A stretch of 64,000 nt of DNA from contig CAYPVZ010000001.1 of the NCBI GenBank assembly GCA_964414235.1, forward strand, positions 3,317-67,316. Direction: 5' to 3'. This document shows, piece after piece, positions 1 through 64,000 of this stretch (within the stretch, counting starts at the first letter, position 1; each line of letters opens with the position of its first letter). A model generated the notes under the pieces. The model was not told where the DNA came from. It did no database searches and saw only the letters and a list, made by a program, of their open reading frames with translations. The stretch comes from an uncultured Rhodothermales bacterium (GTDB taxonomy: Bacteria; Bacteroidota; Rhodothermia; Rhodothermales; Rubricoccaceae). Both the position numbers and the translations under genes were made by a program.

Positions 1-122
1 TCCCGGTCCCGTTTTAGCACGGCGCGAGCCTGAGGGGGCGCAGAGGGCGCGAGAGGGGCGGTGACACGTGGGGTGGCAGACCCCACGTGCGTTCGTTGCG
101 TGCCCCTCTCCCCTGCTCCTCC

Positions 123-626
123 ATGCCCTTCGCGTTCGACTCCAGTTCCGGCGACGGATCGTCCCAGCCCGTCGCCACGCCGGGAGCGCTCCTCGTGACG
201 GCCTACGTCCAGGCCGACGCGCTGCCTCGCGGGCCGGAGTTGCCGTTCGTGCTGAGCCGGGTCTCGGCCGGCTTCCCATCGCCTGCGGACGACTACGTGG
301 AGGGGCATCTCGACTTGCATGAGCTGACCGGCGCGCTCTCGCCGTCGTGCTACTGGATGCGCGCCGAGGGGGAGTCGATGACAGGCGCTGGGATCCTCTC
401 GGGTGACCTCCTCCTCGTCGACCGGGCCATCGAGCCGACGAACGGCGACGTCGTGGTGGCGGCCATCGATGGCGAGCTGACGGTCAAGCGGTTCCTGCGT
501 CTGAAGAAGCGGACGGCGCTGCTGGCGGCGAACCCGGCGTATCCCTCGATCGAGCTGTGCGAGGGGCAGGAGCTGATCGTCTGGGGCGTCGTGACGTACG
601 TGCTCCACAACGCACGGGGGCGGTGA
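123..626 (+). CDS. umuD: UmuD-like S24 peptidase (Pol V accessory subunit)
   Basis: VSAGFPSPADDY cleavage region, GESM catalytic Ser, TVKR catalytic Lys, WGVV end; ATG at 123 preferred over GTG at 87. Confidence 0.92.
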   Translation: MPFAFDSSSGDGSSQPVATPGALLVTAYVQADALPRGPELPFVLSRVSAGFPSPADDYVEGHLDLHELTGALSPSCYWMRAEGESMTGAGILSGDLLLVDRAIEPTNGDVVVAAIDGELTVKRFLRLKKRTALLAANPAYPSIELCEGQELIVWGVVTYVLHNARGR

Positions 627-2116
627 GGGGGCCAGTAGGGAGGGGCCAGTGGCTAGTGGCAGACGGCGGGCTCCCCTCCCCTGCCGACTCCGTCGTGCCC
701 ACCTCGGGACCGAGGCCGGGAGGGTCGCGGCCGCGGCGGCTGTTCGCGCTCGTGGACTGCTCGGCGTTTTACTGCTCGTGCGAGCGCGTCTTCGACCCGA
801 GCTTGGAGGGCGTACCGGTGGCCGTGCTCTCGAACAACGACGGGTGCATCATCGCGCGGAGCCAGGAGGTCAAGGACCTGGGCATCCCGATGGGCGCGCC
901 GTTCTTCAAGCACCGTGACGAGCTGGCGGCGGCGGGGGTGCGGGTCTTCAGCTCGAACTACACCTTGTACGGCGACATGTCGCGCCGCGTGATGGCGGTG
1001 CTGGAGACGTTCACGCCGGACGTGGAGGTGTATTCGGTCGACGAGGCGTTCCTGACGGTGCCGACGCCCGAGGGTGATCCGGCGGAGGTGTGCGTCGCGA
1101 TGGAGGCACGCGCGAGAGACATCCGCCAGCGCGTGCTCCGGTGGACCGGGATCCCCGTTCGCGTCTCGTGGGCGGAGACCAAGACGCTGGCGAAGGCGGC
1201 GAGCGAGTGGGCGAAGGAGCGACTTCGATCGGGCGAGGAGCCGTGCGTGTGCCTGTGGGGGCACCCCGACCGCGAGGCGTGGCTGGAGCGGATGGACGTG
1301 GGCGACGTGTGGGGCGTGGGGCGGCGCTGGGGGGAGTCGCTTCGGGATCTCGGGGGCTCGACGGCGGCGAAGCTGGCCCGGATGCCCGACCGGCTCCTGC
1401 GGCAGCGCTTCAACGTGGTGCTGCTCCGGACGGCGATGGAGCTTCGAGGGGTCTCGTGCCTGCCGCTGGAGCAGGCGCCCATGGCCGGGTACCCGGCCAA
1501 GACGCGGCAGACGCTGGTGAAGTCGCGGAGCTTCGGGGAGCCAGTTGCGGACCTGGGCGCGATCTCGCAGGCCGTGGCGACACACGCGGCGCGGGCGGCG
1601 GAGAAGCTGCGCGCGGAGGGGCTGGTGGCGGGCCGGATCTCGGCGTTCGTGACGACGAAAGGGTTCGGGTCGGGGCCGCACCGCTCGGGCGGGTGCGACG
1701 AGGCGCTCGCGGAAGCATCGGCCGACACGACGGCGCTGGTGGCCGCGGCGCGGCGGTGCCTGGCTCGGGCGTATGTCGGTGCGGACGCCAGAGGGCATGG
1801 GTACCGCTACCGCAAGGCGGGCGTGATGCTGGCGGAGATCCGGCCGGAGGGAACGGAGCAGCGTGGACTCTTCCCTCTCGGCGAGGAGCGGACGGCGGCG
1901 GATCGTCAGAGGCGGGCGGCGCTGATGGACGCTCTCGACGCGGCCAACCGGAGGTTCGGGCAGCGAGCGGTCGTGGTGGCTTCGCAGGGGTGCCCCTCGA
2001 CGCTCAGGCGGACGCGGGACGGGTCGGCAGAGGCCCCGGGGTGGGAGATGCGGCGTGAGCGGATGAGCCCGCGGTACACGACGCGGTGGGACGAGTTAGC
2101 GGTCGTGCAAGGGTAG
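623..2116 (+). CDS. umuC: UmuC-like Y-family DNA polymerase V catalytic subunit
   Basis: ALVDCSAFYCSCERVF, VLSNNDGC, SSNYTLYGDMS, YSVDEAF, C-terminal WEMRRERMSPRYTTRW; in-frame GTG at 623 overlaps the umuD stop (GTGA). Confidence 0.93.
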   Translation: MRGPVGRGQWLVADGGLPSPADSVVPTSGPRPGGSRPRRLFALVDCSAFYCSCERVFDPSLEGVPVAVLSNNDGCIIARSQEVKDLGIPMGAPFFKHRDELAAAGVRVFSSNYTLYGDMSRRVMAVLETFTPDVEVYSVDEAFLTVPTPEGDPAEVCVAMEARARDIRQRVLRWTGIPVRVSWAETKTLAKAASEWAKERLRSGEEPCVCLWGHPDREAWLERMDVGDVWGVGRRWGESLRDLGGSTAAKLARMPDRLLRQRFNVVLLRTAMELRGVSCLPLEQAPMAGYPAKTRQTLVKSRSFGEPVADLGAISQAVATHAARAAEKLRAEGLVAGRISAFVTTKGFGSGPHRSGGCDEALAEASADTTALVAAARRCLARAYVGADARGHGYRYRKAGVMLAEIRPEGTEQRGLFPLGEERTAADRQRRAALMDALDAANRRFGQRAVVVASQGCPSTLRRTRDGSAEAPGWEMRRERMSPRYTTRWDELAVVQG

Positions 2117-2234
2117 ACCCGACCCCCAGCAACCCTGCCTATGGGTGTGCCGTCGGGGCTCGCCACGCTACGCTGTCCTCAACAGGGCCGCTGCGGACAG
2201 TTGTCTCGCCCTGCTGGATACGCCTGGGGGGTTA

Positions 2235-5200
2235 TCAGGCGCTCGCACGCGGCGGAGGAAGGGATGCATCAACGACGATGGACGCGAGCTGGCGCTCGTC
2301 GGTAGTGGCCTCACCCGCCTTTGTATTCAGTTTGGCGCGTAGCGCCTCGTGCCCCCCCTTTCGGGCGTCTGCGGCCTTAGGATGTAGCTTGCCCGGGGCC
2401 CGTTCGTACCAGCCCTGGGAGCCGTACCAGCCGACGAGATAGATCCCGTGGCGACGCGTGATGCCGTCGAGGTAGCGGTCGGCGAGTTGATCTGCGAGGG
2501 CGGAGTAGAGCTTGCCGTACCAGCTCGCCTTGACCTCCACGACGACGGACGCGGCCGGTCCTACGTTGGTAGCGGGAACAAAGACGACGAGGTCGACGGC
2601 ATGGCCTCGCTGGACCTCCGCTTCGCGAACGACGAGAATGCCTTGCGGGCCGAGCCGCTCGCGGAGGAACCGGAGCGCTGCGTTCGCGAGGGCGCCTTCG
2701 TCACGTGGGAAGGCGAACGCCGGGTTGGCTCCGGTTCGGAGCTCATCGAGTTCGTCCGCGAGCGTGTCCGGTGCGCTAGAGGCTCGTACGATGGACGCAG
2801 CGAGGTGAAGGGCCTCGCGTCGAGGGACGTGGTTCCAGAGCGCATAGACGCGCGGGGCCGTCCCTGTGCGGAGCCACTCCTCAAAGCCATTGAGCGTCTC
2901 GTTCGTGACCTGGAACAGCTCGTCGGCCGAGCGCACGAGGCGTGCCTCGGGGCGGTCCAGCAAGGCGAGGAGGCGGACCGGAGAGAGGACGCGGTGAGAG
3001 AGTTCTCGGCGGCGGGTGCGAGCGCGCTTGATCTGGTAGCGGAGTGTGCGAGGCGAGAGGACCGCACGGAGAGATTCGATGGCTTCGACGGCTTCCTCTG
3101 TCCCCTGCGCGGCGAGGATGGCCGCGAAGCCGCCTCGGAGATCGCGGATGTTGTCGGCCGTAGACGGGCTGTATATGCCCTTGGGCTGGGGCGGATCATC
3201 GTCTGGAGGGAACAGCTGGTGGAGGCTAGTCTCGAGGGCGACGAGCGCTTCAGGGGGCGTCTCGACCGACAAGGGTGCGTGCCTCGTTTCGTCGGCGATC
3301 TGGGTGAGGATGGCCGAGATGACGGCGTCATTGGACAGAACGCACTCGCGGTGTACTGCCCAGGCGGGGACGGGGTCGGCAGAGAGGTGGAGGCGAATCC
3401 ACGACGCCGCCCGGTACGGGTCGTACGCCGACCGGACGCGGCGTACGACCGCCGCAGCAGCCCCCGGCACCTTTTCTTCGACGAGACGGCGGAGCACCTG
3501 GTGGCGGTCGTAGTCCGAGGCATCTTCGAACGCCGTGGCGTCGAGGAGGAGCGCGTTCAGGGCCGGATCCCCGAGAGGCGCGAGGGCGCGGTCGAACGCT
3601 CCCAGCCGGGCGGGAAGGAGCGGGATTATTCGGGCCGCGTTGTCCCGAAAGGCCTGCGGGTCTGCACGGTAGGCCTGGGCGATGAGGCCGCGGAGGAGGT
3701 CGGCGCGTTCGACGGATCCGTCTTCCACCCGCGCGAGGAGGGCGGGTGCCCAGGCGGACCAGACAGCGTCGTCGATCTCAACCTCGTGGCCGTCGAGAAG
3801 GGCGAGGGCACGGACCCCGTCCAGGAGGTGCCACGTCAGGTTTCCCTCCTCGACAGAAGTCCAGTCCGCGGCATTGGGCACCGACGACTCGACGGCCTCG
3901 CGGGCAGCATTGAGGACCCGCTCCTGGTCGGCGGCACCCAGCGCGCCCCACCCGGGGTAGGCCGTGAGGTCTGGCTGGAAGGGGTCGCGTGGGTAGTGGG
4001 TGTTGTTCTCTGGATTGAGGTTGAGCGTATGGCACACGTGTCTCCACCGGTCCTCAATGGGCTGGGTGAGGTCGTCGTCCAGCCGGTCGGGAATCGGAGG
4101 GTCAAGAGGTTCAGGACCGGGTCGGCCAGGCCCCCACGCCTCGCGCGTCGCCTGGACATCGGGGTCGCTCAGATCCCAGGCCTCGTAGGAGCGCTTCACG
4201 ATGGCCTGAACACGAGGGAGCGTCGGGGCCGCGTCGTAGAGCAGTGCGGCGACTCGGTCCAGTGTGGACGAGTCGGGGGGGTGCGCGAGCGACCCCAAGA
4301 AGGTGGCACAGACGTCGCGCACCGTATCGTCCTCAGCGTGCCTCAGCAGTTCGAGTAAAACTGACACGTCCTGGTGGCGGACCGGGGAGGCGTCGTGCAG
4401 GAGACGCCACACGATGGTATTGGGCACGTCGACGTCCGCAGCGGACGTGACGAGGGCGGTGAGAAAGACGGTGCGGTCTTCGTCTCCGCTGGCGAGGGCT
4501 CGCTGGACATCGTGCTCCCGTGTCCGGAGTGCGTAGAGCTCGTCGTCCCGCGTGGCGAGGCGGACGATGAGCGGCGCGAGGCGGCGCCCGACCTCGGGAA
4601 CATGGGCCCGTGCGGCGGCGGCGGCGATGGCCCCCTGCGCGATCACGTGGGACGACGGGTCATGCCCCTCGGCGACCCAGTCGAGCGCCTCTACGAGAAG
4701 CGCGTCGTCGACGGCGTCGACGGAGAACGGGGGGCTGGTAAGAAGGCCGGACGCGAACGAGTTGTCGTCATCCTCGGGCGTGAGGGCGATGGAGGCGACC
4801 AACTCGGAAAATGAGAGGACGGAGGGCCATAAGACGTTCCGAGCGGTTCTCCGTACCCATTCGGCCTCCTCACCGGGGATGCAGGCGAGGGGCCGGAGTG
4901 CGGCGAGCGCGTCGGGAGGCGCGAGGTGTCCGGCGGCGTAGAGGGCCGAGACGCGGAGATCGAGGGGCGCGTCTGCGTTGAGTGCGAGCGAGATGACAGG
5001 GTCGGCCAACTCGCTGAGCTCGTTCTGGACGCCAATGCGGATCGCCTCCGAGCGGGCTCGTTCGGGGCGGGAGGCGTCCGACATCCAGCCCAGAACTTGT
5101 TCCGCGAGCGCGGGGTGCCGGAAGCCACGGTAGGTTTCCGGGACGGGGTCCGTGAATGTGTGGAGCCGCTCGTCACCGATGGCCCCGAGGTAGAGGTCGA

Positions 5201-6554
5201 CGCCCTGGCGGAGTACGTCCGGGTCGAGCGACTGTGGGTCGCCACCCAGCGCGATGTTGGGTTCTCGTTCGGCGAGGGCGAGGAAGACCTCCGGGATGAG
5301 GGCCGCCGTCCAGGCCGCGACGTTGCGGAGAGGCGGGACGATATGGTGATCGTCAGGGTCGGTCACCAGAGAGAGTGCCTGGACGGGTTGGGCGTGCCGG
5401 TGATTGAGATACCAAGCGGCCAGGAAGTCTGCGACGGCTCCTTGCGTCCACCGGAACACGTGGGGACCAGCCGTGCGAAAGAGCCCCGTGTCGCGAGCGA
5501 GGTCCCGAAGGGAGCCCGGTCCGACCGTGAAGGAGGCCCCTCCGAGATCCGTCTCGGTACCCTCTACCTCCTCCCCCGCTAGCGCCCCCTCGGGGTGGGC
5601 ACCGACGGAGCGGAGGCTGAGGGTGGCCCGGTCCCCGAACCGCATCATCGCGGCGATGCGCCCTGCGAGGGCGAGCCGTTGGCTCGGGGTGAGGAGCCCG
5701 TGCCGGTCGGCCGCGAGGCGTCGGCGGTTGTGCTCCTCACAGAGGAAGCGAGCGGCCGTCTCGAAGAGCTCGCTCCGGGTGTCCGGGAAGGCACCGTCGC
5801 GTTCGTAGATGCCGAGCAGCCAGAAGAGCGTCAAGGGGAGGGAGGCCCATGACCCCGCGCCCGCGTCCGCGACGGCGGTCAGGAAAGGATCTGGCGGGAT
5901 CCCGAACGTCTCGGCCGCAAGCGCAGCGTCGCTTCGGCGGAGCGGGGCGAGGGTGTAGACGCCGACGGCGTCGGTCCCCCAGAGCGACTGGAACGCCTCC
6001 GTAACGGACTCGGGCCACACCCCTGCGCGGCTGGTGATGCGGAGCCGCAGGGACTGGGCGCGCTCAGGCCGGAGGTGAGGCGGGAGTTGGTCGACGAGTG
6101 CATCCTGGAGCAGAACTGCGGCGGCGTCGACGCGCAGGAGTGCTTCGTCGTAGGCGTCGACAAGGAGCGTGAGGGCGTCTCCGTCGTCGCGCCAGGCCCG
6201 AACGCGGGGGTGTCGTGCGAGGGCATCTGCGAAGCCGCTTTCGCCCCCGACGGCGCCGAGGTCAACCCAAACGGCTTCAGATTCCTCAAAGTGAGCGATC
6301 TCGGTTGACTTCCCCGCTCCGGGCTCCCCGAGGAGAATGAGGCAAGGCGTGGCCGCGAGGTCCGCGTAGGTGTGTACGTCGTGGTTGGCGACCCGAACGG
6401 GCGCCTGGGAGTACGAGCTAGTGTAAAACGGCTCCCGGAGATAGCCGCCGTGCTCCGTTTCCGGGACGGTGTGGAGCGGGGTCCAGTAGCGTTGCCACTG
6501 GACGTAGGGGCGCCCGTCACGCGTCAGCGTTTGTGAGGCCGCACTCTTCGTCAT
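2235..6554 (-). CDS. NACHT/STAND NTPase with helical repeats and C-terminal PD-(D/E)xK-like nuclease; probable defence protein
   Basis: Walker A GEPGAGKS, Walker B LLVDAYDE, C-terminal EAEV...VDLVV...VEVKASW motif; 1439 aa. Confidence 0.75.
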   Translation of the reverse strand: MTKSAASQTLTRDGRPYVQWQRYWTPLHTVPETEHGGYLREPFYTSSYSQAPVRVANHDVHTYADLAATPCLILLGEPGAGKSTEIAHFEESEAVWVDLGAVGGESGFADALARHPRVRAWRDDGDALTLLVDAYDEALLRVDAAAVLLQDALVDQLPPHLRPERAQSLRLRITSRAGVWPESVTEAFQSLWGTDAVGVYTLAPLRRSDAALAAETFGIPPDPFLTAVADAGAGSWASLPLTLFWLLGIYERDGAFPDTRSELFETAARFLCEEHNRRRLAADRHGLLTPSQRLALAGRIAAMMRFGDRATLSLRSVGAHPEGALAGEEVEGTETDLGGASFTVGPGSLRDLARDTGLFRTAGPHVFRWTQGAVADFLAAWYLNHRHAQPVQALSLVTDPDDHHIVPPLRNVAAWTAALIPEVFLALAEREPNIALGGDPQSLDPDVLRQGVDLYLGAIGDERLHTFTDPVPETYRGFRHPALAEQVLGWMSDASRPERARSEAIRIGVQNELSELADPVISLALNADAPLDLRVSALYAAGHLAPPDALAALRPLACIPGEEAEWVRRTARNVLWPSVLSFSELVASIALTPEDDDNSFASGLLTSPPFSVDAVDDALLVEALDWVAEGHDPSSHVIAQGAIAAAAARAHVPEVGRRLAPLIVRLATRDDELYALRTREHDVQRALASGDEDRTVFLTALVTSAADVDVPNTIVWRLLHDASPVRHQDVSVLLELLRHAEDDTVRDVCATFLGSLAHPPDSSTLDRVAALLYDAAPTLPRVQAIVKRSYEAWDLSDPDVQATREAWGPGRPGPEPLDPPIPDRLDDDLTQPIEDRWRHVCHTLNLNPENNTHYPRDPFQPDLTAYPGWGALGAADQERVLNAAREAVESSVPNAADWTSVEEGNLTWHLLDGVRALALLDGHEVEIDDAVWSAWAPALLARVEDGSVERADLLRGLIAQAYRADPQAFRDNAARIIPLLPARLGAFDRALAPLGDPALNALLLDATAFEDASDYDRHQVLRRLVEEKVPGAAAAVVRRVRSAYDPYRAASWIRLHLSADPVPAWAVHRECVLSNDAVISAILTQIADETRHAPLSVETPPEALVALETSLHQLFPPDDDPPQPKGIYSPSTADNIRDLRGGFAAILAAQGTEEAVEAIESLRAVLSPRTLRYQIKRARTRRRELSHRVLSPVRLLALLDRPEARLVRSADELFQVTNETLNGFEEWLRTGTAPRVYALWNHVPRREALHLAASIVRASSAPDTLADELDELRTGANPAFAFPRDEGALANAALRFLRERLGPQGILVVREAEVQRGHAVDLVVFVPATNVGPAASVVVEVKASWYGKLYSALADQLADRYLDGITRRHGIYLVGWYGSQGWYERAPGKLHPKAADARKGGHEALRAKLNTKAGEATTDERQLASIVVDASLPPPRASA

Positions 6555-6982
6555 GCGCCATACCCCAGCTCGCGGAGGGCCTCGTTCACGATGGCGCTGA
6601 CATTCGTGCCGCGCGGGTCATCACCCATGGCAGCGGCGACCTTGATGGCTTGGCTCACATCGGGGTCGAGGTAGACGGAGTGCTTGACTTGTTCGCCGCC
6701 TGCTCGACGGTAGCGGGAGGCGCCCTGATAGTAGGGGTCGGGCGTGATGTCGGCCTCTGGCGGAGTGGCCACTACAGGCGCTGGCGTGGACCTCTCCCCT
6801 CCCCTGTTTCTGGCGGGCGTCTTCTTACGACGCGAGGATGCTTTGGGAGCTTCTTCAGTCGCCTCAGGCACGGGTGCGACCTCCGGCGACGGCGTGGACT
6901 TCGTGGGCTTCGACGGCTTGGGCTTGGCGGGGGCATCGCCAAAGAGGAGCGACATGGCCTGCTTTTTCTTGTCGTCGGGCAT
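6551..6982 (-). CDS. ParG-like partition adaptor (disordered N-terminus, C-terminal ribbon-helix-helix)
   Basis: Directly after parA; Pro/Lys-rich N-terminus then KHSVYLDPDVSQAIKVAAA...NVSAIVNEALRE strand-helix-helix pattern; ATG at 6982 (ORF-track upstream extension overlaps parA). Confidence 0.7.
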   Translation of the reverse strand: MPDDKKKQAMSLLFGDAPAKPKPSKPTKSTPSPEVAPVPEATEEAPKASSRRKKTPARNRGGERSTPAPVVATPPEADITPDPYYQGASRYRRAGGEQVKHSVYLDPDVSQAIKVAAAMGDDPRGTNVSAIVNEALRELGYGA

Positions 6983-6986
6983 GGGG

Positions 6987-7778
6987 CTAGGCGTCGAGGT
7001 GGCGGAGGACGGTGAGAGCGAGGCGGGCGTAGTCCTGGGCACCGCGATCCGAGGGCGCGTACTCGAAGACCGACTGGCGGGCGCCGACGGCCTTCGAGAG
7101 GGCCGACGAGTAACGGATGGACGGGAGGGTCTGGCCGTCGGGATAATCGCCGAACTGTTCGGAGAGCAGTTCGCGGAGGGACGTGCTCTCGGCGACGCGG
7201 CCGTCGTCGTTCGTGGGGAGGTAGAGCGTGGGGACGGACAGGCCGTCCTCCTCCTCGGCAAAGGCGGTGACCTCGCGGAAACCCCGAAGGCCGACGATGG
7301 ACGCCATCTGCAGCTCGACGGGGCAGACGACGAGGTCGGCGGCGTAGAGCGCGTTGAGGAAGAGGGCGTCGAGGCCGGGGGCGGCGTCGAGGACGGCGAC
7401 GTCGTACAGTTCGTCGGCCTCTTCGAGGGCTTTGCGGAGGCGGTTCTTGCTGTGGCGGGCCGCGAGCTGGGTGCGGGCCATCGAGAGGCGCACGCCGCCC
7501 GAGGCCACGAGGTGGAGGCGGTCGCCTCCCCCCTCCCCTTCCGGGTCGCCGAGGATGTCGAGCGCTGCGTCAGAGATCGAGGCCTCGCCGAGGAGCACGT
7601 CGCCGAGGGACGGGTCGGGGTCGGTGGGCGCGCCCAGGTGCGCCGACGCGGAGCCCTGGGTGTCGAGGTCCACGAGCAAGGCCCGTCGTCCGGCGTGGTA
7701 GAGCCCGGCGGCGAGGTTGACGGCGGTGGTGGTCTTCCCGACCCCGCCTTTGAGGTTGAGGATGGCGACGGTGTACAC
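6987..7778 (-). CDS. parA: ParA/Soj family partition ATPase
   Basis: Deviant Walker A KGGVGKTT, LVDLDTQG, VLDAAPG, NALYAAD; no N-terminal HTH (type Ib-like). Confidence 0.93.
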   Translation of the reverse strand: MYTVAILNLKGGVGKTTTAVNLAAGLYHAGRRALLVDLDTQGSASAHLGAPTDPDPSLGDVLLGEASISDAALDILGDPEGEGGGDRLHLVASGGVRLSMARTQLAARHSKNRLRKALEEADELYDVAVLDAAPGLDALFLNALYAADLVVCPVELQMASIVGLRGFREVTAFAEEEDGLSVPTLYLPTNDDGRVAESTSLRELLSEQFGDYPDGQTLPSIRYSSALSKAVGARQSVFEYAPSDRGAQDYARLALTVLRHLDA

Positions 7779-7791
7779 GGGTCAGGCGCTA

Positions 7792-7972
7792 GAGTGACTT
7801 GGAGACTTGGCGACTGGACAGACGCCTTAGCGACTGAAGGTACCACCAGTCGCCAAGTCGCCCTTCGTACTGATGGGATCCCGCAGGAGTACCCACAGGG
7901 GGTGCATGGCTTCAAGACAGACGCTTAGTCTCCAAGTCACTCAGTCGCTATTCAGTCACCAAGACGCTAAGT
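7792..7972. repeat. Centromere/operator-like array of ~8-bp units upstream of parA
   Basis: Units AGTGACTT-GGAGACTT-GGCGACTG and their reverse complements; perfect 16-bp inverted repeat GAGTGACTTGGAGACT (7792-7807) / AGTCTCCAAGTCACTC (7927-7942). Confidence 0.7.
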
Positions 7973-8554
7973 AGGAATAGCGTTCGGTATCGAATCTGCC
8001 TGAGGCCCCTTTCAGAGCTGCTGCATCCCTTAGGGCTCGGCCGTCCAGGCGTCGGGGACGGTGGGTGGGGATCCGTTCGACCCGGTCCTGGGCGTGCTGT
8101 GCCCGCTGCGCTCACAGAGAGACGAGGGGATGGACGACCGCTGGGACCGTAGCGCGAGACGACGGGGCTCCGCCTGAGGCGAGGTGACGCGCTGGAGCGC
8201 CTCTGAGACGCTCTGGGTTGTCCGGACGGCCTGGAACGCAGAAAGAGGAGGGCGCGGCCCACAGCGGTGCCCTGAGGCGCTCATACGGCCGGGTTCTCCA
8301 TCGGAGCGGCCCGCCTGTCAGTCTCCCGCAGTGCCAGAGGCCGCAGAAAGGGGGGAGGGGCTGTGCGGTCCGGCCCCTGAGAGATCCTCACTGCGAGAAC
8401 CGAGGCACGACAGCCTGAGCCTGCGAATGCAGTCGTGTGGAGTATGTGGCGTCCGTCGGATCGGGGCATTCGGTGGCCACCTCTCGGAGTTGCTCCCCGT
8501 TGAGAAGGGACCCGTGAGACATCGCGCGCGCGCTGTGCCCGCTGTTTCCCAGGG

Positions 8555-9988
8555 TTACGACGTAGCCCCCGTACGTCGACTGAGGCGGTCGAGGAGAAGG
8601 CGATTGCGCTCACGGACGAAGGCCTTGCGGGCCTCCGGGTCGTCAGCGTCCAGTTCGGTACGCGTTCCGGCCTGGAGCGCGGCGAGGACGGTCTCATTGA
8701 TCTCCGCCTGCTCATCGTCGGGGAGCGAGCGGTAGATCTCGGTGCACCAGCGCTCGGTCTCGCGGTAGGCCTCGGCGATCTCGGCTTCGAGAGCAGGGGG
8801 GAGGCGGTAGCCCTCGCCGTTGCGGTAGCGAATGGCCGATTTGATCCAGGAGCGCGGGCTTTTGATCTCTTTGCCGCCCGCGATGGCCCAGTGGTAGTGC
8901 TCGAGTTGGCGGACGACGAGGTTCCAGCCGTACTCGTGGACGAGGGTCTCGGCCTCGGACGGCTCGACCCCGAGGCCGACGAGGGCTGAGACGATGGCCT
9001 GGCGGGACGGGTAGAGCACGCACGAGAAGCGGAGCGTGCGCGTGAAGACGAACTTCTTGCCCGAGGCGGTTTTGGAGGGCTTGACCTCCCACGTGCAGTA
9101 CCCGCGTTCGGCGAGCGTGTCGAAGTGCGGCCCGAGCTTGGAGATGATCTGCGAGGGGTGCTCGGAGCCGATGCGGTAGTTCAGGATGCGGTTGGCGAAC
9201 TCGATGACATCCATCTCGATGGTCGAGCCCTGCAGGAAGCGCTTGTCAAGCCAGCGGTAGGCCAGCTTGACGGTGTCGTTGGGAAGCGCGTAGTAGAACT
9301 GGGTCGAGAGCGTCTTACCGTAGGTGAGCGAGATGAGCTGGAACATGGTGGGTGCCCAGGCCACGTAGGTCTCGCCGACCGGGTTGTCCTCCGAGGGGTC
9401 CATCGCGTGGGAGTCGAGGACGTTGAAGGCAAACTTCCAGTGCGTCTGCGTCTCTGGATTCCAGAGGGCGTTGGTCTCGATGGTCATCGTCTGGAGCTGG
9501 TCGATGACGTGTTCGAGGCGGTCGTAGTAGTGTTTGGTGGTGGGCCAGCCCATGAGCTTGAGGAGCTCGTACCGGGTCGTTCGGAGGATGCGGTCGGAGA
9601 AGCCCGAGTCTTCCGAGAGCGAGAGGAGGGCCACCATGACGTCGTTGACGTGGTGCTCGGGGATCCCCTTCGCGCAGGTGACGGCGCGGTAGAAGCGTTT
9701 GCGGAGCGTCTTGCCTTTCTCGGTGACGACGCCCTCCCACTCGGCACGGTAGGAGGTCTCCGTGATCTCGATGTCGAACTGACGCTCGCCTTTTTCCCAG
9801 GGGGTGCGGATGCCGTCTCCAGACTTGAGGGCTCGTGTCCGGGGGATGCCCAGGACGAGGTCGACGAGGTTCATGTCGTCGTAGCCTTCGACAGGGCCTC
9901 GGGCAAGGTCACGGTCGATGACGTCGAAGAGCGTGAGCTGGTCGTCGGGGTTCGTCACGGTGGGGGCGCTGGAGGAACGGCGGGCCAT
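8555..9988 (-). CDS. repA: Plasmid replication initiator (replication initiator protein A-like), replicon 1
   Basis: DVMVALL...RTTRYELLKLMGW...YYDRL and AYRWLDKRF segments typical of this Rep class; adjacent iterons, DnaA boxes and par cassette. Confidence 0.78.
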   Translation of the reverse strand: MARRSSSAPTVTNPDDQLTLFDVIDRDLARGPVEGYDDMNLVDLVLGIPRTRALKSGDGIRTPWEKGERQFDIEITETSYRAEWEGVVTEKGKTLRKRFYRAVTCAKGIPEHHVNDVMVALLSLSEDSGFSDRILRTTRYELLKLMGWPTTKHYYDRLEHVIDQLQTMTIETNALWNPETQTHWKFAFNVLDSHAMDPSEDNPVGETYVAWAPTMFQLISLTYGKTLSTQFYYALPNDTVKLAYRWLDKRFLQGSTIEMDVIEFANRILNYRIGSEHPSQIISKLGPHFDTLAERGYCTWEVKPSKTASGKKFVFTRTLRFSCVLYPSRQAIVSALVGLGVEPSEAETLVHEYGWNLVVRQLEHYHWAIAGGKEIKSPRSWIKSAIRYRNGEGYRLPPALEAEIAEAYRETERWCTEIYRSLPDDEQAEINETVLAALQAGTRTELDADDPEARKAFVRERNRLLLDRLSRRTGATS

Positions 9989-10087
9989 GCGGTGGCACTC
10001 TTTAAAACTAGAACTAAATACAGAGTAGCTACGCCGGGAGAGGAGTGCTGGGATGTCCGCAACTGGTTGGGCCGCAACGTGCTAGGG

Positions 10088-10375
10088 ATATCCACAGCCG
10101 TGCGGGATTTTCCCAGGGTTACGTGCTTTATCCCAGCCTTACGACTCGCGTTTCCCAGGATTACGATGCCGGTTGCCCAGCCTTACGATAGCCGTTTCCC
10201 AGGATTACGAGCCGGATTGCCCAGCCTTACGACCCTCGTTTCCCAGGATTACGACTCTGTGGATAACCTGCGCCGACCGGCCCGGAGGTGGCTGTTTCCC
10301 AGGATTACGACAAGGAACGGCGGGAGGCTCAGCACTGTGTGAACGGCGCATCAACGCCGTTTCCCAGGATTACGA
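10088..10375 (+). repeat. oriV1: nine 17-bp iterons plus DnaA boxes
   Basis: GTTTCCCAGGATTACGA at 10150, 10194, 10238, 10294, 10359; NTT(G/A)(C/T)CC(C)AGCCTTACGA variants at 10128, 10172, 10216; variant at 10108; perfect DnaA box TGTGGATAA 10258-10266 and ATATCCACA 10088-10096. Confidence 0.9.
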
Positions 10376-10495
10376 CCCAGCGGACGACGTGGACGTGAGG
10401 GGTGGCGGAGGGTGGGAGTGATGTCGTGAAGCGCCAGAGGCCGTCGCTGTGCGGCAGTGAAGCTAGGGACGTGCAGTTGCAGGCCGAGAGAGCCT

Positions 10496-11482
10496 TTACC
10501 AGCGTGCTCGACCCCACGAGGCCAGGGTTCGAGCGAGCGTCTCACTCCGTTCTACGACGGCGACTTCGACGGAGAACCCCGCGCGCAGCTCGGTCGGCGT
10601 CCCGGCCGCGCCGACGATAGCGGCGACGGCATCGGGATCGACGTCCACTTCGACACGCCAGCGCGCGGGGTTGAACTCGCCAAGGGCTTCCGGGCGAGCG
10701 TCGGCCTCTGGCGCCAGGGCGACACGTCTGACGACGCCAGAGGCCTGTCGGGGGCGCTCCTGGGGGACGGCGGGGAAGGTGAGCCGGGCGGGTATCCCCG
10801 GTCGGGCGCGCTGGGCCTCGCGTTCCGGCGCCCACGCGCGGACCACGTGAGCCACGTGTTTGTCGTTGCCGAGGGCAGCCAGGTCGAGCACGGCCTCGCC
10901 GGCGTCGATGCGCGTGCCGCGCTGCTCCTCCAGGTCTTCGGTCAATACGATGCCACCTCGCCAGAGGGAAGCGGGGTCGGTGTTGCCATCCCCTCGTCGC
11001 TCGCTCCACGGAGGGGCGCGTATGTCCAGGCGAGCACGTCTCGCGAGAAGCGCGGGATCGTGGCCGGTCGAGGCGCGTGTCGCCTCGTCTAGCTCGGGCG
11101 AGCGGAGCCGGGCGATCAGCTGACCAGGGCGGACGGTGTCGCCTGCGGCGACGTGGATCTCGGTGAGCAGGCCCGACTCGGCAGCGCGGACGGACATCAC
11201 GCGCTCGGGCACGAGCTGGCCGTCGAGTTCGACGGTCCGCGAGATCGGGACGGTGAGCGCGACCCCGACCGCGAGGACGCCTATCCAGCCGACGGCGCGC
11301 AGGATGCGCTTCCCGGCTCGCTCAGCGCCCTCCGCTCCCGAGAAGCGGGAGCCGGGTCGCTGTGGACCGCCACCGGCGGCCGGGGCTCCGAGTGCCTGGC
11401 TGGTGTCGGGGACCGTGAGCGTCCATGCGCGCGGAGCCGCGCGGACTGGCGCCTGTCTCGTCGTGCTGCCGTCTCCCTGCAT
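10496..11482 (-). CDS. HlyD-like membrane fusion protein
   Basis: One TM segment then lipoyl-like SVRAAESGLLTEIHVAAGDTVRPGQLIARL; C-terminal LRAGFSVEV; directly after ABC gene; ATG at 11482. Confidence 0.75.
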   Translation of the reverse strand: MQGDGSTTRQAPVRAAPRAWTLTVPDTSQALGAPAAGGGPQRPGSRFSGAEGAERAGKRILRAVGWIGVLAVGVALTVPISRTVELDGQLVPERVMSVRAAESGLLTEIHVAAGDTVRPGQLIARLRSPELDEATRASTGHDPALLARRARLDIRAPPWSERRGDGNTDPASLWRGGIVLTEDLEEQRGTRIDAGEAVLDLAALGNDKHVAHVVRAWAPEREAQRARPGIPARLTFPAVPQERPRQASGVVRRVALAPEADARPEALGEFNPARWRVEVDVDPDAVAAIVGAAGTPTELRAGFSVEVAVVERSETLARTLASWGRARW

Positions 11483-11484
11483 GG

Positions 11485-13335
11485 CTAGGCTGAGATCGCG
11501 CCGAGGACCGGCGCGGTGGGGACGGACCCGACCTGTCCATCCCCGCTTACGGGTGGCCGCGCTGTCAGTCGGACGGTGCGGTCGGTGAGCGCCGCGTGCT
11601 CGGGCTGATGGGAGACGAGGACGACGGCGGGCGGCTCGGGGAGCTCTTGGATCTCTTCGAGGAGTCGGGAGAGGACTGTGTGAGCGGTTGCGTTGTCGAG
11701 GTTGGCCGCGGCCTCGTCGAGGAGGACCAGGCGGATGGGTGCCGCGGCCACGCGAACGCGCAGGAGGAGCCGTGCGATGCCGAGCCTCTGGCGCTCGCCC
11801 GCAGAGAGGGACGCGCCGCCCTCGGTGAGCGCCACGTCGAGCGGGTCGTCCGTGGCCGACTGTCGGGCGAGCTCCGCCATGCGGTCGCCCAGGGCGCAGG
11901 CGTCGAGGACGGCACTCAGCTCGTCGTCGAGGATCTCTCGACCGGCCACGTCCTCGGCGGCCACCAAGAGGTTGTCGCGGACGGACGACGAGAGCAGGCC
12001 GGGCTCCTGCCAGCAGACGGCCACGTGGTCGCGCCAGTCGGGGGCATCCTGGATGCGGACCCACGACGGGCCTCCGGCGCCAGAGGCCTCGGCCTCGATG
12101 GCGCCGAGGTCGGGGCGCTCGACCTGGCCGAGCAGGCGGAGCGCGGTCGTCTTGCCGCATCCCGACGGGCCGACGAGGGCGACGGCGAGGCCCGGCGCGA
12201 GGTCGAGGTGGTTGAGGTCGAGGCCGGGCGCGTCGTCGGCGTAGCGGAAGCGGACGCCGCGCATTCGGATTCGGCCGGTGTAGCTCAACCCCGTGTCATG
12301 CTCCGTACCGCCGCCAGTCCTGTCCGTCCCCTCGACGCGCGCGATGGTGGCGGCCGGGTCCGCCTCGGGCAGTTCGTCGGCCAGGTCGAACACGCGGCCG
12401 AGCGAGACGGCGGCCTTTTGGAGCTTGCCGCCGGCGTCGATGATCGCGGCGATGGGGGAGAGGAGGAGCGCGGCGTAGGCCTGGAAGGCGATGTAGCCGC
12501 CCAGCGTCAGGTCTCCCGCGAGCACGAGCCGCCAGCCGACGTAGGTGAGCGCCGCCAGGTGGAGCGCCCGCACGACGGCGTTGGTGCCGTTGCACACGTA
12601 CCAAATGCCCGTCGCGGCGACGGTGCCCTCGTGGGCTCGGGCCACATGCATCTGGGCCCGGCGGTACAGCGCGGCCTCACAGCCCATCGACTTGAACGTG
12701 CGGGCCTCGCGGATGGCCTCGACGCGGAACGCGGCCCACTCGTCGTAGGCGTCGTAGGTCTCGGCCCACCGCCGGTTGGCCAGCGTCCCCATCGTCGCTG
12801 TGATCGTGGCCGTGATCGGGACGGCCACAAGAGCGACGAGCGCCAGGCGCGGCTCGATCAGGAGCAGGATCGGTGGGACGGCGAGCAGATAGAGGCTCTG
12901 GCTCATGGCCGTCAGCACGGCGTCGGCTCCCGTGTCCAGGACCTCCTGCACGTCTCCGAAGCGGTTGGCGATCTCGCCGCTGCGCCTCGCCTCGAGCACG
13001 CGAGAGGGGAGATGGAGCACGTGGTTGAACAGCGCCAGGCGTCCGACGTCGCGCATCCGGGTCCGCGCGGCGAAGGCCGTGAAGCGGAAGAGGTTGCGGA
13101 CGACGCCCTCGCCCGCCGTCGCCGCGACGATTCCCAGGACCACCAGGCCGAGCAGGCTCACGTTGCCTGCCGGATAAACGCGGTCGAAGAGCGCGGCCGT
13201 GAGGAGCGGCGCCGTCAGGCCGAGCCCGCCGGAGACGACGGAGAGCGTCCCGGCCCGACCGATGGCGGGCCACTCCGACCGGAAGAGCCGCGCGAGGCGT
13301 CCGAGGTCGTGGAGCGACTGCCGGAGGGACGGCAC
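11485..13335 (-). CDS. ABC exporter (permease + ATPase), type I secretion/bacteriocin-exporter-like, no C39 peptidase domain
   Basis: N-terminal TM domain, GPSGCGKT, LSAGERQRL, LLDEAAANLD, VSH. Confidence 0.9.
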   Translation of the reverse strand: MPSLRQSLHDLGRLARLFRSEWPAIGRAGTLSVVSGGLGLTAPLLTAALFDRVYPAGNVSLLGLVVLGIVAATAGEGVVRNLFRFTAFAARTRMRDVGRLALFNHVLHLPSRVLEARRSGEIANRFGDVQEVLDTGADAVLTAMSQSLYLLAVPPILLLIEPRLALVALVAVPITATITATMGTLANRRWAETYDAYDEWAAFRVEAIREARTFKSMGCEAALYRRAQMHVARAHEGTVAATGIWYVCNGTNAVVRALHLAALTYVGWRLVLAGDLTLGGYIAFQAYAALLLSPIAAIIDAGGKLQKAAVSLGRVFDLADELPEADPAATIARVEGTDRTGGGTEHDTGLSYTGRIRMRGVRFRYADDAPGLDLNHLDLAPGLAVALVGPSGCGKTTALRLLGQVERPDLGAIEAEASGAGGPSWVRIQDAPDWRDHVAVCWQEPGLLSSSVRDNLLVAAEDVAGREILDDELSAVLDACALGDRMAELARQSATDDPLDVALTEGGASLSAGERQRLGIARLLLRVRVAAAPIRLVLLDEAAANLDNATAHTVLSRLLEEIQELPEPPAVVLVSHQPEHAALTDRTVRLTARPPVSGDGQVGSVPTAPVLGAISA

Positions 13336-13336
13336 G

Positions 13337-14800
13337 TCAACGGGTCACGGTGAAGCGCCGCGTCTGGGCAGCGGAGCCGTCCACGGCGACGGCGCGGAGC
13401 ACGTAGACGCCGGTCGCCAGGGCTGTCGTGTCGACCTCGACGACCACGCGGCCGGCGGCAAGTGCGTCGTAGGCCACGAGGGCTTCGCGGCCGAGGGCGT
13501 CGTAGACGACGGCGAGCACGTGGACCGGCTGAGCGAGCATGAGCGTGGCGCTCGTCACGCCAGAGGCCGGGTTGGGAGCCGGAGCGGCGAGCGCGAACGG
13601 CCGTGCGGCCGGGTCGTCCTCGCCCGCAGTCGAGGCCCTGATGGTGAGGCCGATGTCGCCCAGCGCGAACTCGACGCCGTCGCCGTCGAGGGCCGTCAGC
13701 CCGACGCGGTACGTGCCGACCGTCAGGGCCGCGACATCCAGGACGTACGCCGATGGCTGCCCGGTGGCATCTGTCGATCCCCAGGTCTCCCAAGGGGCAC
13801 CGAACACGTCGGGACGTCCGTCGATGCGGAACGCCACGATGCCTTCCTCGGCCGAGGTGCTCCATTCGATGCGGGCACCGTCGTCCGTCTGCACGGCGGT
13901 GAACGAGGCCAGCGCGATCTGCACGGGCGGCGGGCCGAAGGCGCGCGCGGCCAGCGTCGGGTCGAGCACGAACGGGTTGGGGGTGCCCTGGTGGCTCTCG
14001 ATGGTGAGGGTCCGCTCGGTCTCTGCCGGGTCGACCGGGTCCTGAGCGTGCCAGTCGAGGAGCACGTCGCGCTGCGCCGCCCAGAACGGGGCGTCGAGCT
14101 GGTCAGCGCCGAACGGGCCGTAGACGGCCCAGACGTAGAACATGGCGCGGGCCACGTCGCCGGCGACGCTCTCGCGCGGCTCCAGTATGGCGCCCGTTCC
14201 GTTCAGCTTCTCGGTGAAGAGGTCGCGCACCGAGGCGGGAGGCATCGAGGTACGGGTGATGCCGTCGGGACCCCACCAGCGGTCGGCGTCGGCGTCCACG
14301 ACTTCCCCGAACGGGTGGTCGCTGCGGGAGCTGTTGACCGACTGCATCACCGGGGCCAGGTGGTGCATGTCGCGGTGGGCGTCGGTGCCCTCGGTGGCGC
14401 CCTGGTTCTCGGGCCACAGGTGCTCGGTCGAGTAGCGCGGGCTGGCGTTCCACGCTGCGGTCGTCGGATCGAGAGCGGGGTCGAGCCAGATGGCATGGCC
14501 CGAGTAGAAGCCGCGCAAGCTGTCGGTGGACGAGCCGTCGTCGGCTCGCTCCTTGTAAACGGCGGCGAACAGCGTGTCGCGGGCGCGGTCGTAGCCGTAG
14601 GTGCTCGACGGCGCGTAGGTCGAGGCCAGCGCGGTCGTGAGCGCGTCGCCGGAGAGATCGGGGTAGATCGCGGGACCATCGCCGGTCCCTTGCGCCGCTG
14701 CGGTCGGTCCGGCGAGCGCGGCCAGCACGAGGGTAACCATGAGCCGCGCTCGGAGGAGGATGCCCCTTGAGGGGGCCGTGCTTGATGGAGGCGTCGACAT
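13337..14800 (-). CDS. Secreted endonuclease I family protein with T9SS C-terminal sorting domain
   Basis: Signal peptide; TEHLWP, DMHHLAP...VNSSRSDHPF, GDVARAMFY, QGTPNPFV; CTD PNPAS...YDALGRE...GVYVLR. Confidence 0.85.
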   Translation of the reverse strand: MSTPPSSTAPSRGILLRARLMVTLVLAALAGPTAAAQGTGDGPAIYPDLSGDALTTALASTYAPSSTYGYDRARDTLFAAVYKERADDGSSTDSLRGFYSGHAIWLDPALDPTTAAWNASPRYSTEHLWPENQGATEGTDAHRDMHHLAPVMQSVNSSRSDHPFGEVVDADADRWWGPDGITRTSMPPASVRDLFTEKLNGTGAILEPRESVAGDVARAMFYVWAVYGPFGADQLDAPFWAAQRDVLLDWHAQDPVDPAETERTLTIESHQGTPNPFVLDPTLAARAFGPPPVQIALASFTAVQTDDGARIEWSTSAEEGIVAFRIDGRPDVFGAPWETWGSTDATGQPSAYVLDVAALTVGTYRVGLTALDGDGVEFALGDIGLTIRASTAGEDDPAARPFALAAPAPNPASGVTSATLMLAQPVHVLAVVYDALGREALVAYDALAAGRVVVEVDTTALATGVYVLRAVAVDGSAAQTRRFTVTR

Positions 14801-14802
14801 GG

Positions 14803-15606
14803 CTACACCTCCGGGTCGATCCTGTAGCCTCGGACCACCCAGCTTGCGCGAGTGAGCCGGTGGTTCGCGCCGTGGGTGCCGCTGAAACGAGCGAAGACGC
14901 CCGACCCTTCGTTGAATGAGGCGCTCTCGAAGACCTCGCCGCCGTCGTAGGTCGAGAACCGGGGGCGGTCGATGCTGCCGGAGAACGACGGCGCGAAGGT
15001 GACGGGGCCGACGGGCCTGGGGCTGCTCTCCTGGTAGACGACGGTGGACGCCTTGACCTGGCCGTCCACGGCGATGCGCAAGAGGAGCTCGTTGTACGTG
15101 GCCTCAACGCGCTGCCAGCGCCCGGTGCGGACGGCGTAGGGGCGCGTCATGAGCGTCCAGATGTCCTCCTCGCCGTCGACGTAGCCGGGCGTCTGGAAGC
15201 GGACGGCGCCGTCCGGGAGGATGGAGAACCGGAGCCCGGCGTTCGACGCGAGGAGGTGCTGCGTTTCGTCCACGTGGTCGGGCCGGACGTCCATCGCGAC
15301 CCGGAACGTCTGGTCCTGGATCACGGAGAAGGTCGAGGCGAAGACGCTGCGGCCCGGCCCGAAGCGGAGCGCGTAGCCGCGCGGCGGCTGGCAGTCCTCG
15401 CACGGCTCTTTCTGCTGGACCTCGCGGGCGTGGACAGTCGGGACCTCGTCGACACCCGGCTCGGGGAGGTACTGCTTCAGCGCGGCGCGCTCGGCGGCGG
15501 TGAACGCCGAGCCGGTCGGCTCAGTGTCTGCCGAATCGCACGCGGCGAGCAGCGGTGAGAGAGTGACTACGAGGGCGAGCGTGCGAAACAGGGGAGAGCG
15601 GAGCAT
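14803..15606 (-). CDS. Lipoprotein with LamG/concanavalin-like domain
   Basis: Lipobox LLAAC; GRWQRVEATY...IAVDG...FSGSID LamG-type pattern. Confidence 0.65.
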   Translation of the reverse strand: MLRSPLFRTLALVVTLSPLLAACDSADTEPTGSAFTAAERAALKQYLPEPGVDEVPTVHAREVQQKEPCEDCQPPRGYALRFGPGRSVFASTFSVIQDQTFRVAMDVRPDHVDETQHLLASNAGLRFSILPDGAVRFQTPGYVDGEEDIWTLMTRPYAVRTGRWQRVEATYNELLLRIAVDGQVKASTVVYQESSPRPVGPVTFAPSFSGSIDRPRFSTYDGGEVFESASFNEGSGVFARFSGTHGANHRLTRASWVVRGYRIDPEV

Positions 15607-15674
15607 GGCGGAGGCTGAGGGTGTGAGGGTGCCGGCAGGGCGTTCGGCTAGTTGTCTTGGCGACGGGGCGTCGC

Positions 15675-18299
15675 CTACCTGATCACGGTGAGGCGATGGG
15701 TGACGACCTGGGCTCCCAGCCGGGTGTCGCTGGCCGTCGTACCGCCGCTAGAGGCGGTAAGGCGGATGACGTAGACGCCAGCGGCCAGGCTGGACACGTC
15801 GAGGTGCAGGTCTCCGGTGATGTCGTCGTGGCGGGCGACCGCGCGGCCGAGCGCGTCGAAGACGGTGGCCTCGACGCGGACGCCAAGCGGCGCGTCGATC
15901 CGGAGGCGCGTCGAGGTGCGGGCCGGGTTGGGGCCGGGCGGCGAGACGGTCAACCCGTCGGCTGCGTCCGCCTCGGTCCTGAGGCGGGAGGAGTCGTTGC
16001 CGCCCTCGCCTCCGAGGAGGGAGGGGCGGTCCTCGTCGTGGCCGGTGTCGACGGCCGGGGCGAGGAGCCCGAGGGGGACGGGGTCGCCAGAGGCCCACCC
16101 GCTGACGGCGTTCGCCAACAGGATGCCGGAACGGAGCGCGCTCGGCGCCTGGAAGTCGCCCAGGCGCCCTCGCGTCTCGGGGAGCGGGCCGGTCCAGGAA
16201 AAGTCGGTGTAGGCGTCGCCCGCGCCTGTGAGCTGGAGCGAGTACCCGGGGGGCAGTTCGCTCCACTCCTGGACGCGGCGGTGCGTGCCGCTGGGTTGGC
16301 GCGGCCCCCGGATGACGGTGCTCCACGCGAGGGAGTCCGGATGCGACGGCGATCCCGCGCCCGGAACGGTGGCTTCGGCGGCGTCGAAGACCGGCCCCTC
16401 GATGGCGTTGAACATGCAGCCGCCGGTGCTGAGGAACTGCAGGAGGACGCCGTCGGGGTCGGTGAGCGCGAGGCCCTGGCAGCCTCCGCGCAGGCGCTCG
16501 GCGCCCTGCCAGACGGCGCCGATGCCGCCGCCCTCGTCGTCGATGGTGCCTCGGAAGGCGACGGCGGGCGAGCCGTCGGTGCCGTCGCCGTCGACCTGGT
16601 ACAGGAACCCGTAGCCGGAGTAGGCCCAGACGCGGTAGCCGTAGAGGTCCGTCCCGGCGCGTCCCGCGATCTCGATGCCCTCGAAGGCGTCGGGGCCGTC
16701 GTTCGAGTGGTGGATCTCGTTGATCCAGAGGTCGCGCGGGCGGGGCGCGTTCGGGCCCTGGTAGAAGGTCCGCGCCACGAGGGTCGGGTCGAGGACGAAC
16801 GGGTTACGGTTGCCCTGGACGCGGTAGATCCGCTCGTTCCGCTGGACCTCGAAGGCGTCGACGGGGTCGGCCTCGTGCCAGGCGCGGAGCACGTCGAGCG
16901 TGGCGTCGATAAAGGCGCGGCCCTCGTCGCCGTCCTCGGCCTCGATGCGATACGTGACGAGGAAGTAGGCGGCCATCCGGGCCACGTCGCCACGGAGCGC
17001 GTGGCGCACGTCGAAGCGGCCGAGCTCGTCCAGGCTCTTGTAGCCGTCGCCGTCGTCGGGCTGGCGGAGGAAGTCGAACTCGACGCGGCTCCACGTCGCC
17101 GGGTCAGTGGGGGGGGCCGACGCGTTGTAGCGCACCGTGCTGTTGCGGAGCCACTTCTGGGTGTCGCTCGGCTGGTCGAAGTCGTCTCCGAAGGCCCGGT
17201 TGGAGCGCGCGCTGTTGAAGGTGCCCAGCGCCGGGGCGAGGTGGTGGAGGTCGTTGTGCGAGGCGCCGTCGGTGGAGGGCCCGGTCTGGGCGCCCCGGCT
17301 GCGCGGCCACACGTGCTCCGTGTTGAAGTCCTGGTCCTGCATCTGCGCTCGAGGCGAGAGCGGGACCTCCCGCTCCCACGACCGCACGAGCCCGCCGTAG
17401 AGGCCGCTCAGGTCGTGGAGCGTGTTGCTGCCGACCTGCCGGACAGACTCGACCCAGACAGTCTCGAAGAGGTGGTCGCGGGCCTCGTCGTAGTGGAACG
17501 TTTGGACGGGGGCGTACTCGGCTCGGAGACAGCTTTCGGCGTTCCAGCCCCGGAGCCCGTCACAGATGACGCCGATGGGCGTGCTCGGCACGAGCACCGC
17601 CACGTCCTCGACGCGGGCGTGGTAGCCGTCCGGGTTGGGATGGATGGGCGCCTCGGCCGCGAGCGCGAAGGCACCCACGCCGACGAAGCCGGGGACCGTC
17701 GGGCTTGGAAGCAGGACGCCGTCCACGTGGACGGTCCAGGTGTGACCGTTGGTCGTCGGCGTGCTCTCGACCTCGACGGGTATGCGGCGCGAGTGGTCGG
17801 CGACGGGGAGCGTACCTAGCCCGACGGAGGTGGTGACGGCGCCGCCGGTGACGGCGATCGCATCGACGGCCACCGTCGTGCCGTTCGGCGTCCAGCGGAG
17901 CCGGAGCGCGGCGAAGGTCTGGGCGTCGAGGTAGCGGTCGATGAGGTAGAGGGTGACGTCGGCCGCGTGGCTGTTCGGCTCCCACACGACGGCGCGCAGG
18001 GTCCGCTCGCCAGTCGGCCCCTGGCCCACGGCCACGGCGTTCGACCCCGGCTCGAAGTTGACTTTCGAGCTGGTGATCTTCGGTTTGAGCCCGTCGCTCG
18101 CGGTCCCGTCGACGGTCCAGCGCGCGCCGATCTCGGGCGTGTGCTGGTCGATGGGTGTGTCGCCCGCCTGGCAGCACATCGTGTCGATGAACGCGAGCGC
18201 CTGGTCGTCGCTGCCGTACGTCTGGGCGGCCACCGGGACGGCGGCGAGCACGACGCACGCGGCGAGGAGGGAGCAGAGCGAGAGGGGAGAGGGGCGCAT
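15675..18299 (-). CDS. Secreted multidomain endonuclease I (plus lamin-tail-like domain) with T9SS sorting domain
   Basis: Signal peptide; FNTEHVWPRS, DLHHLAP...FNSARSN, RGDVAR, QGNRNPFV; LWINEIHHSNDG.D..EGIEIAG; CTD PNPAR...FDALGR...GVYVIRL. Confidence 0.85.
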   Translation of the reverse strand: MRPSPLSLCSLLAACVVLAAVPVAAQTYGSDDQALAFIDTMCCQAGDTPIDQHTPEIGARWTVDGTASDGLKPKITSSKVNFEPGSNAVAVGQGPTGERTLRAVVWEPNSHAADVTLYLIDRYLDAQTFAALRLRWTPNGTTVAVDAIAVTGGAVTTSVGLGTLPVADHSRRIPVEVESTPTTNGHTWTVHVDGVLLPSPTVPGFVGVGAFALAAEAPIHPNPDGYHARVEDVAVLVPSTPIGVICDGLRGWNAESCLRAEYAPVQTFHYDEARDHLFETVWVESVRQVGSNTLHDLSGLYGGLVRSWEREVPLSPRAQMQDQDFNTEHVWPRSRGAQTGPSTDGASHNDLHHLAPALGTFNSARSNRAFGDDFDQPSDTQKWLRNSTVRYNASAPPTDPATWSRVEFDFLRQPDDGDGYKSLDELGRFDVRHALRGDVARMAAYFLVTYRIEAEDGDEGRAFIDATLDVLRAWHEADPVDAFEVQRNERIYRVQGNRNPFVLDPTLVARTFYQGPNAPRPRDLWINEIHHSNDGPDAFEGIEIAGRAGTDLYGYRVWAYSGYGFLYQVDGDGTDGSPAVAFRGTIDDEGGGIGAVWQGAERLRGGCQGLALTDPDGVLLQFLSTGGCMFNAIEGPVFDAAEATVPGAGSPSHPDSLAWSTVIRGPRQPSGTHRRVQEWSELPPGYSLQLTGAGDAYTDFSWTGPLPETRGRLGDFQAPSALRSGILLANAVSGWASGDPVPLGLLAPAVDTGHDEDRPSLLGGEGGNDSSRLRTEADAADGLTVSPPGPNPARTSTRLRIDAPLGVRVEATVFDALGRAVARHDDITGDLHLDVSSLAAGVYVIRLTASSGGTTASDTRLGAQVVTHRLTVIR

Positions 18300-18363
18300 G
18301 GCAGCGGAGGATCGACCGTCCGGCGGTCGGGGTTGAGGAGCCCGCCCGCCGAACAGAGCCCGT

Positions 18364-19227
18364 CTAGAACTGGCAGGCCGGGTCGTCCGGGTCGTAGCCG
18401 CCCGAGTAGCACACGCACTTGCAGCCGTCGTCCACTGGCAGATTGCAGTCGTCGCAGATGTCCCCTCCGGTCATGGCCTGCCAGCCGCTCACGGCCAGCG
18501 CCCAGAGCGAGAAGAGCCCGGTGGCGACGCTCGCCCTCTGGACATCCACGTGGCCGCTGCTCTCGACGGGTGCCTCGTGACGGTCGACGTGGAGGGGCAG
18601 CGCCCCGCCCACGGCCGAGCCGATCATGGCGAGGAGCATCAGCGTGGCCGCGAGGGCACGCGCCGTGCCGACCAGCCGCGTGCCGACGGTGCTCCGCGCC
18701 TCACGGTCCGTCGCTCGGATGCCGCCCAGAGACTCCGCCAGCGCACGGCGCGCGACGGGCTGCCCGCCGACGGGGCGATTGTCGCCGTCGGCGCCCCGCT
18801 CCGGGGGATCGTTCGGGCCGGGCGGGTTGTCGGCCTCGGCCGTCAGCGAAGAGGACACCGACCCGTGGCTCGGCCCTCGGCTCGGCGGATCGTGCGGGTT
18901 GGGGGGATCGTCGGTCTGGGCCGTCGGGCGCTGGTGGATGGGCTTGCGCCGGTCGGTCACCGGGTCGGGTGCCGGCCCGTCCTCGCTGCCGCCGGTACCG
19001 CCGCCAGAGGACGGGCGCCGGTGGATGATCTTGCGCCGGTCGAGCCCGTCGGGCGGCGGGCCGTCCTCGCTGCCGTCGGCGCGGGGCGACGTGCCACGGT
19101 GGACGACCTTCCGGCGGTCCGGGCCGCTTTCGTTGTTGATGACGCGTCGACGGTCGGACGCGGGGTCCTCCGGACTGTCCGTGGTGCCGCCTCCGGAGAC
19201 GGGGATGGGGAGAGCGAGAGCGCTCAT
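18364..19227 (-). CDS. Repeat-rich protein with hydrophobic segments and a C-terminal GG + 6-Cys peptide
   Basis: ATG at 19227 (MSALALPIP); internal repeats; ends WQAMTGG-DICDDCNLPVDDGCKCVCYSGGYDPDDPACQF. Confidence 0.6.
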   Translation of the reverse strand: MSALALPIPVSGGGTTDSPEDPASDRRRVINNESGPDRRKVVHRGTSPRADGSEDGPPPDGLDRRKIIHRRPSSGGGTGGSEDGPAPDPVTDRRKPIHQRPTAQTDDPPNPHDPPSRGPSHGSVSSSLTAEADNPPGPNDPPERGADGDNRPVGGQPVARRALAESLGGIRATDREARSTVGTRLVGTARALAATLMLLAMIGSAVGGALPLHVDRHEAPVESSGHVDVQRASVATGLFSLWALAVSGWQAMTGGDICDDCNLPVDDGCKCVCYSGGYDPDDPACQF

Positions 19228-19447
19228 GGCAGGCGGGCTCAAAGGCCCAGGTCTGGGGCGTTCACCCCGTCGCGACATCGGCCGCACCGGGGTTTCAGCG
19301 GTGGTTGAGGGTGTCAGCGTCGCGGCCTGTATGGCTGCGAAACCGTTCGGCCGCAGGCGCGGCCAGGACCTCGTCGCATGGATGTGCGGCGGGACCCTGC
19401 GACGGGCGAGCGTGAGGGCACACGCCGCTCGCCGGTGTCGTGACGGG

Positions 19448-19876
19448 CTAGCCCATCGTGATCTCGTGGATCGCGCCAATCGGCGGCGGGTCCTCACTCG
19501 GGTGCTCCTCGGCCGAGCCGTCCCCGCCGGGGTTGCCTTCGGCCAGCACACCGCTGGGATCGTCGGGAGTCGGACCTTGCTCGCTGCCGCCGTCGCCGCC
19601 GGGGTCGTCGGTGAGGGTCCCGACACCGCGGTCGTCGCCGTCGCCACTGGCGGTCGTCAAAGTGCGGAGTTTTGGGGCGATGCCGAGCACGCCGTGGGTG
19701 CCGACGCCCTGAGCACTGCCGTCGCCGCCGGGGTCCTGGTCGGTCCCGACGCCACGGCTGCCGCCGTCGCCACCAGGCGGTGCATTGGCGGCGAGAGCGA
19801 GGACGTTGTCGGGCGCAGGCCCGTCTTCGGAGCCGGTGTCCGGATCGGTGGCTCGAGGAGGAACGAGATCGGTCAT
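19448..19876 (-). CDS. Acidic Gly/Pro/Asp-rich repeat protein
   Basis: Five PGGDG(G/S)-type units, three GVGT units; shares GSEDGPxPD with the downstream ORF. Confidence 0.6.
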   Translation of the reverse strand: MTDLVPPRATDPDTGSEDGPAPDNVLALAANAPPGGDGGSRGVGTDQDPGGDGSAQGVGTHGVLGIAPKLRTLTTASGDGDDRGVGTLTDDPGGDGGSEQGPTPDDPSGVLAEGNPGGDGSAEEHPSEDPPPIGAIHEITMG

Positions 19877-19946
19877 GGTCGTGGGGTGGAGGGGCTGGCG
19901 AGTGGGACCGGACGACGCGGCCAGCGCGCGTCGCCCAGGAGCGGGG

Positions 19947-21095
19947 TCACTTCGACTCCGGCCTCGGCGTGAACATGAAGAGCACCCGGAAGACGCGGAA
20001 GACGAGGTAGCCGAGGACGGTGACGAGCGTGAGGACGATGTAGAGGTCGGTGTTGCGGACGCCGATCATCAAGACCCGGAGCGCGCCCAGGCCGATGAGG
20101 AAGAAGACGTAGACCAGCCCCAGGTTGAAGAAGGGCGCGTCGTCGCGCGATTGGAGGTCGCGGACGTCCTGCTCGGTGACGAGCCGGGACTGGGCGCCAT
20201 CGTGCATCATGGCCCGCAGGATGGCCGGGTTGCCCTCGGCGCGCCGGAGCACCTCGCGGCGGTAGTGGCGGCGGTCGGCGCAGGCGACGGCGTAGCGCGA
20301 GACGAAGTACTCGAAGAGGGCGGCGGTGTGGGCGTCGCCGAGGGGCTCGACGGGGATCTGCCCGAACGTGGCGATGAACGTGCGGAGGCTGCGGCTCTGG
20401 GGCAGCGACCGGATGGCGCCGATGACGGTGGCGCGTTGCTGGATCTCGCGGAGGAAGAGGCCCTGGCTCGCGCTGGCGCGGTCGAGAGCGTCGAGGACGA
20501 TGAGCAGCCGCGGCGCGCGGCCTCCGCCTGCGAGGTCGTGAAGGGAGTCCACGACGGCCTGCTGGCGCTCGTCGACGGTGCGGAGGAGCTTCTTGACCTC
20601 GGCCCAGTCGTACTCGTCGCAGGCGCCGGCGCGCATCTCTGGCGGGATGCCCGGAAGGGCGAGGATGCCGAGGTCATGGAACGCCTTGGCGAGGGCGTCC
20701 ACGAGGCGGCCGTTCGGCCCGGCCTCGGCCACGTAGACGAGCGTGTAGGCCTCGCCGGGCGCCTGCGGCATCTCGACGTACCTCCTCCGGGCGCGCGCCT
20801 GCGCCGCGCCGTCGAGGAGCACGCGCCGACCCGCGACGACGGCCGCGAGGTCCTCCAGGAGGCGCGTCTTGCCGACCCCCTCGTCGCCGAGGAGGAGCGT
20901 GTGGCGGCCGAGGACGGCGCGGTCCGCCAGCTCGGCCAGGACGTGGCCGTTGCCGAGGCGGATGGGGTCGGTGAGGACGGTGCAGTCGGGCGCTCCGGGG
21001 ACGCCGACGGGGCGCAGCGCGCCGACCGACTGGCCGGACGCCGCGAGAGCGTCGGGCCGGGAGATGGTAGAGAGCCGAGGGGCTGAGGTCGTCAT
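19947..21095 (-). CDS. P-loop ATPase with two C-terminal transmembrane helices
   Basis: GDEGVGKT, LLIVLDALD, GNPAIL; hydrophobic LGLVYVFFLIGLGAL and LYIVLTLVTVLGYLVF. Confidence 0.8.
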   Translation of the reverse strand: MTTSAPRLSTISRPDALAASGQSVGALRPVGVPGAPDCTVLTDPIRLGNGHVLAELADRAVLGRHTLLLGDEGVGKTRLLEDLAAVVAGRRVLLDGAAQARARRRYVEMPQAPGEAYTLVYVAEAGPNGRLVDALAKAFHDLGILALPGIPPEMRAGACDEYDWAEVKKLLRTVDERQQAVVDSLHDLAGGGRAPRLLIVLDALDRASASQGLFLREIQQRATVIGAIRSLPQSRSLRTFIATFGQIPVEPLGDAHTAALFEYFVSRYAVACADRRHYRREVLRRAEGNPAILRAMMHDGAQSRLVTEQDVRDLQSRDDAPFFNLGLVYVFFLIGLGALRVLMIGVRNTDLYIVLTLVTVLGYLVFRVFRVLFMFTPRPESK

Positions 21096-22583
21096 CTACT
21101 TGTGAAGCCTCGTCCAGAGCTTGGTCACCTCGTGCACGACGGGGTCGTCGAGGTGCCCGTTGGCGGCGTGGAAGGCGAGGAGCTTGCCTGCGGCCTCCTC
21201 GTAGGTCCTGGCGCGGCTGCGCTTAAAGAAGTGCCAGCGCTTGGGCGGCTCGTCGCAGAGGAGCGCGCGGAGGTAGCGGACAGTGTCGGCGGAGGCGACG
21301 GGGCTCGCGATGCCGGTCTCGTCGAGGACGTGGGCCTCGTGGGCCACCGCGCGGTCCCGCCCTACGGCGTCCTCGAACAGCTCGAAGACGTCGGTGCGGA
21401 GGCGGTCGAGCTCCGTCGCGAGGGGGTGGCGTGCGCTGGGGCGCGCGTGGACTGGGGATTGGGGACCAGGGACTGGGGGAGATGGGAGCGTGGCGATCGT
21501 CGGCGCGATGGGGGCCTCTGGCGAGAGAGGGGGCTCCACGTAAGCCTCCCCATCGCCAGAGGCCTCTTCGTCCTCCCGACCCTCGGCGGGTGCCACAGGC
21601 TCGTCCGGCTCGTCCAGGACGGCGAGAGCGAGACCGCTCGATGTGAGCGGGCCAGCAGGGGAGAGGGGCCTCCCGGGAGATCCGCCCTGTAGCTCGGCGA
21701 CGAGGGCGCTCAGGCCGGTCGCGTGGGGATGGGTGGGCTCGACGAGGCGGGGGCGGTCGGCTCGCTCGCGGAGGTAGCTCTCGACGGCCTCAGCTTGTTC
21801 GTCTGGACTCGCGTCGGCCGGGGATGCCGCCAGGACAGCGGAAGGCTCCGCATGGCCGTGTGGGGATGCCGACCCCCGGCGCGCGAGCGCCAGGCGGTTG
21901 GCTTGCTCGATGATGCCGTCGAGATCGAAGGCCCGGTCGGTCCGGTCCAGCAGGGTGGCGCGGTTCTTCGCCCGGTCGTAAAGCAGCACGCGCCCGGTGA
22001 TCCCGTCGAGGTGGGGCGCGAGGGCCAGGGCCAGGACCTCCTCGCCATCTGTATCGTCGTCGTACGCTCCCCCCAGATCGGCGAGATCGAGGAGATGGAC
22101 CCGTGGGCGTTCGGGGTCCGCAAAGTCGTTGATCTCGAGGACGCCGCCACGACAGCTCGAGCGGGCGATCTGCCGCGCGACGAGTGCGGCGGAGGCAGAC
22201 CCGTCGACGTGGAGCTTGAGGCACTCCGCGTAGAAGACGGTCTCCAGAAAGCGGGCGCACTCGGCGTCCGCCAGCTCGAAGAGGCTGAGCGAGGCGGCGT
22301 GTCCGGCGTCGCGGTGCTCGAAGAAGCGCGTGAGCGCGGCGGCGGGCGTGACCGGGAAGCGGTAGTCCGGCGTGGTGCGGGCGACGGCGAGGAGCTGCCC
22401 CGAGGAGGCCACGAAGGCGTCGTAGACGGGTCCGAGCGCGCCTCCGCCAGAGGCCGCGTTCTCCGCCCCGTAGCACACGACGATGAGCGACACGACCCCC
22501 TGGGCCTGCTGGTCCGCGAGGCCGACCGGGTCCGCGAAGGACGCCGGGACATGCTCGAAGATGGGGCGTGCCGTCGAGAGCAT
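21096..22583 (-). CDS. Hypothetical protein (495 aa)
   Basis: ATG at 22583 (MLSTARPIF), 5 nt after the previous stop; its stop abuts the ATPase start. Confidence 0.65.
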   Translation of the reverse strand: MLSTARPIFEHVPASFADPVGLADQQAQGVVSLIVVCYGAENAASGGGALGPVYDAFVASSGQLLAVARTTPDYRFPVTPAAALTRFFEHRDAGHAASLSLFELADAECARFLETVFYAECLKLHVDGSASAALVARQIARSSCRGGVLEINDFADPERPRVHLLDLADLGGAYDDDTDGEEVLALALAPHLDGITGRVLLYDRAKNRATLLDRTDRAFDLDGIIEQANRLALARRGSASPHGHAEPSAVLAASPADASPDEQAEAVESYLRERADRPRLVEPTHPHATGLSALVAELQGGSPGRPLSPAGPLTSSGLALAVLDEPDEPVAPAEGREDEEASGDGEAYVEPPLSPEAPIAPTIATLPSPPVPGPQSPVHARPSARHPLATELDRLRTDVFELFEDAVGRDRAVAHEAHVLDETGIASPVASADTVRYLRALLCDEPPKRWHFFKRSRARTYEEAAGKLLAFHAANGHLDDPVVHEVTKLWTRLHK

Positions 22584-22588
22584 GGAGG

Positions 22589-23410
22589 TTAGGGAGCGAG
22601 GTCGTCCTCGGATCGGAGTCCAGGGCGGACTCCGGCCTCTGGCGTGACCACAGCGAGATCGGGGTCTCCACCAGCGTCGAGCGTCGCCAGTCGGGCGGCG
22701 TTGGTGGCCTGGGCGTGCTCGGCCGAGAGGAGCGCGAGGCGTTGGCGCGCGAGCCCTTCGTAGTCGAGGTCGCCCTGCTCGTACTTCATCTCGGCGAGCC
22801 TCGTCAGCTCCCGCTGGGCCTCGACGCGGCGGGCGAGGTAGTCGGCCTCGATGCGGAGCTGAACGGCGGCGAGCTCGGCCCGACGTCGGGCCACGGCGTC
22901 CCGCTCCCGTTCCTCGGCCTGACGTTCGGCGCGGGCGATGGCCCGTTCGCGGGCCAGGGTCTCCTGCCGCTCCCGCCGGGCGTGGTGGAGGTCGATGCGC
23001 GCTTCGGCGAGGGTGACGGCGGCGCGGGCACGCTGGACGGGTCGGCGGTCGAGGAGTTGTTCGAGCGACCAGGAGGCCGTCAGGCCCCACGTGTCGCCCG
23101 GCCACCGGGCAATGGCGGCGTAGGCGGGGTCGTAGCCCTGGCTGCTGATGGAGGGGAACGCCAGCCCGCGCGTGGAGACGCTGAGGAAGAGGTCGAGCTG
23201 GGGTCGGAGGCGTGAGAGCCCGGAGACGGACTGCAGCTCTTGCCGCGCGAGGCCGAGGCGGGCCTCCTCGATGCGGAGCGCGGCCGTCGACGTGTCGGCC
23301 GCGAGGAGGAGGTCTGACAAGGGATCGCCGCTGCCATCGGGAAAAACCGGCTCCTGAGAGTGGGAGACGGCCGAGCCGAGCAGAGCGAGAACGAGGAGGA
23401 CTGGGCGCAT
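22589..23410 (-). CDS. Short TolC/outer-membrane efflux-like protein
   Basis: Signal peptide; RPQLDLFLSV and WGLTASWSL strands; coiled coil; EMKYEQGDLDYEGL resembling the TolC repeat; about half usual TolC length. Confidence 0.6.
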   Translation of the reverse strand: MRPVLLVLALLGSAVSHSQEPVFPDGSGDPLSDLLLAADTSTAALRIEEARLGLARQELQSVSGLSRLRPQLDLFLSVSTRGLAFPSISSQGYDPAYAAIARWPGDTWGLTASWSLEQLLDRRPVQRARAAVTLAEARIDLHHARRERQETLARERAIARAERQAEERERDAVARRRAELAAVQLRIEADYLARRVEAQRELTRLAEMKYEQGDLDYEGLARQRLALLSAEHAQATNAARLATLDAGGDPDLAVVTPEAGVRPGLRSEDDLAP

Positions 23411-23415
23411 CGGTC

Positions 23416-23763
23416 TCAGGCCTGGGCGGGCTCGCGAGCGAGCGCCTGGATGGTCGGGGCCTCAGACGGGTCGAGCCCGGCCGCGGCGGCGAGCACCTCG
23501 AGGAAGCCGTCACCCAGGACGGGGGTGCGGTCGAAGAGGGCGAGGGTCTGGCTGGCGAGTTCGGCGTGGAAGCCGGGGGGCATCGCCTGGTAGTGCTCGC
23601 AGTGGTGGAGGCGGAGCGCGGCGTAGGCCTGGCGGTCGTGGTCGAGACCCGTGGCCTCGAGCGCCTCGCGGACGACGCAAATGTCGAAGCGGTGCGAGGT
23701 CAGCATCCGGTAGAGCGCGAGGGCCACGGAGCGGCGACGGAAGGGGTCGATGGTGTCGAGCAT
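23416..23763 (-). CDS. Hypothetical protein (115 aa)
   Basis: ATG at 23763 (MLDTIDPF); protein-like composition; 5 nt from next start. Confidence 0.55.
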   Translation of the reverse strand: MLDTIDPFRRRSVALALYRMLTSHRFDICVVREALEATGLDHDRQAYAALRLHHCEHYQAMPPGFHAELASQTLALFDRTPVLGDGFLEVLAAAAGLDPSEAPTIQALAREPAQA

Positions 23764-23906
23764 GGAGGGGGAGGGATGGGGGAGGCCACTCGATTCGCTC
23801 GTTCGGGGATGGGGGATGAGGACGCCGAGACGGATGCATGACATCCCGCATCCCCATTCCCTCCATCCCTCGCGAACCGTCAGGTCGGCGAAGCCAGCGG
23901 AGCGAG

Positions 23907-24791
23907 CTATCCCTCCGTGTTCTCGCGGATCACGACGCCGTCGCCGCCCCGCTGCTTCGTCTGGCGGAAGGTGCCGTTGACGTAGTCGTTGCGCGAGACG
24001 ACCGAGCCGTCGCTCGTGTCGCCGGACGAGAGGAGGGTCCGGAGGAGCGTGCCGGTCACGTTGCCCTCGGCGTCGATGGCGAAGTCGGCGCCGTAGTAGC
24101 GCGTGCGGACTGAGCCGTCGGGGCCGCCGTCGCGGAGCGTGCCGGTGCCGTTGGTGTTGAGCGTGGCCACGGGCTCGCGGACGGTGACGGACTCGCGCAG
24201 TTCGGCGTTGGCGTAGGAGACGACCGCCTCGCCCTCGGCGGGGGAGTAGACCTGGGCGACGCGCCACGTGTCGTAGGCGGCGAAGCTGGCCTCGGCGTCG
24301 TTGGACGCGCCGGTGAGGTACGGAATGGAGCCCGCCTGGAGCGCCGAGACGAAGCCCGCGAGGTCGGCGTAGGTCAGGAACGAGAGCGTGACTGACTCGA
24401 CGGCGTCGAGGCCGCCCACGTCGCGGGCGTGCTGGACGCGGGCCTGCCAGACGCCGACGCCCTGCGGCTCCCGGTATTGGAGCTGCACGAGGAAGCCCTT
24501 GGCGTTGACGGCGTCATAGACGCCGGTGTAGGTCGTCGTGTCGACGCGGGCGCTCATCGAGGCCATCGCGCGGGGGCTCGACGCGGAGGCCGCCCGAGCG
24601 GCCGATCCGGAGTCGCCGAAGCCGAGCGAGAACAGCTCTTCGACCTCCTCGAAGGCGGCCGTGACGAGGGCCGACTGGTCGGCCGAGATGGGGTCGATGG
24701 GATCGGGGCCGGTCGGTCCGGGGGTCGAGCCCGTGGCGTCGCACGCGGCGAGGAGGAGCGCCAGGGGCGCGAGGAGGAGAACGCGGAGCAT
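23907..24791 (-). CDS. Lipoprotein of unknown function
   Basis: Lipobox LLLAAC; beta-rich C-terminal half. Confidence 0.7.
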   Translation of the reverse strand: MLRVLLLAPLALLLAACDATGSTPGPTGPDPIDPISADQSALVTAAFEEVEELFSLGFGDSGSAARAASASSPRAMASMSARVDTTTYTGVYDAVNAKGFLVQLQYREPQGVGVWQARVQHARDVGGLDAVESVTLSFLTYADLAGFVSALQAGSIPYLTGASNDAEASFAAYDTWRVAQVYSPAEGEAVVSYANAELRESVTVREPVATLNTNGTGTLRDGGPDGSVRTRYYGADFAIDAEGNVTGTLLRTLLSSGDTSDGSVVSRNDYVNGTFRQTKQRGGDGVVIRENTEG

Positions 24792-25109
24792 GGTGTGGTC
24801 GAGGGTGCGCCCGTCGAGGGCTGTGAAGGCCGGGAGTGGCCGGGGAGAGGCGAGGGCACGCCTCTGGCGGAGTGCCAGCCGGGCTGGCGTCGGGGCCGTT
24901 GATCGGCCCAGGGACCGCTTGCGCGCGTGAGTCGCACGCGTCGGCCCAGGGGAGCCTCCTCCTCCGCGCCGCGTAGACGGGTGCAGGATCGGAGCTCTCC
25001 GGTCGCGCAGTGCGCGGCCATCGGTCGAGGGTGTCGGTCCGGGTCTTCGGACCCACCGGCCACCGGGGCAGGGCTAACAGTCCCCGGTGGCCGTTTCTAT
25101 GTCGAGGGG

Positions 25110-26822
25110 CTAGGGAGGGGCCGGGCGAGGGGTTGCGCCGGTCCGCGGAGAGACCAGCACGACGCGGACCTCGGTGCGGTCGGGACCGAGGGCGCGCGTC
25201 TCGATGCGGCGGACGACGCCTGCGCCAGAGGAGCGGACGATGCCGTCGCGCGAGGTGGTGGAGGGGCGGAGGCGAGCCCGGCGGAGGCGGGCCGTGGCCT
25301 CGCGGATGCGCTCGGCCTGGGTGCGCTGCCATGCGGCGGCACGAGCCGCGGCCTGGGACTCGGCCGCCGCGAGTTGGGCGCGGAGGTCGGCGGCCTGGGC
25401 GCGAGCGGCCTCGACGGCACTCCGGGGCTCGAAGCCCTCCGCGTGGCGGTCGGCCGTCCGGCGTGCGACCGCCTCCGCCTCGGTGAGCCTCTGGCGGAGC
25501 GAGACGGGGTCGGCAGCGGGTGGGCGCGGTGCCGCGCGGGCCGCCGCCAAGTCGGCCTCCGCCTCGGCGACATCGAGGCGGGCTGTGACGAGGGCCGACG
25601 AGGTGAGGACGGCGAGGGTGTCGCCGACGGCGACGGTCTGCCCCTCCTCGACGAGCAGGCGGGGCGGCTCGGACGGCTTGTGCGCGAACGTCACGCGGCG
25701 GACCTCGGAGCGAGCGGTGTCCTGTGGGTCGTAGTCCTCGGCTTCGCCTTCGCGCGTGAACACGCGGAGTGTGACGGTGCCCTGTTCGACGAGGAGCCCG
25801 GAGAGGGTCAGGCGGTCGAGGTCGGCGAGCGTCGCGAACTGGAACGAGAGCCGCTTCTCGGAGCCCGTGACGGTGTCGAAGCGGAACTCGTCGGGCGTGA
25901 TGCCTGCGGCCTCGGTGACGGTGACCTGCCCGTCGATGAGGTGGCGGACGGGGCGGCCGTCGGGGCCGTCGGGCACGAGGGACTCGAGGTCGGCCAAGAC
26001 GCGGCCGTCGAGCGTGATCTGCCGCCGGGAGACCTGCACGCGGTCGCCTCGGTGGGCGATGACGCGGTCGGGCTGGAAGTTGGCCGAGTAGGCCGGGCCG
26101 AGGGAGAAGACGCGGCCGTCGGTGGTGTCGCGGACGAGGAGCGTGTTGGCGCCGGTCGTGCCGACGGCCTCGAATCGACCCTCCAGGCGCTGGAGGTGCT
26201 GGGGGTCGGACGCCTCGACCTCGATCTCGACGAGGTACCCCTCGGCGGACCAGTCGAGGAAGTCGCGGACGGCGGCGCCGGCGTCGGCCTGCACCTTGCG
26301 GACGAAGCGCTGGTAACCGTCGTGCTCCAGGACGGCGAAGGGGACGGTGAGGCAGACGAAGGCGATGCCGAAGAAGGCGTCGACGCGGCTGCCGGTCGTC
26401 GTGCGGTAGGCCGTCTCCTGGCGGTTGTAGTAGGGGAAGACGCCCCGGCGGTCGGACCAGGGCCAGAAGACGCGGACGCCCTGGACGGTCCAGGTGTCGA
26501 GGAAGGGGTGGGAGACGTAGCCGACGACGACGGCCGCGTATAGGTGGGGGAGCCCGGTCCAGAGGAAGGGGAGGGCGAGGAGGGCGACCGCGGCCTGGGC
26601 GGCGTAGCAGTGTGTGATGGTGCGGTGGCCGAAGCGGCGCTCGATGCGCCGCGCCAGAGGCGCGAAGACGCGGCCGACCGTACTCCCGAGCGTGTCGACG
26701 TCGGGGGCCGCCGAGGCGGCGGCGGCCACGACCACGCCGGTGGCCGTCCAGGGGACCTGGAAGAACGTGGCGGCGACGGTGTAGCCGAGGACGCCTCCGG
26801 CGACGTGGGTGCCGAGTCTCAC
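25110..26822 (-). CDS. YdjM/DUF457-like membrane metal-dependent hydrolase fused to an HlyD-like lipoyl/coiled-coil module
   Basis: GTH, APDVD, GHRTITH, SHPFLD metal motifs in TM region; C-terminal LLVEEGQTVAVGDTLA + coiled coil + VRSSGAGVV; GTG at 26822 overlaps upstream stop. Confidence 0.75.
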   Translation of the reverse strand: MRLGTHVAGGVLGYTVAATFFQVPWTATGVVVAAAASAAPDVDTLGSTVGRVFAPLARRIERRFGHRTITHCYAAQAAVALLALPFLWTGLPHLYAAVVVGYVSHPFLDTWTVQGVRVFWPWSDRRGVFPYYNRQETAYRTTTGSRVDAFFGIAFVCLTVPFAVLEHDGYQRFVRKVQADAGAAVRDFLDWSAEGYLVEIEVEASDPQHLQRLEGRFEAVGTTGANTLLVRDTTDGRVFSLGPAYSANFQPDRVIAHRGDRVQVSRRQITLDGRVLADLESLVPDGPDGRPVRHLIDGQVTVTEAAGITPDEFRFDTVTGSEKRLSFQFATLADLDRLTLSGLLVEQGTVTLRVFTREGEAEDYDPQDTARSEVRRVTFAHKPSEPPRLLVEEGQTVAVGDTLAVLTSSALVTARLDVAEAEADLAAARAAPRPPAADPVSLRQRLTEAEAVARRTADRHAEGFEPRSAVEAARAQAADLRAQLAAAESQAAARAAAWQRTQAERIREATARLRRARLRPSTTSRDGIVRSSGAGVVRRIETRALGPDRTEVRVVLVSPRTGATPRPAPP

Positions 26823-27106
26823 GGGGACGGGGGACTCGGCACCGGGGGGCTGTCGACAGGCTCCGCGTCGTCCTCGAAGCGGACCTCGCGGTGGGGGTTG
26901 AGCCGCTGGAGGTGGGCGACGACCTCGTCGCCAGAGGCCTCTGGCGTGAAGGGGAGCGGGAGGGGACCGAGCCCGGCGAGGCGCGTGAGGGCGGGGTCCT
27001 CTACGACGTAGCCGGTGGGGGACCGGCGGATCGTGAGCGGCGGCCGCGAGCGCGGTCGGGTGCGTGCGCTGCGGGCGGGTCTCCGAGGCGGGACGGGCGT
27101 CGGCAT
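26819..27106 (-). CDS. Small hypothetical protein (95 aa)
   Basis: Start/stop overlaps on both sides (TGATG at 27106, GTGA at 26822). Confidence 0.55.
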   Translation of the reverse strand: MPTPVPPRRPARSARTRPRSRPPLTIRRSPTGYVVEDPALTRLAGLGPLPLPFTPEASGDEVVAHLQRLNPHREVRFEDDAEPVDSPPVPSPPSP

Positions 27107-27510
27107 CAGCTCCGGAACATGATGGTGGTGAGCGCCCACGCCTCGGTGCGGTCGGAGCCGTCGAGGCGGGCGTAGAGTTCGACCGTGTATTCGCCCTGGG
27201 GGGCGAAGAGGCCGCTCGGTCCGACCCCTCGCCAGGCGGCGGTACGGGCACCCGCGGTCTCGCGGCGCTCCTCGGTGATCTGCCGGACGAGCGCGACCGA
27301 TCCGTCGGCCTGCGGCTGCGTGATGCGGATCTGGACGTGGGCCGGTTCAGCGAGGGTGTAGCGGATCTCGCACGGCCCGGTGAAAGCGTTGAAGGTGGGG
27401 TCGACGCGGAAGCCCGAGACGATCTGGAAGTCCGTGGGGCCGGTGGGCGGGGTGCATCCCGACGCTGCCAGGAGCACGAGGACCGCGAGCAGGGGAGAGG
27501 GCCGCCTCAT
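27106..27510 (-). CDS. Lipoprotein with FlgD-like Ig domain
   Basis: Lipobox-like ASGC; IRYTLAEPAHVQIRI...AWRGVGPSG..APQGEYTV. Confidence 0.65.
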   Translation of the reverse strand: MRRPSPLLAVLVLLAASGCTPPTGPTDFQIVSGFRVDPTFNAFTGPCEIRYTLAEPAHVQIRITQPQADGSVALVRQITEERRETAGARTAAWRGVGPSGLFAPQGEYTVELYARLDGSDRTEAWALTTIMFRS

Positions 27511-27812
27511 CGGTCCGCCTGGACGAGGCCGCCGAGGTCGTCGACGCCCGGGGTGTGGGTGGTCGTGACGGGAACGAGCGCGCCCGGCTCCCCGTCCGGT
27601 CCGGCCGGAGCCCGGAAGTAGTGGACGTAGCGGGTCGCCGGTGCGGGGTGGGGGAGACCCAGCGAGAAGGCGTAGCGGTGCCGCGTGATGCCGAGCGGGT
27701 CACCGGCGTGGATGAGCAGGGCCGCGAGGTGGCAGTGGGCGGCCTCCGCCTCGGGCGAGAGCCGGTCGAAGACGAGGCGTTCGGGGGACTCGGGGAGGAG
27801 GGAGCGGCGCAT
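27507..27812 (-). CDS. Small hypothetical protein (101 aa)
   Basis: ATG at 27812 overlaps recombinase stop (TGATG); stop overlaps next ATG. Confidence 0.55.
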   Translation of the reverse strand: MRRSLLPESPERLVFDRLSPEAEAAHCHLAALLIHAGDPLGITRHRYAFSLGLPHPAPATRYVHYFRAPAGPDGEPGALVPVTTTHTPGVDDLGGLVQADR

Positions 27813-28900
27813 CACGAGTGGGAGCGGGCCATCCGGGGCGCGAGGACGGGACCCCGGGCGTGCTCGCGGGCACCGAGGGCGGTGGCCTCCACCAGCTCGC
27901 GCAGGCCCTCCTCGTCGACGTGGGTGTAGACCTCGGTGGTCTGGATGGTGGCGTGGCCGAGCAGCTCCTGGACGCCCCGGATGTCGCCCGAGGACGCGAG
28001 CAGCCGCGTCGCGAACGTCCGCCGCAGGACGTGGGGAGTGAGGCGGTGGCGGGCGCGGATCCGCTCGCCGACGCGCTTGCACTCGCGGGCGACCTGGCGG
28101 GGGACGACGCGGCAGCCGGTGAGCGTGACGAAGACCTCGTCGGCCGAGGAGGGGACGTAGCGCCGGACGGCGAGCCAGTCGAACATGGCCGGGTAGGCGA
28201 AGCCGACGAGCGGGACCGTGCGGGTCTTGGAGCCCTTGCCCGTGAACGAGAGGTAGAAGCCGTCGGGCCGCGTGACGATGGCGTCGCGGAGGAGGCCGAG
28301 GACCTCGGCGCACCGGAGGCCCGCGAAGGCCATGAGCGTGAAGGTGGCCCGCCTGCGCCCGGCGGTGAAGAGAGAGGCGAAGGCGCGCGTGCGCTCGGGG
28401 CCGCGCTCGGCCTGCTCCAGGCGACGGTTGGCCTCGGCGACGTCGTCCGAGAGCAGGGCGACGGCCCGCTCCAGTTCGTCGTCCGAGAGGACCTTGTGCG
28501 TCTCGCTCTTCCGGTCGAAGGCCGGGAGGTCGAGCGCGTCGAAGGGGTTGGCCGAGACGACCTCGATGCCTCGGAGGAACCGGTAGAACGACCGGACGCA
28601 GCTCACCCGGCGTCGGACGGTCCGGGGTGCCGCCTCGGTGGAGAGGCGGGCGAGGTAGCGCTCGGCCGCGCGGCGTCGGACGGTCCGGAGCGTCAGGCCC
28701 TCGGCATCGAGGAACGCCCCGTAGTGCTGGAGGTCGATCCGGTAGGCCCGCTCGGTGTGACGGCTGCCGGTCCGGGTGTGCCGGGTGCGCCCGATGAACA
28801 GCTCGACCGCCTCCTCGAACGTCGTCTCCCGCGCCGCGATCACGAGGTCCGCATCGGGCGGACGGGAAGGATCGTCGAGGAGTCGGGGCGTGGGGATCAC
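27812..28900 (-). CDS. XerC/XerD-like tyrosine recombinase
   Basis: SAM-like N-terminus (TERAYRIDL); catalytic GLRCAE, GKGSK, HVLRRTFAT, LGHATI, TEVYTH. Confidence 0.93.
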   Translation of the reverse strand: MIPTPRLLDDPSRPPDADLVIAARETTFEEAVELFIGRTRHTRTGSRHTERAYRIDLQHYGAFLDAEGLTLRTVRRRAAERYLARLSTEAAPRTVRRRVSCVRSFYRFLRGIEVVSANPFDALDLPAFDRKSETHKVLSDDELERAVALLSDDVAEANRRLEQAERGPERTRAFASLFTAGRRRATFTLMAFAGLRCAEVLGLLRDAIVTRPDGFYLSFTGKGSKTRTVPLVGFAYPAMFDWLAVRRYVPSSADEVFVTLTGCRVVPRQVARECKRVGERIRARHRLTPHVLRRTFATRLLASSGDIRGVQELLGHATIQTTEVYTHVDEEGLRELVEATALGAREHARGPVLAPRMARSHS

Positions 28901-29141
28901 GGCGACGGATGGGCGAGACAGAGGCCCCGAGGTCGTGTCGAATACTCTAGGCCATTAGGCGCAAGAACAGAGACAGAGTTCGTTATGTCAAGGGAGTGTG
29001 AGGGACCCGAGGCGAGTCTGGCCCCCCGGAGAATGCCGCTGCAGGGTTTGGATCGTCCCGTTCCGGCCTCTTTGCGCCGTTTCGCGTCGCCGCCTTATCA
29101 GGCGACTCGCCGTGCTCTTCGGGGGCATTTTTCTGGGGAGT

Positions 29142-29167
29142 GTCCTGATAATGTTCGTTATCAGGAC
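29142..29167. other. Putative recombinase core site (dif-like palindrome)
   Basis: GTCCTGATAA-TGTTCG-TTATCAGGAC: 10-bp perfect arms, 6-bp spacer, ~240 bp upstream of the recombinase. Confidence 0.6.
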
Positions 29168-29831
29168 GAGAATCGGGGTCGTTTGCGACCATCGGTCTGA
29201 ATCGCCCCGGCTGAGTCGTCGAGGGCGGTTCGATCCCTGGACGGGTGGCTGTCACGCTGACAGCCGGTCGACGGAGCGGCGGCGGAAAGGGGAGAGGCGG
29301 GCGCTTTACCAGAGGCCTCGGTCCTGGCGGAGCGGACGGCCGGGGAGACCTGGAGGCGTCCTCGATGGTGGGCTCGAAGACGGGTCGTGCGAGGCGCGCC
29401 GAGCGCCAGCGCCCCGTCCCCGGTCCGGTCGAACTGGGCGGTCCGTGAGTGCGCCGCGCGCCACCCCATTTCCCGTCCCGAGCCGTGCTGGAGGCTCAGC
29501 CAGCGCTCGGGGTTCGGGGTTGACTCCCCGGCCTCGGCGGGTCGGGCGGAGCTGGGGCCACCTCGGCACGAGGTTCGCAGCGCCCGACTTCGCTGCCGCA
29601 TTTCTGTCGGCTAGCGGGATGGCCGTTCGGAGCGCGGAGGTGCGGCGGACCGCTGAGGCGGGCCGCTCGCCAGAGGCGAGGGGACGGCCGGTGGTGGTGC
29701 GTGACGGTCCGGTCCGTGAACCGGACTGGGCATCTCTAGGCACCCCGATGGGGAGAGCCGACATGCGTATGTCCGCTATTGCAACCCGCTTCTCTCTGTC
29801 ATCCCGCCGCCCCGCGGAGCGGGGTGACCGC

Positions 29832-30083
29832 TTATCCACACGCCGATGGGCCCCCATTACAGGGAAGGTTAAAAGAGGGGATACAAGATGGTCGTCCGAA
29901 TATTCGGGCCAAAGTCCGGGCCTGGCGACCTCTATCATAGAAGATGGTCGCCTCGGTATTCGGAGAGCGGCGGCACTTATTCCATATAGGTTGGTCGCCT
30001 CGATATTCGCAGGTCGCCCGTTTATTCGGAGAAGGTCGCCCCGGTATTCGTGGACAACTGGGCAGGGGAGGGGGTTGTCCACG
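29832..30083 (+). repeat. oriV2: five 17-bp iterons plus DnaA boxes
   Basis: Perfect DnaA box TTATCCACA 29832-29840; GGTCG(C/T)CNNNNTATTCG at 29890, 29946, 29993, 30012, 30034; inverted DnaA-like pair CGTGGACAAC 30049-30058 / GTTGTCCACG 30074-30083. Confidence 0.82.
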
Positions 30084-30226
30084 GTCTGCTCGGGTGAGCG
30101 GCACACCGGACAGGCATCGGCGCCCAGAAGCTGGCGTTGAAGCGGCCCAGACGTAGAGCGGGCCGCCAGCGGCCGGAGGATCTCCGGACTCGCCAGCGGC
30201 CCGTCTCGGGCGTCCGCGCGTGGTCG

Positions 30227-31363
30227 TCAGGTCCCGGCTCGCTTTGGGGGGCGGTACTCGACGTCGGGGCCGGTCGAGTAGACGGTGATCCGGCCTCTCG
30301 GGGCCTCGTAGCTGAGTTCGGGCCAGGTGGCCGCGATCGCTCGGAGCGCCCGGCGGACCTTGTAGCCGAAGTCCTTCTTGCCGCGCGGTGTGAGCGTTCC
30401 GTCCTCGTCGGTCCGGTAGTGGCTGCCGAGCTGGGCGTGGATCTGGTCGTAGTTCACCGTCAGGCTCTCGCGTCCCGTCCGCTGGAGGGCCGCGAGCCGG
30501 TAGGTGAGCCAGAGGTACAGGTCGTACGCCAAGGGCCACCCGCGGAAGAGGAGGGCCTTGCGGAAGTCGAGCGGGAAGCAGCTCGACACGATCTCCGACC
30601 AGAACTTGTCTGAGAGCGTGATGGAGCCGCCATCGATAGGTTCTGCGGTGGGCGTGCCGCCTCGGCTCCAGAAGTGGTAGTCGTCGACGACGAGCAGGTG
30701 CTCGCCCTTGAGGTCGCGGCGCCCGGGGGTGATGGTCTCCCACTCGAACGTGACGACGCATGTGGCGAGCCGCTGGAGTTGGTCGAGGACGTAGCCCAGG
30801 CGCCCGTTCGCGCCGCCGGAGGGCGTGACCTCGATCCGCTCGCAGAACGCGCTGATCGTATGTCCGAGGTTGATGGTGGGGCTCTTCTTGGTGCGCGCCT
30901 CGGTGACGACGTGGCACAGGAGGAGCCGGGCCAGGCCTCCGTAGGGGACGCCCCTCGAGACGCGTGGGTGGAGGTGGGTCGGCCCCTGCGTCATGCCCGC
31001 GCGGAGGGAGAGCGTGTAGTCGCAGTTGGTGGCCGTGTACTCCGTTGCCAAGAGCTTGAGCGTGCCGCCGTGGCCATCGGGGATCTCGACCGGCTCGCCG
31101 TCGGGGCCGAGCTGGTAGACCTCCTTGTGGGGCAGCATGGCCTGGACGAAGTGCGTCGGGCTCATGGCGATGGTGCCGGCGTCTCGAGCGCTTCGCTCCA
31201 GGATCTGCACCAGTTGGCGCGCGCGGTTGAGCCGTCGGGTGGAGGCGGCGCGCGACGCGAGGGGGTGACGCTCGGCCGATACCCGGCCGAGGGGTGGCAG
31301 TGCGGCGTCGGCGTGCGCCGAGGCCGGGGCTGATGGTGGCATCCGTAGGAGGGAATCGGGCAC
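30227..31363 (-). CDS. repA: Plasmid replication protein, RepA_C (IncW RepA-like) family, replicon 2
   Basis: QAMLPH, GVPYGGLARLLL..VVTEA..KKSPTINLG..ISAF, SGGANG...DQLQRL, AYDLYLWLTYRL. Confidence 0.85.
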   Translation of the reverse strand: MPDSLLRMPPSAPASAHADAALPPLGRVSAERHPLASRAASTRRLNRARQLVQILERSARDAGTIAMSPTHFVQAMLPHKEVYQLGPDGEPVEIPDGHGGTLKLLATEYTATNCDYTLSLRAGMTQGPTHLHPRVSRGVPYGGLARLLLCHVVTEARTKKSPTINLGHTISAFCERIEVTPSGGANGRLGYVLDQLQRLATCVVTFEWETITPGRRDLKGEHLLVVDDYHFWSRGGTPTAEPIDGGSITLSDKFWSEIVSSCFPLDFRKALLFRGWPLAYDLYLWLTYRLAALQRTGRESLTVNYDQIHAQLGSHYRTDEDGTLTPRGKKDFGYKVRRALRAIAATWPELSYEAPRGRITVYSTGPDVEYRPPKRAGT

Positions 31364-31634
31364 ACCCTCAGCCGATCATCAACGCTCTTTCCCGTTCGGC
31401 GATCTACCTTTCGGGACTCTCGCGGCGCTCATGCCGTGGGGTCTCTACGGCCCTGTAAATGAGAAGTCGAGGCCGGGCTCCATTGCACTGGGGTCCGGCC
31501 TCGCGTGGTGTGGGTGGGAGGGTGAGCGGGGTGTTCCATTGAGGAACGATGAAGGGAAGGTAAATCAGAGGGCTGGATTATGCGTCGTTTGCCTTAGGGT
31601 ATTAGCCGCAGCCCTGATGGGCAAACGCGACGAC

Positions 31635-31952
31635 TCACCGACCGCTCTCGACGGTGCCGCGCCGGACGGCCTCGTCGTACCAGGCGTTCGCCTCGCGGAG
31701 CCGAGCGTGCGCGTCATCCAGGAGGGCTCCCGGAGAGGTGTCAAGCGCGATGGCGATGCGGAGGAGTGTCGGGATGGTGACGTTCCGCTCGCCGCGGTCC
31801 ACCTGGCCGACGAAACTCCGGTCGAGGCCGGAGGCCCCGGCCAGCTTCTCCTGGCTGAGGCCGAGCTGAGTGCGGCGTGCGCGGACCGCCTGCCCCAGGA
31901 ACTCCTCGGGCTGGGGATCGACAGGGAGTCGGGTCCGCGACATGCTGGGCAT
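31635..31952 (-). CDS. XRE-family HTH regulator (controller-protein-like)
   Basis: VRARRTQLGLSQEKLA..SGLDRSFVGQVDRGERNVTIPTLLRIA. Confidence 0.88.
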   Translation of the reverse strand: MPSMSRTRLPVDPQPEEFLGQAVRARRTQLGLSQEKLAGASGLDRSFVGQVDRGERNVTIPTLLRIAIALDTSPGALLDDAHARLREANAWYDEAVRRGTVESGR

Positions 31953-31969
31953 GGCGCAGATTCCCCGGA

Positions 31970-31997
31970 TACGGACTCTATGTCTACGGGATCTATG
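31970..31997. promoter_or_regulatory. Putative XRE operator (13-bp direct repeat, 15-bp period)
   Basis: TACGGACTCTATG (31970) and TACGGGATCTATG (31985), immediately upstream of the XRE start. Confidence 0.5.
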
Positions 31998-32175
31998 GAC
32001 CCCCCAGCCGGTTGCTCAGTGTGGATCGAGACGCCAGAGGCCGCGGGCTGCTGGGCGGTAGTGCCGTTACGTCTCTGTTTCTTCAGCTCAAAGCGACCGG
32101 CGGTTCGGTACCCTAGCGAGATGGGCACCCGCGAGTGCCCTGCTCCTTGGCCGTCCGCCTGCACACGTACCCCCA

Positions 32176-32619
32176 ATGCCGACTTCGGCACACCCCCGCA
32201 CACCCTTCGAGGGGACAGGCGACGAGTCGCCGTCCTACGACACGGACGGCCCCATCGTCACATCGATCGAGTACTACGTCCTGCTGGTCACGAAGCGTCG
32301 GCGGCCCCACTTCGCGGACCCGGTCGCGCGGGAGCGCGTGGAGACGCTCCTCGTCGAGCTGGCGGAGACGCTCGGGTGCCGGATGACGAGCTGCGAGGTG
32401 AAGCCGTCCACGGCTCTGCTCCAGGTGCGGGCGCCGTCGACGATCGCGCCTCACATGATCGTGCGGGGGTTGCGGCGCGGGGTGGTCCAGCCGCTGAAGG
32501 CGGAGTTCGATGCGATCCGGCGGGCGGGGTCAGTGTTCGTGCGGCCGTACCTGCTGGCGACGGTGCCGATGCCGGACGGGGACTGCGAGGCGTTCGAGCG
32601 GCGGATTCCGACGCGGTAG
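32176..32619 (+). CDS. IS200/IS605 TnpA (Y1)-like protein lacking the HUH and catalytic Tyr residues
   Basis: YYVLLVTKRRR, CEVKPSTALL (vs MPDHVHLL), IVRGLRRG, FVRPYLLATV, AFERRI (vs YIENQ). Confidence 0.7.
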   Translation: MPTSAHPRTPFEGTGDESPSYDTDGPIVTSIEYYVLLVTKRRRPHFADPVARERVETLLVELAETLGCRMTSCEVKPSTALLQVRAPSTIAPHMIVRGLRRGVVQPLKAEFDAIRRAGSVFVRPYLLATVPMPDGDCEAFERRIPTR

Positions 32620-32782
32620 AGCGCGGCCACTGAGGAAAGCGATGCTGGGTACGGAAGGAGTCGAGGAGGATCGACTATGACTTATGAGAATGAAGGTTCT
32701 CGATAGACGTAGCTTCCACGACGCGACCCCTCGACAGCTCGATGGAGTCAGGTAATGAGTGTAGCGAAACTGCAATAACGGA

Positions 32783-33841
32783 ATGAACGAGTCAGCCCTT
32801 CCTGTCCCAGCCCTCGCCGCCGTCGAGGTCGCGAGCCCTCGGTCTGGTCCCAACCCGGCCACGGTCTACCTCGCGCGCTTGGCACCCGGCAGCCGACGGA
32901 CCATGCGCGGCGCGCTGGCCACTGTGGCGGAGATCTGCGTGCCCGACGCCGACCCGCCTCTGGCGCCAGAGGCGTTCCCGTGGTGGTCGTTCCGCGCCGA
33001 GCACGCCAAGGCGGTCCGGGCCGTGCTGGCGGAGCGGTTCAAGTACACGACCGTCAACAAGACGCTCTCCGCGCTCCGGGGCGTCCTGCGCGAGGCGTGG
33101 GAGCTCGGGCTCATGGAGACCGAGCACTACCACCGCGCCGCGGCGGTCCGCGCGGTCAAGGGGTCATCCGCTTCGGCGGCCACAGGCCGTTCCCTCGCCA
33201 GAGGCGAGCTGCGCGCGCTCATCGAGGCGTGTTTGACGCCGGTGTCGCCCCGGAAGGGTGATGCTCCGATCGTGACCGAGAAAGGACAACGCGATGCGGC
33301 GCTCGTGGCGTTGGGCTACGGGTGCGGCCTGCGCCGGGACGAGCTGGCGACGCTCATGGTGGGCGACCTCGACCTCGTGCAGCGGCGGGTCGTCGTGCGC
33401 GGCAAGGGCAACAAGGAGCGGGTCGTGCCGATCCCGCCGGGGGCGTTCCATGCGCTGCGAGATTACCTCACGGTCCGTGTGGAGAGGCTCGTCGACGCCC
33501 GCGACGAGCCCTCCCTCCTCTCACCTATATATAGTGACACGCCACTCTTCGTCCGGGCACGTCGTGGCGGACGGTTGGATCGCGATGCGGAGTCCCTCAC
33601 GGGGCAGGCGGTCTACCACGTGCTCAAGACAAGGGCGACCGAGGCGGGCGTCGAGGCGTTCAGCCCCCACGACCTCAGGCGGAGCTACGTGGGGGACTTG
33701 CTGGACGAGGGCGCAGACTTGTCGGTCGCGCAGCAGCTCGCGGGGCACGCCAGTCCGACGACGACGGCGGGGTACGACCGGCGGGGGGAACGTGCGAAGG
33801 AGCAGGCGGCATCAAGACTCGACGTGCCTTACGATGGCTAA
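32783..33841 (+). CDS. Tyrosine recombinase (TnpS/Cre-like plasmid resolvase type)
   Basis: NPATVYLARLAPGSRRTM N-terminus; GLRRDE, GKGNKER, PHDLRRS, AGHASP.TTAGYDRR. Confidence 0.92.
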   Translation: MNESALPVPALAAVEVASPRSGPNPATVYLARLAPGSRRTMRGALATVAEICVPDADPPLAPEAFPWWSFRAEHAKAVRAVLAERFKYTTVNKTLSALRGVLREAWELGLMETEHYHRAAAVRAVKGSSASAATGRSLARGELRALIEACLTPVSPRKGDAPIVTEKGQRDAALVALGYGCGLRRDELATLMVGDLDLVQRRVVVRGKGNKERVVPIPPGAFHALRDYLTVRVERLVDARDEPSLLSPIYSDTPLFVRARRGGRLDRDAESLTGQAVYHVLKTRATEAGVEAFSPHDLRRSYVGDLLDEGADLSVAQQLAGHASPTTTAGYDRRGERAKEQAASRLDVPYDG

Positions 33842-33874
33842 CGCCCCCGCCGATCAATGGCCCGGCGATGCTCT

Positions 33875-36800
33875 TCAACTCCCTCGACCGTGGCAGTGCT
33901 TGAACTTTTTGCCACTGCCGCACGGACAAGGCTGGTTCCGAGGGTTCTTCCTTGACGAACGCCGATCTGGAGACGCTGTCTCAGACGTCGCCTTCGAACG
34001 ACGCCATGCGAGGAACTCGTCGACAGGAGGCGCAACTACGCCCTCCGGAATGATTGGCTCCGTGTCCGCCAGCAGTGCAACGGAGTCCGGGTCATGCCGG
34101 CCGATCTCCCAGGCATCCTTGACAACGAGATTTTTTAGGCCTAGCACAGCACCAAAATTGACGCTCTTCATCTGAAGCCCCTCGATGACCCCAGACGCAA
34201 AGCCAAAACGGCCATGGCGTTCGTAGTCCGCCAGGAACCTGTTCAGGTTGAAGCTGCTCTGAGGCTCCATCAGGTGGATCCGAGATCCCAGGCTGGTAAA
34301 CCGGATGTCTCCATCGAATGCAGTGTCTGGGTCCGACCCAACAATCACTCGGTAGTGGGCCGGGTTGTCTCGGTCAACTCCGCGAATCAATGCGACCCGA
34401 AGGATCGCGTTGTCGTCGTACTGGCCATACTCGTCCATCCACCGCTCGAAGATCTCCCGACCGACGTTACCGTTTCGGAACATCAAGACGAGTAGAGGGG
34501 GATGCACGCCGTCCGGGTCATGGACAAAGCCGACGCCTGACCACCCGGCCTTACTCCAGAGGCCGTCTCGGATTGGAGAGACCGTCTGCATCTCCGAGTG
34601 CTTCGCCCTTCCAGCATCCAGATCAGGAGGAGGATCGCCTTTGCCAAAGGTCAGTTTCGACTCGCGAGGGGGTGGATCCGGTGCGCTACCACTCCAACGC
34701 TTCGTGCGGAGAAGCGGATACTCGCGTCCATATTCATAGAGCCGGAGCTGAAGTGGGGGGGTATGACCCAGAACGTTACCGATCGTCATGAACGAGCTCG
34801 TGAACGCGAACGCTCGATCGAGAGACTCTTGGCCCTCGAAGAGGTCCGACAGCGTGCTTTCCAGATCGGCGAAGTGAGTCGTGTGCGCTACGAGAGAGGT
34901 CACGATCTCGAGCGTCTTCTCGCGCACCGCAAGCTGCTCGTCGAGGTCCAGCGCGTGCGGATCGAACGGGCGGACGCTCACCTCGAAGTGAGGACGCCCC
35001 CCTTCCTCGGTGACCTCGAAACTGAAAGGGCGAGGGGCAAAGTCTGACGACCGGACTCGCACCGTTACATCGGGAAGCCCCGCGATCGCTTGCTCGACCG
35101 ATAGCGAGCCCAGAAGGGCTTCGGCAGCGGCGAGTATCGATTCCGCGAGTTCGACGCACGGCGCCCCGTTGTCGGCCTCGACCGTGTAGTCGCACCCGAA
35201 GATTCCAGACCGGAGGACAACGCGCTGTCCGTTCCAAAGTGCGGGCTCCTTGGGTAGGTCGTCGGCTACGGGCTGCTGACTGAGCATCACGAAGAAATCC
35301 TCGCGCTCGTCGGGGCCGAAGCCAAGCCGGTCCCATACCTCTTCGTCATGACCGAGGGCGTAAATGAGGGCCATAGACGCGGCAGGAAGTCCTATCCGCT
35401 CGAGTCCGTCAGGTAGTTGTTTCAGACGCCCGAGATCGAAAATGCCGGCACGGAGCAGGAGCACCGCAACGGACGCATCGAAGATCTCGGCGTCCCCGAA
35501 AGCCTGGTCTGGATCGTCACTGTGGGCAGCAAGCGCGGACTCGACAGAGGCGTGGCTCGTATGCCACGCCAGAACGTGGGGAAGGCGGCCGAGTTGGAGC
35601 TCGATCCACTTGAGGCGGCGGTAGCATGCGGCCTGGACGCGCGTGACCTCCCCATAGCGCCACAGCTCATCGGTGGCGAGTGACGCCGCCGCGGCGAGCG
35701 TTCCACGCGCCGCCCACAAGAGACCGAGCTGTTCGTAAGCGACCCCGCCGAGATACAGCGCGATGACGGCCTCGTGACGGCCCTCGTGGTTGTAGAGCTT
35801 GCTGAACGAGCGGCCGAGCACGCGAATGGCGTCCCGAGGCCGGTCTTGGTCTAGGAACTGGCGACCTCGTTGCATGAGGAGCCGAGCCGCTCTAAGGCCC
35901 TCGTCTTGCTCGGACGAGATGGTCAAGGTGGCCTCGAAGAGCTCGTCGTACCCAGGGGCGTCACCGAGGACTTCGCCCAGTTGGGTCACGCTCTGGACGA
36001 TCGTATCGAGCGGAAACCCGGTGAGCCCCCTGGCCTGTCGCACAATCTGGGCGAGATCACGCAATACGGGTTCCGGAGACGAGCCGGACGCGATCCGGTG
36101 CGCGAGATCGATGTTCAAAAGGAAGGTCTCGGCCTGGAGAGCCGTACTCGGGCGGGCCACTTCCAGCGCTAGGCGTTCGAGCTCAGCTATCAGCGTCGCA
36201 GTCCGCTCCTTCATTGAAGAGCGGCCCGCTTCGTCCCCAGCCCGCCTCGCATAGAGGAGGTGCCACAAGTTGGTCAAGCGCTCGAGGTCGTACGCGTTGC
36301 GGCTCCCGGCAGCACGGGCTTCGACTTCGGCGTACTGCTCCTCCAGGCCCTGCTCGTCCTCGAACCACCAGTACGTGGTCCACGCTCGTTGATAGGCGAC
36401 CTCGACCCGCTGGCGGTCGGTTCCGTACCGGGTCGCAAAGCGGTCGGCTCGGGCGAACAGTCCGTCCACCTCGTGCCGTGGACGGTCGAGGCCGCGAGCG
36501 ATCTCGGCCGCGTCCAGCGCTGCGGACGCGAGGGGGGGACCGAGCGCCTGGTCCTGAATGGCCTGTCCGATCCAATCCTCTACGTTGGCCAAGGCCTCCT
36601 CCCTCTCTAGGTCTCGCGGTCCTTGCCGAACGAGCCGGTCCGTCTGCGAGCGGAGGCCGAGCTCCTGCTCAACGAGGTCTTCGTGACCGCCCTCGAACAC
36701 CCGGTCGAGGATCCACGTCCTGTCGAGAATGCGGACATCCAAGCCGTGCTCCTTTCGGAGTTGGTCCTCCACCTCTGCGCGCTTGCGATCTGGGACGAAC

Positions 36801-37309
36801 TGGTTGGTGATGAAATAGGCCCTGACATAGTCCCGGTCGGTGGCTGCGACTTTAGCGATGTCGGAGCGGACCTTGGGGCGCCAGGCTGCTTTGGCACTGA
36901 ACGCGAAGGCCCAGCGATCGCGCGATGCTCCCTCGTCGTACCCGACAATCCAGATGAAAGCGAGGTCTTCCGCGACCGGGTACGTCTCGCTGTCCACCTT
37001 GCTATCGCCGCCACCGGTCGGTCCAGTCTGAGGAAGGAGGTTGGGGCATAGCTCGCGCTTCGCGAGACCATGGGCAAAGCGCTCGAAATCGGTCTCTTGC
37101 CCTCGGCTCGTGAGCGTATCGAGGTGGTACTCGAGCAACTGACGGTCGATCGTACGCTCCTCGGTGAAGGTGGAGTCCGAAAACCGTTCTGGGCGTCGGC
37201 TTTGGAGGAAGGCGCGCGGGCTGTACCGCGGCGCCTCTCCAGTCGCGCCGAGCACGCCCTGAGAGGACTGGCCGCCGAGTTCAGGGGCGAGGGGATCAGG
37301 TTCGGCCAT
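33875..37309 (-). CDS. Large protein: N-terminal restriction-endonuclease-like domain, TPR-like helices, C-terminal SEC-C motif
   Basis: DFERFA...GPTGGGDSKVDSET...FAFSAK...YFITNQ; helical repeats; RNQPCPCGSGKKFKHCHG. Confidence 0.7.
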   Translation of the reverse strand: MAEPDPLAPELGGQSSQGVLGATGEAPRYSPRAFLQSRRPERFSDSTFTEERTIDRQLLEYHLDTLTSRGQETDFERFAHGLAKRELCPNLLPQTGPTGGGDSKVDSETYPVAEDLAFIWIVGYDEGASRDRWAFAFSAKAAWRPKVRSDIAKVAATDRDYVRAYFITNQFVPDRKRAEVEDQLRKEHGLDVRILDRTWILDRVFEGGHEDLVEQELGLRSQTDRLVRQGPRDLEREEALANVEDWIGQAIQDQALGPPLASAALDAAEIARGLDRPRHEVDGLFARADRFATRYGTDRQRVEVAYQRAWTTYWWFEDEQGLEEQYAEVEARAAGSRNAYDLERLTNLWHLLYARRAGDEAGRSSMKERTATLIAELERLALEVARPSTALQAETFLLNIDLAHRIASGSSPEPVLRDLAQIVRQARGLTGFPLDTIVQSVTQLGEVLGDAPGYDELFEATLTISSEQDEGLRAARLLMQRGRQFLDQDRPRDAIRVLGRSFSKLYNHEGRHEAVIALYLGGVAYEQLGLLWAARGTLAAAASLATDELWRYGEVTRVQAACYRRLKWIELQLGRLPHVLAWHTSHASVESALAAHSDDPDQAFGDAEIFDASVAVLLLRAGIFDLGRLKQLPDGLERIGLPAASMALIYALGHDEEVWDRLGFGPDEREDFFVMLSQQPVADDLPKEPALWNGQRVVLRSGIFGCDYTVEADNGAPCVELAESILAAAEALLGSLSVEQAIAGLPDVTVRVRSSDFAPRPFSFEVTEEGGRPHFEVSVRPFDPHALDLDEQLAVREKTLEIVTSLVAHTTHFADLESTLSDLFEGQESLDRAFAFTSSFMTIGNVLGHTPPLQLRLYEYGREYPLLRTKRWSGSAPDPPPRESKLTFGKGDPPPDLDAGRAKHSEMQTVSPIRDGLWSKAGWSGVGFVHDPDGVHPPLLVLMFRNGNVGREIFERWMDEYGQYDDNAILRVALIRGVDRDNPAHYRVIVGSDPDTAFDGDIRFTSLGSRIHLMEPQSSFNLNRFLADYERHGRFGFASGVIEGLQMKSVNFGAVLGLKNLVVKDAWEIGRHDPDSVALLADTEPIIPEGVVAPPVDEFLAWRRSKATSETASPDRRSSRKNPRNQPCPCGSGKKFKHCHGRGS

Positions 37310-38801
37310 GACAGTGCTTGTACTTGCGACCGCTCCCGCATGGGCACGGCTTGTTGCGTGGGTTCTTCGGCAGACGTGGGGGCTCTGGATACTCCTTTTC
37401 GTGCGCCCGGTGCTGAGTGATCTCGGTCAGCAGGCCTACCTCCTCATGGAAGTAGGCAGCGTCTGCTGCTTGCTGCGACGTCCACTCCCGAGCATCGAGC
37501 CAGAGGCCGTCCTCGGAGTGGTCGCTCCCATGAAGAGGAGAGGTCGCAATGCCGATGATGTCCTCGGCGTCCGGGAAGACGTGCTTTGCCGCCAGGCAGT
37601 ACCCTTCCAAAAGCTTGCCCCGAGTCTCGCGGTACTCCTCGTAGCTCTCGCAATACGATGGCCGCCCAAACACCAGGAACACATAGTGGGGCTCGCCGGG
37701 AAGCCGGGGAAGGATGACGCGTGCCGCTTTCCAGTCCCGCCCATCGTCGGGATACTGGAGTACAAGGTCGCAAATCGCACGCCCAAGGACCCGGCGATGG
37801 AATCGAGGTTCGGCAGCGAGGAATCGAACGATGTGCTCGCGCGCTCGGGGCGAGGGATCCGTCGCGTGGTAGTACCGACCGCCGATGATGTGCCGGTTGA
37901 ACGTCTCGATAAGCCGGTCCCAGGTGTAGCTCACTTGGTCGGCTTCGATCTGGGCTCGTCGCTGCGGGGAACGCGAGAAGTCGGACCAGTGGCCCTCGTC
38001 GAGGCCAAAGTGGGTGTAGCCGCCAGGGATGTCGAAGCCGTGCTCCCCGTCGTCGTCTAGGTTGGCGAGGTAGCGCGCGAGCAGCTCTTCCTCACCGGCC
38101 ACGGTGACGATCAGGTCGGATCGGAGGAGGTCTTCCTTCTTCCGGAGGTACGCCGTGAAGTCAGCGACGGTGTCGAGCGTGCGGAGCACGATCTCCAGCG
38201 ACGTGTCCTCGAACGCGTGAACGAACCCCTTCCGGGGGTCCAAGTCTCCGACCACGAAAGGACCCACTGCGGGTCCCGGTTCGGCAAAATGGTCGTCGCC
38301 GACGACAGCGCTGTTGATGATGAAGCTTCCACTCCCCCCTCCGTAGTACCGGCGGCACGGCTCGACGGCGTTGTGCGCGACCACGACGTGGTGAAATCGG
38401 GCGCGGTTGGGAGGCGGAATGTTGATGGGGAAAGACTCATTGCATTGCCGGTCGAGGAACAGGCGGTCGGGGTGTGCGCGAATCCACCGCTCTGCCCCCC
38501 ACGCCTGTTGGGCGGACTTCCATACGGCTCGTTTGAACCATCGCCGCCAGTCTAAGACGGGGTCGTCTGTGTTCGGGAAAACGCAGTCTTTGTCCGAGAA
38601 GACGATGATGTCGTCACCAAACACGACGAGCAGGTCCGCAACCTCCTTCCCTTCCCCCGTCGAACCCTGATCGCGGTACACGCTGGGGTATGACCAAAGC
38701 GATAGGAACGTTCGGTCGCAGAGCTTCTGGAGGTACCGCTCCGCATCGGTAACGCCTTGCGCACGATGTATGGGTGGGCTCGGCTTTGATGATCCTGGCA
38801 T
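37296..38801 (-). CDS. NERD-like PD-(D/E)xK nuclease-domain protein with C-terminal SEC-C motif
   Basis: AERYL...KEVADLLVVFGDDIIVFSDK; RNKPCPCGSGRKYKHCHG; ATG at 38801. Confidence 0.72.
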   Translation of the reverse strand: MPGSSKPSPPIHRAQGVTDAERYLQKLCDRTFLSLWSYPSVYRDQGSTGEGKEVADLLVVFGDDIIVFSDKDCVFPNTDDPVLDWRRWFKRAVWKSAQQAWGAERWIRAHPDRLFLDRQCNESFPINIPPPNRARFHHVVVAHNAVEPCRRYYGGGSGSFIINSAVVGDDHFAEPGPAVGPFVVGDLDPRKGFVHAFEDTSLEIVLRTLDTVADFTAYLRKKEDLLRSDLIVTVAGEEELLARYLANLDDDGEHGFDIPGGYTHFGLDEGHWSDFSRSPQRRAQIEADQVSYTWDRLIETFNRHIIGGRYYHATDPSPRAREHIVRFLAAEPRFHRRVLGRAICDLVLQYPDDGRDWKAARVILPRLPGEPHYVFLVFGRPSYCESYEEYRETRGKLLEGYCLAAKHVFPDAEDIIGIATSPLHGSDHSEDGLWLDAREWTSQQAADAAYFHEEVGLLTEITQHRAHEKEYPEPPRLPKNPRNKPCPCGSGRKYKHCHGRT

Positions 38802-39145
38802 CGACAGGAGGGCCGTAGTGCGACGGCAGGGTGGATTGGAGTAGGCGATCTCCAGAACAGAATGGGATAGGCTACTTAGGCCCTGTGACGCCTCTCTGTC
38901 GTCGCGTGAACTTGGATTCAAGCGCACCCAAGTACATCCGCAGGTTTGGGCGATATATCCCTGCCCATTCGCGAACCCTATGACCCTGCCCCCTCGAGAA
39001 GCCGCCTTCGTCGCGAACAGCAACGTCCAACTGAGGGACCTTCGGGATACGTGTTCGATGTCACGTCAGCGGAGCTGTCCCGAAAGGGTGGTACTGGGAA
39101 CTGTATCAAATCTATCTCTGCGTGCTCTCAGGGCGTCCCCACTCG

Positions 39146-39175
39146 CTGTCCGAGAAAGTTCACCTTCTCGGACAG
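39146..39175. other. loxP-like palindrome (possible recombinase or regulator site)
   Basis: CTGTCCGAGAA-AGTTCACC-TTCTCGGACAG: 11-bp perfect arms, 8-bp spacer. Confidence 0.45.
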
Positions 39176-39284
39176 TCGGAGATGAGTGGACGAATCTGGG
39201 ATTCGAAATCAGCCTCTCCGCGCAGCGTTGGTTGATTCTGAGCGCCTATAATGACTTCTTGCACGTATCCCGAAGGTCCCCCAG

Positions 39285-39503
39285 GTGGAGCCGCTGCGCC
39301 GGGTGCTGGGGGCGTATCTGGATGCGCTGAGCGCGTTGTTTGTGGACGCCGCGGAGGGAGCGCCAGAGGCTCCGGCGCTCGGGCCTCTGGCGGCGGCGAG
39401 TGTGCCGGTCGTGGAGGCAGAGGCGTTCGCGCGGGCGGTGGAGAATCAGCGCCAGAGGCGGCGGTGCCTGCTGGGGCTGGTGCGAGACGCGGGGCTAGGG
39501 TAG
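39285..39503 (+). CDS. Small hypothetical protein
   Basis: 72-aa ORF with plausible helical composition in an otherwise empty gap. Confidence 0.35.
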   Translation: MEPLRRVLGAYLDALSALFVDAAEGAPEAPALGPLAAASVPVVEAEAFARAVENQRQRRRCLLGLVRDAGLG

Positions 39504-39591
39504 GAGGCCGTGGTGCGGTATGGCTAGCAGGACCGACTGGACCGCACTCGGCTCCTACCAGCGCGGTCTTGCGTGGCAGCAGACACAACCG

Positions 39592-42078
39592 CTACGAGGC
39601 TAGACCAAAGTGAACCATATCAGGCTGCCACGATCGCGAAGTGGAATGCGCGACGACTCGTTCAGGCGACTCCCGCGTGATCTCGACCTCGATAAGGGTC
39701 TCTCCTTCCTTTGTGGGTCCGAGTTCGAGAGCGAGGTAGTCGAAGAGGGCCTTGTCGTGAACGGCGAGCACGAGTTGGCGCGGGTCCTTCGGGTGATAGG
39801 CAAGCGTGCGGAAGAGCGCCGCAAGGTTCGTCGCGTGGACATCGTCCATGCTCTGGACCGGGTCATCGAGCACGAGGATACGTGGCCGGGTCGGTTCGGC
39901 GAGGTGGAGGGCGAGGAAGAGGCTGAGCGCGGCCGTGTTGAGGTTGGCCGAGCTCACAAGCGCGGCGATGTTCTGGGCGACCGGATCCCCATCGGGGTCC
40001 CCATCGGCGAAGGCATGGACGGCGGCCGTGAGGTTGCCGATGGGACCCTTGGCTGTGATACGAGGGCGAAAGCGTTCATCCCGGACGAGGCGGGTATAGA
40101 GGTCGTCGACGAGCGCGTTCAGGTGATCGTCGAAGGTTCGCTTAACGAGCGTGCGGGTGGTCGTGGCCGCAGCGCTGCGTAGCCTCCGGGCGCGTTCGAC
40201 GAGGTCGTCAACGCGGCTGCGCGTGTCGGAGAGCCGGTTGAGCTCCTGATCCGCGGTCTCGGCGCGGGCCTTGGCCTTTTGCGTAGCGTTCCGCGCTTCA
40301 CGGAGGGCTTGGACCTGCGTACGAGTCTCTCGGTAGGCAGCAACGCGGTTCTGGTGCTCCGCCGCACGCTGGACAACCAACGCGCCCAGGGTACTTAGGG
40401 CGGCGGGCGTGAGGAGATCACCAGGAAGATCAGGGGTTCCGAGAGCCGCCCAGGCCTCCTCGGCCGCACGGGATACGGCCTCATGGCTCGCCTGCCACGC
40501 ACGCCGGTCGGCCTCCGCACGCGCGCGCCGGTCGAGAGCGGCCAGGGGCTCTCCGAGGCGGTCCAAGGCCTCTGAGACGGATGTAAGCAGCGGGGGAACT
40601 GCTGAAAGCGAGGCGAGGCGCTGACGCAGCGCCAGTGCACGGTCTTCGGGAGCGTCGGCCGCGAGCTTGGACGCTCGCGCTTCCGCTGTGGCGCTCTCTT
40701 TGACGAGGGCGTCGCGGCGCCGGATCTGCTCTTGGAGTTGGGTCGTCGCCGCGCCGAGCCGTTCGAGTTCAGCGGTGACGTGATTGCGCAGACTGCCGCC
40801 CGTCTCAGCGAAGTTTCGGTCGCAGACCGGACATACGTCGTCGTCTACGTGGGCGAGAGCCTCTGAAAGCATCTGCTGTCGCTGCTGGACCTCCCCGACC
40901 GCCGCTGCGCTTAGGGCGACGAGTCCGGCGAGCTCGTCCTGGATCTCTGCGGTTCGCGCACGCAGAGCAGCGATCTCCGCCGTCTCGTCTGTGGCCCTTC
41001 GCAGCCCAGCCTCGGCCGTCTCCTGCGATGTCGCGAGGTCTGCGCGAGCGCGGGCGAGCCAGGAGCGCAGGGCTTGCGCCTCATCGGTGGCGACTTTGAA
41101 GGCCCGCGCATTGTCATCGTCTGAGACCTCTACAAGTCGGTACACCCCCGGACCCGTAGGTTCGAGGCGATCGAGGGCGCCCGAAAGCGCGCGAGCCGCG
41201 TCGGCGAGTGGGGCGCGGACCGCGCCGAGGTCAGCGACTGGGAGCGCGGGCGGCCCCGCATCGCCAGGCTGTGACGGCGCGCTCAAGGTGTTCGCCCACC
41301 CCCCAAACCGCTCCACATCCGCGCTGGCGTCGATTTCAGCCACCGTAGCCGCTTCCAAAATTTCTTCGAGGGACTCAGAGGGCGCTGGGAGGCCGAGCCG
41401 CTGTGACAGGACTATGAGCGCTTCCTTGGCCTCTCGCTCAGCCGCGACGGCCCCGTCCGCCGCAGTGCGCGCGGTCTCGGCGGCGGTCTGCGCTTCGGCG
41501 AGGCGGGGCTCGAGAGCGGCGTACTCGGGGAAGGTGTTTCGGAGTCGACGTATGTCGGCGGGAACGTGGAGCCCCTTTTCGACCGCTTCGAGGTGGTCCA
41601 AGTCGAGGAAGTCGCGGATGAACCGGATGACCGGTGCGTCGTCTTTGGGTCCCTTCTTCGACTTCTTGGCCGCGGCTTGGTAGACGTGGAGGAGTTGCGA
41701 GAGGTGGGTCTGCGAGAGGTAGCACCGGTCCACGAACGCCGCCTGTGCGGACTTGGAGAGTGCCTTGCCGCCAGTCGGCGTCCGCTGCCCGACGGTCCGT
41801 TCGACGAAAACCTCCTCACCCGAGGTCGTCGCCCAAAGCCGGACCGCGGCGGGGTCGTCGGCGCCGTGGTGCTGGAGCACGTTCGGGTAGTCGCTCGCGA
41901 AGCGCGACAGGTGCGCGACGGAGCCCGTGACGGCGTACTCGATGGCCGCCATGAGGCTGGTCTTCCCCGAGCCGTTGCGCCCATGGATGAGGACGACGTT
42001 GCCGTCGAGGTTGATCGTCGTGGGCGAGCGGTAGGCGCGGAAGCGCTCTACCTCGATCTTTTTGAGACGCTGAATCAT
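39592..42078 (-). CDS. SMC/Rad50-like ABC ATPase (LmuB/ABC-3C ATPase-like)
   Basis: IHGRNGSGKTS, coiled coils with central CPVC hook, degenerate signature VSSAN, LVLDDPVQSMD, AVHD. Confidence 0.88.
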   Translation of the reverse strand: MIQRLKKIEVERFRAYRSPTTINLDGNVVLIHGRNGSGKTSLMAAIEYAVTGSVAHLSRFASDYPNVLQHHGADDPAAVRLWATTSGEEVFVERTVGQRTPTGGKALSKSAQAAFVDRCYLSQTHLSQLLHVYQAAAKKSKKGPKDDAPVIRFIRDFLDLDHLEAVEKGLHVPADIRRLRNTFPEYAALEPRLAEAQTAAETARTAADGAVAAEREAKEALIVLSQRLGLPAPSESLEEILEAATVAEIDASADVERFGGWANTLSAPSQPGDAGPPALPVADLGAVRAPLADAARALSGALDRLEPTGPGVYRLVEVSDDDNARAFKVATDEAQALRSWLARARADLATSQETAEAGLRRATDETAEIAALRARTAEIQDELAGLVALSAAAVGEVQQRQQMLSEALAHVDDDVCPVCDRNFAETGGSLRNHVTAELERLGAATTQLQEQIRRRDALVKESATAEARASKLAADAPEDRALALRQRLASLSAVPPLLTSVSEALDRLGEPLAALDRRARAEADRRAWQASHEAVSRAAEEAWAALGTPDLPGDLLTPAALSTLGALVVQRAAEHQNRVAAYRETRTQVQALREARNATQKAKARAETADQELNRLSDTRSRVDDLVERARRLRSAAATTTRTLVKRTFDDHLNALVDDLYTRLVRDERFRPRITAKGPIGNLTAAVHAFADGDPDGDPVAQNIAALVSSANLNTAALSLFLALHLAEPTRPRILVLDDPVQSMDDVHATNLAALFRTLAYHPKDPRQLVLAVHDKALFDYLALELGPTKEGETLIEVEITRESPERVVAHSTSRSWQPDMVHFGLAS

Positions 42079-42668
42079 GACGCAGACGGGGCAGGACCGG
42101 AGAGAGCCTCAGCGAGGAGCTCACGGAACGCGCGGTCGACGGCCTCCTCACCGTCGGGCGCTGCGGAAAGGAGTCGCTTTTCCGCTTTGTTGTCGGCGGC
42201 ATCGCCCAGAGCGAGTCGAAGCTCCTTCACGGCTCCCGGCCGGGGTGCGTCGAGGTCGTCCATATTGAGGGGGCGGAACACGCGGAGCGCTTCGGCGACG
42301 GTCTCGGGTGTCTGCTCCTCCCGCGCGACGACGACGAGCCGAGCGAGGGGGCGGAGGGCTTCGAGGGCTTGCGAGTCCAACGGCGGGGCCACGAGGACGA
42401 CTGCGACGGGTCGACGCGAGCCCGATCGCGAGAGCGCGATCGCGAGGCTGGTGAGGCGGCGCTGGACGGCGTCGAGGTTGCCGGCCGGTTGGTCGACGAG
42501 GAGGACGAGGGCGTGGTGGTCGCCGGGTCCGGCGAAGACGGCGTCGAACTCGAACGAGAGCTCGACGATGCGGAGCGGCTCGGGCTGGCGCACATAGCCG
42601 TAGTCAGCCAGCACGCCGAGGCACGAGGCCGCGACGTCTGCGGGGTCGAGGGGCGTGGAGTCTGGCAT
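42075..42668 (-). CDS. ABC three-component middle component (LmuC-like position)
   Basis: 197 aa between Sir2 effector and ATPase; ATGA overlap with the ATPase. Confidence 0.65.
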   Translation of the reverse strand: MPDSTPLDPADVAASCLGVLADYGYVRQPEPLRIVELSFEFDAVFAGPGDHHALVLLVDQPAGNLDAVQRRLTSLAIALSRSGSRRPVAVVLVAPPLDSQALEALRPLARLVVVAREEQTPETVAEALRVFRPLNMDDLDAPRPGAVKELRLALGDAADNKAEKRLLSAAPDGEEAVDRAFRELLAEALSGPAPSAS

Positions 42669-42671
42669 GGG

Positions 42672-44384
42672 TCAGGCGGCGAGGGCGCGTGCTTGGAGGT
42701 CTTGGCGAAGGAGATCGACGGGGTCGGCTCCGGCGCGGGTCCAGTCGTCGAGGTAGAGGTCGTCCGGGGCGGGCGCGGCGGACCGTAGCAAGTGGGCCAT
42801 GCTTGGCGTAGCAGGAGCGCGCGTGCTCACCGATGTGCCTGTCGCGTGAAAGACCACGTAGGGAGCGCCGAGTGGAGCGTCTGCTAACATCGGGAGCTGG
42901 GGTGACACCCAATTGTCACACACGACATAGACAGGAACGGTCCCCCCGGTGGGGACCCGGAGGCGGAGTTGCTCAGGGGCGTCAGGCGTCAATTCGAACG
43001 TCCAGTACCCCCGGCGTTGGCCCTCGGTGAGGATGCCAATGAGAAGCGTGAGCCGGGGTACGGGGTCGGTGTGCTCCGGCGTGGCGGCGGAGAACGGGGT
43101 GTAGTCCCATTCACTTTCGGCCTTGGCGCCCTCGCGGTACACGCGGACGAACGACCCCACATAACGCGCGACCGCGCTGGACACGAACCTCCACCGGGCA
43201 TCGGCATCGGCGATGCTATCAGCGGCCGACGCTACGCCTTGGGCCAGTGCGTCGACGCCTGCTTCGGCTAGCCCCCGGTACGCCAGGGGCACTTTCGATG
43301 CGGAGGTCCGAAGCTTCTCGCGGAGGACACAGAGGTAAAGAGCGGCGAGGAGCGGCTTGGCGTACAGCGTGACGAGGGCGTGGTCCCGGATGTCGTCGTA
43401 ATGGTCGTTGTAGGTGTCGGCGCCGTAGGCGGCGCGGAGAACAGCCTCGCGCGTGTCGTCCAGGTCACCACCGGAGAACAGCACGCGTGGAGCGCCGGGG
43501 TAGTAATCGCCTCGGACCTCGAGCCCGCGTTCGACGTGCTTGGATTGGATGTTGACGTCCTGTCCGGAGAGGCCGATGTAGAGCACAGCGTTGCAACGGA
43601 GGATGTGGCTGAGATGATCTCGAATCGGCTTCCGATCCGCGTCGTTCATCCAGTGGAGGATGTGGTCGTCGGTGGCGACAAGGAAACGGCGGTCGGCAGG
43701 GTCGCCATGCGCGGCGCGGGCGCAGCCGTGCATCTTGGTCAGCTTAGGCTTGGAGCCTGTGTTCTCGAAGTCGGTGGGCCGGATGATGACGCGAAGGGGA
43801 TGGACGGTTGTCCCGTCGGCGACCTGGGCGTGGGCGTCTTCGAGAAGGGGGTCCCAGTTGGGCGTGACCACCTCGGTGAGAACGCCCTCGGTGACGAGGA
43901 GCGCGACGAGGCGGTGCTCGGCGTCGGGCTTGATGTTGGGGTCGTCGTAGAGTTCGTCGACTTTGAGGAGGTCCCAGACGAGATCCTTGACGGTTCCACC
44001 TGGGGCGTAGCGCGTCATGAGGACGGCGCTGTACTGGTTGACAAGCGCTTCGAGTGTGGCCTCCTGCTCCGTCTCATGCCAGGCGGAAAACCGGACTGCA
44101 GTGTCAAGGCCCGAGACACCGGCGCGAGCGACGATGGAGTCGATGGTCTGGCGCGCGGTATCGTCGGGGTCGGTGGGGTCGAGAGCGTCGTCGTAGAGCT
44201 CGTTGAGGAGCCGCGCTAGGAGACCCCAAAGGTTGGGGTAGCGCTCGTCAGAGACGCGGGAGCCGACCCAGAGCGACACGTCGCCGCGGAGGAAGCGACT
44301 CGTGAACGCGTCGTAAACGCTGTCGAGTCTTTGGAGGGCCTCGCTGACCGTGACGTCGGAGAGTTCGATGGGACCGGCGGGCAT
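42672..44384 (-). CDS. SIR2-like (SIR2_2) effector with C-terminal extension
   Basis: SLWVGSRVS, VVTPNWDPLLE, LTKMHGC, VLYIGLSGQDVNIQ. Confidence 0.85.
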   Translation of the reverse strand: MPAGPIELSDVTVSEALQRLDSVYDAFTSRFLRGDVSLWVGSRVSDERYPNLWGLLARLLNELYDDALDPTDPDDTARQTIDSIVARAGVSGLDTAVRFSAWHETEQEATLEALVNQYSAVLMTRYAPGGTVKDLVWDLLKVDELYDDPNIKPDAEHRLVALLVTEGVLTEVVTPNWDPLLEDAHAQVADGTTVHPLRVIIRPTDFENTGSKPKLTKMHGCARAAHGDPADRRFLVATDDHILHWMNDADRKPIRDHLSHILRCNAVLYIGLSGQDVNIQSKHVERGLEVRGDYYPGAPRVLFSGGDLDDTREAVLRAAYGADTYNDHYDDIRDHALVTLYAKPLLAALYLCVLREKLRTSASKVPLAYRGLAEAGVDALAQGVASAADSIADADARWRFVSSAVARYVGSFVRVYREGAKAESEWDYTPFSAATPEHTDPVPRLTLLIGILTEGQRRGYWTFELTPDAPEQLRLRVPTGGTVPVYVVCDNWVSPQLPMLADAPLGAPYVVFHATGTSVSTRAPATPSMAHLLRSAAPAPDDLYLDDWTRAGADPVDLLRQDLQARALAA

Positions 44385-44520
44385 CAGGCAGCGAAGGTGT
44401 CGGTGTCAGCGTGGCGAGCTTGGCCGAGCGTGGCGAGGGTGTCGAGGAGGTCGGCAACGGCCGCGCGGGGGGCGCGCTTGAAACGTTGGGCGACGGCCTC
44501 TACGGTTATGCCGAGGTCGA
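44384..44520 (-). pseudogene. C-terminal remnant of a MmeI/YeeA-like restriction-modification enzyme
   Basis: VEAVAQRFKRAPRAAVADLLDTLATLGQAR resembles the terminal helical domain of MmeI-like proteins; stop overlaps Sir2 ATG (TGATG); no credible N-terminal part. Confidence 0.5.
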
Positions 44521-44699
44521 CGTGAGGTGGATCGAGGCGGCAGGATAACGAGTGGTGATCGTAGGTAAATGCGGGGTCGCCCGAGGCCCTCTTCCCTGCC
44601 CGACTCTGCGCCCCCCTTGGGGCCGCTGCTGCAGTCGGTGTGGAGCGACCCCGGGTATGGTGGGTCAGTGGCCGGTAGCTTGCACCACTCCAAAAGCGC

Positions 44700-46109
44700 A
44701 TGCCCACGGTCCTCTCCCAACTCGACCCTCTCCTCAACGCCTGGCGGGCGCTGGCGGAGGACGATCCGACGATGCTGTCGATGGAGCCGGACCCCGACCG
44801 AGATGAGTTGTCTGTCGAGGTGCGGGAGCGAATCCAGGGGAAGGGAGCGGTGACCGAAGCGCTGGCCTGGTGGGCGGAACGCGAAGGGGACCTGGACGAG
44901 CGAGGGCGCGTGGTCCACCTCCAGGCGGTTCTTCACGCCCTCGACATCCACTTTGGAGGCCAGCCGCTCCAACCCGTAGACGGCGAGGGCGAGCGGATTC
45001 GGCTCGTCGGCCAGCGGTGGTGGGGGGCGGTCGCCTCGCGGCCCCGCCGCCCGTTCACGATTCAAGAGCCGTTCCCTCATCTCGCTCGCGGGGTGCTCCA
45101 CCGCGAGGAGTGGGTCGAGGAGAGGGCGGTGACAGAGGCCTTCGGGTCCGCCCTGCTCGACGGGGCGTTGCGAGTGGGCCTCTGTGCACTTCCGGGCAGC
45201 GGGCCGACGGCGTTCGAGGCCACAGAGGTAGTCGACCTCGACACGCTTGGCTTCCGGGGGACGTCCGTGGACGATCCGTCCGGGGAGTGTGCTCCGCTGC
45301 GCGAGGCGGTCGCCTGGGCCGTCGAGCGGGGTGTCCACGTGCTGGCATTCCCCGAATTGGCCGTGGACGAGGCCGGCAGGACAGCGCTCCGGGACGCGAT
45401 CAAGTCCACGCCCGGTTCGCTCTGCCTCGTGGTGGCCGGGAGCTTCCACGTGGCCTCAGAGCGCGACGCCAACGCCGTGGCGAACGGGTCCCCCGTGTGG
45501 GCCGTCGTCGAGGGTGTGGCGGTCCCGGTGTGCACCGTCGAGAAGACGGAGCCGATCACGACCGGACCGGCGGGGTTGGGCGGCGACATCCAGCAGCGGG
45601 CAGAAGCGGAGAGCTGCACAGCCGTCCGAGAGCACATCCAGCCAGGTGGGCGGGTCCGGGTGGTACCCACGCCTGTGGGGGCGTTCTCGGTCTTGATCTG
45701 CAAGGACGCGCTCGTACTGGGAGCAGATGGGCCTTTCGGCGACATCCGAACGAAGGCGTACCGGTCGGCCGACCACGTGGTGATCCCCTCGATGAATGGG
45801 AGCACAGCGGCGTGGTTTTGGGGGCAGGCCGAGGAGTCCGGCCGCCACCACGAGACGGCGACTTACTACGTGAACGCGGCGTGGGTGGCGGATGATGGCG
45901 TCGATGTCGCGTTTTGGTCCCTCCCGTACCGGGTCGGCGGACTGACCACTGAGCCGGAGGACGCAGGCGGGCACGCCCGTTTCCCGTCTGGCCATGAGGG
46001 ACGAGACGAAGCGGAGACCTCGCGAGTGAGCGCCCCTCCCGACAGCGGCCGGGTGCTGGTGGAGGTCCCCCTCCCTACGCTCGACTGGTTCAGCGGGGGC
46101 GCTCGGTAG
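44700..46109 (+). CDS. Carbon-nitrogen hydrolase (nitrilase-fold) domain protein with long N-terminal extension
   Basis: Candidate E-K-C triad: VLAFPELA, VEKTEP, VLICKDAL; then VVIPSMN. Confidence 0.72.
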   Translation: MPTVLSQLDPLLNAWRALAEDDPTMLSMEPDPDRDELSVEVRERIQGKGAVTEALAWWAEREGDLDERGRVVHLQAVLHALDIHFGGQPLQPVDGEGERIRLVGQRWWGAVASRPRRPFTIQEPFPHLARGVLHREEWVEERAVTEAFGSALLDGALRVGLCALPGSGPTAFEATEVVDLDTLGFRGTSVDDPSGECAPLREAVAWAVERGVHVLAFPELAVDEAGRTALRDAIKSTPGSLCLVVAGSFHVASERDANAVANGSPVWAVVEGVAVPVCTVEKTEPITTGPAGLGGDIQQRAEAESCTAVREHIQPGGRVRVVPTPVGAFSVLICKDALVLGADGPFGDIRTKAYRSADHVVIPSMNGSTAAWFWGQAEESGRHHETATYYVNAAWVADDGVDVAFWSLPYRVGGLTTEPEDAGGHARFPSGHEGRDEAETSRVSAPPDSGRVLVEVPLPTLDWFSGGAR

Positions 46110-46144
46110 GTCGAGAAGGGGGCTCTAGCGAGGCAATTTAAGTT

Positions 46145-46198
46145 TTACGCTGACTGTACGATGAAACATCCGTACCTTACGCTGCGTGTACGATGAAA
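46145..46198 (+). promoter_or_regulatory. 22-bp direct repeat in AT-richer intergenic region (putative operator)
   Basis: TTACGCTGACTGTACGATGAAA (46145) and TTACGCTGCGTGTACGATGAAA (46177). Confidence 0.55.
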
Positions 46199-46261
46199 AT
46201 GGGTGAAGCCCATACGATACCTGTCCGCTGTTCGTATTGGCACCCTTGCCCCCCTCAACTC

Positions 46262-47122
46262 ATGGAAGCTCTCACCACCCCGCAGGCCCCCGCCCCTTCG
46301 CTCTCTGAGCGCGTTCTGGAGCTCCCCTCTGACCCTGCGGTCGTGGGAGCGACCGTCGGCGATATCCTTTCCGCGTTGCGGGAGGGGGACGTAGCAGACT
46401 CGACGGCCGACGCGCTGGTCCACGAGAGCACACGCCTGGCACTCAACTGGATGGGGGCCGGGGACCGGGAGTCCCTCAACGGGCTCCTGGATGCTCTGCG
46501 CACGGCGTTGTCGGGGGCTGGGCTCGGACCCGTGCTTCTGTCGGGGCTGTCGACGGACGCTCGGTTCGCCGTGAAAGTGCTCGAGCTAGGTCGTGTGATT
46601 GGGGTGTACCTCCGGTCGAACAACGCGGCTCGGGACGTGGGTGCGCTCTCGGGCGCACGCCGGAAGCGGTGGCGTGCCGTGATGGCATGGGCCTGCCGTC
46701 GGCGTGGCCCGTTCACCGCGTCGGACGTGCGGGAGGCGGGGTTCTACCCCGGCCGCCTAGCGTCGGCGAACGAGGCGCTGGAGGCGCTGGCCCGGCATGA
46801 AATGCTCGCTCGGGCGGAGAACGACGACGGCGTGACGTACGCACCAACCTTAGAGGGGCGGGCGGCGACTCGAGCGGTCGTAGGGTCGGACGACACCGCA
46901 GGGTGGGCCGACCTGACCCAAGCGCGGTCGGCGCTGGAAGCGGAGCGCCGTGCGCTAGAGGCGCGGCAAGAAGCGCTAAAGCACGAAAACGAGGCTCTCG
47001 AGCATCAAAAAAGGGCGGTTCGCGAGTGGGAGGCCGCGGTCGTCGAAGGGCGCGAGCGGCTCGAAGCGGATCGACGGGAGCTCGAATCCGAGCGGATGGG
47101 CAGGTTCGCTGGTGCGATGTGA
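46262..47122 (+). CDS. Winged-helix protein with C-terminal coiled coil
   Basis: FTASDVREAG...SANEALEALARHEMLAR...VTYAPTLEGR; heptad tail; start could be 46193. Confidence 0.6.
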   Translation: MEALTTPQAPAPSLSERVLELPSDPAVVGATVGDILSALREGDVADSTADALVHESTRLALNWMGAGDRESLNGLLDALRTALSGAGLGPVLLSGLSTDARFAVKVLELGRVIGVYLRSNNAARDVGALSGARRKRWRAVMAWACRRRGPFTASDVREAGFYPGRLASANEALEALARHEMLARAENDDGVTYAPTLEGRAATRAVVGSDDTAGWADLTQARSALEAERRALEARQEALKHENEALEHQKRAVREWEAAVVEGRERLEADRRELESERMGRFAGAM

Positions 47123-47211
47123 GCCGGAGCCCCTGGTGGGGATCGTCAGAGCATCCGTCGCTGGAAAAGGCTGCGCCGCACGATGGCGGCGCACGCTGTA
47201 CGAGTACCGAT

Positions 47212-48090
47212 CTAGCGGACTGCGAACAGACCGACCCGGCGGTCCTCCGGGGTAGCGACGGCGCGCTTCGCCGCGTCGGTGGCCGCCCGCTTCGTTGGGA
47301 AGGGACCGAGCACGTTGTCACGGTCGGCGAAGCGCTTCGAGACGGAGCCGTGCTTGATGCCGAACCGCTTTCCGCGTGGCGTGCCGGGGCCTCCGGTGAC
47401 GGCCCACCAAGAGCGGTAGTCGCCAACGCGCTCGGGCGGCGGCGTCGGGAGCACGAGCGGGCCACCACTCAGAAGCCTGCGCGCGGCCTCGACGGCGCTC
47501 GCGAACGCGGCCTGGTCGCGGGCCAGGCGGCGCGCGGTATCCTCGGGGTCGCGACCGGCGTTCTGATCGGCGAGGCCCTTCGCCAGCCGGGCGGCGCCCG
47601 TCGTGAGCCGACCGACGGCGCGGCCGTAGTCGCTGGGAGGCTGCTCGCCTTCGGGGCCTCGCGTCGAGGCGCGCACGTCGCGGCCGTGGAGTCCCCACGA
47701 CGCCAAGCGGCCGACGAGCCGGGCGACCAGTTCCAGAACGGTGGGGACGACGTGGGGCTCGGCCTCGCGCAAGGCGTCCCACAGTCCTTCCGAGCGGCGG
47801 AAGGTCCCTTCGACGTGGCGGCGGAGGTCGGCCTCGGTGTAGGGCTCGGGCTCGACCGGCGAGCGCTGCGCAGGATCGGCGGGCGTCTGGCGCTCGGCGC
47901 GCTCGACGAGCGTGCGGAGGAACGCGAGGTCGTACGGCCTGCCTGTCCTCTCGCCTCGGGCGACCGCGAGCCGGGCGACGCGGGCGCAGTCGGTCCGGAC
48001 GGCGTCGAAGCGCGTGAGGAGCGGTCGGTACCGCTCGGGGAGGTCGGCGAGGGGGACGTCCGGGGTCGAGCTCATGGAGCCGTGGGCCAT
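47212..48090 (-). CDS. Hypothetical protein
   Basis: 292-aa ORF co-oriented with neighbouring genes, protein-like composition. Confidence 0.55.
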   Translation of the reverse strand: MAHGSMSSTPDVPLADLPERYRPLLTRFDAVRTDCARVARLAVARGERTGRPYDLAFLRTLVERAERQTPADPAQRSPVEPEPYTEADLRRHVEGTFRRSEGLWDALREAEPHVVPTVLELVARLVGRLASWGLHGRDVRASTRGPEGEQPPSDYGRAVGRLTTGAARLAKGLADQNAGRDPEDTARRLARDQAAFASAVEAARRLLSGGPLVLPTPPPERVGDYRSWWAVTGGPGTPRGKRFGIKHGSVSKRFADRDNVLGPFPTKRAATDAAKRAVATPEDRRVGLFAVR

Positions 48091-48461
48091 GATGAGTGGG
48101 TCGGTGGAGCCTGCGGGCAGGCGTCTCTCGCCGCTGCCCGCAGGCTCCGTCGGCCTCGGCTGAGCCGGTCGAGGGGCGAGGGCCTGTGCAGTCCCCCTTT
48201 CCCCGACAGGGGCAGCCGCTGGCCGCCGTCGGCCTGCGGCTGGGGGTCAGGATGCCGGGGAGGCGGAGCCGGGCGGGCGAGGCGCGGCCGCCGACGGGGG
48301 GCGTCGGGAGCGAGTGGACCGTCCTCGGTCCTAGCGAGCGGACAGAGCCGAGCGGAGGGGGACGCGGAGTGGCGCGCCGGGCGGAGCCGGTGTCTGTGCG
48401 ACCGAGATGGGTTCGGTCGATCTCGCGCCAGAGGCTCTCGCCTGCGGCGTCAGTGACGCGG

Positions 48462-49454
48462 CTACACGAACAAATCGGTCTGGCCGTGGGCCTCGCGGCG
48501 CTGGCGGTCGGCACGGCGACGCGCGAGCGCTCGGTGTCGGGCGATCCCGCCCGGCTCCTCGATGCCTCCCGGTCCCGTGGTCGGCACGCGCAGCGTGGCC
48601 GCGAGCTCGTCGGGGTAGAGGTCGCCCGTCGCGATCCGCCAGAAGTCGCTCGGGCCGACGTAGTGCTCGATGAGGGCGAGCGTCGCCGGGTCGAGGGAGG
48701 CGAGGAACAGGTCCCGCTTGGTGGTGGCGTGGAAGCCCGAGGGCAGCGGTTCGACGTGCCCCTCAGGCTGGACGCTGTGCGTCGGCCGCCCGGGCTGGCC
48801 GTCGAGTCGGACGAGACGGGACGGGAGCCCGGCCAGCACGGCCTTGCGCTGGCGGCGCGCTCGCCGCGCCATGCCAACGGCGCTCCGTGCCTCGGGTGGG
48901 AGGAGCGCCTTGATCCACGTCCGGGCGAAGAACCCTCGGCTGGCGCGGGTCCGGGGGCTGTTGTTGACGAACCCGATGCGGCGCGGGTCGAGCTCCAGGT
49001 CGGGCTCGACGGCGCGGAAGTCTACCAGTTCTCCCATGCGGCTCCGCCCCCATCCGTAGCCGCTCACGGCCGCGGTGAAGGTGGCGATGTAGAGGCTCTC
49101 CGTCTCCCCTTCTCGGCCCGGACGGTGGCGGTAGACCGCGGCCACGAGCGGGTTGTCGGGGTCGCCGTCGGCCACGTCGGGGTGTGCGGACTCGGCCCGG
49201 TGCCAGACGTCGAACCGCTCGGCCAGGACGAAGGCGACGGCCTCGACGGCGAAAAGCTGGTCGGCGGGGTCGGTGTAGCCGCACGCCCCAGCGGCGGCAA
49301 GCGCACGGGCGCGAAGCGCCGGGAGCGCGAGCGTGGCTACGAAGGCGCGGGCCTGCGCCGGGGTGTGCTCGTAGCGATGCGAGAAGCCGCGGCACGCGCG
49401 GGTGAGCGCGTATACAAACCGGCTCCACGTGACTTTCTGGGTGTGCCTCCTCAT
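48462..49454 (-). CDS. Hypothetical protein ending in QTDLFV
   Basis: ATG at 49454 (MRRHTQKV), 5 nt after the previous stop. Confidence 0.6.
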   Translation of the reverse strand: MRRHTQKVTWSRFVYALTRACRGFSHRYEHTPAQARAFVATLALPALRARALAAAGACGYTDPADQLFAVEAVAFVLAERFDVWHRAESAHPDVADGDPDNPLVAAVYRHRPGREGETESLYIATFTAAVSGYGWGRSRMGELVDFRAVEPDLELDPRRIGFVNNSPRTRASRGFFARTWIKALLPPEARSAVGMARRARRQRKAVLAGLPSRLVRLDGQPGRPTHSVQPEGHVEPLPSGFHATTKRDLFLASLDPATLALIEHYVGPSDFWRIATGDLYPDELAATLRVPTTGPGGIEEPGGIARHRALARRRADRQRREAHGQTDLFV

Positions 49455-49459
49455 AGCGG

Positions 49460-49963
49460 CTACCGGAGTTGGCGGTCGGTGTAGTCCTCGACCTCCTCGG
49501 CCGAGAGGACCCGCCACGACGGCGAGACGAGGTTGCCCGACGACGAGAGCCGGAACGTAGCCCGGATGGTGAGCGGGCGGTCGGTGCCCTCTGCGCCGCA
49601 CGTCGGCGCAACGGCGAACCGGAACAAGAAGGCCAGCCGGGTGGGCGAGACACCGAGGTCGCGGCCGATGATCTCGGCGAGGTACTTCGCGTCCTCCGTG
49701 ATGGGCGCGCGGTTGCCCTCGCCCTGCACAAGGACGACGGTGTACGGGCGCTCGTCGCTGTCGTGGCGACTCGTATTGCCGTAGAGCGTGGCGGTGGCCG
49801 AGAGCGTGCCGCCGCCGTAGCTGCGCCACGTGAGCGGCTTGCTCTGCCACTCCTGGACGGTGGCGCTGGGTAGGGTGTAGGGCTGGTCGCGCTGAGCGGC
49901 GGCGGTGGGCGCGGCCAGGAGCGAGACGAGCGTGAGGGCGAGGAGGATGGCGAAGCGGGTCAT
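49460..49963 (-). CDS. Secreted hypothetical protein
   Basis: Signal peptide MTRFAILLALTLVSLLAAPTAAAQ. Confidence 0.6.
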   Translation of the reverse strand: MTRFAILLALTLVSLLAAPTAAAQRDQPYTLPSATVQEWQSKPLTWRSYGGGTLSATATLYGNTSRHDSDERPYTVVLVQGEGNRAPITEDAKYLAEIIGRDLGVSPTRLAFLFRFAVAPTCGAEGTDRPLTIRATFRLSSSGNLVSPSWRVLSAEEVEDYTDRQLR

Positions 49964-50017
49964 GGCGGCGGGCGGTTCGGTGTGTTGGAGGAGTGCCGGG
50001 ACGAGCGGGCGCATGGG

Positions 50018-50317
50018 TCAGTAGTCCGAGGGGAGGAGCACCGTCGTGGCGGAGCGGTCGGCCTCGGTGAGGATCCAAAGCTTGCCGCCCTTGGTCTCGT
50101 AGGCCGAGAGGACTCGGGTCCCGCCTTCGACCGAGCGGTCGTTGGCCTGGGCGTCGTGCTCGGAGACGTCGCCCCAGTCGCCGCTCGCGTGGCGGTGGAC
50201 GAGGGCGATCACGTCGAGCCCGTGCGTGCGGACGACGCCCAGCGCGCCGGGCGTAGCGACGACGTGCCCGAGCGGGAAGCGGGCGGTGCGTGTGCTCGCG
50301 GGAGCAGGTGCAGCCAT
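50018..50317 (-). CDS. Conserved plasmid/ICE small protein (GDWG family)
   Basis: FPLGHVVATPGA, RHASGDWGDV, LWILTEADRSATTVLLPSDY. Confidence 0.8.
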   Translation of the reverse strand: MAAPAPASTRTARFPLGHVVATPGALGVVRTHGLDVIALVHRHASGDWGDVSEHDAQANDRSVEGGTRVLSAYETKGGKLWILTEADRSATTVLLPSDY

Positions 50318-50416
50318 TGCAGTGGATAGGCTGGTTTGGAGGGGTCCCCCGGCGTGGGGGCGTTCGTCCCTCGACGCCCCCGTACCGGGAGAGCCCGGCG
50401 GCCTCGTCCCAGCCCC

Positions 50417-51244
50417 CTACACCAGCCCGCGCTCGGCCAGGCTCGTGTAGGACGGCGCTCCGTCGTCGCTCAAGTCCGTCAGGATGAGGTGGTCGTGGAC
50501 GGGGATGCCCATGACCTTGCCCGCCTCGACGAGCTGGCGCGTCACGGCCACGTCCTCCCGGCTCGGCTCCGGGTTGCCCGAGGGGTGGTTGTGCGCGAGG
50601 AGGATGGCCGCTGCGTTCGCCAGCACGGCGGCCTTGAACACCTGCCTCGGCTCGACGATGCTCGTTGCGAGCCCGCCGACGGACGCCACGTGGAGCCCGG
50701 TCAGCGTGTTGGCCGTGTCGAGGAAGGCGACGACGAACTCCTCGCGGTCGCGGTCGGAGAAGTACTCGGCGAGCACCGCCGCGGCGTCGGCGGGTGAGCG
50801 GACCTGGTCGCGCGTGGGGAACGTGAACGTCCGCTCGCGCACGAGCCGGGTCGTGTAGAGCGGGACGCCGGAGAACAGCGCGTCCCGGTAGGCGCCGTGG
50901 ACGGTGCCCTCGACCTGCGCCTGGGGCTGGCGGAGCGCGTGGGCAGGCTCTCGAACGACAGAATGAGGGCGATCTGCCAGAGGCTCAGGCACCGAGCCGT
51001 ACAGCACGGTTCGACGGGCGAACCACGGCGCGTCGGTCTCGACGCGGCGGAGACGACCGCGCGCGGCGAGGCGGCGCGCGTGGTACCGCTCGCGGCGGTC
51101 GAGCGCGGGCTGGGGCACGACGGGCGCGCCATCGTAGCGGTCGCCGCCTTCGGACATCCTGACCTCGATGTCGCGGAGCACGCGGAGATTGAGGGACGTG
51201 ACGCCGCCTGGGTGCGTCAGTCCATCCGGGTTCGGGGTCGCCAT
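50417..51244 (-). CDS. radC: RadC-like JAB-domain protein
   Basis: REEF, VEPRQVFKAA, AHNHPSGNPEPSRED, IPVHDHLI. Confidence 0.9.
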   Translation of the reverse strand: MATPNPDGLTHPGGVTSLNLRVLRDIEVRMSEGGDRYDGAPVVPQPALDRRERYHARRLAARGRLRRVETDAPWFARRTVLYGSVPEPLADRPHSVVREPAHALRQPQAQVEGTVHGAYRDALFSGVPLYTTRLVRERTFTFPTRDQVRSPADAAAVLAEYFSDRDREEFVVAFLDTANTLTGLHVASVGGLATSIVEPRQVFKAAVLANAAAILLAHNHPSGNPEPSREDVAVTRQLVEAGKVMGIPVHDHLILTDLSDDGAPSYTSLAERGLV

Positions 51245-51356
51245 GATGACTCAGCAGGCGCTCGGCCTGCGGGTCGCTCCGCACGGTCTCACGTCGCCCG
51301 CGGTGGGAGCGCCCCCGTCGGCCGACGCGCTCTCGCGGTCGGCGGGGGTGCTCTGA

Positions 51357-54278
51357 CTACCGTTTTACAAACCTCTCCAAGCTGTGTCTGAGACGTGAAT
51401 ACACGCCGATCCGCAGTGGCGGCCATGTGGGCCGCTGGTTGAGGGTGAGCGGGAACCCGACGTAGGGGCTCGCACCCGCCTCCTCGGCGAGCACTTGACC
51501 GTCTTCGAAAAGCGACACGACGCTACTATTGACGCGCTCGCCGAGAGTGGCATCAACGAACTCCCATGACGTGACGGGCGCCCACTCCGCATACCGGTTG
51601 TCCGGTCGAACTGGGGCTCGATTTGAGAGTGGTCCGACTACGAGGTGATACGGGAGGCCGTGGCCGACGGCATCGATGGCGGGCACGGCCGTCGGGAACG
51701 AGCGCTCTACGACCTCAACCATGATCCGGTACACGAGCTCGAGGTACTGGACAGCCCACGTGGTCTGAGCCGCGATCTCGGACGGTGCGAACCGAGAGCC
51801 GTCGGTGCGTCCGTCCAGCAATGTCCACGGAGGAGGAATCGGTGGGTCCAGAGTCGTCGCGTCGAGTCCTCGCTCGGCAAGCTCGCCGAGCGAGCGTTCC
51901 AGGTCGTGGACGGTCACGTCCACCCGCATCACGTTTATCTGGTGGGAGCGGAGGGCGCCTTTTCGTGGGTACTGACGCTTCCGAAGCTGGTTCAGCAATG
52001 CATCTGCGTCGATTGACGTGGGGATGGGCTCGCGCTTGCGCGTTTCCGCTTCGAAGAGCGCTACGGCTTGGTAATAGGCGCGCTCTTGAAGCAGAGGATC
52101 TGGATCCCACAAATCGCCACGGTGGCACGCCCGTTCGAGCTCCCGCCGAAACTTCCCGAGGGCCCGCCGCGCTGGAAGCCGAGGGATGCCCTCGTACATC
52201 GCTGTGCTGATGGATCGCGGTCTGTCCAACCGCCGGTCGACGTAGGTGTACTCCAGCGGGGTCTGGACTGAAACGTCCGGCTCACCAGGGCGCAGGGGCA
52301 CGAATCCCTTCTTGACGCCGACCCAGTGGGGAAGGTGGGACATGTCATTTCCGTCCACCCATAGCCCGATAGGCTCAGTCGTTTGGGGATCGAGAGCACG
52401 TCTTACCAGAGGCGTGTGCCGCTCGATGAGGCTTCGGTAGGATTCGAGATACCGTTGGAGTTGGGCGAGCGCTCGAGAGGGACCGTAGCCCTCGACACCG
52501 TCCAGCGCTGCGACGTGGTCAGCGTGCGATGTGAAGTGCCGCCCGTCGGGGCCTCGACGGTCCTTTTGAATGTCGAGCGCCTCGAAGGCTAGGGCGATAT
52601 CGAACGCAGAGAGATCGTCCCAGAACCGGTCCCACACGTCGGGATGGGCGACCTCCTCTTGGGGTCCACCCAGGGCGGCGGCGAAGCGGACGACTTCCTG
52701 CCTCGTCTCCGGGAGGCGCACCGTCCCGATGGGCGCGTGGGTGCGGACGAGTTCGCAGGCTGCGAAATATTCGTGCCACTGGTCGTGGCCAAACGTGTAG
52801 CGGAGACCGAGGCGGGGATCGGGCTCCGCTCGGAGGAGGTCGAGTTGGACGAACGGATCGGGGCTAGGCGGGCTGAGCCTCACATCCCCGCTGCTGTGGA
52901 GGTCGTCGCAGACGCTCTTGAATGCTCGGCGGACCTGCGTGGGCGACGCCCCGTAGGGGTCGTCCCGGTCTGAACTCCGTTCGAGAGCAAGAGCGCCGAG
53001 GAGGCGTCGGACTATTTCTGGATCGGTAAGGACGTCTGGAAGGTGAGACGCTTCACTCCGGAGCCGGGAGGTGAGGACCCGGCCGAAGAGGTCGGCTCGG
53101 TCACGGCCAAACGACCAAGCTTCACCCTCGTATGCCTCGATGAGGAACCGAAGTCCCATGGGGCGCGAAGCGAGCGCGTCCTCCGCCGTCAGATTGTACG
53201 GGAGGTGAGGATCCGACGACCACAGCGGCGCAAGTGCGTCCTTTTGCTCCTGGGTGAGGAGCGCCACCTCTCGAACTGGCAGCCCGAGGGCGTCGAGCTG
53301 GGTGGAGGGGCGACCACCGACGACAAAGCGCGTCCCGCATGATTGGTAATCGAGAAGCAGCTGGAGGGTGCGAGAGTTGACGCGATGCGCGTCGTCGAGC
53401 ACCACGAGAAGGCGTCCGGCGCCGAGGAGCCGTTGAGCTTCTGCCTCGGTTAGGGGCGGCTCGTCCGGTCGCCGAACGTTCAACGCATGAGCGATGAGAG
53501 CGTGCGGGGCGAGGTCGCGGGGCTCGACAAGGACGGGCACGACGCTTCCCTCGGCAAGACTCATCGCCGCCATCTGAGTAACGAGCCCGCGGAGCATCAC
53601 AGACTTGCCCGCCCCCGCCGGAGCCGTGACGATGAGGGCGGTCTCGCGGTCGAGAGCCTCTGCGAGCGTCTGGCGTTTCGGTCTCGACTCGTTCCGCCGG
53701 TCTCTCTGAGGAGGATTGACGACGTCAAGGGTTACGCTCGCGGCTTCGAGCGTCGCGACGTTACGGAGATACCCTTTCAGATCGGGCTCGCCTGGCGGCT
53801 GCGGGGTCGCTGTGCGCATGGCCCGGCCGATGACCCGTTCGAGGACGGGGATCGATGACAGAAAGAGCTTCGGGTGCTGCTCTTCCACCTCGGGGTGCAG
53901 GCCGATCAGGTTGTTGAGATCGTCCTGCCCGTAGACGTCGTCTTCGCGTGTAGCTGGGAATAGGGTCGCGACGTCCCGTTTGTTGGCGGGCGATAGCCCC
54001 ACGCTGGTCACGACGACGTAGCGCTCGGGCGCGAGTCGTTCGACTTTGAGTACCTCCTTCTTGAGATCCCGGAGGAGGGCGTGGAATCCGGACCTCGCGT
54101 ACTGCTTGCACTGCACGATCGTCGCCCCGTCATCGCTTCTGGCGTACCGGAGGTCAATTCCCTCATCGCGTCCAGGCTTGAACGATTCGAGCCGGATGCC
54201 CCACTCCGCCTGGAGGAGGTCACGCGCGAGATGCTCAAACTCTGTCGACGACAGCGTCTCGAAAGTGTATTCGGCCAT
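51357..54278 (-). CDS. Mrr-like endonuclease fused to NACHT/STAND NTPase; probable defence protein
   Basis: LSSTEFEHLARDLL...GRDEGIDLR...IVQCKQY; APAGAGKS; LLVVLDD; FGHDQWHEYFAA; ATG at 54278. Confidence 0.82.
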   Translation of the reverse strand: MAEYTFETLSSTEFEHLARDLLQAEWGIRLESFKPGRDEGIDLRYARSDDGATIVQCKQYARSGFHALLRDLKKEVLKVERLAPERYVVVTSVGLSPANKRDVATLFPATREDDVYGQDDLNNLIGLHPEVEEQHPKLFLSSIPVLERVIGRAMRTATPQPPGEPDLKGYLRNVATLEAASVTLDVVNPPQRDRRNESRPKRQTLAEALDRETALIVTAPAGAGKSVMLRGLVTQMAAMSLAEGSVVPVLVEPRDLAPHALIAHALNVRRPDEPPLTEAEAQRLLGAGRLLVVLDDAHRVNSRTLQLLLDYQSCGTRFVVGGRPSTQLDALGLPVREVALLTQEQKDALAPLWSSDPHLPYNLTAEDALASRPMGLRFLIEAYEGEAWSFGRDRADLFGRVLTSRLRSEASHLPDVLTDPEIVRRLLGALALERSSDRDDPYGASPTQVRRAFKSVCDDLHSSGDVRLSPPSPDPFVQLDLLRAEPDPRLGLRYTFGHDQWHEYFAACELVRTHAPIGTVRLPETRQEVVRFAAALGGPQEEVAHPDVWDRFWDDLSAFDIALAFEALDIQKDRRGPDGRHFTSHADHVAALDGVEGYGPSRALAQLQRYLESYRSLIERHTPLVRRALDPQTTEPIGLWVDGNDMSHLPHWVGVKKGFVPLRPGEPDVSVQTPLEYTYVDRRLDRPRSISTAMYEGIPRLPARRALGKFRRELERACHRGDLWDPDPLLQERAYYQAVALFEAETRKREPIPTSIDADALLNQLRKRQYPRKGALRSHQINVMRVDVTVHDLERSLGELAERGLDATTLDPPIPPPWTLLDGRTDGSRFAPSEIAAQTTWAVQYLELVYRIMVEVVERSFPTAVPAIDAVGHGLPYHLVVGPLSNRAPVRPDNRYAEWAPVTSWEFVDATLGERVNSSVVSLFEDGQVLAEEAGASPYVGFPLTLNQRPTWPPLRIGVYSRLRHSLERFVKR

Positions 54279-54400
54279 TGGGAGGCGCGCGTGAGCGGCC
54301 GACTGCAAGTAGAACGGAAAGGGGTTGTCAGTTTAGAACCCGGCGAGTCGAGCAGTCGCTCCTCGCCCAGCGGCGAAGCCCTCGCAGCCCTCGTTGGAGC

Positions 54401-54436
54401 AGAAAGAAGCCCGGCGACCACGTGAGTCGCCGGGCT
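54401..54436 (-). terminator. Intrinsic terminator (minus strand)
   Basis: Stem AGCCCGGCGAC 54408-54418 / GTCGCCGGGCT 54426-54436 followed on the minus strand by TCTTTCT. Confidence 0.6.
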
Positions 54437-54455
54437 GCGAGGCTTGCGCCTCGGG

Positions 54456-55157
54456 CTACTCGTCCCAGTCGGTCTCTTCGTACGCATCGGTGCAGTAGAG
54501 GAACTCGCCATAGCCGGTCCCCGGCGCGACGGTGTCTCGGTACGTGGCCCGGTAGGCGTACGGGCTCTCGTCGGCGACGGCGTGCGCCTCAGCCCAAGCC
54601 TTCCGGTCGTCGGCCCAGTCGAGCCACGCCGCCGCGGCCTCGTGCGCCCGGCTGATCGCGACGTGGACTTCACCGCCGCCACCGTCGGCGGTGGCCTGGC
54701 CTCCGGTGACGTGGTACCGGAGGACGGGACCCGTCCCGTAGGCGTCCGTCTCCAAGCGGATGAGCGGTGCGACCCAGAGGGCGTCTTCCGGCGGGAGCTT
54801 GCCCAGCAGGTGCTTCTCGGTGTGCGTGCCCGTCCGGTCGGCGACTTCGAGGAAGAGATGGACCTCGTCGGCGGTCGCATCGTCGGGATCTACTTGGGCA
54901 ATGCGGGCGACCAGCTCCGGGTACGTGTCTCCGCCAGAGGCTCGGGCCGCGAGCCGGGCCAGCCCGGCGGCCGTGGGGTCTTGGAGCCGTGACGGAAGGA
55001 TGAGCGCCCGGCTCCGGAGCCCGAAGCTCGCTCGCAGGGCGTCTTCCTTCATGAGGTGCGGATGGAACTGGGGGCAGGACGCGCGGCGGAGCCAGCAGGC
55101 GAACCGGTACCAGGTACGGGCTTGAGCGTAGTGCGGACGGGAGTACGTGCGGGGCAT
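54456..55157 (-). CDS. Hypothetical protein
   Basis: ORF between a folded spacer and a terminator; start may be 55052. Confidence 0.55.
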   Translation of the reverse strand: MPRTYSRPHYAQARTWYRFACWLRRASCPQFHPHLMKEDALRASFGLRSRALILPSRLQDPTAAGLARLAARASGGDTYPELVARIAQVDPDDATADEVHLFLEVADRTGTHTEKHLLGKLPPEDALWVAPLIRLETDAYGTGPVLRYHVTGGQATADGGGGEVHVAISRAHEAAAAWLDWADDRKAWAEAHAVADESPYAYRATYRDTVAPGTGYGEFLYCTDAYEETDWDE

Positions 55158-55220
55158 AACGGGACCTCTTGGGATCGTGAGGACCGCTGTGCCCGAGGAC
55201 CCGAGTGGCCCCCGCTAGCC

Positions 55221-55428
55221 AGCGGCTTAAAAAGCCAGCAGGCGTAAGGCCGGACAGCGCGGCTTGCCCGCGCGGTTGAGTCAAGGTGGAGCGCCCTCGC
55301 GCGGAGGGACCGTCGGGCAAATCGGTGGGGCGCGCACGCGTCCCATTCCGATTTGGTCGTCGCAGCGCGAGCACGGGGTCGACGACCTTGACGCTGTCCG
55401 GCCGTCGCCTAGCTTGCTGAAAACCGCT
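55221..55428. promoter_or_regulatory. Large fold-back element (Frpo/ssi-like ssDNA promoter candidate)
   Basis: GGCCGGACAGCG 55248-55259 pairs with 55392-55403; GTCAAGGT 55280-55287 pairs with ACCTTGAC 55385-55392; several internal hairpins. Confidence 0.55.
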
Positions 55429-55553
55429 GCCACCACCCCGCCCCCCCCTCCCGGCGGCGGGGAGTCGGTGCCGGGAGGGCAGCACGTCGGCGCCCCGCGC
55501 CGTCCGCTTCGCATTCCCCGCCAGAGGCCCTGGAGCCTCCAGCGGGGAGTACC

Positions 55554-56504
55554 TCAGCGGGTCCGCGCGTGCTCGACCCACTTCCGGACGTCGGCCGCGC
55601 GGAGGACGCCGCCCGCTGGGGGCACGCGGCCGATCACCTCGTGCTTGAACGGCTGGTAGAGCGCGTCCGCCGTCGGCTCGTCTGCCAGCGCGAAGAGGAT
55701 GCTCCGCGCGAGGTCGGCCGGGCCGGAGCCTCCGTATCCCCATTCGATGCCGGTCGGTGAGTGCCGAGCGACGTGGGGGACTGAGGCGTGGGCCTCGCCT
55801 TCCAGCGTGCGCCAGAGGACGATGTCGTCCGGATCCCCTTTCAGGGATGCGTGCTCGGGGAGAACGGGGACTCGGGCCGGGGCGGTTCGGGCGCGAGACT
55901 CGTCCGGCACGACGAGCCGGAGCGGGCTGTGCACGGAGGGCGCGCCGTCTCCGCCGTGAGAAGCATCTGACCGTCTCGCCAGGGCGTCCCCGACGTGTCC
56001 GAAGGCGACGTTGCACCCGAGTCGGTAGCCGCGCTCTCCCCTCCCGGTCACGCGGGAGAGGTAGACGGCGAGCCCGAACGCCACGAGCGGCCGGACCCAG
56101 CCGAGGTGCTTGGGCTGGACGCGGCCGAGCACGCGGGAGTTGTGCGAGACGACGAGGTGGTCGCCACGGGCGTCGAGGTCGAGGGCGAGCCAGGTCGCGT
56201 CAGGATCTGCGGAGAGTGCCCGGAGAGCGGCCTGGTGGCGCGAAGTGCCGACGAGCTTCGAGGGGACGGCGAAGGACGAGGCCCGGTGGTGGACGCTGAA
56301 CGCACAGGCGTCGAAGGCCTTCGTGTCCAGCGTGTCCGGCTGCATCCGGGAGCGGTCGCCCGCGAATGCGCGCCAGGAGCGGGCCTGGCGGGCGATCTGA
56401 CGGGCACGGACGTCGGCTTCCGGGATGAGCGTGCCGGCCTGGGTGACGTGGTTGCCGCCATGGGTGGCGGAGGAGACCGAGCGGGCGTGAGCAGGGCGTG
56501 TCAT
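55554..56504 (-). CDS. Protein with HIRAN-like region and C-terminal DUF6166-like domain
   Basis: KLVGTSRHQ...LGRVQPK; RHSPTGIEWGYGGSGPADLARSIL...YQPFK; ATG at 56504. Confidence 0.65.
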   Translation of the reverse strand: MTRPAHARSVSSATHGGNHVTQAGTLIPEADVRARQIARQARSWRAFAGDRSRMQPDTLDTKAFDACAFSVHHRASSFAVPSKLVGTSRHQAALRALSADPDATWLALDLDARGDHLVVSHNSRVLGRVQPKHLGWVRPLVAFGLAVYLSRVTGRGERGYRLGCNVAFGHVGDALARRSDASHGGDGAPSVHSPLRLVVPDESRARTAPARVPVLPEHASLKGDPDDIVLWRTLEGEAHASVPHVARHSPTGIEWGYGGSGPADLARSILFALADEPTADALYQPFKHEVIGRVPPAGGVLRAADVRKWVEHARTR

Positions 56505-56710
56505 CGGGATCGGGGGTTGGTGCGGCGCGGTGGCCGCGTCGGTGAGGGCGCGTGAGGCGGAGCCTCTGGCGCCTCCGCGAGGAGTCGCGGAGCGTGCGCC
56601 CGGAGGGCGCTCGCATGGCGAGGCCCGGCCCCCTCTCCGCTGGCGGGTGGGGGACCGGGCCTCGTGTCGGTGCTGCATCGCGGGGATGCAGCGGCGGGCT
56701 AGGGGAGGGG

Positions 56711-57220
56711 TCAGAACGGCATCCAGTCGTCGACCTCGACCGCCTCGGTTGACGGCTGGACCGGCTCCGGGTCAGGCTCAGGAACAGGGCCGTAGGCGTC
56801 GAGCGCGGCTTCCGCGCGCGCATGGGCCTCGGGGTCGGCCATGGCCGACGGCAGGCCCGCCCCCGCGTCGTCGTATCCCGCGAGGTAGGCCTCCAGCTCG
56901 TAGCCGTAGAGCCGCTCGAACCACCGGGCGTAGGCCCAGGCGCTCGCGTGGCGGTGCCGCCAGGTGAGCTCGGCGAATCGGAGCGGCGTCATGTGGTGGA
57001 TGAGCCGCTTCGCTTCGGCGTCCCACACGGCGCGCGAGCCCGTTTGGTAGACCCATTCGGTCATCGGGCGCTCGCAGTACCCGTCGGCGAGGCAGGCCTC
57101 GTAGCCCGCTTCGTAGGACGCCTCATCATGGGCGTCGTGGTCCGGTTCGGGAAGGCACCGGCAGAGCAGTCGGTTGCAGCCGTGGCAGAAGTCGCCGGGG
57201 CCGGGCATGGATCTCGACAT
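56711..57220 (-). CDS. Hypothetical protein with Cys cluster and SSB-like acidic tail
   Basis: FCHGCNRLLCRC; ends EVDDWMPF; ATG at 57220. Confidence 0.6.
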   Translation of the reverse strand: MSRSMPGPGDFCHGCNRLLCRCLPEPDHDAHDEASYEAGYEACLADGYCERPMTEWVYQTGSRAVWDAEAKRLIHHMTPLRFAELTWRHRHASAWAYARWFERLYGYELEAYLAGYDDAGAGLPSAMADPEAHARAEAALDAYGPVPEPDPEPVQPSTEAVEVDDWMPF

Positions 57221-57303
57221 GGGTCTCGGATCGGGTTTCCGAGCGGCCTCCAGCCGGGTGCCGGGGCCGCTCCTCACCCGAGGGGAGCGGCCTCCCGGTG
57301 CCG

Positions 57304-60300
57304 CTAGGCGGCCCGACGCAGCACGCCTCTCCCCTCTCCACCTCGGATCTCCACGACGGGCCGGTGCTCGGTCACGGCCTGCAGGACGCTGGCCGCGCGC
57401 TCCCCGGTGGGGACGAAGAAGCGGGTGCGGAAGGCGTGGACCTCGGCGAAGACCCCGTCGGCCTCCAGTTCGCGCAGGGCGGAGTAGTCCGGCCCCACAA
57501 GCTCGATCCGGGGCTCGTTCGCCACGCGGCGACGGCGGAGCTGCCAGCCGTTGGCGAGGTCGGCCTCGGCGCCGGCCAGCAGCCGCTCCGCCAGCGCCCC
57601 GGGCGTGATGTCCACGCGGTCGCCCGCGGCTCCCAGCGCCTTGAGCGTCGCGCTCAGGTGCTCCGGCATGACGGCCCGGCCGATCATGCGCTCGCCGCTG
57701 TCGGTTTGCGCTCGGTAGATGCGAGGGTGCCCGGCGATCCGGTCCCAGATGGGCAGGATGGTCCCGGTCACGAGGTGGACGGGCTCGGTCGTGAACTCGG
57801 GCGCGGCGTCGACGCCAGAGGCCCAGAGCGTCCGGGCCTCCTCGGTGGGAATGGGCTGGTGGCCTGCCCCCTCCCCTGGCTTGTTCAGTTCGGTCTCGTC
57901 CATCAGCCGGTTCGAGCGGACGCCGACCCGCCGCAGACGGCTCACGACGCGGCCGGTCTCCGTGGTCCGGCTCCCGGCGCGGAAGAGCGCGTAGGGCTGC
58001 CCGCTCCTCCGGTTGACCACGAACCCCACCCAAGACCCCAGCGCCTGCGCCTCCTTGGCCCAGCGCCAGATCTCGGTCCAGTCCACGATCTCCGTCCGCC
58101 GCGTGAGCTCGAGCGTCACGACCTGCGTCGTCGCCCCCGAGCGCGGGTGCGTGTAGACGAGCCGCTCGTCGGTCTTGACGGTGCGCTCCGCCTGGATCGT
58201 CTCGACGCCCACGTCGAGCGTGCCCGCCTCCCGGGCCGCCTCGGTCGCCTCCTCGAGGTAGCCGTACCACGAGTCGAAGACGGCGTCCATGTCGCCCGTC
58301 CGGAGAGACAAGAGCCGGTTCAGGAACTTCGGGACATCGGGGACGGCGCCCACATTCAGTTGCCCGTCCTGGTCCAAGACTTTGATCCCCATCTGCTCCT
58401 CTACGAGCGAGGGCGTGACGCCCGCTGCCACGGCCCGGCCCTTGCCGCGATAGAGGTCCACGAACCAGTTGTGCAAGCTGGCCCGCGCGAGCGGCGTCTC
58501 CAGGTTGAACTCCGACGAGAGGAGGCCCTGGCTCGCCGTCTGGCGCTGGCCCTTCGTGAGCGCACCGAGTTGATCCAACCGCCGCGCGATGGTCGACAGG
58601 AAGCGGCGCTGGGCCTTGAGGTTCGTGGTCACGAGCACCAACTCAGGCGGGCACGCCTGGTTGGCCCGGTGGACGCGGCCCATGCCCTGCACGCACCGGG
58701 CACTGCTCCAGCCCGGCTCGACGCAGTAGAGCACACGCCGCTGCTGGTTGTCGGCCGCGAGGTCCGCGTGGTAGCTCCGGCCGGTCCCCCCGGCCTGGCT
58801 GAAGACGAGGACGCGGCGATTCCCGGCCATGAACTCGTCCGCCTCGGCGTTGCACGTCCTCCGCGTCCGGCGCTCCTCCACGACCTGCTCGATGCCATCG
58901 ACGGTCTTGGTGACGAACCGCCGTCCTCGGCCCGTCACCTCGGCCACGGCGTCCGGTCCGAAGTGGGCCACGACCTGGTCGAGCACACCATGCGGCACGG
59001 ACACCGCCCCCACCTCCAACATCAGCCTGTTGCGTGCGGCCACGGCCTCTGGCGACTGGACAAAGTCTCCCGCCGCGTTCTTGACGGGGCGGGAGCGCAC
59101 TCGTCCCTCATCGTCGAGGTACTCCTCGTAGAGCGTGGTCGGGAAGCTGGCCTCGACGAACTGCAGGAGCTGGTCGCGGGGCGTCACGTCGAGGTCCCGT
59201 AGATCTTCACCATTCGCCACCGCCTTGGCGTAGGCCCGCTCGGTCGCCGCCTCCATCGTGGACACGAGTTGCACGACGCAGGATTCGCCCGCGGCCAGCC
59301 GCGCTTCCATGTCGCGGATGAGGCTTGGCGCGCTCATGGATACGAGCACGTGGAGGAAGAACCGCTGGTGGGCGCCCCAGAACTGGCTGTAGGCCGCGGC
59401 CCGCGCCCGGCCGCACTTGTCGGCCTTCGTGACCTCGAGCGCGCTCTGGATGTTGCGGAGCACGACCTGCCAGGCTTCGGCGCAGCGGTCGTAGGTCTGG
59501 GCCTGGTACGGCTCCAGGTCGTGGACGAGCGTCCGGTAGTCGACGCCGTCGTAGGAGACGGACCGCGCGAGGTAGAGCCCCATCGACTTCAGGTCTTTCG
59601 CGACCAACTCCATCGCCGCGATCCCGCCAGCGGAGACTTTCTCGACGAACGCCTCGACCGTCGGGAACGGGGTGCCCCGGCCCCAGAGCCCGAGGCGGGC
59701 GGCGTAGGCGAGGTTGGCCACCTCCGTGGCGCCGGTCGCGCTGGCGTAGACAATGCGGGCGTTGGGGAGTCGGTCTTGCAACTCGACGCCGATGAGTGCT
59801 CGCTGGGACGCTTTCCTGATCCCGCGTGAGCCCTGAATGTCTAGGGCTGAAGCCATCCCATGCGACTCGTCAAAGATGATGACACCGTCGAACTCGGACT
59901 CATCTCCTCCACCCGAGAGCCAGGCGACGACCTGCTCCAGCCGGTCGATGCCGGACTGCCGGCGGCCGCTGCCGGCCGCGCCGTCGCGTTCGCGGGGCTT
60001 GCCCTTGAGCGTGTCGTAGCTCGCGAAGCAGATGCCTTCGGCGTGCTGGATCGGCCCCTTGCAGGCTCCGAGGTCGAACACGAAGTCCGCTGGGCCGCCG
60101 AGCGCCGTCCAGTCGCGGACGGCGTCGCGCATGAGGTTGCGGTTTTCGGACACCCAGAGCGCGCGTCGGCGTCCCTGGAGGATGTTGTCCAGGATGATCG
60201 CGGCACTCTGCCTACCCTTGCCGACGCCGGTCCCGTCACCGAGGAAGAACCCCTGTCGCGGTCCAGCCTCCTCCCCGCTGCCCGGAAGGTGCTCGGCGTG

Positions 60301-60747
60301 CGCCGCGCCCGCGCGCGCCACGGTTTCGAGCTGCGCGTCCGAGAGGATGCCCTGAGCCACGAGGTGCTCGGGCAGCGTCGGGCGGTAGTCGCTCGGTGGC
60401 GCGTTGGCCGCCGCCATCGCGGCCGACTCGACGAGGCGCGTCGGGTGGGGGCACGCGCCCGGGACCCAGATGCCGGGGTGGTAGGAATCGAACACGGATG
60501 CTGTGAGCACGCCTGCCTCGGTGCCGAGGTGGACCGTCTCGACCGCCAGAGGCCGGGTGTCTGCGAAGGGCCACTCCGGCGCGACGTCGCGCGGAGGGAC
60601 GGATCCGCGCCGTGAATCCACCGCCGCCCTCGGGCGCGGTGTCGAGGCGCCCCCCTCGATGCGGGGTGCGAGGAGGGCGAAGAGATCGAGTTGTTCGACC
60701 GGGGATGCTGCCGCGCGTGTTGCGACGTGAGAAGCGGAGGGAGCCAC
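57304..60747 (-). CDS. Strawberry-notch family helicase-like protein
   Basis: LSDAQLETV, GFFLGDGTGVGKGRQ, IIFDESH, YASATGA, AGGTGRSYHAD, QGMGRVHRANQ; no N-terminal methyltransferase seen. Confidence 0.9.
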   Translation of the reverse strand: MAPSASHVATRAAASPVEQLDLFALLAPRIEGGASTPRPRAAVDSRRGSVPPRDVAPEWPFADTRPLAVETVHLGTEAGVLTASVFDSYHPGIWVPGACPHPTRLVESAAMAAANAPPSDYRPTLPEHLVAQGILSDAQLETVARAGAAHAEHLPGSGEEAGPRQGFFLGDGTGVGKGRQSAAIILDNILQGRRRALWVSENRNLMRDAVRDWTALGGPADFVFDLGACKGPIQHAEGICFASYDTLKGKPRERDGAAGSGRRQSGIDRLEQVVAWLSGGGDESEFDGVIIFDESHGMASALDIQGSRGIRKASQRALIGVELQDRLPNARIVYASATGATEVANLAYAARLGLWGRGTPFPTVEAFVEKVSAGGIAAMELVAKDLKSMGLYLARSVSYDGVDYRTLVHDLEPYQAQTYDRCAEAWQVVLRNIQSALEVTKADKCGRARAAAYSQFWGAHQRFFLHVLVSMSAPSLIRDMEARLAAGESCVVQLVSTMEAATERAYAKAVANGEDLRDLDVTPRDQLLQFVEASFPTTLYEEYLDDEGRVRSRPVKNAAGDFVQSPEAVAARNRLMLEVGAVSVPHGVLDQVVAHFGPDAVAEVTGRGRRFVTKTVDGIEQVVEERRTRRTCNAEADEFMAGNRRVLVFSQAGGTGRSYHADLAADNQQRRVLYCVEPGWSSARCVQGMGRVHRANQACPPELVLVTTNLKAQRRFLSTIARRLDQLGALTKGQRQTASQGLLSSEFNLETPLARASLHNWFVDLYRGKGRAVAAGVTPSLVEEQMGIKVLDQDGQLNVGAVPDVPKFLNRLLSLRTGDMDAVFDSWYGYLEEATEAAREAGTLDVGVETIQAERTVKTDERLVYTHPRSGATTQVVTLELTRRTEIVDWTEIWRWAKEAQALGSWVGFVVNRRSGQPYALFRAGSRTTETGRVVSRLRRVGVRSNRLMDETELNKPGEGAGHQPIPTEEARTLWASGVDAAPEFTTEPVHLVTGTILPIWDRIAGHPRIYRAQTDSGERMIGRAVMPEHLSATLKALGAAGDRVDITPGALAERLLAGAEADLANGWQLRRRRVANEPRIELVGPDYSALRELEADGVFAEVHAFRTRFFVPTGERAASVLQAVTEHRPVVEIRGGEGRGVLRRAA

Positions 60748-60941
60748 GGGATTTCCGGCTGGCTTTGAGTGCGGAGCCGCGTCCCAGGGACGCTCCCCGG
60801 TGGGCTCCGGCCCGCCGCGTTGACGGGCTCGCCCATCGGCCCGGCATCGCGGCGGGCCGCACGCATCTCACCGCCCCTCTCACGGCTCGCGTTCTTTCAC
60901 ATAGCGGTGCCTTTCCTTTCGATCCGCCGGAGCACCCCTTT

Positions 60942-62033
60942 TCAGTTCGCCGCGACGAGGGCAGGCGATGGCACGTCGGACCGGCGCGGCGCGAGGCGGC
61001 GACGGACCCACAGGGACGGCCGCTCGACGGCTGCGTAGAACCCAGCCCCGACGAGGCCGATCAGGACGAGCGCCAGCCCGACGTGGAGCGCAGCGGGGAC
61101 GCCGGGGAGGGCCTCCATGACGAGGCGCCGGTAGGCGTCGGCGGCGACCATGTGCGTCATGTAGACGCTGTACGATGTGAGCGCGACGGCCCGGACCGCG
61201 CGGCTCGACGCGAACGGAAGCGGCTTCCGGTCGGCCGTGGCGACGACGAGGGCGACGAAGGCTATGGCCACCCCGGTGTAGGCGTACCGGTTGAGGACGT
61301 CGAGCGGGAGCCACGGGACCGAGGCCACGAACGCGAGGCCCGGGAGCACGAGCAAGCGGCCGACGCGGCGGAGGGCGGGCCACAGGTCGGGGCGGCACGC
61401 GTAGATCCACGCCGAGGCCACGCCGAGCGCGAGCCCTTCGAGGCGCATGTGGGTGTCCGTGTACTGGGGGCCCCACGGGTCGGCGCCGTCGGGGACGGTC
61501 AGGACGCGGGCGGCGAGCGAGAGCAGGGCCGCGGCGCCGAGGGCGAGCGGGACGCCGCCGCGGACGCGGAGGGCGAGCCCGAGGACGACGGGGAGCGCGA
61601 GGTAGAAGTGCTCCTCGACGCAGAGCGACCAGCTCACGCCCCAGTACGGCATCCCGGTGTAGTTCTGGACGAACATGAGGTACCGCCAGTCGAACGGGTC
61701 GGGGTCAGCAGTGACCACGTTGCGGACGCCCCAGACGACGACGAGCGCGACGAGGTAGGGCGGGATGGTGCGGAGCCAACGTCGCGCCCAGAACCGGCCC
61801 ACCTCAATGTCGCCGTGCCGGTTCAACTCCCGCCAGTAAAGCCCGCCGATGAGCCACCCCGAGAGCACGAAGAAGAGGTCGACGCCCACCCACCCCGACT
61901 CGAAGACGTGGTTCATCGTGGGTCCGGCGTCGATGACGCGCTCGCCGACGAGGTTGACGGGCACGACGAGCGCGATCGCGATCGCACGGAGCAGGTCGAG
62001 GTTGGCGACGCGCGAGGCGGGGGCGGCGTCCAT
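60942..62033 (-). CDS. Acyltransferase family 3 (OafA-like)
   Basis: LDLLRAIA, GVDLFFVLSGWLI, RRWLR, WSLCVEEHFY, SYSVYMTH, VERP. Confidence 0.92.
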   Translation of the reverse strand: MDAAPASRVANLDLLRAIAIALVVPVNLVGERVIDAGPTMNHVFESGWVGVDLFFVLSGWLIGGLYWRELNRHGDIEVGRFWARRWLRTIPPYLVALVVVWGVRNVVTADPDPFDWRYLMFVQNYTGMPYWGVSWSLCVEEHFYLALPVVLGLALRVRGGVPLALGAAALLSLAARVLTVPDGADPWGPQYTDTHMRLEGLALGVASAWIYACRPDLWPALRRVGRLLVLPGLAFVASVPWLPLDVLNRYAYTGVAIAFVALVVATADRKPLPFASSRAVRAVALTSYSVYMTHMVAADAYRRLVMEALPGVPAALHVGLALVLIGLVGAGFYAAVERPSLWVRRRLAPRRSDVPSPALVAAN

Positions 62034-62106
62034 GCGCGGTCCGGGGGGAGCGCGGAAGGTGACCGCGCCCTCCTGTCCCGAACCTGTGCGCCGCCTTAAA
62101 TCCTTA

Positions 62107-62535
62107 TCAGGTAGCCGGATCGGGGCGCTGCGCGGCCCACGCGGCCAGGGCGGGCAGGACCGTCACCTGGGCGATGGGGAGCAGGCCGACGTCGTGCCCC
62201 GCCACCCGGACGGTCGGCATCCGGTCGGTGTAGGACCACATGTCGAGGCGCTGCGCGGCCCACTCGAGCCCCACGGCGGCCACGAACCCGACGCCCAGGA
62301 GCGCGGCGGTGCCTGTAGGCGTGAGGCGCCGGACGGGCTCGCGGCCGACGAGGTGCTCGGCGACGGCGGCCACCCCGAGGTTGATGGCGACGTCGCCGGC
62401 GGTGGCCGCGAGCATGAGCGCGTCGTGCTTGGGCTTCGGCAGGCCCGTCATGTCGTAGTACGGGGGGCACTGGGCGTATTCCCACGCGCCGTGGAGGGCG
62501 GCGGACCAGAGGGCGAAGCGGGTGCGTCGTTTCAT
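62107..62535 (-). CDS. Small membrane protein
   Basis: Hydrophobic helices; WEYAQ, ATAGD, WSYTDRMP, GLLPIAQ; ATG at 62535 overlaps upstream stop. Confidence 0.65.
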   Translation of the reverse strand: MKRRTRFALWSAALHGAWEYAQCPPYYDMTGLPKPKHDALMLAATAGDVAINLGVAAVAEHLVGREPVRRLTPTGTAALLGVGFVAAVGLEWAAQRLDMWSYTDRMPTVRVAGHDVGLLPIAQVTVLPALAAWAAQRPDPAT

Positions 62536-63200
62536 CGGGACGGGGGTGCGCCGGCGCCGAGGGTCGCGGCGCCGAAGTAGAAGGAGCGGTCGGTGTCGAG
62601 CGGCGCGTGCCGGTGGAGGACGGGCCGGAGGTCGCGGCGGGCCATCTCCCACGTCTCCCCGAGTGGCTCCACGAGCGCGAAGGCCGCCGTCTGGACGAGA
62701 GCGGGCCAGACGCGGGGGATGCGGAAGTCGAGCACGGCGACCCGTCCCGGGGGCGCTAGGGCGACGGCGGCGCGCGCGACGACGGCCTCGGGGTCCGGCA
62801 TCATCGAGAGCGAGAACATCGCCAAGACGCGGTCGGGCGTGCCGAGGTCGGCCGAGAGCGCGTCGGCCTGGACGAGCTCGACCTGGGGGAGGTGTCGCGT
62901 CCGCAGACGGGCGCGGTCGAGGGCGCCCGTCGACACGTCGAGGCCGACGACGCGGCCCTCCTCCCCTACGGCGCGAGCCAGGAGCGGGAGGTTGCGGCCG
63001 GTCCCGCAGCCGATGTCGAGGACGGTGTCTCCGGGGCGGACATGGAGGGCCTCGATGGCGGCGCGCCGGTAGGCGCCGGCGCGGAAGCCAACGAGTGGGA
63101 AGGCCGAGAGCGCGAGGTCGTAGCCGCGTGCGGTGCGGTCATAGACCGAGCGGACGCGGTCGGTCCAGCCCTCGTGCGAACCGGGAGCTGGGTCAGGCAT
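62532..63200 (-). CDS. Class I SAM-dependent methyltransferase
   Basis: VLDIGCGTG, VVGLDVS, QADA, PPGRVAVLDF. Confidence 0.88.
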   Translation of the reverse strand: MPDPAPGSHEGWTDRVRSVYDRTARGYDLALSAFPLVGFRAGAYRRAAIEALHVRPGDTVLDIGCGTGRNLPLLARAVGEEGRVVGLDVSTGALDRARLRTRHLPQVELVQADALSADLGTPDRVLAMFSLSMMPDPEAVVARAAVALAPPGRVAVLDFRIPRVWPALVQTAAFALVEPLGETWEMARRDLRPVLHRHAPLDTDRSFYFGAATLGAGAPPSR

Positions 63201-63423
63201 CGCTAGGGAACGTGTCGGAAACGGTCGCGGCGAGGAAGCCGCGCTCGCGTTCGAGGTCGGTGATCTGACCGTCGAGCGCGTCGATGCGCGCGAGCGCGAG
63301 ACGGCGGACGGCGTCGGTGACGTCGCCGAGCGGCGCCCGGTCCAGGCCCTCGGGCACGGGCAGCCCGAGGGTCCGGGCCGCCGCGAGGAGACGGTCACGG
63401 GGGTTCTTGGGGTCAGCCGCCAC
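63193..63423 (-). CDS. Small coiled-coil protein resembling a MerR-type dimerisation helix (no HTH)
   Basis: ARTLGL...VRRLALARIDALDGQITDLERERGFL; GTG at 63423. Confidence 0.4.
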   Translation of the reverse strand: MAADPKNPRDRLLAAARTLGLPVPEGLDRAPLGDVTDAVRRLALARIDALDGQITDLERERGFLAATVSDTFPSDA

Positions 63424-63427
63424 CGGT

Positions 63428-63862
63428 CTACGAGACGACGGCGATGGTGCCGCGCTGCATGTCCATGCCGCAGACGAAGTCGACCTCGCCGGCCTCACTG
63501 GGCGTGAACTCGACGGCGACCGCCTCGCCGAGCGGCAGCGGCGTCGCGGCGACGTCGTAGTCCGGGATCGTGATCTCCGACGAGCACGCGTCGTCGACCG
63601 TGCGCGTGATGACGAACCGGGCGGGCACGCCGGCCTGGAGCTGGATCTGGCGGGGCTGGAAGCCCATCGAGCCCGCCTCGATGGCGACGACCTGGACGCC
63701 GTCGATCATCTCCGGCGTGACGGGGCCCGAGGACGCGGCGGTCTCGTGGGCCGCGGTGTGCGGGGTCGCTTGGGCGGGCGCGGGGTCAACGGCCGAGGGG
63801 TCGCCGCCGCACGCGGCGAGAGTGAGCGGAGCGGCGAGCAGCAGGGGGAGGAAGCGGTTCAT
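63428..63862 (-). CDS. Cupredoxin-domain lipoprotein
   Basis: Lipobox LAAC; GFQPRQIQLQAGVP, ACSSEI, FVCGMDMQRGTI. Confidence 0.82.
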   Translation of the reverse strand: MNRFLPLLLAAPLTLAACGGDPSAVDPAPAQATPHTAAHETAASSGPVTPEMIDGVQVVAIEAGSMGFQPRQIQLQAGVPARFVITRTVDDACSSEITIPDYDVAATPLPLGEAVAVEFTPSEAGEVDFVCGMDMQRGTIAVVS

Positions 63863-63889
63863 GGGTGGAGGAGGGTGTGAAACGAGTGG

Positions 63890-64000
63890 TTACGAGTTGG
63901 AAGGGGCCTCAGCGAGCAGGCCCTGGAGCAGCGGCCGGAGTTGCTCCTGCGAGGTCAGGCCGCGCAGGCGGTACCGGACGACGCCGGCGCGGTCGATGAG
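63890..64000 (-). CDS. C-terminal end of a TlpA/thioredoxin-like protein (truncated by window edge)
   Basis: Minus-strand translation LIDRAGVVRYRLRGLTSQEQLRPLLQGLL...*. Confidence 0.55.
   Translation of the reverse strand, partial: LIDRAGVVRYRLRGLTSQEQLRPLLQGLLAEAPSNS

Follow-up and report, generated by a model that had tools for sequence, protein, structure and literature searches.

A plasmid-borne gene run with a conserved envelope core and exchangeable cargo: a candidate for relaxase-free DNA export

In the window, a 64,000-nt stretch of the genome of an uncultured marine Rhodothermales bacterium, all 17 minus-strand open reading frames (g01–g17) between positions 10496 and 28900 were confirmed, with GC3 values (0.80–0.96) of the coding type. 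A preliminary description of this DNA had reported 17 co-oriented genes, the first five joined by stop/start overlaps behind a XerCD-like recombinase and many others lying 0–5 nt apart. The gene count and the overlaps were borne out, g01–g05 overlapping successively by 1, 4, 1 and 4 nt. Taking the ATG starts of g09 (22583) and g17 (11482), 10 of the 16 junctions were 5 nt or shorter, whereas the remaining six, which had not been stressed before, were gaps of 318, 143, 70, 220, 64 and 68 nt. The order of the run is not random, since it is retained in relatives at 45–99% protein identity. Iteron plasmid origins flank the run on both sides, and the run itself is a plasmid-borne conserved core (front) with exchangeable cargo (back); the 17 genes do not make up a single machine.

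The origin of the downstream replicon is a 22-bp iteron array (10109–10381), accompanied by an RPA-family plasmid replication initiator (8555–9988, minus strand) recognized by a domain match. On the other side lie a second iteron-like repeat array (29880–30053) and a RepA_C replication initiator (30227–31363, minus strand; domain match), the position of which is shared with the relatives G036, G016, and G020:C2. The 94.5-kb contig G020:C2 was opened inside g09 and is circular, because its ends fall within this gene.

The head gene, g01 (27812–28900, minus strand), encodes a 362-aa XerC-like tyrosine recombinase with a core-binding domain (SAM, Phage_int_SAM_1) and a catalytic domain with intact motifs (R196, K222/K225, H290-x-x-R293, H316, and Y325). 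Its likely target is a dif-like 11-6-11 palindrome (29141–29168; core ATAA-N6-TTAT) with an arm symmetry of 10/11. The pattern ATAA-N6-TTAT occurs only twice in the whole 4.15-Mb genome, once at this site, and the site is kept 240–330 nt upstream of g01 in G036, G016, G023:C11, L032, and G020:C2. Since the recombinase is intact and a dif-like site lies upstream, g01 is likely a plasmid resolvase; the core-binding domain, the R-K-H-R-H-Y set, and the adjacent 11-6-11 site are those of plasmid tyrosine resolvases. Besides XerCD/dif, plasmid resolution systems include the single-recombinase systems Cre/loxP and ResD/rfsF. Like these, g01 has intact catalytic motifs and a palindrome just upstream, but it scores under the XerC/XerD equivalog cut-offs and heads an envelope gene run. 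It was rejected as a recombinase-like relaxase because its core-binding domain is retained and a dif-like site lies next to it, whereas TcpM, MobK, and MpsA, as outlined in PMC8152469, have catalytic-only domains and operate with a type IV system. Their architecture recurs in all three Bacteroidota plasmids that we opened (Flavobacterium, Haliscomenobacter, and Spirosoma), where the ATPase is fused to a tyrosine recombinase of this catalytic-only kind.

Behind the recombinase, also on the minus strand, lie nine genes (g02–g10), six of which (g03, g05, g06, g08, g09, and g10) belong to the core. The 101-aa g02 (27507–27812) is variable, being found in three of the six fully visible relatives, and gave no match in Pfam, NCBIfam, or PHROG. 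g03 (27106–27510) is a lipoprotein with a FlgD Ig-like domain and a lipobox, with counterparts in 11 of 21 Ignavibacteria-type loci. The 95-aa g04 (26819–27106) is present in 6/6 close relatives and was not found in the Ignavibacteria-type loci. g05 (25110–26822) encodes a 570-aa protein in which a YdjM-family membrane hydrolase (Pfam E 8e-26, plus a lipoyl-like piece) is followed by an SH3-like barrel and a membrane-fusion adaptor module. The metal-site motifs PDxD and HRxxTH occurred in 27/27 sequences, and H105/D109 were invariant in 19. In its predicted structure (pLDDT 72, pTM 0.42), the adaptor part matched EmrA, HlyD, and MacA, and residues 172–263 matched the TrmB barrel (Z 10.6, rmsd 2.7, 87 aligned); the barrel, lipoyl, and hairpin elements of a membrane-fusion adaptor are thus found in the core, within g05. 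g06 (23907–24791) is a 294-aa lipoprotein with a lipobox, present in 13/21 Ignavibacteria-type loci, and the 115-aa g07 (23416–23763) was seen in 6/6 close relatives only. g08 (22589–23410) is an exported, half-length TolC-like protein. It matched no Pfam family itself; however, 8 of the 17 Ignavibacteria-type orthologues scanned matched a single OEP repeat (PF02321; E ≤0.012, best 3e-11), whereas the control TolC had two, so that the half-length TolC-like assignment made earlier stands. Counterparts of g08 and of the 495-aa cytoplasmic g09 (21096–22583) were each found in 19/21 Ignavibacteria-type loci. g09 has two conserved ends with a variable Pro/acidic linker between them, and gave a weak Atlas lead (PatA_N-like at 0.82).

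g10 (19947–21095) is an AAA+/STAND-like ATPase (AAA_16/NACHT matches) with two C-terminal membrane helices. Its predicted structure (pLDDT 89) has a fold matching RuvBL, RFC, Cdc6, CED-4, and Apaf-1; it has no conserved glutamate directly after the Walker B residue D202, and an arginine of the family at position 49 (57/59) is replaced by asparagine. Judged from these features, g10 looks like a STAND/Cdc6-type switch and not an FtsK/HerA pump. A pump of that class was rejected for the core, as g10 matches AAA_16/NACHT and AAA+ folds and the HerA-like gene is confined to the cyanobacterial versions. When paired in structure prediction, g05(1–365) and g10(38–382) scored 0.41 compared with 0.00 for the best control; of 157 solved complexes, 116 came up to the mark for such scores, as did 2 of 215 mismatches, and scores at the mark but not above 0.60 were given by just 18 of the 157 and by both mismatches. 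The runs shared at least 67% of contacts, with a partner pLDDT of at least 70. The prediction thus lends weak support to a contact between the two proteins.

Downstream of the ATPase, still on the minus strand, g11 (19448–19876) encodes an accessory 142-aa Gly/Asp/Pro repeat protein found in two of seven relatives (those in which at least 9 kb downstream is visible). g12 (18364–19227), another accessory repeat protein with a hydrophobic segment and a six-Cys tip, is full length in two of these seven and represented by the tip alone in three. Two endonuclease I proteins with signal peptides had been described as T9SS-tagged. The 874-aa g13 (15675–18299) is indeed above the TIGR04183 cut-off, whereas the tail of the 487-aa g15 (13337–14800) is weak (20 bits, cut-off 23). 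Proteins bearing T9SS signals leave by the host T9SS route, and, since g13 and g15 carry Sec and T9SS signals, their export would be expected to follow it. At least one endonuclease I lay downstream of the ATPase in 9/9 relatives reaching that far. The LamG/ConA-like g14 (14803–15606; 1/7 relatives) carries a lipobox, as do g03 and g06, in agreement with the three lipoproteins named before. The remaining accessory genes are an ABC exporter without a C39 peptidase domain (g16, 11485–13335; 4/50 family genomes) and, always together with it, an HlyD-like protein with a membrane anchor and a very short hairpin (g17, 10496–11482), the lipoyl halves of which are separated by about 25 residues. The earlier domain assignments (recombinase, YdjM with lipoyl-like piece, ATPase with C-terminal hydrophobic helices, ABC exporter, and short HlyD-like protein) therefore stand. 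As a type I secretion pair, g16 and g17 were rejected, since g16 scored 172 bits (HlyB-class cut-off 693), g17 scored 34 bits (HlyD cut-off 209), and the long hairpin was not found.

The ABC/HlyD pair is cargo, since it was present in only three of the seven relatives and missing in four, including the circular G020:C2; no real counterpart was found in 33 Ignavibacteria-type loci. The LamG and repeat proteins are cargo as well. g11–g17 are 93–98% identical to their G016 counterparts versus 52–83% to those of G036, while g05, g06, and g10 are 88–95% identical to both, a contrast that we take as a sign of block exchange. Given this distribution of ABC and HlyD, type I secretion, as proposed earlier for ABC+HlyD+TolC, is not a fitting description of the core, in which the TolC-like gene keeps company with the YdjM-adaptor fusion and the AAA+ ATPase rather than with the ABC exporter.

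The front ten genes, from recombinase to ATPase, were syntenic in six fully visible relatives. In Ignavibacteria-type genomes, elements of ~12 kb located next to tRNAs contain seven of the ten. These elements consist mostly of the core; their further genes encode a replication initiator, RadA-like and PolX-like proteins, and an integrase that lies beside a tRNA. A tRNA, of six kinds, lay beside the element in 16 of 27 loci scanned. Capsid or conjugation genes were not found among the clustered open reading frames, nor were att repeats. The head recombinase of these elements has no catalytic HxxR/H/Y, no dif-like ATAA-N6-TTAT-type site was found in them, and a common origin with g01 was neither rejected nor established (p-AU 0.39, 0.37). 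Plasmids from four phyla carry the ATPase together with YdjM; in 10/10 plasmid records opened, the ATPase and a long form of YdjM were in one operon. According to MOB-suite, the labels of which are unreliable for these hosts, 38 of 39 plasmids with the family ATPase and 54 of 56 with g05 were non-mobilizable, one and two, respectively, being conjugative. Carriers among laboratory hosts include pSYSX of Synechocystis PCC 6803, 19–25 kb Thermus plasmids, Picosynechococcus PCC 7002, and a 14-kb Flavobacterium plasmid, and plasmids of 14–19 kb hold just 3–7 module genes. A prophage or filamentous phage was rejected: the ATPase had no relative among 50,697 phage records and g05 none in phage records, no capsid, coat, or packaging matches were found, and the PHROG matches among the 17 proteins were hydrolase, replication initiator, and integrase only. 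Thus, among the cases examined, many of which are close kin (L029 duplicates the G036 element), the core is always on mobile DNA. Co-occurrence of core-gene homologues in other genomes had been set beforehand as a test; it was found, with synteny kept, which supports an undescribed envelope-spanning system, although not one made up of all 17 genes as had been suggested. Thermonucleases were also observed beside the core in Thermus and cyanobacteria, and a T9SS-tagged metallo-beta-lactamase-fold protein in L067.

The search for conjugation machinery on six module contigs, of which those other than G020:C2 may be incomplete, gave no relaxase (PF03432), coupling protein (PF10412), or VirB4/TraG (PF19044); every match to these families came from a further four contigs, which belong to G016, G020, and G023. 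Relaxase families PF03389, PF08751, and PF01076 were absent from 5/5 genomes and from the six contigs, as was PF13814 from the five genomes, although its control gave no match either. No conjugation genes were found in the 91% complete drafts of G000 and G036. A conjugative or mobilizable plasmid of the MOB/T4SS type was therefore rejected on the families searched. G020:C2 has a small NikA-like match beside ParA, a partition position. Neither a HerA- nor a RadA-like gene is present in the 17-gene run; elsewhere, a HerA/coupling-protein-like ATPase lies beside the core in cyanobacteria and a RadA-like ATPase in 13/21 Ignavibacteria-type loci.

We put at about 0.5 the probability that the core builds a conduit spanning both membranes, through which the element would send out its own DNA and so spread without a recognizable relaxase or T4SS. 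The gene content, order, mobile location, and domain families are the established part of this reading; transfer and export by the core, and its expression, are predicted. Six half-TolC subunits (g08) would form the outer duct. The adaptor half of g05 would span the periplasm, and the YdjM head of this protein, with its metal site of the phospholipase C/P1-nuclease fold, would lie at the inner membrane. The membrane-anchored g10 would dock on g05 and gate, assemble, or feed the duct. g01, acting at the dif-like site, would maintain the plasmid as a monomer. DNA may be linked to the ATPase through a DNA-binding domain of the recombinase type, a possibility suggested by the fusion on other Bacteroidota plasmids. 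The lipoproteins g03 and g06 could serve in surface contact or assembly, and the T9SS nucleases could remove competing DNA outside. In favour of DNA export stand the mobile location of the core, the lack of conjugation matches on the module contigs, the DNA-handling partners that recur beside it, and the weakly supported g05–g10 contact. Several observations count against it: g10 is switch-like rather than pump-like, a HerA- or RadA-like gene is missing from this run, and g01, with its core-binding domain and dif-like site, resembles an ordinary resolvase. The incomplete catalytic set of the Ignavibacteria-type head recombinase, the missing att repeats, the few carrier plasmids typed as conjugative, and the ability of relaxase-less elements to hitch with an oriT alone also weigh against it. 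We also know of no precedent for DNA passing through a TolC-type duct.

The closest functional model, by analogy, is the transjugation of ICEth1 of Thermus thermophilus, described in PMC5365140 as a ~14-kb element that is inserted at a tRNA, encodes a recombinase, a hexameric ATPase, and nucleases, and drives DNA out of the cell with no type IV system involved. Its TdtA is a DNA translocase of a different class from g10, and the abstract mentions no duct, whereas the element described here encodes an adaptor and a half-TolC of its own. The spread of plasmids that have neither a relaxase nor conjugation genes has long awaited an explanation, for which the core is a concrete candidate. More tentatively, it could represent a fourth route of self-transfer, used by plasmids and small integrative elements of at least four phyla, in which their DNA passes through a hexameric half-TolC duct and YdjM-fused adaptor, driven by the AAA+ ATPase and coupled by the recombinase; if true, this would explain part of the 'non-mobilizable' plasmid world. 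The preliminary description had left antagonism, DNA handling, and cell-contact transfer side by side; the latter two are now the most likely, and antagonism belongs to a lower-rated alternative. Our literature searches found no description of the core, in line with the earlier view that the combination matched no described system. Even with a substrate other than DNA, half-TolC, hydrolase-fused adaptor, and AAA+ ATPase would make an envelope machine for which we found no described counterpart, and the present run is its richest form, with the core/cargo split, a candidate recombinase site, and the link to the ~12-kb integrative elements.

It appears unlikely that the core exports proteins or peptides (toxin, adhesin, or lipoproteins) as a pump-less tripartite system, in which the AAA+ ATPase would stand in for the ABC engine and which would serve antagonism or biofilm life. 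The periplasmic adaptor fold of g05 and the OEP-repeat outer-membrane factor are shared with the HlyB-HlyD-TolC, MacAB-TolC, and EmrAB-TolC export systems. YdjM is related to phospholipase toxins of the phospholipase C/HET-C/P1 nuclease fold and, according to PMC8557891, such a domain is used elsewhere as a toxin tip; g05 retains the metal-site residues of this fold but is extended by the barrel and adaptor module, and its substrate may be lipid or nucleic acid. However, tripartite exporters have an ABC, RND, or MFS engine, whereas the conserved core has none: its adaptor is fused to the YdjM hydrolase, its TolC is half-length, and its partner is an AAA+/STAND-like ATPase on mobile elements. 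A type I or tripartite exporter of the known kind was rejected, since the engine is not co-inherited (4/7 relatives, Ignavibacteria-type loci) and there is one OEP repeat, not two. No substrate or immunity gene was conserved across phyla, the 14–19 kb plasmids carry no more than 3–7 module genes, and the recurring partners are DNA enzymes.

It is similarly improbable that the core is a barrier or envelope-remodelling device excluding DNA or phage, with g10 as a STAND-like switch and YdjM and nucleases as effectors. The STAND-like character of g10, the secreted nucleases beside the core here, the thermonucleases and metallo-beta-lactamase-fold protein noted above, and a contig rich in defence genes would fit such a device. 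Against it, a duct and an adaptor suggest outward transport, minimal elements would be left without their own means of spread, and a PADLOC 2023 scan of 11 run proteins gave one P-loop fragment (E 7e-4) and nothing else for the core, so that a catalogued anti-phage system was rejected.

Mobilization in trans by co-resident conjugative plasmids, through an oriT or a recombinase-type relaxase, with the core as an accessory of mating contact or entry, is quite improbable. G016, G020, and G023 do have separate conjugative contigs, recombinase-like relaxases exist (PMC8152469), and 10.64898/2026.01.13.699239 reports that an oriT alone suffices for hitching by relaxase-less elements. The NikA-like gene of G020:C2 could be cited in favour but occupies a partition position, the G000 and G036 drafts offer no conjugative helper genes, and an outer-membrane duct would be unnecessary for a hitcher.

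Finally, it is very unlikely that the 17 genes form one co-expressed type I secretion machine of ABC, HlyD, and half-TolC, as was first proposed: co-orientation, the ten tight junctions, and the full gene order kept in G016 favour this, but it is largely refuted by the distribution of the ABC/HlyD pair, the identity contrast suggests block exchange, and g17 is almost without a hairpin and far below the HlyD cut-off.

The 17 minus-strand genes of the run (g01–g17) proved real, as did the domain content that the preliminary description had assigned to them and the overlap of the first five genes; every gene had coding-type GC3 (0.80–0.96). Ten of the 16 junctions measured 5 nt or less, and the other six gaps spanned 64–318 nt. 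The run was flanked by two replication initiator genes, with an iteron-type repeat array at each, on a 67.9-kb contig of which the window is nearly the whole; this contig showed no terminal repeat that would mark it as circular. A sigma-70 scan returned no promoters, and terminators were found at no more than chance level. Two runs recorded as RNA yielded pieces of relatives, some spanning junctions; all were contigs (up to 63 kb), not usable as transcripts. A TTGACA block at approximately 28985–28992 (−) was conserved in 5/5 aligned upstream regions of the recombinase gene g01, with no canonical −10 element at 16–18 nt. The 22-bp iteron core also occurs once by itself at 8548, immediately 3′ of the RPA initiator gene and 1.56 kb from the array.

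Six loci of close relatives could be viewed in full (genomes G036 and G016, contigs G023:C11, G023:C10 and G020:C2, and locus L032). The results showed that g01 and g03–g10 were present in order in all six, and g02 in three; the neighbourhood check proposed at the outset thus supported co-occurrence of the front genes, up to the ATPase g10. A T9SS-tagged endonuclease I followed the ATPase in all nine loci extending that far. Seven loci extended 9 kb or more downstream; of these, three had ABC+HlyD, two had g11, two had full g12, and one had LamG; the ABC gene (g16) occurred in 4/50 family genomes and the g05 family in 7/50. The tail genes (g11–g17) shared 93–98% identity with G016 versus 52–83% with G036, while g05, g06, and g10 were 88–95% identical to both. 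This unevenness suggests that the tail was exchanged as one block.

More distant relatives retained the same core. The g10 family (116 representatives) comprised P-loop proteins of approximately 300–380 aa that carry a membrane hairpin at the C-terminus. The named close homologues were from Rubricoccus and Rubrivirga, which makes a Rubricoccaceae host likely. When 401 genomes of the phylum were searched with the ATPase, strong full-length matches were obtained in 10 other genomes, eight of them within the 17 genomes of one family. The 33 Ignavibacteria-type loci were counted where at least 8 kb lay upstream (21 loci, the other 12 being left out), after dropping L105–L108 (short N-terminal matches) and L068–L073 (duplicates of other loci). 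The YdjM-adaptor fusion g05 was detected in 20/21, the half-TolC g08 and the 495-aa protein g09 in 19/21 each, g06 in 13/21, and g03 in 11/21; g13, g15, and g16 had a single weak match each, and g02, g04, g07, g11, g12, g14, and g17 had none in these loci. The elements are compact (approximately 12 kb in total in L090, L091, and L094) and consist of a recombinase-like gene at the head, envelope genes, a phage-type replication initiator, PolX-like and RadA-like genes, the ATPase, and a closing integrase of the large serine or tyrosine type. The type varied by locus (L080, L081, L083, L086, L089, L092, L096, and L101); the integration module is exchangeable. A tRNA gene stood at the integrase end in 16 of 27 scanned loci (six tRNA kinds). 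Since att repeats were found neither in 15 of these loci nor in 10 cases with longer flanks, integration can only be inferred. After the half-TolC, a metallo-beta-lactamase-fold protein was present in L067 (2726–3985, T9SS-tagged) and L079 (3491–4651), and a small T9SS-tail-like ORF in L074, L083, L090, and L091; these T9SS-tagged or T9SS-like proteins echo the T9SS nucleases of the window run.

The model of g05 showed, in order, a helical YdjM head, a strong membrane helix (147–165), an SH3-like barrel (Z 10.6, rmsd 2.7 over 87 residues against TrmB), a second barrel, and an adaptor module resembling EmrA, HlyD, and MacA, at moderate confidence (pLDDT 72, pTM 0.42). Its metal-site motifs were conserved. 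The available text of PMC8557891 relates YdjM to phospholipase C, HET-C, and S1-P1 nuclease domains, and by this kinship the head could cut lipid or nucleic acid. Judged by Pfam matches of its orthologues, g08 has a single OEP repeat. These matches are the sole support for its putative TolC likeness, as hmmsearch against PDB sequences gave nothing and hhalign against a three-sequence TolC alignment gave a probability of 4.9% (E 0.008), close to the 2.8% of a coiled-coil control. Six such half-TolC copies would equal one TolC trimer. Atlas searches with g09 and g06 gave weak leads only.

The ATPase g10 was modelled as an AAA+ domain with two membrane helices, and the nearest folds were RuvBL, clamp loaders, Cdc6, CED-4, and Apaf-1. 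A GNP motif is present, and the position directly after Walker B has no conserved glutamate, a combination that suits a STAND-like switch or an assembly ATPase; such a role fits as well as that of a pump. Structure prediction, suggested in the preliminary description, gave a g05–g10 complex a score of 0.41 versus 0.00 for the control, which lends the pairing weak support.

The catalytic residue set of g01 was complete, and an 11-6-11 palindrome lay 240 nt upstream of the gene; this palindrome is close to unique genome-wide and is conserved in five relatives. Xer-type resolution sites usually have such a palindrome near the recombinase, and g01 would most simply be a plasmid resolvase. Recombinase-type proteins were tied to the module in three forms: the intact g01 of the window; in the head position of Ignavibacteria-type elements, a protein with a binding domain and a dead catalytic part; and, in three Bacteroidota plasmids, the catalytic domain by itself as a fusion with the ATPase. 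The last has the same build as the relaxases TcpM, MobK, and MpsA as described in the accessible portion of PMC8152469. Trees neither recovered nor rejected a common origin of the head and fused recombinases. A perfect 11-6-11 palindrome was also seen at 24049 of locus L021 on pALVIN01, upstream of a DNA-binding protein and tyrosine recombinase pair, and a second, unrelated tyrosine recombinase lies just past RepA_C in the window (32783–33841, +).

In PLSDB, the family ATPase was found on 39 plasmids of Thermus, cyanobacteria, Gammaproteobacteria, and Bacteroidota (38 non-mobilizable, one conjugative) and g05 on 56 (54 non-mobilizable, two conjugative), by MOB-suite labels that are weak for such hosts and lack a base rate; neither protein matched any phage record. 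All 10 plasmid records opened had the ATPase and a long YdjM in one operon; the Thermus and Flavobacterium versions included a single-repeat TolC, and the cyanobacterial ones a HerA/coupling-protein-like ATPase directly 3′ of YdjM. A thermonuclease search matched 404 plasmids (191 conjugative, 117 mobilizable, 96 non-mobilizable), a distribution that does not serve as a base-rate control for the module hosts. Comparison of contigs within genomes is a better control than these labels. Relaxase, coupling protein, and VirB4 matches in G016, G020, and G023 all fell on four other contigs; the six module contigs, like the window genome and G036 (91% complete), had no such match. The G020 run is split inside g09 between the two ends of a 94.5-kb contig, beginning close to the far end and resuming at the start, so this replicon is circular. 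It encodes Rep3, ParA, and RepA_C; among the 53 of its 65 called ORFs that were scanned (the other 12 were module, RepA_C, HTH, and overlapping frames), none was a relaxase or type IV gene. A small NikA-like match adjoins ParA there. The genome G023 has two module contigs (C10, C11) and two separate conjugative contigs.

We propose that the core may be an element-encoded conduit that exports DNA, at about even odds (0.5), because the module was confined to mobile DNA wherever examined, takes up part of minimal elements equipped for replication and integration but with no recognised genes for spread, stands apart from conjugative replicons within genomes, and has DNA enzymes recurring beside it. 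The nearest working model, as far as the available text of PMC5365140 goes, is Thermus transjugation, in which a 14-kb tRNA-inserted element expels DNA with a hexameric ATPase and nucleases. Against a DNA conduit, g10 falls outside the known DNA pump classes, the window run has no HerA or RadA gene, and elements can hitch with oriT alone, according to the part seen of 10.64898/2026.01.13.699239. Export of protein by the core is improbable, and an exclusion or defence barrier is equally so. It is rather less probable that the core is an accessory of helper-driven mobilisation. The core borrows adaptor and TolC folds and failed the tests that define tripartite exporters, conjugation systems, phages, and catalogued defence systems. 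That all 17 genes form one machine is highly improbable, and the type I secretion first read from ABC+HlyD+TolC did not hold, since with ABC+HlyD patchy while the core is constant it unites parts without joint inheritance. No description of the module was found in searches of the open-access literature, in keeping with the preliminary description, which did not recognise the combination as a described system.

Elsewhere on the contig there are defence and anti-restriction genes. The stretch 39592–44384 (−) is a Lamassu-like defence locus, made up of a SIR2-domain protein, a gene of 197 aa, and an SMC-like ATPase whose best match is LmuB. A 1439-aa NACHT-type protein (2235–6554, −) resembles the anti-phage proteins EruA/HyoA below the cut-off, and G036 and G023:C11 each have a homologue on that side of the run. 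A 983-aa protein (51357–54308, −) joins an Mrr-type nuclease N-terminus (PDC-S73/Aga-like matches) to a STAND-type ATPase. A Strawberry-notch helicase (57304–60747, −), RadC/JAB (50417–51244, −), and DUF6166 (55554–56678, −) are also present, which we take to be genes of the kind that transmissible elements typically carry as anti-restriction cargo in their leading region. Within a lower-GC stretch, two large tandem SEC-C motif proteins are encoded at 33875–39023 (−), one of 1144 and one of 575 aa.
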